This document shows positions 1 through 31,596 of a stretch of 31,596 bases of DNA, one piece after another. This stretch comes from a virus. Lineage: Duplodnaviria; Heunggongvirae; Uroviricota; Caudoviricetes. Made by a program: the position numbers and the translations under genes. The first letter of the stretch is position 1. Each line of letters begins with the position of its first letter. The notes below the pieces were generated by a model that saw only the letters and a program-made list of their open reading frames with translations, ran no database searches and had not been told where the DNA came from. The stretch is from IMG/VR virus record IMGVR_UViG_3300034091_000309; one strand, 5' to 3'.

Positions 1-1
1 T

Positions 2-745
2 CATCTCTCCTCCGGGGGGGGGGCGTCAAGGTCGATTACCGATCAGGATCTGTATCCGATCTTCCCGCACGAAAACGAGGATGGAGGAACGAGTGTTCCG
101 CAACCGGTGACGCGGCAGGGCGTGACCGTCTATCCGCCGGACGATTCCCAGCCGCAAAAGCAGAAGTTTTCGATCATCAACGGGTACCTCTACTACGACT
201 ACATCGGGCTCACGGATGGAAATCCGCATACGCTGGTCTTCGACATTCAGGCGATGGGTTGGGTGTGGGATCTGTACACTCCGCCAGCGACGATTCACGC
301 GACCAACGAGGGAGTCAGCCAGCAGGGGGTGCTGGTCGGTTGCAGCGATGGAACAATCCGGCAATTGGCAAGCGGGGGGACGGAGACCGGCACGGCCATT
401 GTTCAGACTGCAGCTATTGGCGGCACGGGCTGGCAGACCCTGGGGCCGGTCTTGATCGTCGAGTATTCGTCCTCGACTGCGATCACGCTCACCGGGTACG
501 CAGCAGACGCGGGCAACGGCAGCTATGGACCGACGGCGATCACGATTCCCTCATCGGGCGGGGCGATGACCAAGCTGAAACTGGTCTGTGGCGCAAGCAA
601 GTGGAAGCTGTTGTGGTTCCAATTCAGTTCGACGGCTCCGTTCCAACTCAATCTGGAGGGCTTTGTGGTCCAGACCAAGGACTGGGGATCGACGGGAGCC
701 TACAAGGAGATCCAGCCGTTCGCTGAAAACGGAGGGGGCGGATGA
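2..745 (+). CDS. 5'-truncated virion structural protein, C-terminal part; possibly tail-tube/nozzle or DNA-stabilisation type (P22 gp10 / T7 gp12-like)
   Basis: Frame of ORF 107..745 is open back to position 2. Beta-rich composition. Its stop overlaps the next start (ATGA at 742-745). Lies upstream of ejection-protein-like genes. Family assignment is inference from position and composition. Confidence 0.55.
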   Translation, partial: HLSSGGGASRSITDQDLYPIFPHENEDGGTSVPQPVTRQGVTVYPPDDSQPQKQKFSIINGYLYYDYIGLTDGNPHTLVFDIQAMGWVWDLYTPPATIHATNEGVSQQGVLVGCSDGTIRQLASGGTETGTAIVQTAAIGGTGWQTLGPVLIVEYSSSTAITLTGYAADAGNGSYGPTAITIPSSGGAMTKLKLVCGASKWKLLWFQFSSTAPFQLNLEGFVVQTKDWGSTGAYKEIQPFAENGGGG

Positions 746-1572
746 GCATCGATCTGGAATCCTTCCGATACCCTTTCGAGGCGGAAATTGCCCATGAAAG
801 CGAGGGCGCCAAGATCGCTCACCGAGCCGCCTTTCAGGGGATTCTCGACCTGAATCAGGCGATTGCGTACCTGAAATCGCAGTCGGCCAAAGCGGTGGCT
901 CAAAGCTCCGTTACCGAGACGACCTCGACTAGCTCAGAGACGATCATCACCCAAGCATCCACGATCATTGGCTTTGTCAACAACCAGACCGGCGCAACGT
1001 CCTACGCTACCCAGCAATCGGACTACGGGATGCTGATTGTGCTCAATGACGCTTCCCCGATCGCAGTAACGCTGACGGCGGCTCCCGTCATTACTCTTCC
1101 GTGGTACGCAACCTTCCTGAATTTGGGGACGGGGATTGTGACCTTCACTCCAGCCTCCGGGTCGCTGAACGGCGGTTCGACCTTGCCTCCCAATGGCTTT
1201 GTCGCTATCTCCTTCGACGGGACGAATTTCTGGCTCGGCCCTCCGCCGGTCGTCTTCACTCGCGGCGGGACGATTCTCACCCCGACGGGGCCGGTCAACG
1301 CGATCGTATGGTACGCTCCATTTTCCGCGACCGTAACCAATGTGCTGGGCTACACGGACGGCAGCACGGGCTCGGTCATCAACGCCCGGCGAAACGGCAC
1401 ACTGCCGCTGCTAGTAAGCAATCTCACCCTGAGCGCCGCCGACACCTGGATGGACGGCGGGGCGGTGCAGAACACGGCGATTACCGTAGGCGACAAACTT
1501 GAAATCATGGTAGTATCCGTCTCAGGTGCGCCTACGGAGATCGCGGTCGAGGTGCAGTGCACACGGCCGTGA
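742..1572 (+). CDS. putative tail-associated structural protein (276 aa)
   Basis: Coupled start. Short helical N-terminus, Thr/Ser linker, then beta-rich domains (YATQQSDYGMLIVLNDASPIAVTLT). Confidence 0.6.
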   Translation: MSIDLESFRYPFEAEIAHESEGAKIAHRAAFQGILDLNQAIAYLKSQSAKAVAQSSVTETTSTSSETIITQASTIIGFVNNQTGATSYATQQSDYGMLIVLNDASPIAVTLTAAPVITLPWYATFLNLGTGIVTFTPASGSLNGGSTLPPNGFVAISFDGTNFWLGPPPVVFTRGGTILTPTGPVNAIVWYAPFSATVTNVLGYTDGSTGSVINARRNGTLPLLVSNLTLSAADTWMDGGAVQNTAITVGDKLEIMVVSVSGAPTEIAVEVQCTRP

Positions 1573-1575
1573 GAT

Positions 1576-1611
1576 CGCCCCATCAATGAAGACCTGTCGA
1601 TGGGGAGCCCG
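1576..1611 (+). repeat. 36-nt REP-like hairpin repeat, copy 1 (intergenic)
   Basis: cg-cccc-atcaat-gaagacct-gtcgat-gggg-agccc-g; fits consensus CACCCC-N6-N8-N6'-GGGGACCCCG. Confidence 0.75.
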
Positions 1612-1644
1612 AGGATCACTTTGATGGCGCAAAAAGTATTGATT

Positions 1645-1709
1645 GAGCAACATGCCCTCCCTTGAAGGGAACCAGCAATGGCTCAAGCCAGGAAATGGCT
1701 TGGGCCATT
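1645..1709 (+). promoter_or_regulatory. two-hairpin leader motif, copy A
   Basis: gagcaacatgc, then small hairpin tccc/ggga, then 13-bp stem aatggctcaagcc/ggcttgggccatt with a GAAA-containing loop. Related to 4533-4616 and 8682-8746. Confidence 0.6.
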
Positions 1710-1735
1710 TCCATTTTCGCTCCCAGAGGCGCAGT

Positions 1736-2086
1736 TTGGAAGTTCTTCCCGATTCGCGATGCAGGGCGCCGAAGGGCATGATTCGGACGGCAGGGGTGAA
1801 TTATGTGCCGATCTTCTGCATGAACTGTGGAAGGCCGGGAGGATTGGTCTCAGAGCGCGGAGTGAACTTCGTGGGCTGGATGTGCGATGCCTGCCAGGAG
1901 AAGTACCCGCTTTTGCCGGGAACCTATGCCGTCCCCGATACCGCCTTCCAGCGCCAGGTGGAGGCGGAGATGGTGGAGAAGCATGGGCGCATTCTCACCG
2001 CCCAAGAGATTGCGGAAGCGCTAAAAGATGAACGCAGCTCGCTGGCGCGGCTGGCCAAGGATCGTCCCGTTTTCGGGAAGAACTAA
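1736..2086 (+). CDS. small Zn-binding protein (CxxC...CxxC), ~116 aa
   Basis: Part of ORF 1643..2086. TTG start at 1736 chosen because a gagg RBS precedes it and the upstream part is occupied by the hairpin motif. Motifs FCMNCG and MCDAC. Confidence 0.65.
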   Translation: MEVLPDSRCRAPKGMIRTAGVNYVPIFCMNCGRPGGLVSERGVNFVGWMCDACQEKYPLLPGTYAVPDTAFQRQVEAEMVEKHGRILTAQEIAEALKDERSSLARLAKDRPVFGKN

Positions 2087-2097
2087 GGAGAAACGTT

Positions 2098-2583
2098 ATG
2101 GCTCAATGCGTCTATGTGGATGGACTGGCAACGCCGGGAAACTTCACAACCAGCGGGTCGGCAAACACGGAAGTCGATGCGATTTATTTTAAGGCCTCCG
2201 CTTCCGGGGGAAGCGTGAACCTGCTGAGGATCGACTGCGGCGGCAAGAGTTCCGGGTTGACCACTCTGACCAGCATCGAACTGCGGGTGAGAACTTATGG
2301 CACAGGATCGACGAGCGGGACGGCGGCTTCCATCGTGCCGGTCGACCCGGCAATCCAGGCGGCGACCCATACCGCCTTCACGGGAGGCACGGCGGGCAGC
2401 ACTCCGAAGTACATGATGAGCCTCGTCATGGGCGCGACAGGGCCCGGCTCATGGTTTGCGCTGAATCCCGACATGGCTCCGAAGCTGGCGCCGGCCAGCA
2501 CTACGGCGTCGCTGGACATTCTTTCCACGTCCGGTGGAACCTCGCTGCCTTTTGTTCTCACGGCGCAGGTCGCTGAACTGTAA
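2098..2583 (+). CDS. putative accessory virion protein (161 aa, T/S/A/G-rich)
   Basis: RBS aaggag upstream; beta-rich composition; operon context. Confidence 0.7.
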   Translation: MAQCVYVDGLATPGNFTTSGSANTEVDAIYFKASASGGSVNLLRIDCGGKSSGLTTLTSIELRVRTYGTGSTSGTAASIVPVDPAIQAATHTAFTGGTAGSTPKYMMSLVMGATGPGSWFALNPDMAPKLAPASTTASLDILSTSGGTSLPFVLTAQVAEL

Positions 2584-2594
2584 CCGGAGATTGA

Positions 2595-3626
2595 ATGCCG
2601 ACATCTACCACCATCCCGATCACGCCAGGTAGCGGAATCAACCTTGACGCCGAACAGCTCACGGTTGGTTCCAATACCGTTGCGCGCGAGAACATCTGCA
2701 TTGCGGACCCGACTGCGGCGGCGAACATTGCCGGAGTAACCGCCGCGGGGCAATTGATCGTCACCAGCAGTTCTTCCGAGATCATCGATCCGAATAACTC
2801 ATCAACCGCTCTTTTGGGAGCCAACGGAGTTTTCACCGGAACCTTTACTGTCGCGACGGGATTCGCTTCTCTGGCGGTGGAGGTGGACACCGACCAGCTC
2901 AGCGCCAACACTTCAACGACCGGTCTGGTGGTGCAATGGTCGGAGGACGGTGTCAATGTCGGCGACGCCGATATTGCTTACATTCTTGCCCAAGACCTTA
3001 TTACGTCGACTTTGGGCGGCCAGACCTATGTTTTTCCTGTGAAGCGCCCGTATTACAGCATCCAGTACACGAACGGCGCAACCGCGCAGACGGTCTTTCG
3101 GCTGCAATGCATCCTGAAGGTCGCGCCGATTGTTGGCGCGTTGACGGACCTGGGCGACGAGATTACCGGCAATATGCACAGCAGCTTGGTCCGCAACCTT
3201 TCGTTTGGCCGGCAGGCGGGCGGCAGTTCCACTTTCCAGGATTTTACGGTAAAGGCGGCATCGACGGCGGCCGTTGCCACCGATCCTGCGCTCGTGGTCG
3301 CAGTCAGCCCGAATAACACCGTTAGCGTGTCGGATGTGGCATCTGCTTCCGCGGGGAACGCCCCAGCGATTATTTCCATTGCGACAAGTTCTACGACGGT
3401 GCTGGCCTCGAACGCAGCGAGAAAAGGCTGCAACCTGATGAACATGAGCAACGAGACGATCAGCTTGGCCTTCGGCAGCAACGCCGCCGTGCTTTACAGC
3501 GGAGCGACGCTGGGACCGGGCGGGGCGTTCTGGATGGATGCGTTTGACTTCACCACCGCCGCCATCAACGCGATCAGCACCAACGTAGCCCAGGGCGGGT
3601 ATCTGGGTGTGCAGGAGTATCAATAA
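2595..3626 (+). CDS. putative accessory virion protein (343 aa)
   Basis: RBS ggag. T/S/A/V-rich. C-terminal domain resembles the 5361..5654 product. Confidence 0.7.
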   Translation: MPTSTTIPITPGSGINLDAEQLTVGSNTVARENICIADPTAAANIAGVTAAGQLIVTSSSSEIIDPNNSSTALLGANGVFTGTFTVATGFASLAVEVDTDQLSANTSTTGLVVQWSEDGVNVGDADIAYILAQDLITSTLGGQTYVFPVKRPYYSIQYTNGATAQTVFRLQCILKVAPIVGALTDLGDEITGNMHSSLVRNLSFGRQAGGSSTFQDFTVKAASTAAVATDPALVVAVSPNNTVSVSDVASASAGNAPAIISIATSSTTVLASNAARKGCNLMNMSNETISLAFGSNAAVLYSGATLGPGGAFWMDAFDFTTAAINAISTNVAQGGYLGVQEYQ

Positions 3627-4504
3627 TGCCTGTACAGAATCCATTCGCGATCAACAACATCGGCAACATCAGCCAGTGGGACGGGACCAATCTCGGTCCG
3701 CCTTCGGCCTACGGAACGCCACCTACCGGCAGCGTGGTTCCCGGCGTCAACGCCAGTTCTGCAATCACAGAACTAGCGGCCACTCTCGGTACGCTGACGG
3801 CGCAATCGGGCGCCAACAGCATCGTCAGCGTCTCGACTATCGGTATGGGCGTGGCCGGCGTGGTGTTGAGCGGCACGTATGGGGCGAACACGGTGGTTGT
3901 TTTCGAGTACACGCAAGACGGCTCGATCTGGGTTCCGGTTTTTGGTGCGCCCAGCTTATCCGCTACGCAGATGGCCACAGTCACGCTGACCGCCAACCAG
4001 ACGTTTCCAATCGATTTTGGAGTTTACGGCTCGACGAACTTTCGTGTCCGCTGCACGACCTATGTGAGCGGTACGATCAATGTCAACATCATCCTCAGCG
4101 CGGCGAACGTCGAGCCAGCGCCGACGGTGGCGGCAATCGTAACGGACGGGGCCGGAAACAGTCTCGGCACGATGTCGGCCTATGGAACCTCTCCGGGCGC
4201 TGTCCTTGCGGTTCCGATCAACGCAAACGTCACTAACACGGTAATGGCAATGGATTCGTCCACGGGTTTGGTCGGGGCGACAGCGCCATCCTACGCCTCA
4301 GCGAATGGATATGCCAATCCGCAAGGATTGGAGACTGCGGTAAGCACATTCAGCCCCTTTCCCATCCAGAGCGACCCACTGCTGCTTCAGGTGGTGGACA
4401 TGCTGGAGCGCATTCTGGCTTGTCTTGAGGCGACGAAAAAGATGAGCGGTTCCGCGTTCGACAACTTCGAGAGAACCGAAGACCACTTTCACGAAATGAA
4501 CTGA
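3626..4504 (+). CDS. putative accessory virion protein (292 aa)
   Basis: TAATG stop/start overlap. Internal repeat LGxxSAYGTxP...P(V/I)NA occurs twice. Confidence 0.7.
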   Translation: MPVQNPFAINNIGNISQWDGTNLGPPSAYGTPPTGSVVPGVNASSAITELAATLGTLTAQSGANSIVSVSTIGMGVAGVVLSGTYGANTVVVFEYTQDGSIWVPVFGAPSLSATQMATVTLTANQTFPIDFGVYGSTNFRVRCTTYVSGTINVNIILSAANVEPAPTVAAIVTDGAGNSLGTMSAYGTSPGAVLAVPINANVTNTVMAMDSSTGLVGATAPSYASANGYANPQGLETAVSTFSPFPIQSDPLLLQVVDMLERILACLEATKKMSGSAFDNFERTEDHFHEMN

Positions 4505-4532
4505 GGACCGAGATCCTCAAACTGAACTTATC

Positions 4533-4616
4533 GAGCGACATGCTCCTCCTTGCGGAGAACAGGCAATGGCTCAAACCGAGAGGGTTTTCAACCCTAGCTA
4601 GGTATGGACCATTTGC
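4533..4616 (+). promoter_or_regulatory. two-hairpin leader motif, copy B (with an extra inserted hairpin)
   Basis: gagcgacatgc, tcc/gga hairpin, gcaatggctcaaacc-GAGA-gggttt, extra cctagctagg palindrome, then tggaccatttgc closing the long stem. Confidence 0.55.
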
Positions 4617-4640
4617 TTTGGCCCGAAAAAGGAGAAGACG

Positions 4641-5291
4641 ATGGCATTGCCGATCACAGGACAGGCGCAGGGACTGGTTCTTGCCGCCTCGCAGAAATCA
4701 GGTCAACCGGCGTCAGTCAGCACAGGTTGGCACAACGAATTATTGCTGACGGAACTTTTACCGCGTTACTCGAATCTCGTTCAAGCGGGCGTAGTCTTCG
4801 AAATCAACTTTCCGGCGGCGGCTTTCGCGGCTCCTTCCGCTACATCCACGGGCGCATTCTTTTTGTTCAATCAGCCCAACAGCGGCAAGAATCTACATCT
4901 GATTGACACGCAGGTGGCTGTGACTACATTCACAGCTATTGCTACAGCTTCAATGGCTGTTGCAATCATTCCTGTGCCGAACCAGACGCCGACTTCTACA
5001 TCGTCTACTGGCGTGACGATTTATAACGCTCTTGTCGGTGCGTCCAACCCAACCGTTGCCAAGGGATACGTCTCTGGAACGCTGGTTGGCGCTCCCGTAT
5101 TGGGTCAGCGCACCATCGCCTCATTCGTCATCCTCACAGCGGTGGGTGCGGGTGCATTGTGGCAAAAAGATGTTATTGATGGTGCGGTGGTCGTGGCTCC
5201 CGGCTCAGGTATCGAAATTCAGTCCGTGAGTGGAACAGAAGCCGACATCACGGGAATTGTTGGGCTGACCTGGGCCGAATTGCCGGTGTAA
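4641..5291 (+). CDS. putative accessory virion protein (216 aa)
   Basis: RBS aaggag. A/T/V/G-rich beta composition. Visibly more T-ending codons than neighbours. Confidence 0.7.
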   Translation: MALPITGQAQGLVLAASQKSGQPASVSTGWHNELLLTELLPRYSNLVQAGVVFEINFPAAAFAAPSATSTGAFFLFNQPNSGKNLHLIDTQVAVTTFTAIATASMAVAIIPVPNQTPTSTSSTGVTIYNALVGASNPTVAKGYVSGTLVGAPVLGQRTIASFVILTAVGAGALWQKDVIDGAVVVAPGSGIEIQSVSGTEADITGIVGLTWAELPV

Positions 5292-5360
5292 GCGTCCGTT
5301 TGTCATCTGGCGGGGGAGGGATGGTAGACGGCCAGCTTCCCCGTAGGGTAGGAGGCTGCG

Positions 5361-5654
5361 TTGATTAACGTCAATGTACAAGCGACGGTTCGCCCCGGCA
5401 ACATTTTTTCCGGGCAGCAGGCCGTGACGACCACGGCGGCGCCTTTGCCTGCAAACATTCTGGCGGCCAGCATCACGGTACAGGCAAGGACCACCAATAC
5501 GATCAGCATTTTTTTGGGTGGAGCGGCTGTTACCACGACAACGGGATTGGAACTACCGCCTGGGGCAGCGATCACTCTTCAAATAACAAATTCAAACGTC
5601 GTGTATGTCGTGGCGGCGAGTACAGGAGCGAATGTGTCATGGGCAGGAAACTGA
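5361..5654 (+). CDS. small single-domain beta protein (97 aa)
   Basis: TTG start after ggagg. Motif NTISIFLGGAAVTTTTGLELPPG. Confidence 0.65.
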   Translation: MINVNVQATVRPGNIFSGQQAVTTTAAPLPANILAASITVQARTTNTISIFLGGAAVTTTTGLELPPGAAITLQITNSNVVYVVAASTGANVSWAGN

Positions 5655-7690
5655 TCTTTGCAGCCGCAATAGCTTTGGTTTTGCTGCTGACTTCGCCAGC
5701 ATGGGCGCAGTATTATCCGCCTGTTACGGGGAAGTCCACGTTCACAAACGCGAACGGCAATGGGCTGGACCAGTTTTATTCAATCCTCCGGCAGTCGCAG
5801 AATGGCGTGGTCCGCATCGTGTCCTTCGGCGACAGCATTATACGATGCTATCAAGTCACGCCCTGCGTCTATGGAGCTTACAACGCCGCAAACAACCCGA
5901 TGATTGGATTGCGGAATGAGCTGCTCAAATACACCGCACAATACTCCACGGGAATGCGTACCCCATTCACCATGGCGCCCATTGGCAATGACAGTGTGGA
6001 TGGCGGCGAGGGCGGGTATGTGCTCACAAGCGGCACCATCACACAATCCAATGCCGGAGGCACCGCCGTCTTCGGGCCTGGACAGACGGGATTCTCATTC
6101 AACGGGAACGCCCTGCTGGAGATGACCACTAGCGGAGGGGTACTGACCATCACGCCGGGTCAGGCATGGACAAGCGTCAACATCTACTGCGTCGAGACCT
6201 CCACCAGCACAGGCTGGACTGTAACTGCTGTAACTGCATTTGCTTCAACCTCTATCGGGACAGCTTGTAATGGCACCACCAGCACCGCAACGGGCTTCAA
6301 TCAGAACTTTTCTACCGCCAGCCTTGAAACATTCTCCTGTTCTTCCTGCACCATCGCGGGCAATGTGCTGACATTGGGCGGGACGATAACGGGCCAACTT
6401 GGCATCGGCGCAACTGTAGCATCGGGATCGGGTGTCACGGTTGGAACGACCGTTGGCCCATTATTGAGCGGCACAGCGAACACCTCCGGGGCCACCTATC
6501 AGCTTTCCGCTTCTTTCACGGTCTCCTCTGGCGAAGCGATGACCTTCAACGGTGGCCTGGTGAGCATTAACTTCACCCTGACCTCGCTGGGCACATCCTC
6601 TTATCTCGGCGGGTACGAGGCAATCACCACAATGGGAACTACAGGCGTCGTGGTGGACGAATTAGGGGAAGCCTCGGCGGTGGCGGCATACTGGACCCAG
6701 AATGCAACCGCCTTGGGTTGGTTCAACCTGCTGCCGGGGAACGTCGCGCTGTGCATCCTGGAGGACGGCGAGAACGATTCGTATAACTCGATTGCCGCAA
6801 ACATCGTAACTGCGAACCTCCAAGTGGTTGCCACAGTCTGCCAGAATCGAGGCGCATCCGTATTGCTGTGGATTCCCCCGCCATGGGGCGGAGCGGTCGC
6901 CGCGTATACCGACATTCAGTTGGCGGAATGGCAATATGGGCAAGCTCCCGCTACCGGGGCACCTTGGGACATCCTCGTGATGGGGGACTTATTTCCCTTT
7001 GGAGGAGTGACGGGAACTTCGGGAGCCGGAGGCACACCGAACTTTCTAGTGCAGAATAACAACACAGGCTATATGGTTGCTGCGCAGTTGCTTGCTACGG
7101 ATAGCGAACACCCCACGGATTTCGGCGCATGTTTGATAACCAACCAGCTATTCCAGCACCTCTCTGGCGGGCGACTCAAATCTCCCTGCTACAACGCGAA
7201 CCCGGAGAACATCCAACAGCAAAATACCCGGACATTGACGGCGGCCTACACGAATGCAAGTACCACATTTAGCCCAATCTGCGAGGCAAGCTGTGTGCAT
7301 ACCTTCGAATACAACATCTCCGCCTTTGAGGTGCTGCATATCGACTGCACCCTCCAGTACCAAGTTTCCGCAACGACGGATGGGCTGATACTAGAGCTGG
7401 CCCAAACCACCGGCTCGGCGACTCCGGTCTTCGTGACGCAGAGCCTTCAGTGGTTCACGTCGGCGACGGCGTACAACAATGCCGGGGTGACTGGCACTGC
7501 CTTCGCTACGCAAATACCGACGACGGGAGTAGCCGCAACCGTCATCACAACGAACTACGTAGCTCATTACACAGCCGTTGTCCAGCAATCGACCACCGTC
7601 AATTCCGCTTCCACGGTCACGGTAGAAGCGAAGGGCGTGGGAACGGGCACACTGACCATCAATGCCGGATCGGCCTGCTACGCATGGTAA
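5639..7690 (+). CDS. SGNH/GDSL-family esterase-like protein with N-terminal signal peptide (683 aa)
   Basis: Block I IVSFGDSI, block III LEDGEND, block V TDSEHP. N-terminus MGRKLIFAAAIALVLLLTSPAWA-Q has signal-peptide form. Confidence 0.7.
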   Translation: MGRKLIFAAAIALVLLLTSPAWAQYYPPVTGKSTFTNANGNGLDQFYSILRQSQNGVVRIVSFGDSIIRCYQVTPCVYGAYNAANNPMIGLRNELLKYTAQYSTGMRTPFTMAPIGNDSVDGGEGGYVLTSGTITQSNAGGTAVFGPGQTGFSFNGNALLEMTTSGGVLTITPGQAWTSVNIYCVETSTSTGWTVTAVTAFASTSIGTACNGTTSTATGFNQNFSTASLETFSCSSCTIAGNVLTLGGTITGQLGIGATVASGSGVTVGTTVGPLLSGTANTSGATYQLSASFTVSSGEAMTFNGGLVSINFTLTSLGTSSYLGGYEAITTMGTTGVVVDELGEASAVAAYWTQNATALGWFNLLPGNVALCILEDGENDSYNSIAANIVTANLQVVATVCQNRGASVLLWIPPPWGGAVAAYTDIQLAEWQYGQAPATGAPWDILVMGDLFPFGGVTGTSGAGGTPNFLVQNNNTGYMVAAQLLATDSEHPTDFGACLITNQLFQHLSGGRLKSPCYNANPENIQQQNTRTLTAAYTNASTTFSPICEASCVHTFEYNISAFEVLHIDCTLQYQVSATTDGLILELAQTTGSATPVFVTQSLQWFTSATAYNNAGVTGTAFATQIPTTGVAATVITTNYVAHYTAVVQQSTTVNSASTVTVEAKGVGTGTLTINAGSACYAW

Positions 7691-7716
7691 GCGAGGGTTG
7701 TATCGCGGAGTGATCC

Positions 7717-8553
7717 ATGCCCCTTGCTGGAATCCTCGCAACCCGTACTTCCGCTGTAACTGCGGCGCTTGACGACGGCAGCGATGGGTGGCTGATAAGC
7801 GTGCAGCAGGGCGCGGCTGCGATTGCCTCCATCCTGGCGCTTAGCCTGGCCACCTTGGCGGCGGCGCAGCAGCCATACATCCCCGACGAACTGCCGATCA
7901 TCTCGGTCGATGAGGCCTACGCGCCGGTTCAGGCCCCGCCGGTCATCCCACCCTGGGCCCTGCCTCAACTTCCTCTCGATGCCGATTACGCTCCGGCGAT
8001 CACGGTAGACGAGCAGGGGCCGATACCCGTTCCGGCTCCCGCGGCGACCTGGAACCTCTTCCCTCTGCCGATCGACGCGGATCAACTGCCCTCGCAGTTG
8101 GACGAGATCTATGCGGTCGGGCCTCAAAGTGTATGGGATCAAGGCTGGACTGTTCCGGTTCCGGTTCCCGATCCAGAGTATGCTCCTTCGATCTCAGTCG
8201 AAGAAGCATATCTGGTTCCGATAGCTCCAGTCCAAGCGCCGTGGAGTTTCCAACAGATCACTGCCGATACGGACTATGTTCCCCCTCCATCTTTTGGGCT
8301 GGAGGAGCCGTACCGGACCGACTCGGCGGCACCATGGGATGTGCGCTGGGTGCTGGCTCCCGACCAGTACACGGCGGAGGTCGTGCCCTACACGCCACCG
8401 GCCTTTTGTCCGGATGAGGTGTACCAGGTCAACCTCGCCGCTCCCTGGGAGGCCGGAAATCTGGCTCTGCAGCAGCAGATCTTTCCCGATGAATTTCTGC
8501 CCTCGACGCGCAAGGCATCACTGGTGATCTGGATTGTAGACGATTTTGCATGA
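7717..8553 (+). CDS. Pro/Asp/Glu-rich repeat protein (278 aa)
   Basis: About six imperfect ~35-aa repeats of the form I.(V/L)(D/E)E.Y...PW...D.Y after a hydrophobic segment. Confidence 0.65.
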   Translation: MPLAGILATRTSAVTAALDDGSDGWLISVQQGAAAIASILALSLATLAAAQQPYIPDELPIISVDEAYAPVQAPPVIPPWALPQLPLDADYAPAITVDEQGPIPVPAPAATWNLFPLPIDADQLPSQLDEIYAVGPQSVWDQGWTVPVPVPDPEYAPSISVEEAYLVPIAPVQAPWSFQQITADTDYVPPPSFGLEEPYRTDSAAPWDVRWVLAPDQYTAEVVPYTPPAFCPDEVYQVNLAAPWEAGNLALQQQIFPDEFLPSTRKASLVIWIVDDFA

Positions 8554-8584
8554 CCACCGCGCGGACGAAAGCGCAATTGAAGCG

Positions 8585-8613
8585 TTGCTACAGGCCGCGG
8601 TTAAGGATAGTAT
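8585..8613 (+). promoter_or_regulatory. putative sigma70-type promoter
   Basis: TTGCTA-17 nt-TAGTAT upstream of the ejection-protein genes. Confidence 0.4.
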
Positions 8614-8634
8614 GTAGGCGCAAGAAGAATCGGC

Positions 8635-8671
8635 CAGCCCAGCGAACAGAAATCGTTCGCCGGGGACCTCG
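8635..8671 (+). repeat. 37-nt REP-like hairpin repeat, copy 2 (intergenic, variant loop)
   Basis: cagcccagcgaac-agaaatc-gttcgccggggacctcg; most like the copy at 14158. Confidence 0.65.
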
Positions 8672-8681
8672 ATCATCATGT

Positions 8682-8746
8682 GAGCGACATGCCCCCCCGA
8701 ATGGGGAAGAAGCAATGGCTCAACCAGAAACGGTTGGGCCATTGCT
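8682..8746 (+). promoter_or_regulatory. two-hairpin leader motif, copy C
   Basis: gagcgacatgc, cccc/gggg hairpin, then 15-bp stem agcaatggctcaacc/ggttgggccattgct with loop agaaac. Confidence 0.6.
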
Positions 8747-8769
8747 GTTTCTGGCCCAAGGGGGACGGT

Positions 8770-9333
8770 ATGAGTTTTTGGAGTTCGTTGTTCGGCGGGC
8801 AAAACCCGACCCTGAACCAGGACATCGCGCAGTTCGGGCAGATCGGCGGCTTCGCCACCAACCTGGGCGAGAGCAACCTGAGCCAGGCGAGCCAGTTCTG
8901 GTCGTCGCTGCTGTCGGGAGACCAGTCGAAGATCGCCAAGACCCTGACCCCGGAGATCAACACCATCCAGCAGCAGGGCGCGCAACAGAGAGCCACCACG
9001 GCGCAGTTCGGCAACCGCGGCGGAGGAACCAACGCAGCGATGCAGATGGTGGGCGACACCTCGCGGGCCAGCATCAACGACATGATCGCGAAGCTGCTGG
9101 GCAGCTCGGCCAGCAACCTGGCCAGCACCGGCGGCGGTCTGCTGGGCACAGCCGTGGGAGCCTTCGGTGCGCAGGAGGCGGCCAGCCAGCAGCGGATGCG
9201 GAACTGGGCCAACAGCATTCTGGGCCACGGAATCACCACCAGCTTCCAGACGGGTGAAGAGCTTGGGGAGCAGTATCTGACCGGCGGGACCTCGGCCTCC
9301 AATGCCTATCCCAGCGGCGGATTGGGCAACTAA
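8770..9333 (+). CDS. putative ejection/pilot (DNA-transfer) protein (187 aa)
   Basis: ATG at 8770 after a ggggg RBS (in ORF 8680..9333). G/A/Q/N/S-rich helical composition typical of small internal virion proteins. Confidence 0.65.
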   Translation: MSFWSSLFGGQNPTLNQDIAQFGQIGGFATNLGESNLSQASQFWSSLLSGDQSKIAKTLTPEINTIQQQGAQQRATTAQFGNRGGGTNAAMQMVGDTSRASINDMIAKLLGSSASNLASTGGGLLGTAVGAFGAQEAASQQRMRNWANSILGHGITTSFQTGEELGEQYLTGGTSASNAYPSGGLGN

Positions 9334-9345
9334 AGGAGTTTCAAG

Positions 9346-11466
9346 ATGGGTGGATTCGGCGGCGTGGTGGGCGGCGGCGGCGTATGGGCCCGCTTGCAGC
9401 AGAAGCAAGAGCGGGAGCAGGATGCCCAGTGGAATCAGCTCCAGGGAAACATCGGGAACCTGCAGACAAAGCTCTCGTCTTTTGCGCCGGAGAGCGCCGA
9501 GTACCAGCAGACGATGAATGCTCTGACGCAGGCTATCCAGGCGCGGAACGATTTCCTGCATCCGGCGAAGAATCCCGGCGCCCTGCAGAGATTCGGACGT
9601 TTGCTGCATCTGACCAAGGGGCCGCAGGCGCAGTCGATGACCGTGCAACCGGCACCGATCCAAGTGCCGGCCACTACCGCTGCGCCGATCGAATCGGCGG
9701 CCGAACCAAACTACCGGCAATATGCTATCTCCGCCGCGCCGCAGCCGGGGAAGACTGCGCCGTTGCCGTCCTCGCAAACCATGGCCATTCCGAAGCCAAA
9801 AGGTCTGGTGGAGCCGGGAAATCTGCCGATCTGGAATCGGCCGGTTGTCCAGAATGCAGATGGCACACACAGCAGCGAGTATTCCACCTCCTTCAGAGAC
9901 GAACAGGGACGGGAAGTTCTTGTGCCTACGGTGGTGAATGGAAAGTTCCTGACGCCGGACGGCAAGAAGCCGCCTAAAGGCAGCCCGGAAGAGCAGGCCA
10001 TGTTCAAACGGGCCTGGCAGCACTACCTCGACACAGGAGAGAATCTGGGGAAGTTCGACAACGCCGCCAACGCGAATGCGTATGCGAACGTTTTGCACAA
10101 CAGGAAGGCACAGAAACAATCACCGGGACAGCTAAAGGCCCAAGCACAATCCAATGCTGGACAAGGCGCCGTGCCGGCGCTGAATGTCTCTTCCACAGTC
10201 GAACCGGGGCTACCGGCGACGACCCTGCCGGGTATGGAGACGCCGGCGGGACCGGCGCTGCCAGCCGGGCCGGCGGTGACGGTGCAGGGGCCGAAGCAGA
10301 CTCCCGGACAGTTGAAAGATCTGGCGCAAAGGCGGCAGAAGGCGGAGCAGGAGGCCGGCCAGATGGCCGCAGCGGCGCCGCGCCGTGACTGGGTGGAACC
10401 AGAATTAGCGAATCGGTGGTATGACTTTAGAACCAACTACAAGATGATAACCGGCCATGAGCCGCCGCCGGACGTAGCGGAGCAGTTCGCGCGAACAGGC
10501 CAAGCGGTAGAGCCAAAGGAGATGCCGGAAAAGTATTTTCCGCAGTTGGCGACCACAAAGGATGCGCAAGGGAAGGAGCATTACTGGCGCATTCCGATGG
10601 ACCCGGAGAAACAGGCGGAAGAGGTGGATTTCAAAGGGCAGACGATGGTGCCGAAGGCGGGCAAATCTGTGCGGGCTTGGAAGAAAGATGCCAGCGGACG
10701 GATTGTTTCCGTGCTGCTCGACCCGCAAACCAACCAGCCGATTACAGGAACAGAGGATTCCAGTATTCTTCCGCCACCCTATCTGACGACACGCATTTCG
10801 ACTGGAATGTATCACTGGGTTGACGAGGACAATCGGATTCACGAGACGCCGGAGACGAGAACAACGAGACCGGTGCTTCCGGGAGCCGGCACTACACCGA
10901 CGGGCGGAGCCCCGCCAGCACCGGGCGCGGCGGGGCCGAAGCAGCCGGCCAATCCCGAACCCGGCACCACGCCTCTGGCAGGAGCAAAGACCGGTGATCG
11001 GATTCTTGGCACGAAGGGAAGCGGCCCCTTGAACAAGGCGCGCAGCGCCTACAGTGATGCCGTGAAAATCTCTAACCTCGCCGATCAGTTGGTTGCCGAC
11101 GCGGAGAAGGCCCATAAAGAAGGAAGAAGCGTATCTGAACAGGACGCGCTCTTTGTGCTTAGCTTAATCCGGTCTGAGGCTGGCCGCGTGAACCAGCAGG
11201 AGATTGCTCAACTGTTCAACGCTGGCGGTATCGCCGAGGCGCCCGAACGCTGGGCAGCTAAGGTTGGTCACGGGGAGTTGTCAACGAACTTGCGCAAGCA
11301 ATTGCAGGACTTTACTCACAAGCAAGCCAAGGCGGCTTACGATGCGGTGGAGGCTCTCAAGAGCAAACCGACAGAGTTAAGGGATAAGGCCCAGCAGAAC
11401 CTCGGCGGCGGAGCAAGCATCGACGACGACATCGTCAATGCGCTGAATGGCGGAAAGAAACAGTAA
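9346..11466 (+). CDS. putative ejection/internal virion protein (706 aa)
   Basis: RBS aaggag. Q/A/P-rich helical protein with an internal globular module (RPVVQNADG...EVLVPTV...YLDTGENLGKF...AYANVLH). Confidence 0.65.
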   Translation: MGGFGGVVGGGGVWARLQQKQEREQDAQWNQLQGNIGNLQTKLSSFAPESAEYQQTMNALTQAIQARNDFLHPAKNPGALQRFGRLLHLTKGPQAQSMTVQPAPIQVPATTAAPIESAAEPNYRQYAISAAPQPGKTAPLPSSQTMAIPKPKGLVEPGNLPIWNRPVVQNADGTHSSEYSTSFRDEQGREVLVPTVVNGKFLTPDGKKPPKGSPEEQAMFKRAWQHYLDTGENLGKFDNAANANAYANVLHNRKAQKQSPGQLKAQAQSNAGQGAVPALNVSSTVEPGLPATTLPGMETPAGPALPAGPAVTVQGPKQTPGQLKDLAQRRQKAEQEAGQMAAAAPRRDWVEPELANRWYDFRTNYKMITGHEPPPDVAEQFARTGQAVEPKEMPEKYFPQLATTKDAQGKEHYWRIPMDPEKQAEEVDFKGQTMVPKAGKSVRAWKKDASGRIVSVLLDPQTNQPITGTEDSSILPPPYLTTRISTGMYHWVDEDNRIHETPETRTTRPVLPGAGTTPTGGAPPAPGAAGPKQPANPEPGTTPLAGAKTGDRILGTKGSGPLNKARSAYSDAVKISNLADQLVADAEKAHKEGRSVSEQDALFVLSLIRSEAGRVNQQEIAQLFNAGGIAEAPERWAAKVGHGELSTNLRKQLQDFTHKQAKAAYDAVEALKSKPTELRDKAQQNLGGGASIDDDIVNALNGGKKQ

Positions 11467-13958
11467 TGGCACAGATCACTCCAGAGCAGGCGATTGAGCA
11501 GCTTCGGAAACTCCCCGAGGACCGGCAGAGGGCTGTGCTGGGACGGCTGACGCTGGAGGCCAAGCAGGGCATCCTAGCCAAACTCAAGACGCCCGATTTC
11601 ACCGCTCAGGTCAATGTGCGAACCGTGAACGGCAAGCAGGTCGGCGAGGGGTTATACCAAATGGCGGGCCCGGATGGGAGCTTTGTCGGTGTGCCCTACA
11701 GCCAAGTCATGCCCGCCTCGCAGGCGGGGTGGAAGATCAAGCCCGAGGACCGGGAGCGGTTTGCCAGGGATCGCACGGAGGCGCTCAAGAGAAAGATCGA
11801 AGGACCGGCACAACCCTGGTACAAGACCATCTTGCCCGGACAGCCGAAGAGGCCGGTTCTGACCGAAGCCGAGTTCCGGGCGCAGGGTCCGCTGCCAGAG
11901 GTGGCGCCGCAGGAGCCGGGATGGTGGCAGAAAACAGAAGCTAAAGTGCAAGCGGCGACACAGCCGACAAACCTTTTTCCCGGTATGCCGACCAGCCAAT
12001 ACGACCCCGCTCTTGGCGAAGCGGCATTGAATACCATCAAGCGGGTGGGAGCTGTACTCTTTGGCGTGGCTGACTTCGGTCCGCAGGCATGGGGCGCCTT
12101 GAAGGAAGCGATTTCCGATGATCCCGAAAAGGCTCAGGCGGGGGAGACGCGACTGCTGGAGATGCACCCCGGCGCGCAGATCCAGGCGCGGGTAAAGGAG
12201 TTGCGCGACGACTTCCGCACCGATCCCAAGCTGGCATTGACAAATATGGTCGGGGACGTGGCTGGCATGTGGCTGGCAGGGAAGATCGGGGGAAAAGTTG
12301 CTCATCCAATCAAGAGTTTAGCTGAACTTCGGGATACCGCAGCGAAGCGAGTTGCGCTGCCCGCCGCCAAGGTCATGACCGGCGCCGGTCCGCGCGGAGT
12401 CGGAAAGCTGGTTCGGGAAACGCAGACGGAAAACCTTGCCGGGGCCGAGAAGGCTGCGACGGCGACCAAGGAATACCACAAGGACATTGGCGAAACGATT
12501 CAGGCCAATCGAAGAGTAGCCGCCGGCGAGGCAGCGCGGAGTCAAGCTGCCAGCGATGTTCAGGTCAAGGGAAGCCAGCTCATGACTGGCATCAAGGCGC
12601 TGGAAAAGCGTGTGCGTGCCACGGCCAGCGAAAAATACGAGGCCGTAAAGGCCAAAGTTGGCGAGGACACAGATCCCCGCGGGCTTCTGATGGACGATGT
12701 ACGGGCCGCGCAGGAGAAGTGGATTCGTGGTTCGCCCGAAAAAATCAAAGAATTTCAGGCTGTCTTACAGCCACCGAAAACGTCGCCGGCACAGTTGCTT
12801 GCGGACCAGACCGCGCAGAACCTGGGTTACAAGAACTTTGCGGAGGCAATTACAGATCCGCAGATGCGCGATACGCTCCGTCGCGCACTGCCTCCCGAGG
12901 TCTTCGAGGAAGCGACGACGGGCGCGGGAGGCACATTGGGCTGGAACGATTACCAGGGATTCTACGAGGAGACTGGAGCGAAACTGGCGCCTGGGGATCT
13001 GCCTCCGGACATCTTCAAGGCTGTGCAGGAGGTCCACGAAAAAGTCTGGAACCGCATGGAAGCCATGGCTCGGCGTCACGATGCGCTGCCACAGTGGTAC
13101 GACGCCAAAAACTACTACCGCCAGTTCATGGAGACATTTCATGATGCGACGGGGCCAAGCGGCAGTGCATCGCCGGTCGCGCAGGCGTTTCTTGCGAAAG
13201 ATCCCGCAACGGCCGCAAAGTTCTTTCTGGGCAACGCAGGAGATCGCGCGGTTAATCTATTGTCCCGTTACGATCCGCAGCTCACCCGTTTGGCTCAGGA
13301 GTTGCGTCAGAGCCGCGAGACGGCGAAGGTTGCGCCGAAGGGCACACGGAAGGAACTCCCGCCGGTGCCGGAATCCACAAAGTTCACGCCCCGCACTCTC
13401 TCGCCGGAAGACATTCGCGCACGGCATCGCGCTGACGTTCAAGCCACTGCCGATCTCATGGCAAACCTCGGCCGGAGGAGAGTGGACTGGAGCCTCCTCA
13501 CCGCTGGAGGTGGTCTCATTGCGCTTCTTGGCGAATTCAAGGGCGTGGGTCTGCTCGAACTGGCCGGTGGAGGCGCAGTTGCCGCGCCATTTGTTTCGGA
13601 CGCATTTGCAAGTTTTTTGGAACGCCCCGGCGTGATTGCCCGGCTGGAGCGCATCACGCCGGCGGACATTGACAAAGTTCCGCCGGAATTGAGGTCACAG
13701 GCACTTCAGGATCTGCGACCGCTGCTGATAGGGGCTCACGGAAGGGGAGCAAAAATCAATCCTGCGGTGTGGGCCTTGGCGATGGGCGCCTCTGCGGCTG
13801 GGCGCCAACCGCAGAAGTCGTTGAAGGAACTGCGGGATGAGGCCGACAAGCGCAAAGCGCCGGCAACCGCCGCGGCGCCGCCCGGTCCGCAGTCTTCCGC
13901 GCAGCCCTATACGCACATCTTCGATGAAGCGACCAACTCCATTGTTCCGGTGCAATGA
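11466..13958 (+). CDS. putative ejection/internal virion protein (830 aa)
   Basis: TAATG overlap. Long A/K/E-rich helical protein with a hydrophobic segment near the C-terminus. Shares a ~90-aa domain with the next gene. Confidence 0.65.
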   Translation: MAQITPEQAIEQLRKLPEDRQRAVLGRLTLEAKQGILAKLKTPDFTAQVNVRTVNGKQVGEGLYQMAGPDGSFVGVPYSQVMPASQAGWKIKPEDRERFARDRTEALKRKIEGPAQPWYKTILPGQPKRPVLTEAEFRAQGPLPEVAPQEPGWWQKTEAKVQAATQPTNLFPGMPTSQYDPALGEAALNTIKRVGAVLFGVADFGPQAWGALKEAISDDPEKAQAGETRLLEMHPGAQIQARVKELRDDFRTDPKLALTNMVGDVAGMWLAGKIGGKVAHPIKSLAELRDTAAKRVALPAAKVMTGAGPRGVGKLVRETQTENLAGAEKAATATKEYHKDIGETIQANRRVAAGEAARSQAASDVQVKGSQLMTGIKALEKRVRATASEKYEAVKAKVGEDTDPRGLLMDDVRAAQEKWIRGSPEKIKEFQAVLQPPKTSPAQLLADQTAQNLGYKNFAEAITDPQMRDTLRRALPPEVFEEATTGAGGTLGWNDYQGFYEETGAKLAPGDLPPDIFKAVQEVHEKVWNRMEAMARRHDALPQWYDAKNYYRQFMETFHDATGPSGSASPVAQAFLAKDPATAAKFFLGNAGDRAVNLLSRYDPQLTRLAQELRQSRETAKVAPKGTRKELPPVPESTKFTPRTLSPEDIRARHRADVQATADLMANLGRRRVDWSLLTAGGGLIALLGEFKGVGLLELAGGGAVAAPFVSDAFASFLERPGVIARLERITPADIDKVPPELRSQALQDLRPLLIGAHGRGAKINPAVWALAMGASAAGRQPQKSLKELRDEADKRKAPATAAAPPGPQSSAQPYTHIFDEATNSIVPVQ

Positions 13959-16900
13959 TGCCTGAGCCTCAACCCAAAAACGCGGAGCGCCGCAAACTCG
14001 TGAAGGTCAAAGATCTGGGCGTAGTCGCCTTCCCCTTTCACCTGTCCGACGATAAGATCGTTGCGGCCATCCGGACACATCGCGGGCAGACCCATGCCGC
14101 TCCTCCGCACTTCACGGGAAAGACAACGGAGGAGTCGGAACATGCGCGGTTAATGGCCACCCCACGAAGCAAAGATCGCTTCGCGGGGACCCCGGTAGCC
14201 AATGTGCCGCAGGTCACTCCCGATTGGAACACGCTACGCCAAGCGGTCTACAAGGCGACCGAGCCGGTGTTGATGAATCCCAATACCACGCCCACTGCGG
14301 ACACCTGGGCGGCGAATCGCGACGCCGCATGGAACGCGGCGGCCAACGCAGCCAATGTGGGAGGAAACGTTCTGAAGCGGGCCGGCCGCTTCATGTTTGG
14401 GTTGGTGGACTTGGTTCCGCAGGTGGTGGGGATCGTCAAGAACCTCTACTCCCCCGACGAGAGGGTCTCCGCGCAGGCCGAGGCTGATCTGCTGAGTCTG
14501 CATCCCGGCGCGCAGATCGCGGACCGGCTGAAAGAGGCGGTGCAGGATTGGCGTAGATCGAAGAGTTTGGCGGCGGAGAATCTGCTGGGCGATCTGCTGG
14601 GCTTTTACTTGGTGGGAAAGATTGGCGGGAAGGTTCCAGCCGCAGAAAAGGCACGATTGCAGCAGATGGGCGTCGTCCTGCCGCCGGAGGCGCCGGCGGA
14701 GCCTTTGGGACTGCCGGCGCCAGCCCCGCCAACGATTGAAGGAACTCTTTCACCCCACGGACGTGGACCTGTCCGTGGGGACCCCGGTTCGCTGCCCAAG
14801 CCGCCACGGCCGGCGCCATTGCCTTCGCCTGCCGGTCTGAGGCCGGTGGAAGTGACGGCCAATCTTTCACCCCAACGACGTGGACCTGTCGTTGGGGGCC
14901 CCGAACTACGGCTGACGCAGCCCAAGCCGGTGAGTTTGGCGGAGTTGCGCAAAGAGGCGGCGATGCGCAGACCGCAAGCGAAGGAGCAGCTCGTTGCGCA
15001 GCAGACTGCGAAGCCATGGAAAAAGAGCGGTGCCGAGTTGGGTACTCTCTACCACGGGAGCAAGGTAAAGGTTGGCGAGATCGATTTGGCTCAGGTGGGC
15101 CAGCGTGACTCTGGGCTCTATGGCCGTGGCTTCTACATGACGGAGAAGCCGAAGTGGGCGAAGACTTATGGGCCTAGAGTGACGGAGAAGCAGTTGAGAT
15201 CTGATGCGCAGGTACTCGACGTGGGCACGATCCATCCTCAGTACGAGCAGAAGGTCAACCCCGCATTGCAGACGGAAATCGAGGGAGTGGAACGGCAAGG
15301 ACTGCAACAAGCCAAGAACACTAAGGACCGGCCGGAGAAGATTGAAGGCTATCTGGAGATGATCCGGCCTCAGTCGCCGACCTTCAACCTGGGAATGTGG
15401 ATCGCGGCAGTGCATCGCTACGCTGAGATGAATGGTTACGATGTGATCCGTTTCAGCCCGGCGGAAGTGATTGTCAAGAATGCGAATGCGGTTCTGTCTG
15501 CACCAGCAGCCGTGGCAGCACCTGCGGCGATGCCAGCGACTGCACCTGTGCCATCGGCGATGCCAGTGACAGAACCAGCGCTGGCGGCGACACCAGTTCC
15601 TAAGCCGGCGGCGACACCAACGGCAGCACCAGCGGCGGCGGCACCCGTCGACGTGGCGATGAACCTGACGTACAAGGGAGCGGGCGGTACGCAGCCGTTC
15701 TATCTGAAGAGCGAGAAGCTGCTGGGCGAGAAGATGAAGGGGCCGATGCCGGCCGGCGATATTGCCAAGATGCTGTTGGCGAACGGTGTGAAGCCGGAAG
15801 AGATGAAGTGGACGGGGATGGAGGAGTTCCTCAAGGAGAAGGGCGAGGCCAAGGTGACGCCGGAGGAGATGCGGCAGCACTTGGCGGCAAACAACTTAGA
15901 GTTGAAAGAAGTAAGAAAGGGCGAAGGAAGCATAACGCTAAAACGGGCCGCTGACACCGCCTACGATAAATTCTATCAGTTAGCTGAGAAGGACTTTGGT
16001 CACGAGGCCGGAGCTATTGCGCGTGAAATTCAAGAGGGCGGTCAAAGTTCGCGCGAGATTATTGCGAAATGGATGAGGGATACTGGCCATGTGCCCGGCG
16101 AGATGCCATCTGATGATCTCTTAGAGGCTGCTCGGAACCTTTTTAATGCGCAGCGCACCTACGCAGAAGCTGAGGCCTACGGTGGACCAAAGTTCGGCAC
16201 CTGGGTTATGCCCGGTGGAGAGAACTACCGCGAGTTGCTGGTGACGTTGCCAGAGAACCAAATCACGGAGAGCGATCTGGCAAAGTATTTTGAACCGGGG
16301 AAAATCGTCGAGGGATATGCCGGCAAAGACAAAGTCATCGCGTTCCACCCATCAAGTGAACAGCGTTTATGGAGCGTAGATGTTATCCATGTGGATAATA
16401 ATGGAAATCCTCTCCCTGGGGAGCATGTGCGGAATCATGCAACGCAGCCAGACTTAAACAAGCTGGGCAAAACTAACTTCCGCACCTCTCACTGGGACGA
16501 GCCAAATGTACTCGGCCATGTGCGCTTCAATGACCGCACCGGGCCGAACGGGGAGAAGCTGCTGCACCTGGAGGAATTGCAGAGCGACTGGCACGAAAAA
16601 GGGAGAAAGGGCGGATACGGATCAATAGGCCCGCCCGATACGACAGGCTGGAAGGCAACAAAGACGGAAGATCATCCAGAGTCGTGGATTGTAGCTGATG
16701 CCTCTGGAGATCAGATTAGTATTGGTGGTCGCAATTTATTCTACGGCAGAACTGCTGAAGAAGCCATTGCTGATGCTGCTCGTATAAAGCAGACCGGAGC
16801 AGGCCGAGAGCTTCGTGTGCCCGATGCCCCGTTCAAGAAGACTTGGCCGGAGCTGCTGCTAAAGCGAATGATTCGCTACGCGGCGGAGAACGGCTATGAC

Positions 16901-18868
16901 GGCATCTCCTGGACTCCCGGCGAGGAGCAGGCGGAGCGGTATGATCTGAGCAAGCAAATTGATCGTGTAGCCTACCAGCCGAGAAGCGATAACCGCACAG
17001 CCCTCTGGATCACAGGGAAAAACGGGGAAGTTCTGCAAGACACCATCGGGGAGCGGATTCCGGGATCTAGTTGGGATGATAGTGAGAAGGCCATCGTCGT
17101 TCCGAACACCGCGCTGCCCGACCTAGTTGGCAAGGAACTCACCGAAAAGATTCAGAAGGGCGAAGGTGCGGACTCTTACGGAGGAGCCAAGATATTCAGT
17201 GGTCTCGACCTGAAAGTTGGCGGGGAGGGGATGAAGGGTTTCTACGACCAGATGCTGCCCATCATAGCTAACAAGATCGGCAAACCGTGGGACGCGAAGG
17301 TTGACAGCATAGACCTTGGCGGACGGCAGTTCCGCGTGGAACGGTCTCCGGATTTGTCCTACAGGATTATCGACAGCGATGGAGTGGACCTCACAGGGAA
17401 GAATTTCTTTGATACCAGATCAATGGCGCAACATTATGCTGATGAATTGCAGAAGGTTGAGCCTCCAGGCACTGTTCCCTACCTGCCCATCACGCCCCAG
17501 ATGCGAGAAGGCGTAACGGCGCAGCCACTGAGCCTCTTCAACTTGATCTACAAGGCGCCCCCCGCGAAGCCGGCGGAGATTGCCGATGCATGGAGGCAAC
17601 TGGGCGACATTCGAAACGAGTTGTACAAGATGCCGCCGCCGGAGGAGCCCGACCTGAGCACTCCGGAGAATATGCTGGCATGGAAGCATAGACATCAGGA
17701 ATGGCGCCAAAAGGCGCAACCCTGGCTGGACAAGTACCGGGCTGCAACTGGAAGAATCCAGTATCTGGAGAACCGGGAGATTGGAGAGGTTCGCGCCCTG
17801 CCGGACGGCCAGAAGGTGCTGTACCTGAGCGGATACGGATTGAGAACTCTGTGCGCGGGCATCCGCGCAGATGTTAATCCCGCGTACACGCTGAATGGAG
17901 CCTCGCTCACCGCGTGGGATGTGGAGGCGATCGGGAGAATTGCGGAGGCGATGGATCTGACCTTCGGCAAAGAGCTGCGAGAGCTGCTGGCGGTCGCCAA
18001 AGACAAGGATGGAAATGTCACCGTGGCCGCGATTCCGGAGAAGGGCCAGAGTCTGCGCGCGTCGCTGGGAGTTCTCCGGGAGGAGTTGAACCATACTTGG
18101 CAGAAACGTTTCGGGGATGTGGGGAGCGGGCATCTATCAGCGCAGCGCTTTGAAGAGTTGAATGCCGCCATTCCGCAAGGCATGATGGATGATCTGCGCC
18201 AGAACAGGTACAATATGGAGGCCAGCGAGAAGGGCAACCAGATACGTGTGCTGGAGACCAGCTCCAAGCTGCTGAGCGAGGCGCCAGCAAAATTCGGGTT
18301 GACGGAAGACGAAGCCGCCGTGTATCTCTTCCAGTATTTCGACGCCGTGGAAAAGGAACACGGGCCGAAGGCGCTGGAGCAACTGATCCACATCACGCGG
18401 CTCGGCAAGCAGATCAAGGAGGATTTCATCCATGGAAGGCAGGGGACCGGCGGAGGAGCAGAAGATCGAGGAACTTTGGGCCGCGTACAAGAGCGGGGGG
18501 CTAGCCGGGATCAAGGAGGTCCTTCGCCGGCGAGACGAGGAGCACCTGAAGGAGAAGGCACCGCAGGAGGTGGGGCCACCGGCCCAGGCATAACGCTGAA
18601 TCTGCAGCAGCAGATGACGCCGGTGGCGACCGGGGTTGCAATCCACGGCGTTCGCGCTGACGCGGACAAGGTAGTGAACATCCTAGAAGGCGCGAAGAAG
18701 CGCAACCCCCTACCCGTGGGGAGCAACCTGCCGGCCGCGATACACCCCGCCGACGTGGACCTGTCGGCGGGGACCCCGGCCGCGCCCAAGCCCATCAAGA
18801 CACTCTGGGAACTCCGGCAAGAGGCCACGCGGCGCCGGCCGCACGAGCAAACAAAAATCATGAAATGA
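13955..18868 (+). CDS. giant internal virion / polyvalent-type protein (1637 aa) with an ADP-ribosyltransferase-like domain
   Basis: ATGA overlap. ART-like YHG...GLYGRGFYMT...A..Y...E at ~15040-15490. Motif series HLEELQSDW / PDAPF / GYDGI / GMKGFYD. Degenerate zincin-like LREELNH near 18075. Confidence 0.7.
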   Translation: MMPEPQPKNAERRKLVKVKDLGVVAFPFHLSDDKIVAAIRTHRGQTHAAPPHFTGKTTEESEHARLMATPRSKDRFAGTPVANVPQVTPDWNTLRQAVYKATEPVLMNPNTTPTADTWAANRDAAWNAAANAANVGGNVLKRAGRFMFGLVDLVPQVVGIVKNLYSPDERVSAQAEADLLSLHPGAQIADRLKEAVQDWRRSKSLAAENLLGDLLGFYLVGKIGGKVPAAEKARLQQMGVVLPPEAPAEPLGLPAPAPPTIEGTLSPHGRGPVRGDPGSLPKPPRPAPLPSPAGLRPVEVTANLSPQRRGPVVGGPELRLTQPKPVSLAELRKEAAMRRPQAKEQLVAQQTAKPWKKSGAELGTLYHGSKVKVGEIDLAQVGQRDSGLYGRGFYMTEKPKWAKTYGPRVTEKQLRSDAQVLDVGTIHPQYEQKVNPALQTEIEGVERQGLQQAKNTKDRPEKIEGYLEMIRPQSPTFNLGMWIAAVHRYAEMNGYDVIRFSPAEVIVKNANAVLSAPAAVAAPAAMPATAPVPSAMPVTEPALAATPVPKPAATPTAAPAAAAPVDVAMNLTYKGAGGTQPFYLKSEKLLGEKMKGPMPAGDIAKMLLANGVKPEEMKWTGMEEFLKEKGEAKVTPEEMRQHLAANNLELKEVRKGEGSITLKRAADTAYDKFYQLAEKDFGHEAGAIAREIQEGGQSSREIIAKWMRDTGHVPGEMPSDDLLEAARNLFNAQRTYAEAEAYGGPKFGTWVMPGGENYRELLVTLPENQITESDLAKYFEPGKIVEGYAGKDKVIAFHPSSEQRLWSVDVIHVDNNGNPLPGEHVRNHATQPDLNKLGKTNFRTSHWDEPNVLGHVRFNDRTGPNGEKLLHLEELQSDWHEKGRKGGYGSIGPPDTTGWKATKTEDHPESWIVADASGDQISIGGRNLFYGRTAEEAIADAARIKQTGAGRELRVPDAPFKKTWPELLLKRMIRYAAENGYDGISWTPGEEQAERYDLSKQIDRVAYQPRSDNRTALWITGKNGEVLQDTIGERIPGSSWDDSEKAIVVPNTALPDLVGKELTEKIQKGEGADSYGGAKIFSGLDLKVGGEGMKGFYDQMLPIIANKIGKPWDAKVDSIDLGGRQFRVERSPDLSYRIIDSDGVDLTGKNFFDTRSMAQHYADELQKVEPPGTVPYLPITPQMREGVTAQPLSLFNLIYKAPPAKPAEIADAWRQLGDIRNELYKMPPPEEPDLSTPENMLAWKHRHQEWRQKAQPWLDKYRAATGRIQYLENREIGEVRALPDGQKVLYLSGYGLRTLCAGIRADVNPAYTLNGASLTAWDVEAIGRIAEAMDLTFGKELRELLAVAKDKDGNVTVAAIPEKGQSLRASLGVLREELNHTWQKRFGDVGSGHLSAQRFEELNAAIPQGMMDDLRQNRYNMEASEKGNQIRVLETSSKLLSEAPAKFGLTEDEAAVYLFQYFDAVEKEHGPKALEQLIHITRLGKQIKEDFIHGRQGTGGGAEDRGTLGRVQERGASRDQGGPSPARRGAPEGEGTAGGGATGPGITLNLQQQMTPVATGVAIHGVRADADKVVNILEGAKKRNPLPVGSNLPAAIHPADVDLSAGTPAAPKPIKTLWELRQEATRRRPHEQTKIMK
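14158..14194 (+). repeat. 37-nt REP-like repeat, copy 3 (in CDS, reads TPRSKDRFAGTP)
   Basis: caccccacgaagc-aaagatc-gcttcgcggggaccccg. Confidence 0.8.
14751..14786 (+). repeat. 36-nt REP-like repeat, copy 4 (in CDS, reads PHGRGPVRGDP)
   Basis: Perfect 10-bp stem ccccacggac/gtccgtgggg, loop gtggacct, tail acccc. Confidence 0.9.
14868..14903 (+). repeat. 36-nt REP-like repeat, copy 5 (in CDS, reads PQRRGPVVGGP)
   Basis: Perfect stem ccccaacgac/gtcgttgggg, loop gtggacct. Confidence 0.9.
18743..18778 (+). repeat. 36-nt REP-like repeat, copy 6 (in CDS, reads HPADVDLSAGTP)
   Basis: Perfect stem ccccgccgac/gtcggcgggg, loop gtggacct. Confidence 0.9.
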
Positions 18869-18890
18869 GGGAAGAAGTGAAGTAGTGGAT

Positions 18891-18956
18891 AGTGGTTAGT
18901 GTGAGTGTGCAGTGGCCGGTTCCGTGTTTTCACACTGTTCACTCGCACTGTCCACT
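18891..18956. other. long imperfect hairpin built from AGTG/CACT units
   Basis: agtgg-tt-agtgtgagtg-tg-cagtg ... cactg-tt-cactcgcact-gt-ccact; about 20 bp, intergenic. Confidence 0.55.
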
Positions 18957-18973
18957 GTTCCGGAGAAACTGCG

Positions 18974-19891
18974 ATGCCGACTACCGCTGAACTGCTCACG
19001 GCCTTCGAGGAGTGCCCGAGAAAGGCATTCTGGCGGCGCGGCTGGGAACGCGCCAAGCTGGATGGAAATGCGATGCTGCAGTGGGGAATCCGTGCCGGGG
19101 TTACTTCGGAACGGGCGGACTTTGGCGAAGCGGCCGGCGAGGAGTGCTATGGACTGGGCAGTGAGCCGGGGCTGGAAACCGGCCACTACGATGTGCACGG
19201 CGAGGTAATGCACTTGGCCTGCATCGCGGACTTGGCCGCCACTGCGATCCGCAAGGCGTCGGATCTGCCATGGAAGATTCCTGAAGCCCTTGCATTCTGG
19301 CAACCATCCTGTTTTCTCTCCCCTGACGGCGGACACCTGCGCCGGGTGGCGCTGGTCTCGGCCTGGAATGACGACCGCCATTATAGCGAGTGCAGATCGT
19401 GGTTTTCGCTGGGGGAGGTCTGCGCCTATGGGTTGCCGCTGCAGATGGCGGTAATCGTGCTCGGACAGTACCGGGAGGGCAAGCGCCATGGGCCGTGGGC
19501 CAAGGGACTGCGCCATCCGGCCAACAAAAAACTGCGCTTCCGCAAGAAGCACGCCGTGGCCGAGGGCTTCAAGAGCACTTGGCAACCGATCTGGCGGGAG
19601 GATTACGACGAGATCACGACGCACGATTGGCTCCAAGCCATGCTGGAGGACGGCGTATTGCAGGATGTCTGCTTTACGGTGAACCTGGCCGTGCCCGAGC
19701 AGACGGCGCGGCAGAGGATTCTGGATTTGGCGAAAAAGAAATTAGAAGAAATCGCAAGCATGAAAACGCTGCCCGATCCCCAGTTGACCGGCTGCGACTG
19801 GCCGGTGCCGTGCATCTTCCGCGGACCGTGCCATCGGGGGGAGGAGCCGTCGAAGCGGTATGGATTTGTGGAGATAGCTACAAACCTCTAG
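18974..19891 (+). CDS. Cas4/RecB-like PD-(D/E)xK superfamily protein (305 aa), catalytic motif not evident
   Basis: ATG at 18974 after ggaga. N-terminal ECPRK plus C-terminal C-x5-C-x5-C (CDWPVPCIFRGPC), the Fe-S staple layout of Cas4/AddB-like nucleases. No clear (D/E)xK. Confidence 0.55.
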   Translation: MPTTAELLTAFEECPRKAFWRRGWERAKLDGNAMLQWGIRAGVTSERADFGEAAGEECYGLGSEPGLETGHYDVHGEVMHLACIADLAATAIRKASDLPWKIPEALAFWQPSCFLSPDGGHLRRVALVSAWNDDRHYSECRSWFSLGEVCAYGLPLQMAVIVLGQYREGKRHGPWAKGLRHPANKKLRFRKKHAVAEGFKSTWQPIWREDYDEITTHDWLQAMLEDGVLQDVCFTVNLAVPEQTARQRILDLAKKKLEEIASMKTLPDPQLTGCDWPVPCIFRGPCHRGEEPSKRYGFVEIATNL

Positions 19892-19909
19892 CTTTTAGCT
19901 TCTAGCTGT

Positions 19910-20494
19910 TTAATGCCAATCTCCGCCGGCGACGGGACTCTCGCGCAGGAAGCGATCCTCGTCATCGTTCAAGTCGACTGGATCGCCGATGCCGGGGATG
20001 CCGGCGCCGCCCTGAACGCGGCCGATGCGCACCACCAGAGGCGATGCCGGGGACGCGGCAAGCGCACCGGGGATCTCTACAGTCCCCAGCGCGGGAGTTT
20101 GCGGACTTTGTTGGCCCTTGAGAGCGTTGATGATCTGAATCAGGGAGGGAATCTCGGCGTTGAGCATGGCCAGCTTGTTCATGGCCTGGGCCCGCTCTTT
20201 GAGCGCCGCGGCCAAGCGCTTCTCGGCATAGCTGTGGGCGTCGCGAAAAGTCTTGGGCGCTGGTGCTGGCCGCACGGGCCGACGTAACTTCGTCGCAGGA
20301 GCTGGTGCTTGCTGATCTCTGATCTCTGATCTCCGGCCCTTATCTTTGCTCCAGCGCGCGTTGGCGGCCTTGCCGGCAATGGCGCTTCTTTGCTCCGGCG
20401 AGAGGCTTTGCATCCTTGCCCGGCCACCTTTTGATTGCGGAGTCGCGGGGAACCCCGGTACAGGATCACTGCTTTGCTCAAGAGATTCTTCCAT
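19910..20494 (-). CDS. hypothetical protein with basic KGGxAR...LSPEQRSAIAxKAAxARW motif and coiled coil (194 aa)
   Basis: ATG at 20494 within ORF 19910..20587. The motif is a recurrent small nucleic-acid-binding segment in phage proteins (recollection). Confidence 0.6.
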   Translation of the reverse strand: MEESLEQSSDPVPGFPATPQSKGGRARMQSLSPEQRSAIAGKAANARWSKDKGRRSEIRDQQAPAPATKLRRPVRPAPAPKTFRDAHSYAEKRLAAALKERAQAMNKLAMLNAEIPSLIQIINALKGQQSPQTPALGTVEIPGALAASPASPLVVRIGRVQGGAGIPGIGDPVDLNDDEDRFLRESPVAGGDWH

Positions 20495-20584
20495 GCTGGC
20501 ATCATGCCCAAATGCCAGCCGGGAGGCAAGGATGATTTTGAGGATGCCAGCGAGACGAACCCTGCGGACGTGAATCTGTCCCTT

Positions 20585-20620
20585 CACCCCAGCGACAAAG
20601 GCCTATCACTGGGGACTCCG
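20585..20620 (+). repeat. 36-nt REP-like repeat, copy 7 (intergenic)
   Basis: cacccc-agcgac-aaaggcct-atcact-gggg-actcc-g; two stem mismatches. Confidence 0.75.
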
Positions 20621-20621
20621 C

Positions 20622-21119
20622 CTATTTTTGTCGCCTTGAATCCCTACCTGAACGAGCCTTCCCAGCGCGGCCCGCGTGACGATCAGAACAGCGGCGGCAT
20701 CTCCATGTATCAGGTGACGGCGCCCCGCACTGGATACAAAGGCCCTTTTTGCGGCGAGCGCTGTAGCGATCCCTCGTCCTTTTTGCGTTTGCGGCGCGGC
20801 ACTCGGGGCAACGGCAACCGCGATGGCCGTAGCAGTTTGCTGTTCCGTGGATCATCGGTCTATCGTTATAGTTTCGGGGCAGATGGAGTGAATAGATAGC
20901 GGAACGCGGCACCTTGGTCTGCCGCGAAATTGCCGAAAAACTCTCTCCCTCTGCCCACATCTTCAGAACTTGGCCCAGGGACTCGCGCAGTTTGTGCTGC
21001 GCCCTTGCCATTCTCTCGTAACCTACATTTCCAACGATTTGGCGCACACGTTCTCTGGTGATTCCGTACTTATCACCGATGGCCTGAAGGGTCCAGTTTT
21101 TTGCGACAAGTTCCCGCAT
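20622..21119 (-). CDS. DNA-binding protein: sigma70-region-4-like HTH plus Cys/Zn motifs (165 aa)
   Basis: WTLQAIGDKYGITRERVRQI HTH; second HTH-like ESFSAISRQTKVPRSAIY; HG...Y...GCRCPEC; CIQCG...CRRC. Start uncertain (ORF is open to 21305). Confidence 0.7.
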   Translation of the reverse strand: MRELVAKNWTLQAIGDKYGITRERVRQIVGNVGYERMARAQHKLRESLGQVLKMWAEGESFSAISRQTKVPRSAIYSLHLPRNYNDRPMIHGTANCYGHRGCRCPECRAANAKRTRDRYSARRKKGLCIQCGAPSPDTWRCRRCSDRHAGRAGKARSGRDSRRQK

Positions 21120-21160
21120 TGCCTTAGAACGGCGCGGATCGGCGGGATTTGTCGATCGAG

Positions 21161-21400
21161 TTATGGCTTGGCCACCTTCATCTTGGGATAGCGGACCGGC
21201 AAGCGCTTTTCCCGCGCCGCCCAACTCTCTTTTTTGCCCTCCGGCCGGGGGATCGGGATGCCGCGCTCGGCGTAATGCACCTTGCAGCAGGGATCGATAT
21301 AACACAAACCGTCAATCGGCTGGCCTTGATTGGGGCAGGTGCAGCCCGTCTTCACGTTCACCGGCGGCGGCGAGGGAATCTCGGTTCTCATGCCTTTCAC
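21161..21400 (-). CDS. small Cys-rich hypothetical protein (79 aa)
   Basis: Purine-rich RBS (gaggaag). CTCP...CYIDPCCKVH. Confidence 0.55.
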   Translation of the reverse strand: MKGMRTEIPSPPPVNVKTGCTCPNQGQPIDGLCYIDPCCKVHYAERGIPIPRPEGKKESWAAREKRLPVRYPKMKVAKP

Positions 21401-21422
21401 TTCCTCTTCTCAGCAACGAGGA

Positions 21423-21458
21423 CGGGGTTCCCACGGACAGGTCCAAGTCCGTGGGGTG
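21423..21458 (-). repeat. 36-nt REP-like repeat, copy 8 (minus strand)
   Basis: Reverse complement reads cacccc-acggac-ttggacct-gtccgt-ggga-acccc-g. Confidence 0.85.
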
Positions 21459-21528
21459 ATTTAGTATCAGACCATCTTCGATTTTTCCGCAACGGTAATT
21501 TTTGCCACCTACCGGGTTTTCGGATAAT

Positions 21529-21558
21529 TTGCGCTCATGGCCTGATAAGGCGTAGAAT
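21529..21558 (+). promoter_or_regulatory. putative sigma70-type promoter (rightward member of a divergent pair)
   Basis: TTGCGC-18 nt-TAGAAT. A weaker leftward candidate TTGCGG-18 nt-GATACT lies at 21492-21463. Confidence 0.45.
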
Positions 21559-21611
21559 GGGGCATTCCTTCGGAGCAACCCGAAGGGTGCATCCCCCAGG
21601 ATGCGTTGAAG

Positions 21612-21647
21612 CACCCCGCAGACGAAGGCCTGTCTGCGGGGATCTCG
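21612..21647 (+). repeat. 36-nt REP-like repeat, copy 9
   Basis: Perfect stem ccccgcagac/gtctgcgggg, loop gaaggcct, tail atctc. Confidence 0.85.
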
Positions 21648-21735
21648 TCGGCGGCGCGCGGCGTCCAGATTCTATCGGGTTGCCGCCGCCGCCGGGGAAC
21701 CCAGCGGGCTCCCGGAAGAAGGAGAGGAAATCCGC

Positions 21736-22104
21736 ATGAACCGTGTGCTTGCCTTTGTGCTGCTTACGTTCTCCACTGTTGCGCTTGCCCAGGCTCCGCG
21801 AATCAGGAGCGGCGCCACCGTCTACATCGAACCGAACGGGTATGAGTTGTCCTTGACCTCCGCCCTGGTGAAGAAGCAAGTCCCCCTGGAGGTGGTGACC
21901 GAACCGAGCAAAGCCGAGTACATTATCACCAGCACTCTCAGCGAGGCCTCTGATCGGCAAGGGCGGCCCTATACCATCGCCAGCATGGCCGTGCGAGATG
22001 CGCGATCTTCCCAAATCGTCTTTGCATACTCGTCTGAGGGTGGAATCAAGGCTACGGCCGAGGACTGCGCCAAACATCTCAGGCAATTCATGAGCAAACG
22101 TTAA
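21736..22104 (+). CDS. secreted/periplasmic hypothetical protein (122 aa)
   Basis: RBS ggagagg. Signal peptide MNRVLAFVLLTFSTVALA-Q. Confidence 0.75.
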   Translation: MNRVLAFVLLTFSTVALAQAPRIRSGATVYIEPNGYELSLTSALVKKQVPLEVVTEPSKAEYIITSTLSEASDRQGRPYTIASMAVRDARSSQIVFAYSSEGGIKATAEDCAKHLRQFMSKR

Positions 22105-22114
22105 AAGGGGCCCG

Positions 22115-22891
22115 ATGATCCACATCACCAAAAACGGCTTCAAGCGTTTGGAGTGGAATGGTGATCTACGCGAGTACCTGGAGAAGGAGTTTGAGTCCGC
22201 TCTTTGTCTGCGCGATGGCGTGACCGAAGTCGAAGAGGGGGTGACGCTGGGCGAGATCATCGCCTTTACCTACCGGGACGAGTTCCTGCGCGGCTTCATC
22301 GGCTGCTACTCCAGTTGCGATGTGAGCGCCTTCTATGAAGAGTTGCAGTGGGGCGTGAAGCCGCTTGCCGTTCCCTCATCGCCGCCGCCCGAGCCGGCCA
22401 CTTCTGCGCCCGAGCCGTCCGGCCTTTCTCCGGCGCCGCGCTTCATCCAGGAAGTGCCGAATTCTCAAGGATACGGAGAATTGCGGTATTGCACAGTGGC
22501 CATGGAAGTGGAAGTTTCGGAAAGCAAAAAGTACAAGATCAGCAAGACGCTGGATATCTCGCTGGACTTTCATGGGCGCGGGGAGGACGCGAGGAAGTGG
22601 TCACTTGATCTGGCGCCCTTGGCGGAGATTGCGGCGCTTCCTTTTCGTCTGGAGGCGAACGCTTGTGTCCAGCATTTGCTGGAGGGGAGCTACGAGGTGG
22701 AAGATGGTCTGCGGTACACACCCAGTCTGCTGGAAGTGCTGGACGCCATCTTCTTCGACATCAGCTTTCACGGCTCCCCGGCGGAGAAAGCCGGCGTGAG
22801 CCTGGACTTGGAGAGAAGGGTCAAAGAGATCAGGGACGGGACGGCCAAACTGGTGCCGCTGAAGCTGGAAGAGGACGAGACCATCCAATGA
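22115..22891 (+). CDS. hypothetical protein (258 aa)
   Basis: Long ORF with protein-like composition and a Pro-rich internal linker; coupled to the next gene. Confidence 0.7.
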   Translation: MIHITKNGFKRLEWNGDLREYLEKEFESALCLRDGVTEVEEGVTLGEIIAFTYRDEFLRGFIGCYSSCDVSAFYEELQWGVKPLAVPSSPPPEPATSAPEPSGLSPAPRFIQEVPNSQGYGELRYCTVAMEVEVSESKKYKISKTLDISLDFHGRGEDARKWSLDLAPLAEIAALPFRLEANACVQHLLEGSYEVEDGLRYTPSLLEVLDAIFFDISFHGSPAEKAGVSLDLERRVKEIRDGTAKLVPLKLEEDETIQ

Positions 22892-23433
22892 AGAAAAGAA
22901 TCCCATTCAATGAAGCGGTGCTGCGCAGACTGAAGGAGCGGCGTGAGCGGCGGAATAGGTTGTTCTGGAGCTGCGGGATGCTTTTACTGGTGCTGCTGCA
23001 AAGTGCCAGCTTGGCCTACTTTAATTATTGGTTGCGCCACCGGCAGCCCTATCCCAACGCGATCACCTTTGCCGGCGCGCCGCAAATGCAGATCGTCTCC
23101 CTAACCGAAGAGGGAATTCCGTCGCAGCTCAACATCAACGGGGAAACTTGGCGCGTGATCCGGGTAAGAGACTTCAAGGCGGCGGATAGCGCCGCGCAAA
23201 CCTCCTGCCAGATCAAGGTCATTTTCTATCTGCCCACGGAGCCGCCATCGCTATTGCGCAACAGTATCATCCACGAGATCTTCCACGCCGGCGCCTGTCT
23301 GCACGGCGGAGATACTTGGTGGAATAGCATCAATCCCGACCGGGAAAAACACGACGGCGTTTACCATCTGGCGGATTTCTGGACTGCGTTCGCGCGCTCC
23401 AACCCGGAGTTTATGGAGTGGATCTCCCGGTGA
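22888..23433 (+). CDS. membrane-anchored zincin-like metallopeptidase (HExxH), 181 aa
   Basis: ATGA overlap at 22888. Basic N-terminus plus TM helix, then SIIHEIFHAG. Confidence 0.65.
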   Translation: MKKRIPFNEAVLRRLKERRERRNRLFWSCGMLLLVLLQSASLAYFNYWLRHRQPYPNAITFAGAPQMQIVSLTEEGIPSQLNINGETWRVIRVRDFKAADSAAQTSCQIKVIFYLPTEPPSLLRNSIIHEIFHAGACLHGGDTWWNSINPDREKHDGVYHLADFWTAFARSNPEFMEWISR

Positions 23434-23729
23434 CGAAGGCAGGAAAGTTGTTTTCAAGCCGAGTGCCGCCCGCCGCCTGTCCGCACTGCGGGAAGATCAT
23501 GGACGGAGCGACAAACTACACCGGCCCGACAGCACCGAAAGGCGGCGACTTCTCCGTATGTATCTACTGCGCGGCGGTATTGCGTTTTACCGGAGAGATG
23601 GTCTTGGCGGAGGCCACACGCGAGGATCTAGCCATGCTGCGGGAGGCGCAGCCGGACATATACGTTCTACTGAGGCAAATTGAAATTGCCGCGCGGCTGT
23701 GCCTGATCGAACGGATGCAGAGGAACTGA
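23430..23729 (+). CDS. Zn-ribbon protein (99 aa)
   Basis: GTGA overlap. CPHCG and CIYC. Confidence 0.65.
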   Translation: MTKAGKLFSSRVPPAACPHCGKIMDGATNYTGPTAPKGGDFSVCIYCAAVLRFTGEMVLAEATREDLAMLREAQPDIYVLLRQIEIAARLCLIERMQRN

Positions 23730-23731
23730 GC

Positions 23732-23908
23732 ATGAAGGATAATCAAGACGAGAATCTTGCGGAGGGAATCCTGATTCTATCGAACACCGTCTGCCCAGAG
23801 TGCGGATCGACGGATTTTGAGATGCGCAACTATGAAATGTCTTTCCACGAAGGCGATATCCATTGCGCCCGGTGCGGGAAGTTTATCCGCCGTTTCGATG
23901 CGGGCTAG
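23732..23908 (+). CDS. small Zn-ribbon protein (58 aa)
   Basis: CPECG and CARCG; ATG 3 nt after the previous stop. Confidence 0.65.
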   Translation: MKDNQDENLAEGILILSNTVCPECGSTDFEMRNYEMSFHEGDIHCARCGKFIRRFDAG

Positions 23909-23909
23909 T

Positions 23910-24551
23910 TCATCCGCTCCATATCCATACCCGATCCAGTTGCGGATAGGTAGCACGGCTGCGCAGGAAGGGTAGCGCGAACTCGTCGTGGGGCTCGGCC
24001 ATGATCTTCTTGCGGCCGTGAATCTTGAGGTTGCCGATGAGGATGTAGGTGCAGCCGGTGGTCAGGATCTCGTCTTCTTTGACCCCCCAGGCATTGCCGC
24101 CCGTCTCCGGAGGGGGGAGAGCGGGATCAATCCACTCCGTGACCCAGGAGGCAATGACCACGTCCGGCGAGTATTGCCGGACGGCGTCGAGGGCGTCCAG
24201 ATTCTGGACAAAATCAGGGTAACGGATCACCGGCTGGCCAGTCATCTCATAATGCCAACGGATGGCGGGCCACTCCTGCATCCGGTTGTCGGTGGCTGGG
24301 ATGGCGAGTACGTGAGCCAGGTCGCCGGCGCCGGCGCCGATCTCGATGGCGCGGCGGTTGGCGATGCGATCTTCCAGCCAATGAACAAGTTCAATGGTAG
24401 GCAGACCGTAGCGGCCATACTTGTGACACCAGAGGCGGAGGGCCTGCGGAAGGATGGAATCGTACTCCTTGGCATGGCACATGGTAAGAAACCCTTCTGC
24501 GTCCAGCAGGTCGGGCAGTTCGAGACTGGGGTCGAGAAGTTGGATTTCCAT
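23910..24551 (-). CDS. class I SAM-dependent methyltransferase-like protein (213 aa)
   Basis: Motif I AIEIGAGAGDL, then DALDAV and PDVVIASW. Start chosen at ATG 24551. Confidence 0.65.
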   Translation of the reverse strand: MEIQLLDPSLELPDLLDAEGFLTMCHAKEYDSILPQALRLWCHKYGRYGLPTIELVHWLEDRIANRRAIEIGAGAGDLAHVLAIPATDNRMQEWPAIRWHYEMTGQPVIRYPDFVQNLDALDAVRQYSPDVVIASWVTEWIDPALPPPETGGNAWGVKEDEILTTGCTYILIGNLKIHGRKKIMAEPHDEFALPFLRSRATYPQLDRVWIWSG

Positions 24552-24620
24552 GATGGTATCATTGCACTTGGGGCGCGACGGGCGCAAATATAAAAAATAA
24601 GCAGAAAGCAAGGGGCGCGA

Positions 24621-24869
24621 TTGATGCTGCACAGGGCGACGCTGATAAGCCGGTCGACGCGGGACGGATGGGACGTGATCGAGGATGATGTTCCGCTGGG
24701 CAAGGTTTACTATGTGGACTTGGAAAGCGTGGCCGTGTTCTGGCATGGGCTGGTGGAGCGCCCCGGCGAATGTGTGGAGCGGGAGTGCATCCGGGCCTAC
24801 AACACGCCCCAGGGCGGCGATGGAGGCTACATGCCGCTGGAGTTGTTGAAAATCGAGGCGAAGGCATGA
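24621..24869 (+). CDS. hypothetical protein (82 aa)
   Basis: Protein-like composition; stop overlaps the next ATG. Confidence 0.6.
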   Translation: MMLHRATLISRSTRDGWDVIEDDVPLGKVYYVDLESVAVFWHGLVERPGECVERECIRAYNTPQGGDGGYMPLELLKIEAKA

Positions 24870-25675
24870 AAGAAGAGAAAGAAATGCGCCAGTGGGGAAT
24901 CAACGATAGCCAATACCGGCCGATCGGCTTGACTGCGGCGAAGATCAAGGCCGGGGTCTACGAGTTCGAGTACGACATGGGCTTATTCCTTGCTCCGGTC
25001 GAGGTGGTGACGGACGATCTGATCGAGTTGCCCGATCCGACCTGCGCACAGGTCCTGGCGGGGATCGAAAGGTTCTGGGCCATGGAAAGCCGCTACCGGA
25101 AGCACGGGCTGCTTTACAAGCGCAGCGTGGGGCTTCAGGGTCCGCCGGGAGGCGGCAAGACGGCCACGCTGATCCTGCTGGGCCGGAGGCTGATCGCTCT
25201 GGATGGGCTGGTCATTATGTTCAACAGCTACGCCGAGAAGGGTTTGGCCTTGCTGCGCAAGATCGAGCCCCAGCGCCGGATTGTCTGCATCATGGAAGAG
25301 CTGGATGACATCCTCGAAAACGACGAGAGCGAGGTGTTGTCGTTGCTGGACGGGGAGACGCAGGTGGATGGTATCGTCTATGTGGCGACGACCAACCACT
25401 TCGATAAATTGCCGGCCACGATCATCAACCGGCCCTCCCGCTTTGACGAGTGGATCGAGGTGGGAATGCCCTCGCCGGCCTGCCGGCGGGTGTATCTGGA
25501 GAAGATAGCGCCCAGCCTGACCAGAAACCAGAGAACGCGCTGGGTGCGGGATACGCAGGGATTTTCGGTGGCACATTTGAAAGAATTGGCTGCGGCCGTA
25601 CTGTGCCTCGATTATCCTTATGAGCAAGTGCTGAAACGGCTGCGGGGGATGCTGAAGGCAGAAAGCAAGGAGTGA
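24866..25675 (+). CDS. AAA+ ATPase, classical AAA clade (269 aa)
   Basis: Walker A GPPGGGKT, Walker B CIMEELD, sensor-1 ATTNH, SRH RPSRFD. Confidence 0.85.
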   Translation: MKEEKEMRQWGINDSQYRPIGLTAAKIKAGVYEFEYDMGLFLAPVEVVTDDLIELPDPTCAQVLAGIERFWAMESRYRKHGLLYKRSVGLQGPPGGGKTATLILLGRRLIALDGLVIMFNSYAEKGLALLRKIEPQRRIVCIMEELDDILENDESEVLSLLDGETQVDGIVYVATTNHFDKLPATIINRPSRFDEWIEVGMPSPACRRVYLEKIAPSLTRNQRTRWVRDTQGFSVAHLKELAAAVLCLDYPYEQVLKRLRGMLKAESKE

Positions 25676-25869
25676 GGCGTATGGATGTCGAGATCCACAT
25701 CACCCTGACCGAAGAGGAGAATGAACAATTTCTGATGATGCTAGGCATGGCGATAGGCGCGGCGTTGCGCAACGACAACAAGAAATTGGGCTATGCTTTT
25801 GTGCGTCTGACGAACAAGATTTATGCCGGCAACCCAAATTTCAAGCCCTATGCGGTTCCAGAGGATTGA
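25672..25869 (+). CDS. hypothetical protein (65 aa)
   Basis: GTGA overlap; helical protein-like sequence. Confidence 0.55.
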   Translation: MRRMDVEIHITLTEEENEQFLMMLGMAIGAALRNDNKKLGYAFVRLTNKIYAGNPNFKPYAVPED

Positions 25870-26057
25870 AGATGACAATCGAAACCAAAGAGGATTTGGA
25901 ACTTTATCTCAAACGCAAAACCGAGGAGACGTTAGCGGAAATGGAAGAAATTCGTAAAGAGAATGGTTGGGAATCTGCCGAAGAGTTTCTGAAAGAGTTG
26001 GAGGCGGCGAAGTTCGATCCGCAAAAAGTGTACCCTTGGGAAAAGCCGGACCGGTGA
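25866..26057 (+). CDS. hypothetical protein (63 aa, E/K-rich)
   Basis: Coupled to the previous gene; an alternative ATG is at 25872. Confidence 0.55.
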   Translation: MKMTIETKEDLELYLKRKTEETLAEMEEIRKENGWESAEEFLKELEAAKFDPQKVYPWEKPDR

Positions 26058-26094
26058 CTGCCCACCATCCGCTGATTACTGTAAGCTGGTTTCC

Positions 26095-26610
26095 ATGAGC
26101 CTGATTCACAAACCCGTGCTGGTGGTGAATGCGACCTTTGAGCCGCTGGAGATCACCCCTGCCCGCAATGCGCTCAAAAAGATCGTGAAGAGAAAGGCGG
26201 TCATCGAGCTGCGGGAGGGAGAGCAGGACGTGTATCCCGGCATCCCCCTGCCTTCGGTCATCCGGCTGGTGGAGTACCGGCGGGTCCCGGAGCACATGAC
26301 CAAACTCTCCAAGAAGAACTTCTACCTGCGGGACCACTACCACTGCCAGTATTGCGGGGTGCGATTCGAGCCGCGGGATCTGACGCTGGACCACGTGATA
26401 CCGAAGTCGCGCGGAGGTCCGAGTTCCTGGGAAAACATGGTGACCTGCTGCAAAGGCTGCAATCGCCGCAAGGGCTCGAAGACCCTGGCCGAGGCGGGCA
26501 TGAACCTGCTGCACAGTCCCAAGCCGCTGACCGTTCACACCAGCCGGCACCTTATGCGCCGGCTGGGCATGGACGAGGATGAGCGGTGGGGGACGTACTT
26601 GTATGCGTGA
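26095..26610 (+). CDS. HNH endonuclease (McrA-like, 171 aa)
   Basis: RDHYHCQYCG...LTLDHVIPKSRGG...WENMVTCCKGCNRRKG. Confidence 0.9.
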   Translation: MSLIHKPVLVVNATFEPLEITPARNALKKIVKRKAVIELREGEQDVYPGIPLPSVIRLVEYRRVPEHMTKLSKKNFYLRDHYHCQYCGVRFEPRDLTLDHVIPKSRGGPSSWENMVTCCKGCNRRKGSKTLAEAGMNLLHSPKPLTVHTSRHLMRRLGMDEDERWGTYLYA

Positions 26611-26983
26611 AGAACGAAAAACCGTAGGCCAGTTTACCGCATTCGTAGGCAGACGGATCAAAACCAGGCGCAAGGCGCAGAAAATGACGCAGGAAGAACT
26701 GGCGCGGAAGATCGGCGTCAGCGTTCCAATTCTGCATGAGATGGAATGCGGGACGAGACACATTAACTTGGAGCGGTTGATACGGTTCGTGCGTCACCTT
26801 ACGACGACCAGCGATCTGCTGGGACTGCCGCATTACGGCGAAGAGGAGATCTTCGATTTCATCGACAAGAAGATCAGAGCCATGAGCGAAGAGGACCTGC
26901 GCAAGTGGAAAAGCGATCCCGGCCCGGCTTCAACTGACAGGCGGCGTTTGTACATCCTTGACAGCGATTCGGAACAGGAGTAG
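26603..26983 (+). CDS. XRE/Cro-CI family helix-turn-helix regulator (126 aa)
   Basis: IKTRRKAQKMTQEELARKIGVSVPILHEMECG. ATG at 26603 overlaps the end of the HNH gene. Confidence 0.8.
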   Translation: MREERKTVGQFTAFVGRRIKTRRKAQKMTQEELARKIGVSVPILHEMECGTRHINLERLIRFVRHLTTTSDLLGLPHYGEEEIFDFIDKKIRAMSEEDLRKWKSDPGPASTDRRRLYILDSDSEQE

Positions 26984-27034
26984 AGTGGTTTCCATGAAGC
27001 AGTTATCGCTCAGTTCGACCCTGTCATCCAATGC

Positions 27035-27070
27035 CACCCCGCAGACGAAGACCTATCTGCGGGGACCCCG
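27035..27070 (+). repeat. 36-nt REP-like repeat, copy 10
   Basis: cacccc-gcagac-gaagacct-atctgc-gggg-acccc-g. Confidence 0.85.
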
Positions 27071-27117
27071 GTATGGGGAGGGGTCTGTCTGAGCGATCTG
27101 CAGTTCGTCTGGACGCG

Positions 27118-27148
27118 ACCCCGGCCAACCAGCCGGGGTTTTCATTTT
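27118..27148 (+). terminator. putative intrinsic terminator
   Basis: 8-bp stem accccggc/gccggggt, loop caacca, tail tttcatttt. Confidence 0.55.
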
Positions 27149-27149
27149 C

Positions 27150-27185
27150 CACCCCAGCGACGAGAACCTGTCGCCGGGGGCTCCG
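27150..27185 (+). repeat. 36-nt REP-like repeat, copy 11
   Basis: cacccc-agcgac-gagaacct-gtcgcc-gggg-gctcc-g. Confidence 0.85.
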
Positions 27186-27193
27186 GATTTTGT

Positions 27194-27276
27194 GCGCACA
27201 TGGCGGAACCGGCAGACGCAGCGGCCCTAAAAGCCGCGGGGAAACCGTGGGGGTTCAACTCCCTCCACGGGCACCA
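27194..27276 (+). tRNA. degenerate tRNA-Leu(TAA), probable pseudo-tRNA
   Basis: Leu-type D arm (tggcggaaccggcagacgca), AC stem gcggc/gccgc with loop cc-TAA-aa, variable arm, T loop ttcaact and encoded CCA. Acceptor strands gcgcaca/cacgggc pair at only 3 of 7 positions. Confidence 0.6.
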
Positions 27277-27282
27277 AGATTC

Positions 27283-27366
27283 GCCGATGTGGTGGAACTG
27301 GCAGACACACCGTCCTCAAAAGGCGGCGCCCAAGGCATAGGGGTTCGATCCCCCTCGTCGGCACCA
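27283..27366 (+). tRNA. tRNA-Leu(CAA)
   Basis: Acceptor gccgatg/cgtcggc, loop ct-CAA-aa, variable arm, T loop ttcgatc, CCA. Confidence 0.93.
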
Positions 27367-27388
27367 GAGGTTGGAGTATAAAGGGAAG

Positions 27389-27562
27389 ATGAAAAAGAAA
27401 TCGGAGGGGCAGGATCAGAAACTGCCCAGCGGGAAATGGGTCCAACGAGTACCGAGGAGTCTGCATTTGAAGTTGATTCTGTTGGCGAGAGCGGAGGGAG
27501 TCAGTCTGAACCATCTGGTCGTATCGTTTCTCGCGGAGATGGTTGGAAGAAAGCGCAAATAG
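27389..27562 (+). CDS. stand-alone HicB-like ribbon-helix-helix protein (57 aa)
   Basis: SGKWVQRVPRSLHLKLILLARAEGVSLNHLV matches the HicB C-terminal RHH pattern. No HicA gene adjacent. Confidence 0.7.
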   Translation: MKKKSEGQDQKLPSGKWVQRVPRSLHLKLILLARAEGVSLNHLVVSFLAEMVGRKRK

Positions 27563-27567
27563 GAGAG

Positions 27568-27791
27568 TTGGGAGTGCCTAAAGCGGGCGACACTGTATTT
27601 CGGATGTTTGCCGAGTCGTGGAAATGCCGCTGGTCGTCAGCTCAGTGACGGCGGATAGGATCGTATGCGGAGCTTGGCAGTTCGATCAAAGAACCGGGGC
27701 CGAGGTCGACGATGGTCTTGATTGGGGTCCGCCGCCGAAGAGGACGGGCAGCTTTTTGAGGCGTAGGGATGGAGAGATTGAAGTGAAGTGA
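27568..27791 (+). pseudogene. small hypothetical gene apparently split by a 1-nt frameshift (or an intact 55-aa CDS 27624..27791)
   Basis: RBS ggag plus TTG/GTG start gives VPKAGDTVFRMFA. The -1 frame continues (G)VVEMPLVVSSVTADRIVCGAWQFDQRTGAEVDDGLDWGP to TGA at 27789-27791. Confidence 0.45.
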
Positions 27792-27803
27792 AAGAGTTTC
27801 CGC

Positions 27804-27896
27804 GGAGCGTTGGCCGAGTCCGGTTTAAGGCACCTCACTGCTAACGAGGCGTGACCATAAAAGGCACCGTGCGTTCAAATCGCACACGCTCCGCCA
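27804..27896 (+). tRNA. tRNA-Ser(GCT)
   Basis: Acceptor ggagcgt/acgctcc, loop ct-GCT-aa, long variable arm, G discriminator, CCA. Confidence 0.92.
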
Positions 27897-27910
27897 GATC
27901 AGAGTACGCG

Positions 27911-28111
27911 ATGCAGCATTGGGTATTGGAAACCGTCAAATGCAAACCTTGCGGCAAGGTGAGCTATGAGAGCCGCGAAGATGCGGAGTACGCAGCTCAG
28001 AGCCAGATGCCGGCGCAGCTTCCGTATGAATGCCCTTACGGAAACGGGTGGCACCTGAGTACCGTTCGGAAGCGTGGGCGAGTGGTTTATGCCAGCAGTC
28101 CCGAAAACTGA
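27911..28111 (+). CDS. small Cys/His Zn-finger protein (66 aa) overlapping tRNA-Ser(CGA)
   Basis: CKPCGKVSYESREDA...YECPYGNGWHLST. Stop TGA at 28109-28111 lies inside the tRNA. Confidence 0.6.
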   Translation: MQHWVLETVKCKPCGKVSYESREDAEYAAQSQMPAQLPYECPYGNGWHLSTVRKRGRVVYASSPEN

Positions 28112-28160
28112 AGCGTCCTGGAAATAGGCGCCGTAGGTTCGAATCCTACCGCTTCCGCCA
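28068..28160 (+). tRNA. tRNA-Ser(CGA)
   Basis: Acceptor ggaagcg/cgcttcc, loop cc-CGA-aa (C33), long variable arm, T loop ttcgaat, GCCA. Confidence 0.9.
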
Positions 28161-28165
28161 ATCTT

Positions 28166-28230
28166 ATAGGGGGAGATTGCTTGTACTGCACCTGCATGAT
28201 GAGCAAACCCTCATCTGGCACTCCCCCTAT
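28166..28230 (+). ncRNA. candidate small structured RNA between tRNAs
   Basis: Perfect 10-bp closing stem atagggggag/ctccccctat enclosing a gatgag/ctcatc hairpin; no convincing ORF. Confidence 0.35.
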
Positions 28231-28268
28231 GGCTGCATCATGAGGCAGTCCTGAATGAAGTTTAACAT

Positions 28269-28359
28269 GCATGTGTGGCTCAGTGGCGACGGCGGCAGTC
28301 TGTAGAACTGCTACCCTTTGTGGTAAACACCGGAGGTTCGACTCCTTCCACATGCACCA
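28269..28359 (+). tRNA. tRNA-Tyr(GTA)
   Basis: Acceptor gcatgtg/cacatgc, AC stem gcagt/actgc, loop ct-GTA-ga, variable arm, CCA. Confidence 0.9.
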
Positions 28360-28362
28360 AGT

Positions 28363-28398
28363 TACCCCGCCGATATGGGCCGATCAGCGGGGACCCCA
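28363..28398 (+). repeat. 36-nt REP-like repeat, copy 12 (3 nt after tRNA-Tyr)
   Basis: tacccc-gccgat-atgggccg-atcagc-gggg-acccc. Confidence 0.75.
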
Positions 28399-28426
28399 TC
28401 AAGCCAGCATTATACAATGGGGAACC

Positions 28427-28729
28427 ATGGCGAAGCCGGTTCCCAACTGGAAGCTGATCGACTGCCCCAAGTGCGGTAGCCTGCGGGGCCGGGACTGCTT
28501 TGTCGAGCAGATTGACCAGTTCTGCTGCCCGGAGCGCCAAGCGGCGGCCGGGATAGGGAGAAAAGTTTTGCGGCTGCCGCTCAACCTCAAGAACCCCGGA
28601 AAGAATCCGACACATAAATGCAGAATGCACAATCATAAGCAATGCAGCGGATATCACCACGGCAACCACGGCTTGCCCGGCCTGAAGTGCACCTGCAGTT
28701 GCCACCGCAGGTGGCGGCAAGCTCTATGA
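28427..28729 (+). CDS. Cys/His-rich Zn-finger protein (100 aa)
   Basis: CPKCG...C...CCPER and HKCRMHNHKQC...KCTCSCH. Confidence 0.55.
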   Translation: MAKPVPNWKLIDCPKCGSLRGRDCFVEQIDQFCCPERQAAAGIGRKVLRLPLNLKNPGKNPTHKCRMHNHKQCSGYHHGNHGLPGLKCTCSCHRRWRQAL

Positions 28730-28752
28730 TATATTGCGGGCATGGAGGCACC

Positions 28753-28965
28753 ATGCCACTGGGACCGGGGAAGTACGATGAGTTGTGCACCAAGGTGCGC
28801 GAGGAAACCAACGCGGATACGGTGCTGCTCATTGTTTTGGGCGGAGTGAAGGGCTCCGGATTTTCCATGCAGACGGTAACCATGAAGATCTCGGTGCTGG
28901 TGCCAGCGATCTTGCGCGACACCGCTGACCAGATTGAGGCCTCTTTGAAAACGGGCAAAATATGA
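28753..28965 (+). CDS. hypothetical protein (70 aa)
   Basis: RBS ggagg. MPLGPGKYDELCTKVREETNA... Confidence 0.7.
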   Translation: MPLGPGKYDELCTKVREETNADTVLLIVLGGVKGSGFSMQTVTMKISVLVPAILRDTADQIEASLKTGKI

Positions 28966-29051
28966 CCGTTTCAGAAAATCGGGGAATCCACCGACAGATT
29001 CACGTCGGCGGGGTGAAAATCGGTGATATGCTTCCGTTCGGGAGGATATTT

Positions 29052-29783
29052 ATGAAAGACAATGCGATGCAGATCGCGCTGATTTTGGACCGTTCCGGAT
29101 CAATGAGTACAATCGCGGGAGCAACGGTGGAGGGGGTCAATGCTTTCCTTGCCGAGCAGAAGAACTCGCCCACGGATGTTTCCATCCGGTTCGTGCAGTT
29201 CGACGACGTGTACGAAGAAGTGTATGACGGAAAAATCAATGATGCTCCCCTACTGACGCTTTCAGAGCCGACAGAGAAGAGCCAGAAGCAATTCGTGCCG
29301 CGCGGCTGGACGGCGCTGCTGGATGCGATCGGCACGACGATCACCGACGTGGGGAAACGGCTCAACGATATGCCAGAGTCGGAACGCCCCGACAAGGTAG
29401 TGATCGTCATCATGACGGACGGGATCGAAAACGCCAGCAAACAGTACAGCATGGAACGGATCTCGGAGATGATCCAGACGCAGCGCGACGTGTACAAGTG
29501 GCAGTTTCAGTTCTTGGCCGCCAACCAGGATGCGATCGCCACGGCGAGCAAGATGAGCATTCCCATGAACAATGCCATCACCTTCAACGCATCGGCGGCG
29601 GGAACGCGGAACGTGGTGCGCGCCGCATCGCGCAATGTCCGCAATTTCGCCGCAACCGGCCAAGCGGCGACGATGAGCTACATGCCGGAGGATCGCGCCA
29701 AGGCGATGGAAGAAGATGAGCCGGCGTCCCACCCCAGCCGCCAAGACCTGCGGCCGGGGACCCCGGTGCCGGCAAAACCGTGA
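29052..29783 (+). CDS. von Willebrand factor A (vWA) domain protein (243 aa)
   Basis: MIDAS DRSGSM, TALLDAIG, IVIMTDGIEN. RBS ggagg before ATG 29052; an alternative coupled start is at 28962. Confidence 0.85.
   Translation: MKDNAMQIALILDRSGSMSTIAGATVEGVNAFLAEQKNSPTDVSIRFVQFDDVYEEVYDGKINDAPLLTLSEPTEKSQKQFVPRGWTALLDAIGTTITDVGKRLNDMPESERPDKVVIVIMTDGIENASKQYSMERISEMIQTQRDVYKWQFQFLAANQDAIATASKMSIPMNNAITFNASAAGTRNVVRAASRNVRNFAATGQAATMSYMPEDRAKAMEEDEPASHPSRQDLRPGTPVPAKP
29730..29765 (+). repeat. 36-nt REP-like repeat, copy 13 (in CDS tail, reads HPSRQDLRPGTP)
   Basis: cacccc-agccgc-caagacct-gcggcc-gggg-acccc-g. Confidence 0.85.
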
Positions 29784-29789
29784 TACACT
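29781..29789 (+). promoter_or_regulatory. putative extended -10 promoter for tRNA-fMet
   Basis: TG-a-TACACT ends 7 nt before the tRNA 5' end. Confidence 0.35.
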
Positions 29790-29795
29790 TGGCCT

Positions 29796-29872
29796 CGCGG
29801 GGTGGAGCAGCCCGGTAGCTCGCTAGGCTCATAACCTGGAGGCCGCAGGTTCAAATCCTGCCCCCGCAACCA
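29796..29872 (+). tRNA. initiator tRNA-fMet(CAT)
   Basis: cgcggggtggagcagcccggtagctcg..., C1:A72 mismatch, loop ct-CAT-aa, CCA. Confidence 0.92.
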
Positions 29873-29939
29873 AGTCACCCTTCCGCGTCCTCAACTCTGC
29901 AATGCGCTTAAAATGCGCCTTCTGTGTTAAAGTAAGGTG

Positions 29940-30280
29940 TGTAAGGAGTCGATGGACTCCCTGGAGAGCGCTATGCGAAAGACGGGCGGTCAGTAAGCAA
30001 TGTTCGGTCTGGGTCAGAAAAAGCCGACGTACAGGTTGTGGCAGTCAGCCTGGCCGCGCAAGCGGCAAAAACGTGGCGCAAGCCTTTGGCCATAGGAGCG
30101 CGGCGGCCGACCGAAAGGATAGTCCTCCGCAGCCAGTGGAACTCGAAAGACGCCAAGACCCTGCGGTGTAGCAGCCGTAAACGCCGGGATAGAGAACTTG
30201 CGGTTGGCGCTATGGTCCCGGACAAGGAGAGGAAAGCTGGCGGGGGTTGCGGCTCAACCTCTGGCCCGAAAAATTCGGGA
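29940..30280 (+). ncRNA. candidate large structured ncRNA 1
   Basis: ORF-poor with many hairpins, two with clear GCAA tetraloops plus GAAA loops; extended -10 TG-t-TAAAGT at 29925-29933. Confidence 0.45.
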
Positions 30281-30286
30281 GTGTTT

Positions 30287-30490
30287 ATGCCTTGGATCAT
30301 TCGCTGGTTGATCTGCCGCGAGTATCGGATTCGTAGGGACTGGATTCTCAGTGAACGCAGGACTGATTACCGGGAGCGTCGGCTACTGCACATGATCCTT
30401 GGGTATAAACCGGGCGATGTATACTTTCATTGCCACTGTGGCAGGTATTCAGACAGTTCAAGATTGTGCCCTGAACACAAAGTTGGTTGA
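30287..30490 (+). CDS. hypothetical protein (67 aa)
   Basis: RBS gggag. MPWIIRWLICRE...HCHCG...C. Confidence 0.55.
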   Translation: MPWIIRWLICREYRIRRDWILSERRTDYRERRLLHMILGYKPGDVYFHCHCGRYSDSSRLCPEHKVG

Positions 30491-30497
30491 ATTTCGC

Positions 30498-30573
30498 GGA
30501 CCCGTCGTCTAGCGGCTAGGACGCCACCCTGTCGAGGTGAAAGGCGCCGGTTCAAATCCGGTCGGGTCCGCCA
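30498..30573 (+). tRNA. tRNA-Asp(GTC)
   Basis: Acceptor ggacccg/cgggtcc, loop ct-GTC-ga, T loop ttcaaat, GCCA. Confidence 0.9.
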
Positions 30574-30577
30574 AGTT

Positions 30578-30925
30578 GGGTGCATCGAGGGATACTGGCC
30601 ACCGAGGAGCAAAGGCGGCCGGGAAGAGAATATCCGATGTGGAGCGGGTACGGAGACTCGGCGACGATCCTTTACTGAAGGGTAATTGAGAGGCGTCTTA
30701 AAGCCACGCTCTAGGCAAAGCCTCGATGCGGCAGTATGCACCTAGAGAGCGGGGTCGTCGCTTTTGTCACTCCTTGCTCGGTAGGGACGATGCACCCATC
30801 AAGTTGCAGCCGGCTGTGGTGCCACGCGAGATGTGTGGACGCTTTGCTCAGAGATGAGCTACGAGCCTGAATCACCGGCTGCAAGAACTTCCCGGCGCTA
30901 TGGTGCGGAGGGAGAGCCTCCGACA
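30578..30925 (+). ncRNA. candidate large structured ncRNA 2
   Basis: Nested long-range stems 30578-30797, second domain 30804-30884, terminal hairpin 30906-30922; no convincing plus-strand ORF. Confidence 0.55.
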
Positions 30926-30976
30926 AACAAAACTGCTTTGTGGACGAAACACGCCGGGAAGACTTTAAGGTAGGCG

Positions 30977-31312
30977 ATGGAGATTTGCGATTTCTGCAGT
31001 TCGCCGCGGGTGGTCAAACGCTTCGAGTGCATGGATTTCGACAGCGCATCGGAGGATGCCGGAGTGCTCTATGCAGATGCCGGTGCGCCCGATGGACAGA
31101 CGAACTTGGTTTTGGCCAGCAAGGATTTCTGGGCAGCCTGTGAACCATGCCGGATTCTGGTAGAGACCGAAAACATTGATGGCCTAGTGAAGCGAGCGAT
31201 GGAGGAATTCGAGCGGCAGGAGGGATGGTCACATTCGCAACGTACAAGGGCAGAGCGGCATCTGCGGCGGACATACCAACTATTTTTTCAGAATCGCATT
31301 AGGATAGGTTAA
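30977..31312 (+). CDS. Zn-binding hypothetical protein (111 aa)
   Basis: RBS aaggtagg. CDFC...WAACEPC. Confidence 0.7.
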   Translation: MEICDFCSSPRVVKRFECMDFDSASEDAGVLYADAGAPDGQTNLVLASKDFWAACEPCRILVETENIDGLVKRAMEEFERQEGWSHSQRTRAERHLRRTYQLFFQNRIRIG

Positions 31313-31313
31313 G

Positions 31314-31349
31314 CGGGGTCCCCACGGACAGCTCTACGTCCGTGGGGTG
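31314..31349 (-). repeat. 36-nt REP-like repeat, copy 14 (minus strand, 5 nt before tRNA-Glu)
   Basis: Reverse complement reads cacccc-acggac-gtagagct-gtccgt-gggg-acccc-g. Confidence 0.88.
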
Positions 31350-31354
31350 CTCAT

Positions 31355-31429
31355 GGGGAGTTCGTCTAGCGGCTAGGACACAGCCCTTTCAAGGCTGGAA
31401 CGCGGATTCGAGTTCCGTACTCCCCACCA
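31355..31429 (+). tRNA. tRNA-Glu(TTC)
   Basis: Acceptor ggggagt/actcccc, AC stem cagcc/ggctg, loop ct-TTC-aa, CCA. Confidence 0.92.
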
Positions 31430-31462
31430 AGCTGAAGCGCAGCGAAGGGCAGACGCCACACC

Positions 31463-31596
31463 ATGGCCAGACGCATGAGCACGATGACGCCCCTGGGCAA
31501 CGGATACTATCCTTCCATGATGGTAACGTGGGTCGAGGACGCAGACTCGAACGGCTGGACCGGCGAGGCCACCTTCTGGATTGACGGGAATACTCC
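31463..31596 (+). CDS. 3'-truncated hypothetical protein
   Basis: ATG at 31463; reads MARRMSTMTPLGNGYYPSMMVTWVEDADSNGWTGEATFWIDGNT and is open to the window end. Confidence 0.45.
   Translation, partial: MARRMSTMTPLGNGYYPSMMVTWVEDADSNGWTGEATFWIDGNT

What the first reader, a model, noticed from the sequence alone, without database searches (positions are those of the whole stretch)
1576..31349. Dense family of 36-37-nt REP-like hairpin elements (14 copies) with compensatory stem changes
Seen: consensus CACCCC-N6-loop8-N6'-GGGG-ACCCC-G at 1576, 8635, 14158, 14751, 14868, 18743, 20585, 21423(-), 21612, 27035, 27150, 28363, 29730 and 31314(-). The 6-nt arms change but stay complementary: acggac/gtccgt, aacgac/gtcgtt, gccgac/gtcggc, gcagac/gtctgc, agcgac/gtcgcc, agccgc/gcggcc. 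The C4/G4 clamp, the GGGGACCCC mini-palindrome and the loop ending (mostly CCT) are conserved. This covariation means structure, not just sequence, is maintained. Known: REP/REPIN elements are hairpins mobilised by RAYT HUH transposases and are mainly described from chromosomes. No HUH transposase is visible here. Inference: a non-autonomous mobile hairpin, probably host-derived, has colonised a phage at about one copy per 2.3 kb. I recall similar HPTDxDLSxGTP peptides in Acidobacteria proteins, but this is unverified.
Basis: partly seen in the sequence, partly recalled or inferred. Interest (0 to 1): 0.85.

Follow-up and report, generated by a model that had tools for sequence, protein, structure and literature searches.

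The report
Tiny mobile hairpin invades a phage
A 36-base DNA hairpin that jumps around soil Acidobacteriaceae genomes has multiplied to about 60 copies in one peat phage, between genes and in frame inside them; its relatives have almost none, so it is selfish mobile DNA and not a phage control signal.

Summary
All 14 copies are real, plus one weak relic. The complete 134-kb phage genome has 51-63 copies, and stem covariation is strong.

It is not a conserved phage signal. Four complete related phages have 0 copies and one has 4. About 1 Mb of 80 related phage loci has none. Orthologous junctions and homologous proteins in relatives are "empty".

Copies are flanked by short direct repeats of the target (2-10 nt). 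They nest inside each other and form 42-44-nt tandem arrays in hosts. The same element occurs in Acidobacteriaceae genomes at 0-25 per Mb, against 231 per Mb in the phage.

Two new points:
- Copies sit with the CACCCC strand on the G-rich strand whatever the local gene direction, in the phage and in the most colonised host. This points to insertion tied to replication.

The REP/RAYT reading fails its tests: target duplications, no GTAG/CGTC tag, no RAYT in the phage and no REPtron. The mobilising enzyme is unknown.

An earlier report of this scan (e1-1859271) reached the same core reading on the neighbouring window of this genome.

The parts
1576..1611 (+). Degenerate copy (CGCCCC...GGGGAGCCCG), intergenic. 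It lies 3 nt after the stop of ORF 742-1572 and 40 nt before the next ORF.
   Evidence: Sequence; R1 41.2 bits; context.
8635..8671 (+). Degenerate copy of the 9-nt-loop subtype, intergenic between ORFs 7717-8553 and 8701-9333.
   Evidence: R1 34.5 bits.
14158..14194 (+). Copy of the 9-nt-loop subtype, inserted in frame in the 1637-aa gene 13955-18868 (aa 68-80).
   Evidence: R1 47.8 bits. The homologue in related phage G007 has a 10-residue gap exactly here.
14751..14786 (+). Canonical copy, in frame (second reading frame, peptide SPHGRGPVRGDP) in gene 13955-18868.
   Evidence: R1 62.4 bits, the best in the window; translation.
14868..14903 (+). Canonical copy, in frame (same frame as 14751) in gene 13955-18868.
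   Evidence: R1 58.1 bits.
18743..18778 (+). Copy in frame (peptide HPADVDLSAGTP) near the C-terminus of gene 13955-18868, flanked by the direct repeat GCCGCG.
   Evidence: R1 55.3 bits; flanking repeat; translation.
20585..20620 (+). Copy at the 5' edge of the minus-strand ORF 19910-20587. It keeps the genome-wide + orientation although the local gene is on the minus strand.
   Evidence: R1 42.7 bits; context.
21423..21458 (-). One of the few reverse-oriented copies, intergenic, 22 nt from ORF 21161-21400(-).
   Evidence: R1 52.4 bits.
21612..21647 (+). Copy with a degenerate tail (GGGGATCTCG), intergenic.
   Evidence: R1 42 bits.
27035..27070 (+). Intergenic copy 51 nt after ORF 26603-26983, at the head of the tRNA array.
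   Evidence: R1 56.3 bits.
27150..27185 (+). Copy placed directly after a terminator-like hairpin plus T-run and 7 nt before tRNA-Leu (27193), flanked by ATTTT on both sides.
   Evidence: R1 51.5 bits; flanks; tRNA.
28363..28398 (+). Degenerate copy (TACCCC...ACCCCA) starting 3 nt after the 3' end of tRNA-Tyr (28359), flanked by CAAG.
   Evidence: R1 38.1 bits.
29730..29765 (+). Copy in frame (peptide HPSRQDLRPGTP) 18 nt before the stop of ORF 28962-29783, flanked by GCCGGC.
   Evidence: R1 48.6 bits.
31314..31349 (-). Reverse-oriented copy between ORF 30977-31312 and tRNA-Glu (31355).
   Evidence: R1 55.7 bits.
28976..29019 (-).
   Evidence: R1 26.2 bits, E 1e-5. Not examined further.

Best explanation
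The repeats are copies of a 36-37-bp non-autonomous transposable hairpin that belongs to soil Acidobacteriaceae. In this one phage lineage (a 134-kb, integrase-encoding phage from peat) it has amplified to about 55-63 copies.

Shown:
- It inserts into otherwise conserved DNA.
- It duplicates a few target bases, 2-10 nt in the phage and mostly 4-6 nt (up to 8) in hosts.
- It lands between genes, after terminators and tRNAs, inside other copies, and in frame inside genes, where it is stop-free and becomes 8-20 extra residues.
- The stem is kept by compensatory change.
- Copies lie with the CACCCC strand on the G-rich strand whatever the local gene direction.

Inferred:
- The mobile intermediate is a single-stranded hairpin handled at the replication fork.
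- The enzyme is supplied in trans by the host and is not a recognisable RAYT.
- The copies need no function for the phage. They persist because they are tolerated.
For: Burst confined to one lineage:
- R1 finds 63 copies here, 4 in complete relative G005 and 0 in complete relatives G006-G009.
- It finds only 2 weak partial hits in 1.02 Mb of 80 related phage loci whose marker protein is 67-84% identical.

Empty sites:
- At G000:C1 ~116,722, 12 of 14 relatives go from stop codon to ribosome-binding site and start codon within 9-32 nt. Here the element sits between two copies of ACGGCGTAAG.
- The same holds at ~118,193 (repeat GCGTAAG), ~118,020 and ~50,253.
- Homologous proteins in relatives lack the inserted 8-20 residues in five genes.

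Target duplications:
- In the phage, flanking repeats of 6 nt or more occur in 13 of 51 copies against 3.9 expected, and of 8 nt or more in 4 against 0.4.
- In hosts the figures are 27 of 118 against 9.6, many as abutting 6-mers.
- Nested copies occur in the phage and in host G378.
- Host tandem arrays of 42-44 nt equal element plus duplication.

Host origin:
- 120 or more genome hits are almost all Acidobacteriaceae.
- 86 of 401 family genomes carry the element, at most 25 per Mb, against 231 per Mb in the phage.

Structure:
- Covariation is strong.
- A.C/C.A pairs number 23 against 3 G.T/T.G in the phage, and 13 against 3 among distinct host arm types.
- The complement strand is more stable in 35 of 51 copies, p = 2e-5.

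Strand polarity:
- The phage has 45 copies in one orientation and 6 in the other, kept in minus-strand gene blocks.
- In G378, all 36 sampled copies in long same-orientation runs lie on the G-rich strand (GC skew -0.06 to -0.28), while local genes are 49 minus and 41 plus.
- In G350, 17 of 20 copies are co-oriented with the leading strand as inferred from dnaA.

No mobilising gene in the phage:
- No PF01797 in six frames.
- No transposase or reverse transcriptase among 40 phage-specific proteins.
Against: - No mobilising enzyme was identified, so 'transposable' rests on comparative anatomy only.
- No empty allele was seen in the phage population. Contigs from three independent peat samples match the window with no differences, and contigs cannot show rare variants.
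- Duplication length is variable, and 0-4 extra bases sit at the joints. This is odd for a classical transposase.
- Replichore polarity is absent in G327 (7 of 16) and G334 (11 of 23). G334 copies mostly ride inside IS21- and IS3-family elements.
- GC skew is only a proxy for replication direction in the phage, whose genes are mostly co-oriented.
- Two RAYT-like genes (L162 in G003, L331 in G378) each have one copy within 100 nt, so a Y1 enzyme is not excluded.
- Relative G005 has a diverged hairpin at the same site as the copy at G000:C1 ~31,485. A few copies may therefore be old or may have been co-opted.
Confidence: 0.72

Rival explanations
1. One reading: a classical REP/REPIN mobilised in trans by a host RAYT (Y1 HUH) transposase acting on single-stranded DNA.
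For: - It is a small GC-rich hairpin whose conserved foot and loop contrast with a variable, covarying stem.
- One strand is selected for folding.
- Replication-strand polarity recalls IS200/IS605 (Ton-Hoang 2010, cited in PMC3116915).
- Two RAYT-like genes carry one copy within 100 nt, with the folding strand on the gene's sense strand: P0001 in L162, with HVH and YVVNNP motifs, and L331 984-1517. By my rough estimate two such adjacencies by chance have a probability near 1e-3.
- Acidobacteria are known to hold atypical Y1 enzymes with their own hairpins (PMC6006769, PMC3733652).
Against: - Target-site duplications are present, and Y1 ssDNA transposition makes none.
- There is no GTAG or CGTC tag.
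- No gene is flanked on both sides.
- 12 Y1 loci in four high-copy genomes and 20 orthologues of P0001 have no copy within 1.5 kb, and no CCC...GGG hairpin of the element's kind either.
- Close P0001 orthologues are missing from the high-copy genomes.
- G334 has 23 exact copies and no PF01797.
- The L331 protein has ENVH where the HUH motif should be.
- Other Y1 genes in the same genomes are flanked by different hairpin families.
- The better-folding strand lies on the leading-strand template, the opposite of the IS608 rule.
Confidence: 0.15
2. A minimal MITE: the two arms are terminal inverted repeats, and a host DDE-type transposase cuts and pastes the element as double-stranded DNA.
For: - There are inverted arms with conserved outer CCCC/GGGG and short target duplications of roughly constant size in hosts, often 6 bp abutting the core.
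- Nesting and bursts are typical of MITEs.
- Some DDE systems insert with a bias relative to replication (Tn7 TnsE pathway; my own knowledge).
Against: - The inner arms vary freely while staying complementary, and the asymmetry of A.C over G.T shows selection on one folded strand. A double-strand-binding transposase would not impose this.
- The element is asymmetric, with an ACCCCG tail at one end only.
- At 36 bp it is far below known MITE sizes.
- No autonomous partner with matching ends was found. The IS21- and IS3-family elements in G334 carry a copy internally, not at their ends.
- The duplication length ranges from 2 to 10 nt.
Confidence: 0.15
3. A functional phage signal, such as a terminator, mRNA stabiliser, processing site or protein-binding site, kept by selection in this phage.
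For: - Copies are strongly co-oriented with most genes (45 to 6).
- They are enriched between genes: 31 of 51 against about 18% of the sequence being non-coding by my crude gene calls.
- Many sit 0-3 nt after stop codons or 14-45 nt before starts.
- One site is shared with relative G005 as a diverged hairpin.
Against: - The element is absent from four complete relatives and from 1 Mb of related loci that share gene order.
- No T-run follows the hairpin, and true terminator-like hairpins with T-runs lie immediately upstream of at least six copies.
- The better-folding strand is antisense to most genes.
- Orientation does not flip in minus-strand gene blocks.
- At least 11 copies lie inside coding sequence in three frames and antisense.
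- Proximity to stop codons is explained by duplications that include the stop codon.
- No Rfam family matches.
Confidence: 0.06

Closest known systems
REP / REPIN elements with RAYT (Y1 HUH) transposases (PMC3116915, PMC3333891, PMC3733652)
   Same: - Short, GC-rich hairpin in high copy number, mostly between genes.
- Structure kept by compensatory change, with a conserved foot next to a variable stem.
- Likely single-strand biology.
- Hosts from a phylum known to have atypical Y1 enzymes with cognate hairpins (PMC6006769).
   Different: - Makes target-site duplications.
- Has no GTAG or CGTC tag.
- Occurs as singlets, tandem arrays and nested copies, not as REPIN doublets.
- No REPtron was found.
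- Frequent in-frame insertion in genes.
- Far denser in a phage than in any cell genome examined.
Bacterial MITEs (for example Correia/NEMIS; reviewed in PMC3184786)
   Same: - Non-autonomous, with inverted arms and target-site duplication.
- Bursts, nesting and insertion near gene ends.
   Different: - Several times smaller (36 bp).
- Arms vary with compensation.
- One strand is selected for folding.
- Duplication length is variable.
- No parent IS was found.
Rickettsia palindromic elements
   Same: A palindromic selfish repeat that inserts in frame into protein-coding genes and is tolerated as an extra peptide segment.
   Different: - RPEs are about 100-150 bp and confined to Rickettsia.
- This element is 36 bp, stop-free in all frames examined, and found in Acidobacteriaceae and their phages.
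Small dispersed repeats (SDR) of Nostocaceae (Elhai et al. 2008, Genome Res 18:1484; paper not held, recalled and seen cited in PMC5861425 and PMC3116915)
   Same: - Very small (21-27 nt) mobile repeats recognised by filled versus empty sites and by insertion into one another.
- No known enzyme.
   Different: - Different phylum and sequence.
- I could not check whether SDRs make target duplications or show strand polarity.
Mobile elements recognised in phage genomes by filled/empty comparison (mycobacteriophage MPMEs; my own knowledge)
   Same: A small non-autonomous element detected in some members of a phage group and absent at the same site in relatives.
   Different: MPMEs are about 440 bp, occur in one or a few copies per genome, and carry a small gene. 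This element has about 60 copies of a 36-bp hairpin.

Membership tests
REP/REPIN-RAYT | Short GC-rich imperfect palindrome, highly repeated, mainly extragenic | tested here: met
   There are 51-63 copies in 134 kb, and 31 of 51 lie between predicted genes. The hairpin has 10 bp plus a loop of 8-9 nt. About 20 of 51 lie in predicted ORFs.
REP/REPIN-RAYT | Conserved GTAG or CGTC tetranucleotide tag at one end (PMC3733652) | tested here: not met
   The alignment of 51 copies shows ends CACCCC and GGGGACCCCG. Neither tag appears on either strand.
REP/REPIN-RAYT | Cognate RAYT gene flanked by the same hairpins (REPtron) | tested here: not met
   - No PF01797 in the phage.
- No R1 hit near 32 host Y1 loci.
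- Only single-sided adjacency at L162 and L331.
- G334 has copies but no Y1 gene.
REP/REPIN-RAYT | Insertion without target-site duplication (IS200/IS605-type ssDNA mechanism) | tested here: not met
   Flanking direct repeats are far above control in the phage and in hosts. They are single-copy in relatives at the empty sites.
MITE | Terminal inverted repeats plus target-site duplication | tested here: met
   The arms are 10-bp inverted repeats, and duplications of 2-10 nt are present.
MITE | Autonomous IS in the same genomes with matching ends | tested here: inconclusive
   The IS21- and IS3-family elements of G334 contain a copy internally, not as their ends. No systematic search of all IS ends was possible.
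Intrinsic terminator | GC-rich hairpin immediately followed by a T/U run on the transcribed strand | tested here: not met
   The hairpin is followed by ACCCCG and then unrelated sequence. Separate hairpin-plus-T-run structures precede at least six copies.
Conserved phage regulatory site (stoperator-like or leader-like) | Same positions kept in related phages | tested here: not met
   Complete relatives have 0-4 copies, and related syntenic loci have none. Junctions are empty.
Rfam RNA families | Match to a curated covariance model | tested here: not met
   Only tRNAs pass at gathering score. Nothing relevant appears at E up to 10 on a stretch with three copies.

The most novel reading that the evidence does not exclude
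The element represents an undescribed way of moving DNA. A free single-stranded hairpin of about 36 nt (the CGGGGT...GGGGTG strand) is spliced into the nascent lagging strand at the replication fork, for example between an extended Okazaki fragment and the displaced flap of the next one. This would explain three things together: the variable 2-10-nt duplication with a few stray bases at the joints, the selection for folding on one strand only, and the strict placement of that strand opposite the G-rich leading strand in the phage and in actively colonised hosts. It would need no transposase of any known family. It would also explain why a fast-replicating phage genome accumulates copies about 10-1000 times faster than the chromosome.
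Probability: 0.15. Interest if true: 0.85.

Novelty: new variant of a known kind. Interest (0 to 1): 0.62.

Why it matters
If the reading is right, this is among the smallest elements shown by comparative evidence to transpose with target duplication. It moves between bacterial chromosomes and a virus, and it rewrites phage proteins by adding stop-free peptide inserts. Four inserts in three reading frames sit in one 1,637-residue protein that gives a weak match to a phage endolysin family.

The phage offers a compact natural record: about 60 dated insertions against empty-site relatives. From it, target choice, strand rule and boundaries can be read. Those features do not fit RAYT-driven REPs, so they point to an enzyme or fork-linked process still to be found in Acidobacteriaceae, a dominant but poorly studied soil group.

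Practical consequences:
- The element breaks metagenome assemblies at each copy.
- It creates look-alike peptides (HPxDxDLSxGTP and others) that can mislead protein clustering.
- It is a sequence link between this phage and Acidobacteriaceae hosts.

Tried and rejected
- RNA evidence: no RNA holder is listed for the stretch, so nothing can be said about expression.
- Population polymorphism: contigs of four peat runs were laid on window 13000-31596. The three independent samples that hold most of the stretch (X3-X5) carry it with no differences in the listed contigs. Contigs end at the copies and no empty allele was seen. The joints listed link one copy to another or come from other organisms' arrays. 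Contigs cannot show rare variants.
- Prophage search: the 697-aa marker protein was not found in five element-rich host genomes.
- Candidate enzyme in the phage: Pfam scans of 40 proteins without homologues in the relatives, plus 10 large proteins, gave no transposase, nuclease-integrase or reverse transcriptase apart from the phage integrase. PHROGs gave almost nothing for window proteins.
- RAYT correlation: close orthologues of the L162 RAYT-like protein occur in 27 of 401 family genomes, and only 8 of those 27 have any exact copy. This count includes G011, an unpublished genome. G034, also unpublished, appears only among distant matches. No claim depends on either.
- Replichore polarity did not appear in G327 and G334.
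- IS21- and IS3-family elements of G334 were considered as mobilisers and rejected. Three unrelated IS types each carry a copy internally, so they are carriers.
- Whole-genome blastn against relatives aligned only 5-15% of the genome, so junctions were compared through flanking proteins. Only three intergenic regions (four copies) and five genes were comparable.
- The scan's look-up by sequence returned nothing.
- Elhai et al. 2008 is not held.
- Searches for the peptide strings and for phage MITEs found no description of this element.
- The first PHROGs call failed because I gave wrong coordinates.

Full report
**What the window is.** The window is the reverse strand of G000:C1:66434-98029 (window position w equals genome position 98030 - w). 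G000 is a single 134,250-bp IMG/VR virus record with direct terminal repeats, rated complete. The window holds eight tRNA genes. Elsewhere the genome encodes an integrase, an N6/N4 DNA methylase, a TROVE/Ro60-like protein and many proteins without family matches. Peat metagenomes hold the same sequence.

**Observation.**
- All 14 listed sites carry CACCCC-N6-loop-N6'-GGGG-ACCCCG. A strict pattern matches 7 times against 0.01 expected.
- Across the genome I found 51 good copies by pattern. I aligned them (A1) and built covariance model R1.
- On A1, 91% of cells pair against 76% in shuffles. Double changes number 75 against 27. The covariation score is 0.378 against 0.122 (0/500), and every slid control collapses.
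- Rfam has no matching family.

**Not a coding motif and not a terminator.**
- Copies occur in all three frames and on both strands, and 31 of 51 lie between my predicted genes.
- No T-run follows the hairpin. In at least six places a separate hairpin-plus-T-run lies immediately upstream, with the junction reading TTTC-CACCCC.
- Four copies in the genome start within a few bases of a tRNA 3' end.

**Where else it occurs.**
Thirty other viral contigs have 1-4 copies each.
- With the pattern ACCCC-N20-21-GGGGACCCC the phage has 31 matches (231 per Mb). Four host-type genomes have 1-30 matches, or 0.2-6 per Mb.
- In a sample of 401 genomes of that family, 86 have at least one match, and the maximum is 104 in 4.2 Mb (G378, 25 per Mb).
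- Between host genomes the inner stem and loop differ while ACCCC...GGGGACCCC is kept, so this is a superfamily.
- Hosts also carry tandem arrays with a 42-44-nt period. One example is six units in frame inside a CoaE-like gene in L096.
- When contigs of peat runs were laid on the window, the bins with copies reached summed depths of about 56-710 against about 0-18 elsewhere. The element is therefore abundant in the community.

**Mobility.**
- A 697-aa phage protein has at least 146 relatives in IMG/VR at 67-84% identity. R1 finds only two weak partial hits in 1.02 Mb around 80 of them.
- Of five complete or near-complete relatives (121-143 kb), one has 4 copies and four have none.
- At the junction at genome ~116,722, 12 of 14 relatives run from stop codon to ribosome-binding site and start within 9-32 nt. 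This phage has the element between two copies of ACGGCGTAAG.
- At ~118,193 the duplicated target is GCGTAAG, which is single-copy in relatives. At ~118,020 and ~50,253 the relatives are again empty.
- Inside genes, homologues in relatives lack 8-20 residues exactly where the element sits. This holds for the genes at window-frame coordinates 79700-80527, 84735-85043, 49155-50279 (antisense copy), the DnaB-like gene 57106-58581, and the window's own 13955-18868.
- That 1,637-residue gene holds four inserts in three reading frames.

**Target duplication.**
- Comparing 22 nt on each side, repeats of 6 nt or more flank 13 of 51 phage copies against 3.9 expected from mismatched pairs. Repeats of 8 nt or more flank 4 against 0.4. 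They lie within 0-4 nt of the core.
- In 118 solitary host copies, repeats of 6 nt or more flank 27 against 9.6 expected. Many are abutting 6-mers such as GTGAGC, GTTGAC and GATTTC. G378 copies show the same pattern with 4-6 nt.
- Three phage copies are inserted in the 3' arm of another copy with a 2-nt duplication. G378 has the same nesting repeatedly.
- A unit of element plus 6-nt duplication explains the 42-nt arrays.

**Which strand folds.**
- Among non-Watson-Crick stem positions on the CACCCC strand, A.C or C.A occur 23 times and G.T or T.G 3 times. In the clamp alone the count is 6 to 0.
- Among distinct host arm combinations the ratio is 13 to 3.
- An A.C on one strand is a G.T wobble on the other, so the selected fold is that of 5'-CGGGGT-CCCC-...-GGGG-TG.
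- Its predicted hairpin is more stable in 35 of 51 copies, with mean -17.8 against -16.2 kcal/mol and p = 2e-5.
- Host copies show no consistent orientation relative to genes: 15 against 15 in tandem contexts. Strand-biased mutation is therefore an unlikely cause.

**Strand polarity.**
- In the phage, 45 copies face one way and 6 the other. The common orientation is kept next to or inside minus-strand genes (7 against 2).
- The CACCCC strand is the G-rich strand over the whole genome (skew +0.02 to +0.13).
- In G378 the copies form long runs of one orientation, for example 27 in a row over 580 kb. All 36 copies in 20 sampled stretches lie on the G-rich strand (skew -0.06 to -0.28), while local genes are 49 minus and 41 plus. 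Contexts relative to genes are mixed.
- In G350, 17 of 20 copies follow the leading strand as inferred from dnaA. G327 and G334 show no polarity.
- In G334 most identical copies sit inside multi-copy IS21- and IS3-family elements that merely carry them.
- I infer that insertion is tied to fork direction. The folding strand ends up opposite the G-rich strand, that is, with the sequence of the nascent lagging strand.

**The RAYT question.**
- The phage has no Y1 gene in any frame.
- Host Y1 genes are flanked by other hairpin families.
- R1 finds nothing within 1.5 kb of 12 Y1 genes in four element-rich genomes or of 20 orthologues of the RAYT-like protein P0001.
- P0001 orthologues do not track copy number, and G334 has no Y1 gene.
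- Against this, P0001 (L162) has one copy 60 nt upstream. A RAYT-like gene with a degenerate HUH motif in G378 (L331) has one composite copy 17 nt downstream.
- Together with the target duplications and the missing tag, I rate the RAYT reading at 0.15.

**Mechanism, as far as it goes.**
- Shown: insertion with duplication, nesting, strand-specific fold, genome-strand polarity, absence from relatives.
- Inferred: a single-stranded hairpin intermediate acting at the fork, and an enzyme supplied by the host.
- Speculative: ligation of the hairpin into the nascent lagging strand at an Okazaki junction (see the novel case).
- I see no need for a phage function. One site shared with G005 as a diverged hairpin leaves room for occasional co-option.

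**Comparison and novelty.**
- The element works like REP/REPINs in its hairpin, single-strand and polarity features. It works like MITEs in its duplication, bursts and nesting, and like RPEs in its in-frame inserts. It fails defining tests of the first two.
- Searches of the held literature found no description.
- An earlier report of this scan on the neighbouring window of the same genome (e1-1859271) reached the same core reading of a mobile hairpin from Acidobacteriaceae with in-frame inserts. The present work adds the empty-site relatives, the duplications, the folding strand, the polarity and the RAYT tests.

**Unpublished genomes.** G011 and G034 appear only in the counts.

Noticed in passing
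window 27193-31429: Array of eight tRNA genes (Leu x2, Ser x2, Tyr, Met, Asp, Glu) interleaved with element copies. In the genome as a whole, four copies start within a few bases of a tRNA 3' end.
   Followed up: partly
G000:C1 about 117,990-118,090 and the same junction in L169-L185, G005: A conserved motif of about 75 nt precedes late genes in this phage and its relatives. It ends in a terminator-like hairpin (ATGGCTCAAGACC...GGCTTGAGCCAT followed by a T-rich run). Element copies have landed directly behind it. It matches the leader RNA described in earlier scan notes e1-5429420 and e1-5437123.
   Followed up: partly
G000:C1 57,908-59,353 (outside the window): TROVE/Ro60-like protein with a vWA domain next to tRNA-like genes (Pfam). 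It was already reported by the scan (e1-1859270).
   Followed up: no
G000:C1 37,627-39,402 (outside the window): In the N6/N4 DNA methylase, the Pfam domain is split into two stretches spanning residues 17-440. Two element copies lie inside the intervening segment (aa 303-367).
   Followed up: partly
L159, L160, L314, L317, L319; L165: Other hairpin families flank Y1-transposase genes in the same Acidobacteriaceae. One is CCCCATTCATCGCG-N7-CGCGATGAGTGGG, up to four copies around one gene. Another is CCCAGGTGCCC...GGCACCTGGG, three copies. These look like true REPtrons.
   Followed up: partly
L320-L325 (G334:C1): Identical element copies sit inside multi-copy IS21-family (IstA/IstB) and IS3-family elements that are 98-100% identical to one another. 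The hairpin hitch-hikes on larger transposons.
   Followed up: yes
L327, L328, L331, L334, L335, L341, L342, L344, L345 (G378): A composite repeat occurs at least 12 times: the element is enclosed by an outer inverted repeat (GTGGCTTTTTCTTC ... GCGGAAAAAGCCAC). L162 shows a similar outer stem (GCCGGTCTCC / GGAGACCGGC).
   Followed up: partly
L096 3688-3930: Six tandem 42-nt units of the element lie in frame inside a dephospho-CoA kinase-like gene of a Terracidiphilus MAG. They add a 14-residue repeat six times.
   Followed up: partly
G005:C1:34991-35016 versus G000:C1 ~31,485: A related phage has a diverged hairpin without the ACCCCG tail at the same position, after the stop codon of the orthologous gene. 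It is either an old shared insertion kept as a hairpin or a repeatedly hit site.
   Followed up: partly
   Followed up: no

Follow-up and report, generated by a model that had tools for sequence, protein, structure and literature searches.

An undescribed RNA leader with two mutually exclusive folds precedes virion gene blocks in uncultivated soil phages

Three repeats in the window analysed here, a 31,596-nt stretch from a 134-kb phage genome, are copies of an undescribed RNA leader of 85-110 bases which precedes virion gene blocks in uncultivated soil (Acidobacteriota) phages. The leader is probably an on/off gate of late-gene expression, and we tentatively favour the reading that it is a bistable RNA which would control whether ribosomes can reach their binding site on the gene that opens a virion block. 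Direct support exists for the repeats and their family, for the compensatory preservation of both folds, and for the promoter context and constant distance to the start codon; we infer that one fold (X) would block translation and the other (Y) would permit it.

The original prediction had placed three repeats with shared sequence blocks at coordinates which were confirmed: GAGCRACATGC starts at 1645, 4533 and 8682, and each of the three copies (A, B and C, Table 1) carries a mismatch-free GCAATGGCTCAA, beginning at 1675, 4563 and 8712, respectively. With up to 2 mismatches allowed, GCAATGGCTCAA has 10 matches in the window vs 3.6 expected from shuffles. The count of three is too low for the genome, in which a covariance model detects 8 copies, all on the + strand of the 31,596-nt stretch. 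The five further copies had been overlooked, as had two pairings described below, one between the small hairpin P1 and the Shine-Dalgarno (SD) region, the other between the apical loop and seg4 plus tail. In IMG/VR the family comprises 196 covariance-model matches (106 distinct) across ca. 45 related contigs; it was collected with a tightened pattern, an initial looser pattern having given mostly chance matches. Additional members occur in a few Acidobacteriaceae genome bins, and a pattern search of genome contigs gave 5 real matches at 4 loci when the first 100 of its 120 loci were scanned with the model, the other matches being mostly due to chance. In agreement with the earlier statement that the motif could not be matched to a known riboswitch or ribozyme, tRNAs alone passed the gathering thresholds when the window was searched against Rfam 15, leaving the motif without a family; at E ≤ 10 the sole overlap within six loci around the copies was psaA, in one copy, with 19.3 bits vs a threshold of 50. 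Among GenBank phages no match was found to 12 kb of the window (megablast) or to one motif copy (blastn). An antisense copy of seg1 was not found elsewhere in the genome, and a trans-acting complementary RNA is therefore unlikely.

Table 1. Positions of the leader copies and their predicted elements in the window.
Feature	Position	Strand	Basis
Copy A, whole leader, seg1 to putative TTG 1736	1645..1738	+	R1 model, 90.2 bits
Copy A, seg1 (GAGCAACATGC), pairs with seg2 in fold Y	1645..1655	+	
Copy A, small hairpin P1, 5 bp, 3-nt loop	1658..1670	+	predicted fold; family P1 covariation
Copy A, long seg2:seg4 hairpin, ~13 bp, GGAAAT in loop	1675..1709	+	predicted folds, covariation
Copy A, alternative hairpin, apical seg3 GGAAATGGC with GCCATTTCC, then ATTTTC	1691..1712	+	-14.3 kcal/mol; also in terminator scan
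Copy B, whole leader to ATG 4641; apical insertion, weakened long stem	4533..4643	+	46.8 bits
Copy B, P1 hairpin (CTCC/GGAG)	4543..4557	+	predicted fold
Copy B, seg2:seg4 hairpin with inserted apical hairpins, without seg3:seg4 alternative	4563..4613	+	predicted folds
Copy C, whole leader to ATG 8770	8682..8772	+	86.7 bits
Copy C, P1 hairpin (CCCC/GGGG)	8695..8706	+	MFE fold
Copy C, long seg2:seg4 hairpin, loop AGAAAC	8712..8745	+	predicted folds
Copy C, alternative hairpin, seg3 with tail, 11 bp	8724..8754	+	-15.5 kcal/mol

Five helices of the motif show compensatory changes, and these sort into two mutually exclusive folds. Fold Y comprises seg1:seg2, the small hairpin P1 and a hairpin of the apical loop (seg3) with seg4; fold X is the long seg2:seg4 stem, closed by pairing of P1 with the downstream SD region. 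The stem covariation noticed earlier in the three copies proved real: in the family alignments the long stem is 94-99% paired with 5-6 pairs altered on both sides, and 3-4 pairs of P1 are altered in the same manner. Support extends to the alternative pairing suggested between GAGC..CATGC and GC(A)ATG-GCTC, with 96% of cells paired. All six variants of the CATGC block of seg1 (positions 7-11) occur together with the matching seg2 variant (6/6), and canonical seg1 is accompanied by canonical seg2 in 105 of 105 cases. The G-U pairs are compatible only with the + strand.

After clustering at 88% identity, one sequence from each of the 61 clusters was used to compare cognate with non-cognate duplexes. 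Cognate-specific pairing was obtained for seg3 with seg4 plus tail (z = -9.7) and for P1 with the SD region (z = -5.2), and the controls (P1 vs ORF sequence, seg3 vs SD region) were not significant. Clear cognate P1:SD pairs are CTCCTTGGGG:CCCCAAGGAG, CCTCGCC:GGCGAGG, CTTCGA:TCGAAG and CTTCGG:CCGAAG, and folding of full-length leaders predicts 7-10 P1:SD pairs in most copies. Seg1 gave no cognate-specific pairing signal with the start-codon region (z = -0.5), and none was obtained for tail and GAA linker. On geometric grounds we rejected a pseudoknot joining apical loop and tail, as the tail begins at the foot of a 13-17-bp stem. The predicted energies place X 11.9 kcal/mol below Y, and the barrier from Y to X is estimated at ca. 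16 kcal/mol; X is the predicted ground state and would mask the SD, whereas Y would leave it free.

The copies of the window end 24-27 nt upstream of plausible starts (TTG 1736, ATG 4641 and ATG 8770), within the range anticipated. In copy C the C-run at 8693-8697 is predicted to pair with GGGGG in the SD region (8760-8764), and the duplex energy of P1 with the cognate SD region is -20.7 kcal/mol vs a mean of -10.1 kcal/mol with other SD regions. In copy B, CTCCTT (4546-4551) is the complement of the SD sequence AAGGAG (4629-4634); for copy A little P1:SD pairing is found in the predicted duplexes and folds. The extra apical insertion described for copy B is present (ca. 17 nt), and this copy is the weakest of the three, scoring 46.8 bits vs ca. 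87 bits and lacking the second alternative hairpin.

A sigma70-type promoter is located 5' of the repeat in 53 of 111 copies vs 3 of 111 in the control, and these promoter-linked copies, about half of the family, begin 13-16 nt past it. The promoter is a separate TTGACA-N17-TAnnnT box; its -35 and -10 hexamers lie upstream of the repeat and not within it, so the motif itself is not a sigma70-type promoter. Copies A, B and C are intergenic and have no sigma70-like promoter upstream. The distance between the end of seg4 and the start codon is fixed, with a peak at 27 nt, and in a few copies the SD is 60-86 nt away. A C occupies position -1 of the start codon in 33 of 61 sequences, a raw count made on family copies only. 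The suggestion that the motif fronts late genes is borne out by the terminase large subunit and major head protein genes of the virion module behind other copies; in PHROGs and Pfam searches the genes adjoining copies A-C gave no match except weak zinc-ribbon hints in the 116-aa ORF after copy A. Behind two copies the first gene encodes a basic, arginine/lysine-rich peptide of 34 or 42 amino acids. The apical loop is GNRA-like (GAAAU/GAGAU).

From the list of mechanisms in the original prediction, a cis-acting, fold-switching RNA of unrecognised type is retained, with a translational switch as the best fit. In fold Y, seg1:seg2 would enclose the closed P1 while the apical seg3 forms a hairpin with seg4 and the tail, leaving the SD exposed; because all Y helices are local, this fold is expected to form first during transcription. 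Fold X would be a rod consisting of the long seg2:seg4 stem, its base closed by the anti-SD P1 on the SD region, so that the SD is hidden. The nascent RNA may pass through Y and then relax to X, a course known from the MS2 maturation-gene leader, or the balance between the two may be tipped by a factor from phage or host. Against a gate stand the scant P1:SD pairing in copy A, the distant SD (60-86 nt) of a few copies and the invariant U-run after seg4, which pairing leaves unexplained and which resembles a terminator tail; nor is there an obvious rationale for holding down the synthesis of those virion proteins that are most abundant. A more far-reaching version, which we consider unlikely, is that a protein-free RNA device times or limits translation of every virion block in a large dsDNA phage. 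The transcript would then be translatable only in the co-transcriptional fold Y and would lock itself into X by toehold-like strand exchange from the CAAG/CUUG bases left single-stranded in Y. In a variant of this proposal the 34-42-aa arginine/lysine-rich peptides could bind the GNRA-like apical loop and flip the switch, comparable to lambda N on boxB, which if true would constitute an autoregulatory late circuit.

As an alternative, a transcription attenuator is possible though rather unlikely. The seg3:seg4 hairpin with the U-run would be an intrinsic terminator, seg2:seg4 the antiterminator and seg1:seg2 an anti-antiterminator, with a phage or host factor setting read-through into the late genes. 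Such multi-strand alternative pairing is backed by the covariation, and the seg3:seg4 hairpin (mean -13.4 kcal/mol, ca. 10 bp) is followed by (A/C)UUU(U), or 3-5 U often after one non-U base, with two tail T columns invariant among the copies of the genome. Terminator-like sites elsewhere in the phage likewise have just U4-5, with stems stronger than seg3:seg4, and the strong host-type promoters immediately upstream would require a default-off gate. However, both folds use seg4 as 3' arm, so a fold switch should not remove the terminator. The 3' boundaries of the seg2:seg4 and seg3:seg4 hairpins are mostly ≤3 nt apart, in either direction, and in more than half of the copies the long stem is as near to the U-run as the short hairpin, or nearer. 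An attenuator requires an alternative fold that frees the U-tract of an abutting hairpin, and neither fold does so; the common 3' arm against the U-run thus weakens this reading. Moreover, the alternative hairpin of copy C absorbs the U-run into its stem, with no U-tract after the hairpin, AUUUCA, the tail found most often, makes a weak U-tract, and attenuation leaves both the P1:SD covariation and the fixed start-codon spacing unexplained.

It is improbable that the rod-like fold X, an imperfect duplex of ca. 30 bp, serves as a cleavage site for RNase III or a similar enzyme, by which the anti-SD would be freed from the SD and the late cistrons activated or stabilised. The MFE folds do give a long irregular hairpin, and copies lie both beside promoters and between cistrons; phage T7 has about ten RNase III sites, several just past promoters and others between cistrons. 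Yet a cleavage site requires no second fold, whereas covariation maintains seg1:seg2 and seg3:seg4, and the high sequence conservation is already accounted for because each strand has two pairing partners. Still more doubtful is processive antitermination of the put type, mentioned in the original prediction, or of the nut type, in which the folded nascent RNA, with or without an arginine-rich phage peptide, would modify RNA polymerase for reading through terminators. The motif resembles putL in having two hairpins within ca. 75 nt just past promoters (PMC9378689), and the GNRA-like loop and the basic peptides of 34 and 42 amino acids encoded first after two copies agree with such a function. 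However, half of the copies are promoterless, no Rfam family was matched, and the proposal is made unlikely by the two exclusive folds, as opposed to the single two-stem fold described for put (PMC9378689), and by the pairing and spacing which tie the element to the next ribosome-binding site. It is very improbable, and largely refuted, that the motif acts at the DNA level (as late promoter, operator or recombination site) or is a leader-peptide gene with its start at the conserved ATG of seg2. In favour are the conserved sequence blocks, the perfect palindrome GGCATGCC that seg1 forms in some copies, and the likeness of GGRGAA-N6-ATGGCT to a ribosome-binding site with start codon. Nevertheless, the helices covary although the sequence varies, one stem position has U-G in 39 of 53 and 49 of 82 sequences, corresponding to A-C mismatches on the opposite strand, and the model scores ca. 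23 bits on the reverse strand vs ca. 90 bits on the motif strand. The late-promoter element proposed earlier is not supported, as the promoter, where present, is separate and upstream and is absent at copies A, B and C. The leader-peptide gene was rejected, as neither frame (33/37/34) nor length nor stop of the mini-ORF is conserved, the stops being scattered or absent; a trp-type mechanism would require a leader peptide ORF with conserved frame and stop.

Acidobacteriota are a dominant, barely cultivated soil phylum, and to our knowledge nothing is known about late-gene control in their phages. The RNA described here is compact and often repeated, and natural compensatory mutations back both of its exclusive folds; we know of such two-fold support only rarely beyond riboswitches and a few textbook leaders. 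If the gate on the ribosome-binding site is true, the kinetic gating of translation known from the RNA phage MS2 would also operate in large dsDNA phages, on whole virion modules, and synthetic gene control would gain a small portable part. The family has enough members to be entered in Rfam, and so short an RNA could be tested directly in vitro in the absence of the host.

Similar to the RNase III sites of T7, the motif is a repeated, related irregular hairpin found before cistrons, after promoters and between genes; we know of no requirement for alternative folds at the T7 sites. With HK022 put it shares a length of ca. 70 nt, two stem-loops and a position in nascent RNA just past a sigma70 promoter. 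PutL and putR are located at two early promoters only, have one functional fold and act on the zinc-binding domain of the RNA polymerase beta' subunit (PMC9378689), whereas the motif fronts virion genes, lacks a promoter in half of the cases and has two folds; put has no link to a ribosome-binding site, and no sequence likeness between the two was seen. The multi-strand attenuators, for example the trp leader and those of the PyrR type and of the L20/infC type with an anti-antiterminator (PMC1865079), also have four strands with exclusive pairings, an anti-antiterminator-like 5' helix and a hairpin followed by a U-run. Unlike these, the motif has no conserved leader peptide and possesses an additional helix with the SD, and its competing stem shares the 3' arm of the terminator instead of the 5' arm, so the U-run is not freed. 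In the MS2 maturation leader the SD is paired with a complementary sequence further upstream, and a metastable hairpin is formed (PMC4615214). Here, too, an upstream sequence is predicted to pair long-range with the SD in the equilibrium fold (7-10 predicted pairs, z = -5.2), with hairpins enclosed between, and a conserved local hairpin belongs to the exclusive fold (P1, with 3-4 compensatory pairs, inside the covarying seg1:seg2). By analogy with MS2, this metastable local hairpin would hold the upstream sequence during synthesis and leave the SD briefly free. There is no sequence or structural homology with MS2, and the presumed transient fold here is made of three helices (seg1:seg2, P1 and seg3:seg4) in a dsDNA phage with host-type promoters and 8 copies per genome before abundant virion genes; in both systems, both folds are conserved.

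Re-inspection of the sequence at each of the three leader copies of the original prediction (A, B and C, see table) confirmed all of them. The window corresponds to positions 66434-98029, read from the minus strand, of a 134,250-bp IMG/VR record that has a G+C content of 59% and carries direct terminal repeats. Exact-pattern, degenerate and covariance-model searches (model R1, for which seven copies served as input) found eight leader copies in this genome and none beyond; all eight lie on the + strand of the window, inside 37 kb carrying virion genes. From 5' to 3' the motif consists of seg1 (GAGCRACATGC), a small C/G-rich hairpin (P1), a linker containing GAA, seg2 (GCAATGGCTCAAG), an apical stretch called seg3 (e.g. 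CAGAAATGG), seg4 (CTTGGGCCATT) and a short tail with a T-run at its end, followed in most copies by a Shine-Dalgarno sequence (SD) and a start codon. The start codon most often lies 27 nt after the end of seg4 (37/108, a sharp peak), and this spacing is 20-38 nt in about 85%. Some copies have a seg1 that forms a perfect palindrome (GGCATGCC), and the long stem carries a GNRA-like apical loop (GAAAU/GAGAU), recalling boxB-type loops bound by arginine-rich peptides.

No Rfam 15 family matched the window at gathering thresholds or the surroundings of six copies at E up to 10, in agreement with the earlier description of the motif as unrecognised, and nothing similar was found among GenBank phages. 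Pattern scans of IMG/VR followed by R1 gave 61 matches (alignment A6) and 135 further ones (A7), together 196 matches with 106 distinct cores on about 45 contigs, at one to seven copies per contig; in records searched whole, all copies of a record are on one strand. Genome bins contained a few family matches, one of them on a 602-kb contig of an uncultured Acidobacteriaceae bacterium.

In the long stem of seg2 with seg4, 94% of cells were paired in A6 and 99% in A7, and the two alignments had 6 and 5 pairs, respectively, in which both sides had changed; for P1 these counts were 3 and 4. Controls with shuffled or slid sequences gave far lower values, which bears out the proposal that the stems covary. 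G-U pairs are frequent and compatible only with RNA read from the + strand. The alternative pairing of seg1 with seg2, also part of the original prediction, was recovered with 96% of cells paired and two compensatory pairs: all six variants in the CATGC block of seg1 (CGCGC, CACGC, CTCGC) accompany a matching seg2 variant (GCAGCGG, GCAACGG, GCGATGG, GCATGG), and all 105 canonical seg1 sequences accompany canonical seg2. As the variants precede different genes, and the leaders of orthologues of these genes elsewhere have the canonical form, several independent events are indicated.

Two further complementarities were found. Seg3 can pair with the 3' half of seg4 and the next 3-4 tail bases, the first of which (T or G) tracks A or C in seg3 and not the linker; a loop-tail pseudoknot was ruled out as source of this signal, since a stem of 13-17 bp separates the loop from the start of the tail. 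P1 shows complementarity, in its loop and one arm, to the SD region of the cognate gene (CTCCTTGGGG with CCCCAAGGAG, CCTCGCC with GGCGAGG, CTTCGA with TCGAAG, CTTCGG with CCGAAG). Comparison of duplex energies between true and permuted partners in 61 representatives, one per cluster at 88% identity, gave z = -9.7 for seg3 with seg4 plus tail and z = -5.2 for P1 with the SD region, whereas z ranged from -0.2 to -1.0 in controls of equal relatedness (P1 with ORF sequence, seg3 with the SD region). The base preceding the start codon is C in 33 of these 61 leaders, giving a CATG that is self-complementary with the CATG of seg1; a cognate-specific signal for this pairing was looked for in the representatives and was absent.

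All five helices fall into two mutually exclusive states. In fold Y, seg1 pairs with seg2 around a closed P1, seg3 and seg4 form a hairpin, and the motif leaves the SD unpaired. In fold X, seg1 is single-stranded, and the long seg2:seg4 stem has an extended base, which P1:SD pairing closes. For most copies, unconstrained folding of full leaders predicted fold X, with 7-10 pairs between P1 and the SD. In constrained folding, X was more stable than Y by 4.9 kcal/mol when the RNA was cut after the U-run and by 11.9 kcal/mol when it extended to the start codon. Direct-path barrier estimates, which are upper-bound predictions only, were near 16 kcal/mol from Y to X and near 29 kcal/mol in reverse. 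The strong sequence conservation can be explained without a protein: with two partners for seg2 and two for seg4, any change requires two compensations.

A sigma70-type promoter (TTGACA or TTGACG, 16-19 nt, TAnnnn) ends 13-16 nt 5' of seg1 in 53 of 111 distinct copies (3/111 in the identical scan on coding sequence), which places the motif at the extreme 5' end of the transcript in those copies. Copies lacking such a promoter, including A, B, C and three more of this genome, are preceded by a stop codon. Promoters ahead of the small basic-protein gene (related loci such as L134, L165 and L190; own copy L013:3788-3876, L013 being a locus of this genome) share a conserved A/T box resembling TTTTGTAA, about 15 nt 5' of the -35 hexamer, and in other leader promoters an AAAAAGG run occupies this position; both are candidate UP elements or activator sites. 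Behind the copies of this genome lie a 42-aa basic peptide followed by the terminase large subunit (phrog_5989), a 34-aa Arg/Lys-rich peptide, the major head protein (phrog_9953, E = 3.5e-5), an 81-aa DUF6582-like protein (under the Pfam cut-off), a 1252-aa protein and, for the window copies, three unannotated genes. With this set of genes, the designation as late genes is supported at the level of the whole module, though not for each gene individually. G+C-rich hairpins ending in GGGGACC(T/C)C occur just upstream of copy C and also downstream of three other genome copies (L013 and a second locus, L012), between leader and SD; they are inserted inside leaders, which are retained.

Leader copies and other features of the window and of locus L013
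Feature	Coordinates	Strand	Remarks
Copy A	window 1645-1738	+	every part present; P1:SD pairing weak; TTG start only probable
116-aa ORF after copy A	window 1736-2086		weak zinc-ribbon matches (PknG_rubred, Zn_ribbon_10), all under Pfam cut-offs
Copy B	window 4533-4643	+	apical insertion, weakened long stem, no seg3:seg4 alternative; may be a degenerate or simplified member
G+C-rich hairpin	window about 8637-8672
Copy C	window 8682-8772	+	strong P1:SD helix; alternative hairpin shifted
1637-aa protein	window 13955-18868		weak DUF3990/ART-PolyVal (ADP-ribosyltransferase-like) stretch, residues 364-501, under Pfam cut-offs
AAA ATPase	window 24770-25675		downstream of virion block
HNH endonuclease	window 26095-26610		downstream of virion block
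Seven tRNA genes	window 27283-27363, 27804-27893, 28068-28157, 28269-28356, 29796-29869, 30498-30570, 31355-31426		four with long variable arms
vWA-domain protein	window 28962-29783		downstream of virion block
42-aa Arg/Lys-rich peptide	L013:9834-9962	-	first gene after a leader copy
34-aa Arg/Lys-rich peptide	L013:3673-3777	-	first gene after a leader copy

Sequence, covariation and predicted energies lead us to propose, tentatively, that the leader controls translation initiation at the next gene. The fold switch would decide whether P1 keeps its anti-SD sequence sequestered or exposes it for masking of the SD, and this change in anti-SD availability, with the fixed spacing to the start codon, points to such control. 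Attenuation, with a terminator (seg3:seg4 plus U-run) competing against an antiterminator, draws some support from the U-run, which is invariant and unexplained by pairing; terminator-like sites elsewhere in the phage likewise have only U4-5, and strong host-type promoters before late genes call for a default-off gate. However, seg4 is the 3' arm of both hairpins. When RNA ending at the U-run was folded under constraint, more than half of the copies had the 3' boundary of the long stem at least as close to the U-run as that of the short hairpin. The 11-bp alternative hairpin of copy C (-15.5 kcal/mol) absorbs the U-run into its stem. The fold switch therefore does not clearly remove a terminator, and we regard attenuation as rather unlikely. 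Processing of the leader by a duplex-specific RNase appears improbable, antitermination of the put/nut type (put features from PMC9378689) somewhat more so, and readings at the DNA level or as a leader peptide are very improbable; in the mini-ORF from the conserved ATG, neither frame nor length nor stop is conserved.

The MS2 maturation-gene leader offers the closest documented parallel in logic to the proposed control of translation initiation: at equilibrium its SD is masked by a complementary sequence further upstream, and during synthesis a metastable hairpin postpones this masking (PMC4615214).

Follow-up and report, generated by a model that had tools for sequence, protein, structure and literature searches.

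In the tRNA cluster of phage T4, two small stable RNAs of ~120-140 nt, species 1 and 2 (rnaC/rnaD), are cut from the tRNA precursor. When an RNA is compact, pseudoknotted, and built of freely covarying helices with dozens of invariant unpaired bases, it has usually proved to be a ribozyme, a riboswitch, or the core of a ribonucleoprotein. Theta (minimal HDV-like) ribozymes adjoin phage tRNAs, with the cleavage site within ~5 nt of the tRNA end (PMC10879173). The HDV-like/theta fold is a nested double pseudoknot with a 7-bp P1 running from the cleavage site, a 3-bp P3, and a catalytic C in J4/2. Orphan RNA motifs have also been described in phages of IMG/VR, with 8,495 unnamed, covariation-supported candidates (csRNAs) that average 67 nt and are of the hairpin type (PMC10690425).

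Here, we investigated an intergenic locus of the uncultivated virus IMGVR_UViG_3300034091_000309. The window, by which we mean the whole stretch of DNA analysed, is 31,596 nt long. The original prediction for this locus, made from the sequence alone, was a single large RNA of ~350 nt right after tRNA-Asp, with mutually exclusive helices and a rod of ~220 nt that was loosely likened to 6S RNA as a speculation. We found three modules at the locus, the first of which recurs as a portable RNA module in three otherwise unrelated groups of uncultivated soil phages, probably of Acidobacteriota. See Table 1 for the coordinates of all features.

Table 1. Features of the locus, numbered from the first nucleotide of the window; P1, P2, and P3 are helices or arms of module 1.
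Feature	Coordinates	Strand	Evidence and remarks
Window	bases 66434-98029 of the record	minus strand of the record	134,250-bp virus record with direct terminal repeats
tRNA-Asp (GTC), CCA encoded	30498..30573	+	ARAGORN; Rfam tRNA 58.2 bits
Module 1 (D1), P1 5' strand to P1 3' strand	30577..30798	+	Covariance models R1 133.8 bits and R2 95.3 bits, full model
P1 5' strand UGGGUGCAUCG	30577..30587	+	Pairs with 30788-30798; 11 pairs, 8 with double changes
Junction AGGGAUA	30588..30594	+	AGGGAUG in the other copies except L029, which lacks UG
P2 hairpin CUGGCCACC / GGCGGCCGG	30595..30622 (30595-30603 with 30614-30622)	+	One A.C mismatch in the window copy
CCGAG, candidate pseudoknot strand	30602..30606	+	Pairs with CUCGG 30777-30781
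P2 loop GAGGAGCAAA, 10 nt	30604-30613	+	Near-invariant
P3 arm (the "rod"), 144-147 nt in the window copy	30623..30769	+	Stems 30661-30670/30752-30761 and 30707-30715/30741-30751 inside
Competitor CCUCGAUGC	30721..30729	+	P3 apex; perfect complement of GCAUCGAGG, 30582-30590
3' core CUCCUUGCUCGGUAGGGA	30770..30787	+	Near-invariant; identical in 3 copies, 1-6 differences in the rest
P1 3' strand CGAUGCACCCA	30788..30798	+	Covariation; RNAalifold gives the same helix on its own
Module 2 (D2a)	30800..30887	+	Helix UUGCAGCCGG 30804-30813 / CCGGCUGCAA 30875-30884 around a variable interior
Module 3 (D2b)	30888..30961	+	Helix CUUCCCGGCG 30888-30897 / CGCCGGGAAG 30952-30961; encloses CGGAGG 30906-30911 / CCUCCG 30917-30922
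Candidate 22-codon upstream ORF inside module 3 (weak)	30900..30968	+	In frame in L016 (GTG start) and L021
111-aa Cys-rich protein gene	30977..31312	+	ORF; 14 homologs in relatives
tRNA-Glu	from 31355		Past the 111-aa gene; the locus is a tRNA-rich stretch

A structured, non-coding locus of three modules

The 403-nt intergenic region folds on the + strand at -165.9 kcal/mol, compared with -143.5 +/- 6.3 kcal/mol for dinucleotide shuffles (z -3.55), and 0 of 100 shuffles folded as well. The reverse (-) strand folds similarly, with a z of -3.5. We chose the + strand because G.U pairs in the conserved helices P1 and P2 form on the gene strand only.

The helices originally proposed are all present and correctly placed. 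The outer stem gggtgcatcg/cgatgcaccc (30578-30587/30788-30797) has 10 perfect base pairs, or 11 with U30577-A30798. Within it lie accgag/ctcggt (30601-30606/30777-30782), gcgacgatcc/gggtcgtcgc (30661-30670/30752-30761, one G.U), and cgctctagg/cctagagagcg (30707-30715/30741-30751). The proposed second domain contains ttgcagccgg/ccggctgcaa (30804-30813/30875-30884), the hairpin gctca-GAGA-tgagc, and cggagg/cctccg (30906-30911/30917-30922).

The central claim of a non-coding structured RNA was borne out: the RNA is on the gene strand, has no Rfam match, and shows covariation. We scanned the window and seven homologous loci against Rfam at the gathering score and at E<=10. Only tRNAs and one tmRNA were recovered, with tRNA as the sole match in the window, and none of the 6S, Y RNA/YrlA, riboswitch, or ribozyme models matched in these loci. 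The module 1 family appears to be absent from Rfam and undescribed. A coding reading fails: a small frame (ML..EERR) recurs, but it has no ATG in two members (the window copy and L029), and P3 does not vary in steps of 3 nt (its length is 48 nt in L013 but 47 nt in L018).

The idea of one large RNA did not hold up. Relatives L016 and L021 carry domain 2 without domain 1, and domain 1 is found alone elsewhere. The picture of the locus is corrected accordingly: the rod is an expanded variable arm of module 1, and what was called the "second domain" is a conserved leader of the next gene, independent of module 1.

Module 1 defines a small and sharply bounded RNA family

The family comprises nine copies from eight lineages in three phage clades, including two copies in the window genome. 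Core patterns together with R1, the first covariance model, identified a close relative from a peat metagenome (L013). Homologs of the 111-aa protein led to L018/L019/L020, and five IMG/VR contigs carry the module as well (L024, L025, L026/L027, L028, and L029). A second model, R2, was built from all nine sequences. Two copies are all that the core patterns and both models detect in the window genome, and outside it there is one copy per record. The eight copies other than the window copy score 50-150 bits with R1 and at least 84 bits with R2. Scores with R2 are bimodal: across 471 kb of carrier phages and relatives, members score at least 84 bits and nothing else appears at E<=1. Each copy folds with a z between -2.8 and -4.6.

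Members are 95-135 nt long, the window copy excepted. Copy 2 of the window genome (118 nt; record bases 128755-128872) is on the same strand, with a late gene to either side. It has in common with the window copy a 36-nt 5' core, CGAGGGAUrCUGGCCrCyGAGGAGCrAAGGCGGCCGG, and a 20-nt 3' core, CUCCUUGCUCGGUAGGGACG. Five of the 11 P1 pairs differ between these two copies, and all five are compensated. The window copy has four private substitutions in addition to its one mismatch in P2.

By gene sharing, the carriers split into three clades with 2-10 common gene families between clades. The presence of module 1 is sporadic, and close relatives lack it. Most of the relatives that we fetched via the vWA, 111-aa, and 91-aa neighbour proteins are without module 1, and it was not found in L005-L009, L016, L021-L023, L060, or L061. 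None of the 50,697 deposited phage records yielded a true match by BLAST. When IMG/VR, GTDB genomes, and JGI metagenomes were scanned for the exact cores, most matches were chance ones in coding DNA, alongside the true members; the matches in L004, L010-L012, L030, and L036 were rejected on this ground.

With covariation power drawn from eight lineages, we are highly confident that module 1 represents a real RNA structure family maintained by selection. Its members are few and its bounds sharp, and the short members (~100-118 nt) are easy to synthesise.

Conserved helices and near-invariant bases of module 1

Module 1 is closed by P1, a GC-rich helix of 11-13 bp whose sequence varies freely. 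It has no mismatch, and 100% of its cells are paired in the nine sequences. Eight of the 11 pairs of this outer stem have double compensatory changes across the nine homologs. The next helix, P2 (9 bp), was overlooked in the original prediction. Double compensatory changes are present in five of its seven outer pairs, and RNAalifold predicts it. Across the nine sequences, 97.6% of cells are paired, compared with 30-53% when partners are slid. On this comparative evidence, P1 and P2 are proven by compensatory changes, which affect 13 of 18 pairs in the nine sequences.

The helices are joined by ~40 near-invariant junction and loop bases, namely AGGGAUG, GAGGAGCGAAGG, and CUCCUUGCUCRGUAUGGAC. 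The P2 loop is near-invariant throughout the family (consensus GAGGAGCGAA; loop GAGGAGCRAA). Two candidate tertiary helices, P1a and a pseudoknot, consist of such invariant bases plus a few one-sided changes, and we infer that both form. P1a would pair AGGGA with UCCUU (30771-30775). Its five pairs are 100% paired, and the sole variation is a U to C change in L025 that turns a G.U into a G-C pair. An energy-predicted 3' hairpin, UCCUUGC/GUAGGGA, is broken in L024, L025, and other members, and P1a is therefore preferred. The pseudoknot would join CUGAG at the base of the P2 loop to CUCRG in the 3' strand, and in the window copy it corresponds to the accgag/ctcggt stem described above. This candidate helix is 95.6% paired. 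At pair 32-210 of alignment A3, it has U.G in five sequences, U-A in two, and C-G in one, with one broken, and the helix competes with the two innermost P2 pairs.

An alternative pairing, of GAGGAG with CUCCUU and AUGCUG with CGGUAU, is 82-98% paired across the family, and for L018, L024, and L026 it gives the fold of lowest energy. In L028, a P2 change (pair 26-209) is compensated within P2 and breaks the alternative helix. From the predicted folds, an internal two-state core is possible.

The rod is an expanded peripheral arm

The arm that had been read as a rod is P3, which in the other copies is a free hairpin of 17-48 nt. The middle of copy 2 is only 29-32 nt long, compared with 144-147 nt in the window copy, and we therefore regard the conserved RNA as smaller, with the rod as an insert that is optional. 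The 5' part of the window P3 resembles P3 of L013 and L018 (AGCGG-UA-CG-GAG-AC). These two have a common GCG-GUAA-CGC hairpin, of which the window copy keeps a trace. The remaining ~100 nt of the window P3 is found nowhere else and is single in the genome. When we compared the insert with other local sequence as a possible duplicate, the similarity was not above that of shuffles.

The complementarity between gcatcgagg (30582-30590) and cctcgatgc (30721-30729), on which the proposal of mutually exclusive helices was based, exists in the window phage. The 5' partner, GCAUCGAGG, consists of inner P1 plus the start of AGGGA. In a post hoc test, complementarity of 9 nt was reached by 4 of 1000 dinucleotide shuffles of the insert with a 27-nt target and by 13 of 1000 with a 51-nt target. 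A region-wide local-alignment test was not significant. The competitor is absent from every homolog; it is private to the window phage and therefore is not the family mechanism, although it may modulate the window copy. Because the insert is unique to the window phage, the support for the two inner rod stems and for the competitor is thermodynamic.

Modules 2 and 3 form a leader of the 111-aa gene

Judged by its conservation among relatives, the region of modules 2 and 3 (30800-30976) is a structured 5' leader of the 111-aa gene that is conserved separately from, and independently of, module 1. The closing helix of module 2 is kept in L016 (UUGCAGCGG/CCGCUGCAG), in L021 (UUCGAGCGG/CCGCUCGAA, with two compensatory pairs), and in L018, around interiors that range from 60 to 240 nt among the three. 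The L016 sequence passes straight from tRNA-Asp to AAGUUGCAGCGG..., the beginning of module 2, without module 1. Module 3 has 16 pairs that are 100% paired in four sequences, compared with 39-52% in slid controls, and two of the pairs have compensatory changes. The candidate upstream ORF inside module 3 has no Shine-Dalgarno sequence, and its changes track the hairpin and not the peptide. The stop of this ORF in L021 overlaps the ATG that comes next.

In L018, module 1 and the leader are separated by a further module (L018:822-935), whose closing stem is GUUGCGGCGGG...CCGGUUCGCUGCAA. The clade of L018 appears to chain hairpin modules with similar UUGCnGC/GCnGCAA closing stems.

Genomic setting of the copies

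Module 1 is always intergenic and in the same orientation as the upstream gene. It starts 4 nt 3' of the end of tRNA-Asp in the window, so the placement right after a tRNA is correct for this copy. It does not extend to the family, as tRNA adjacency occurs in only one of the nine copies. In L013, a different tRNA-Asp and a 61-aa ORF precede module 1, and in L018 a small Cys-rich ORF lies upstream, with no tRNA-Asp. Clade A has module 1 within tRNA operons. G001 carries its copy 18 kb away from the tRNA array, and tRNA genes are absent from G003-G005.

Downstream, a hairpin is always found 3' of module 1, and it is terminator-like in L025 and L029. In L025, module 1 closes a tRNA operon; the terminator comes next, and the vWA gene beyond it is convergent. 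The L029 copy has a promoter-like site 54 nt before it and a terminator only 2 nt past its end, and the 2122-aa ORF that follows is convergent. The L028 copy has a GC hairpin 3' of it and, past that, an operon that is again convergent. The other copies have a same-strand gene 35-180 nt downstream, with module 1 ending 53 nt before the start codon in copy 2 and 35 nt in L026. Promoter-like sites occur at two loci only, at varying distances, and the idea of a promoter immediately 5' of module 1 was rejected. The flanks beyond P1 are not alignable among the copies. We found no protein common to all carriers, either neighbouring or genome-wide, and the downstream genes are unrelated. Pfam and PHROGs yielded little on the neighbours of module 1.

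We also made several observations on the surrounding DNA. The DNA 3' of module 1 is almost the same in the window and in L013, a close relative; the upstream DNA differs, as do the tRNA-Asp genes (30498-30573 and L013:1408-1483). Since the two match downstream only, module 1 lies at a mosaic recombination junction. Small Cys-rich proteins are found among the neighbours of module 1 (61 aa in L013, 60 aa in L018, and a zinc ribbon in L024). Window positions 30287-30490 encode a 67-aa Arg-rich protein with an HCHCG...C motif that is conserved in L018 (460-690), where it is directly 5' of the RNA element. Further upstream, positions 29900-30290, from tRNA-Met to a small Cys-rich ORF, show nucleotide conservation in L016 (~400-690) and L018 (~170-460). 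Overlapping ORFs on both strands of this region all "match" in L016 and L018, and the pattern suggests a further non-coding RNA and not a protein.

In the syntenic relative L007, a tRNA-like gene (L007:5455-5530) has a GTC anticodon loop near-identical to the body of the window tRNA-Asp, with a mismatched acceptor stem and no ARAGORN call, and may be a decayed or chimeric tRNA. The same relative has five tandem units of ~72 nt, each with the hairpin GTGCATCGAGCAGATGCAAC, just 5' of the small genes that adjoin the vWA gene (L007:2960-3300). These units may be another repeated RNA. A 138.5-kb relative has a permuted tmRNA within its tRNA array (L035:194-496; G002, ~62.8-63.3 kb), identified by RF04321 at 75 bits in agreement with ARAGORN.

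Possible functions of module 1

We favour the reading that module 1 is an autonomous, stable non-coding RNA that is cut from a polycistronic transcript and acts through its invariant unpaired bases. We put the probability of this statement as a whole, mechanism included, at about 0.4. Module 1 would be transcribed along with the upstream genes or tRNAs, would be folded constitutively, and would be excised from the precursor. In the window copy, 3' processing of tRNA-Asp would define the 5' end, which in the other copies would perhaps come from an RNase E-type cut in the purine-AG/UU flank. The long P1 would shield the paired ends. The RNA would then act in trans, presenting the purine-rich, unpaired bases that are invariant to a partner that is itself conserved, whether protein or small ligand, and would not be an open-promoter mimic.

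Several features lead us to this reading. Module 1 is seen as autonomous because the flanks are unconserved, the carriers fall in three near-unrelated clades, relatives lack the element, and each genome has one or two copies. A helix of free sequence that pairs the ends and closes a compact invariant core, all in a portable unit, is a pattern most like that of stable stand-alone RNAs. Action in trans is favoured because the copies in L025, L028, and L029 end a transcription unit, with convergent genes next. Furthermore, at 11-13 bp and GC-rich, P1 is too stable to be fit as a switching helix.

A broader proposal, which we hold tentatively and well short of even odds, is that module 1 is a new RNA class: a ribozyme that cleaves itself, or else a sensor of a ligand or protein with two stable folds, in which CUCCUU toggles between AGGGA and GAGGAG. 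If true, phages would disperse a new catalytic or sensing class as a portable RNA gene. As a cis sensor, module 1 would be a riboswitch-like aptamer or protein-binding leader that controls the next hairpin or terminator by P1 strand exchange or by an internal switch. Covarying helices around ~40 near-invariant junction bases are aptamer-like, the next element is always a hairpin, copy 2 and L026 lie close to start codons, and the alternative pairing exists family-wide. In L025 and L029, the P1 3' strand also resembles the terminator 5' strand and can pair with the terminator 3' strand (p 0.08 and 0.07). However, complementarity of P1 to the downstream sequence is not significant across the family (Fisher p 0.17), and the length and GC content of P1 tell against strand exchange. 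For an internal switch, the L028 change at pair 26-209, which P2 compensates and the alternative helix does not survive, is unfavourable. The downstream genes have no coherent function, and three of the eight lineages face convergent genes; L025, L028, and L029 are without a downstream gene to control, which argues against a simple 5'-UTR riboswitch. We consider a cis sensor rather unlikely.

A new class of self-cleaving ribozyme, one that would process the polycistronic transcripts of the phages and, in the window phage, free the upstream tRNA, is in our judgement also an unlikely identity for module 1, and a little more so. The size, the compact fold with a candidate pseudoknot, the invariant unpaired bases, and the variable peripheral arm are as in small self-cleavers, as is the sporadic occurrence in phage intergenic regions in gene-strand orientation. 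The start 4 nt past the tRNA CCA end in the window copy is theta-like in layout (PMC10879173). However, no Rfam ribozyme model matches any member at E<=10, the proven helices are unlike the HDV-like, hammerhead, twister, pistol, and hatchet topologies, and the other copies have no adjoining tRNA.

Module 1 could also be a passive processing or stability element, that is, a nuclease barrier or RNase site protecting or delimiting the neighbouring RNA. Its place between genes or at operon ends, the long closing helix, and the purine-AG/UU motif at its 5' foot, which is similar to the preference of RNase E, fit this idea. A barrier would not need ~40 invariant unpaired bases across three phage clades, however, and we find the idea improbable.

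As a DNA-level mobile element (MITE/REP-like), module 1 would have its stems as terminal inverted repeats. Its sporadic presence among relatives, the two copies in the window genome, and the mosaic junction with L013 could be taken this way, as could the short repeats that flank the window copy (AAGTTG) and copy 2 (GGAAG) on either side. However, it is the termini that vary freely, with compensation, and the interior that is fixed, which is the reverse of what a transposon shows, and the G.U pairs fit one strand only. Clades B and C have no flanking repeats, and copy numbers do not exceed two per genome. The repeated AAGTTG (AAGUUG in the RNA) is the conserved start of module 2, and thus not a target duplication. 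We regard a mobile element as highly improbable. Last, the originally suggested 6S-like decoy of RNA polymerase has next to no likelihood left: the window copy is indeed a ~220-nt bubbled rod with good folding energy, but no 6S model scores, the rod is a lineage-specific enlargement of P3, and the homologs of 95-135 nt have neither rod nor central bubble.

Comparison with known RNAs

Like 6S RNA (RF00013 and relatives), the window copy is non-coding, has its ends paired in a closing helix, and is rod-like at ~220 nt. The family as a whole differs, as it is built of a junction, a hairpin, and a candidate pseudoknot and not of a rod with a central open-promoter-like bubble. The window copy is theta-like in starting a few nucleotides from a tRNA 3' end on the same strand. 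However, unlike theta ribozymes, the family has no HDV-like nested double pseudoknot, no model match, and no regular tRNA neighbour. In a direct attempt to map an HDV-like fold, the 11-13-bp outer helix and the 9-bp hairpin with its 10-nt loop could not be placed in the HDV strand order, and with the 5' flank taken as P1 there was no complementary strand. A hammerhead, suggested by CUGAGGA..GAA in the P2 loop, was rejected as stem II would have no space and the sequence in the window copy is CCGAG.

Three-way-junction riboswitch aptamers have a covarying closing helix, conserved junction strands, a variable peripheral hairpin, and a candidate pseudoknot in common with the family. Unlike these aptamers, the family has an overlong P1, no consistent class of downstream gene, three copies before convergent genes, and no model score. 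The CUCAG...GGAC stretch, which we take to be akin to the 3' junction of the glycine aptamer, is a lead only, and the glycine aptamer has no model score here.

The phage csRNAs of IMG/VR (PMC10690425) are the same kind of object as module 1, a covariation-supported intergenic RNA motif of uncultivated phages. Module 1 is more elaborate, with its ~40 near-invariant bases and candidate pseudoknot, but it is set apart from them by description only and may be among them. For the making of the clade A copies, the closest analogy would be species 1 and 2 of phage T4, likened by description and not by sequence; unlike these, the module 1 family is also at home in phages without tRNA genes.
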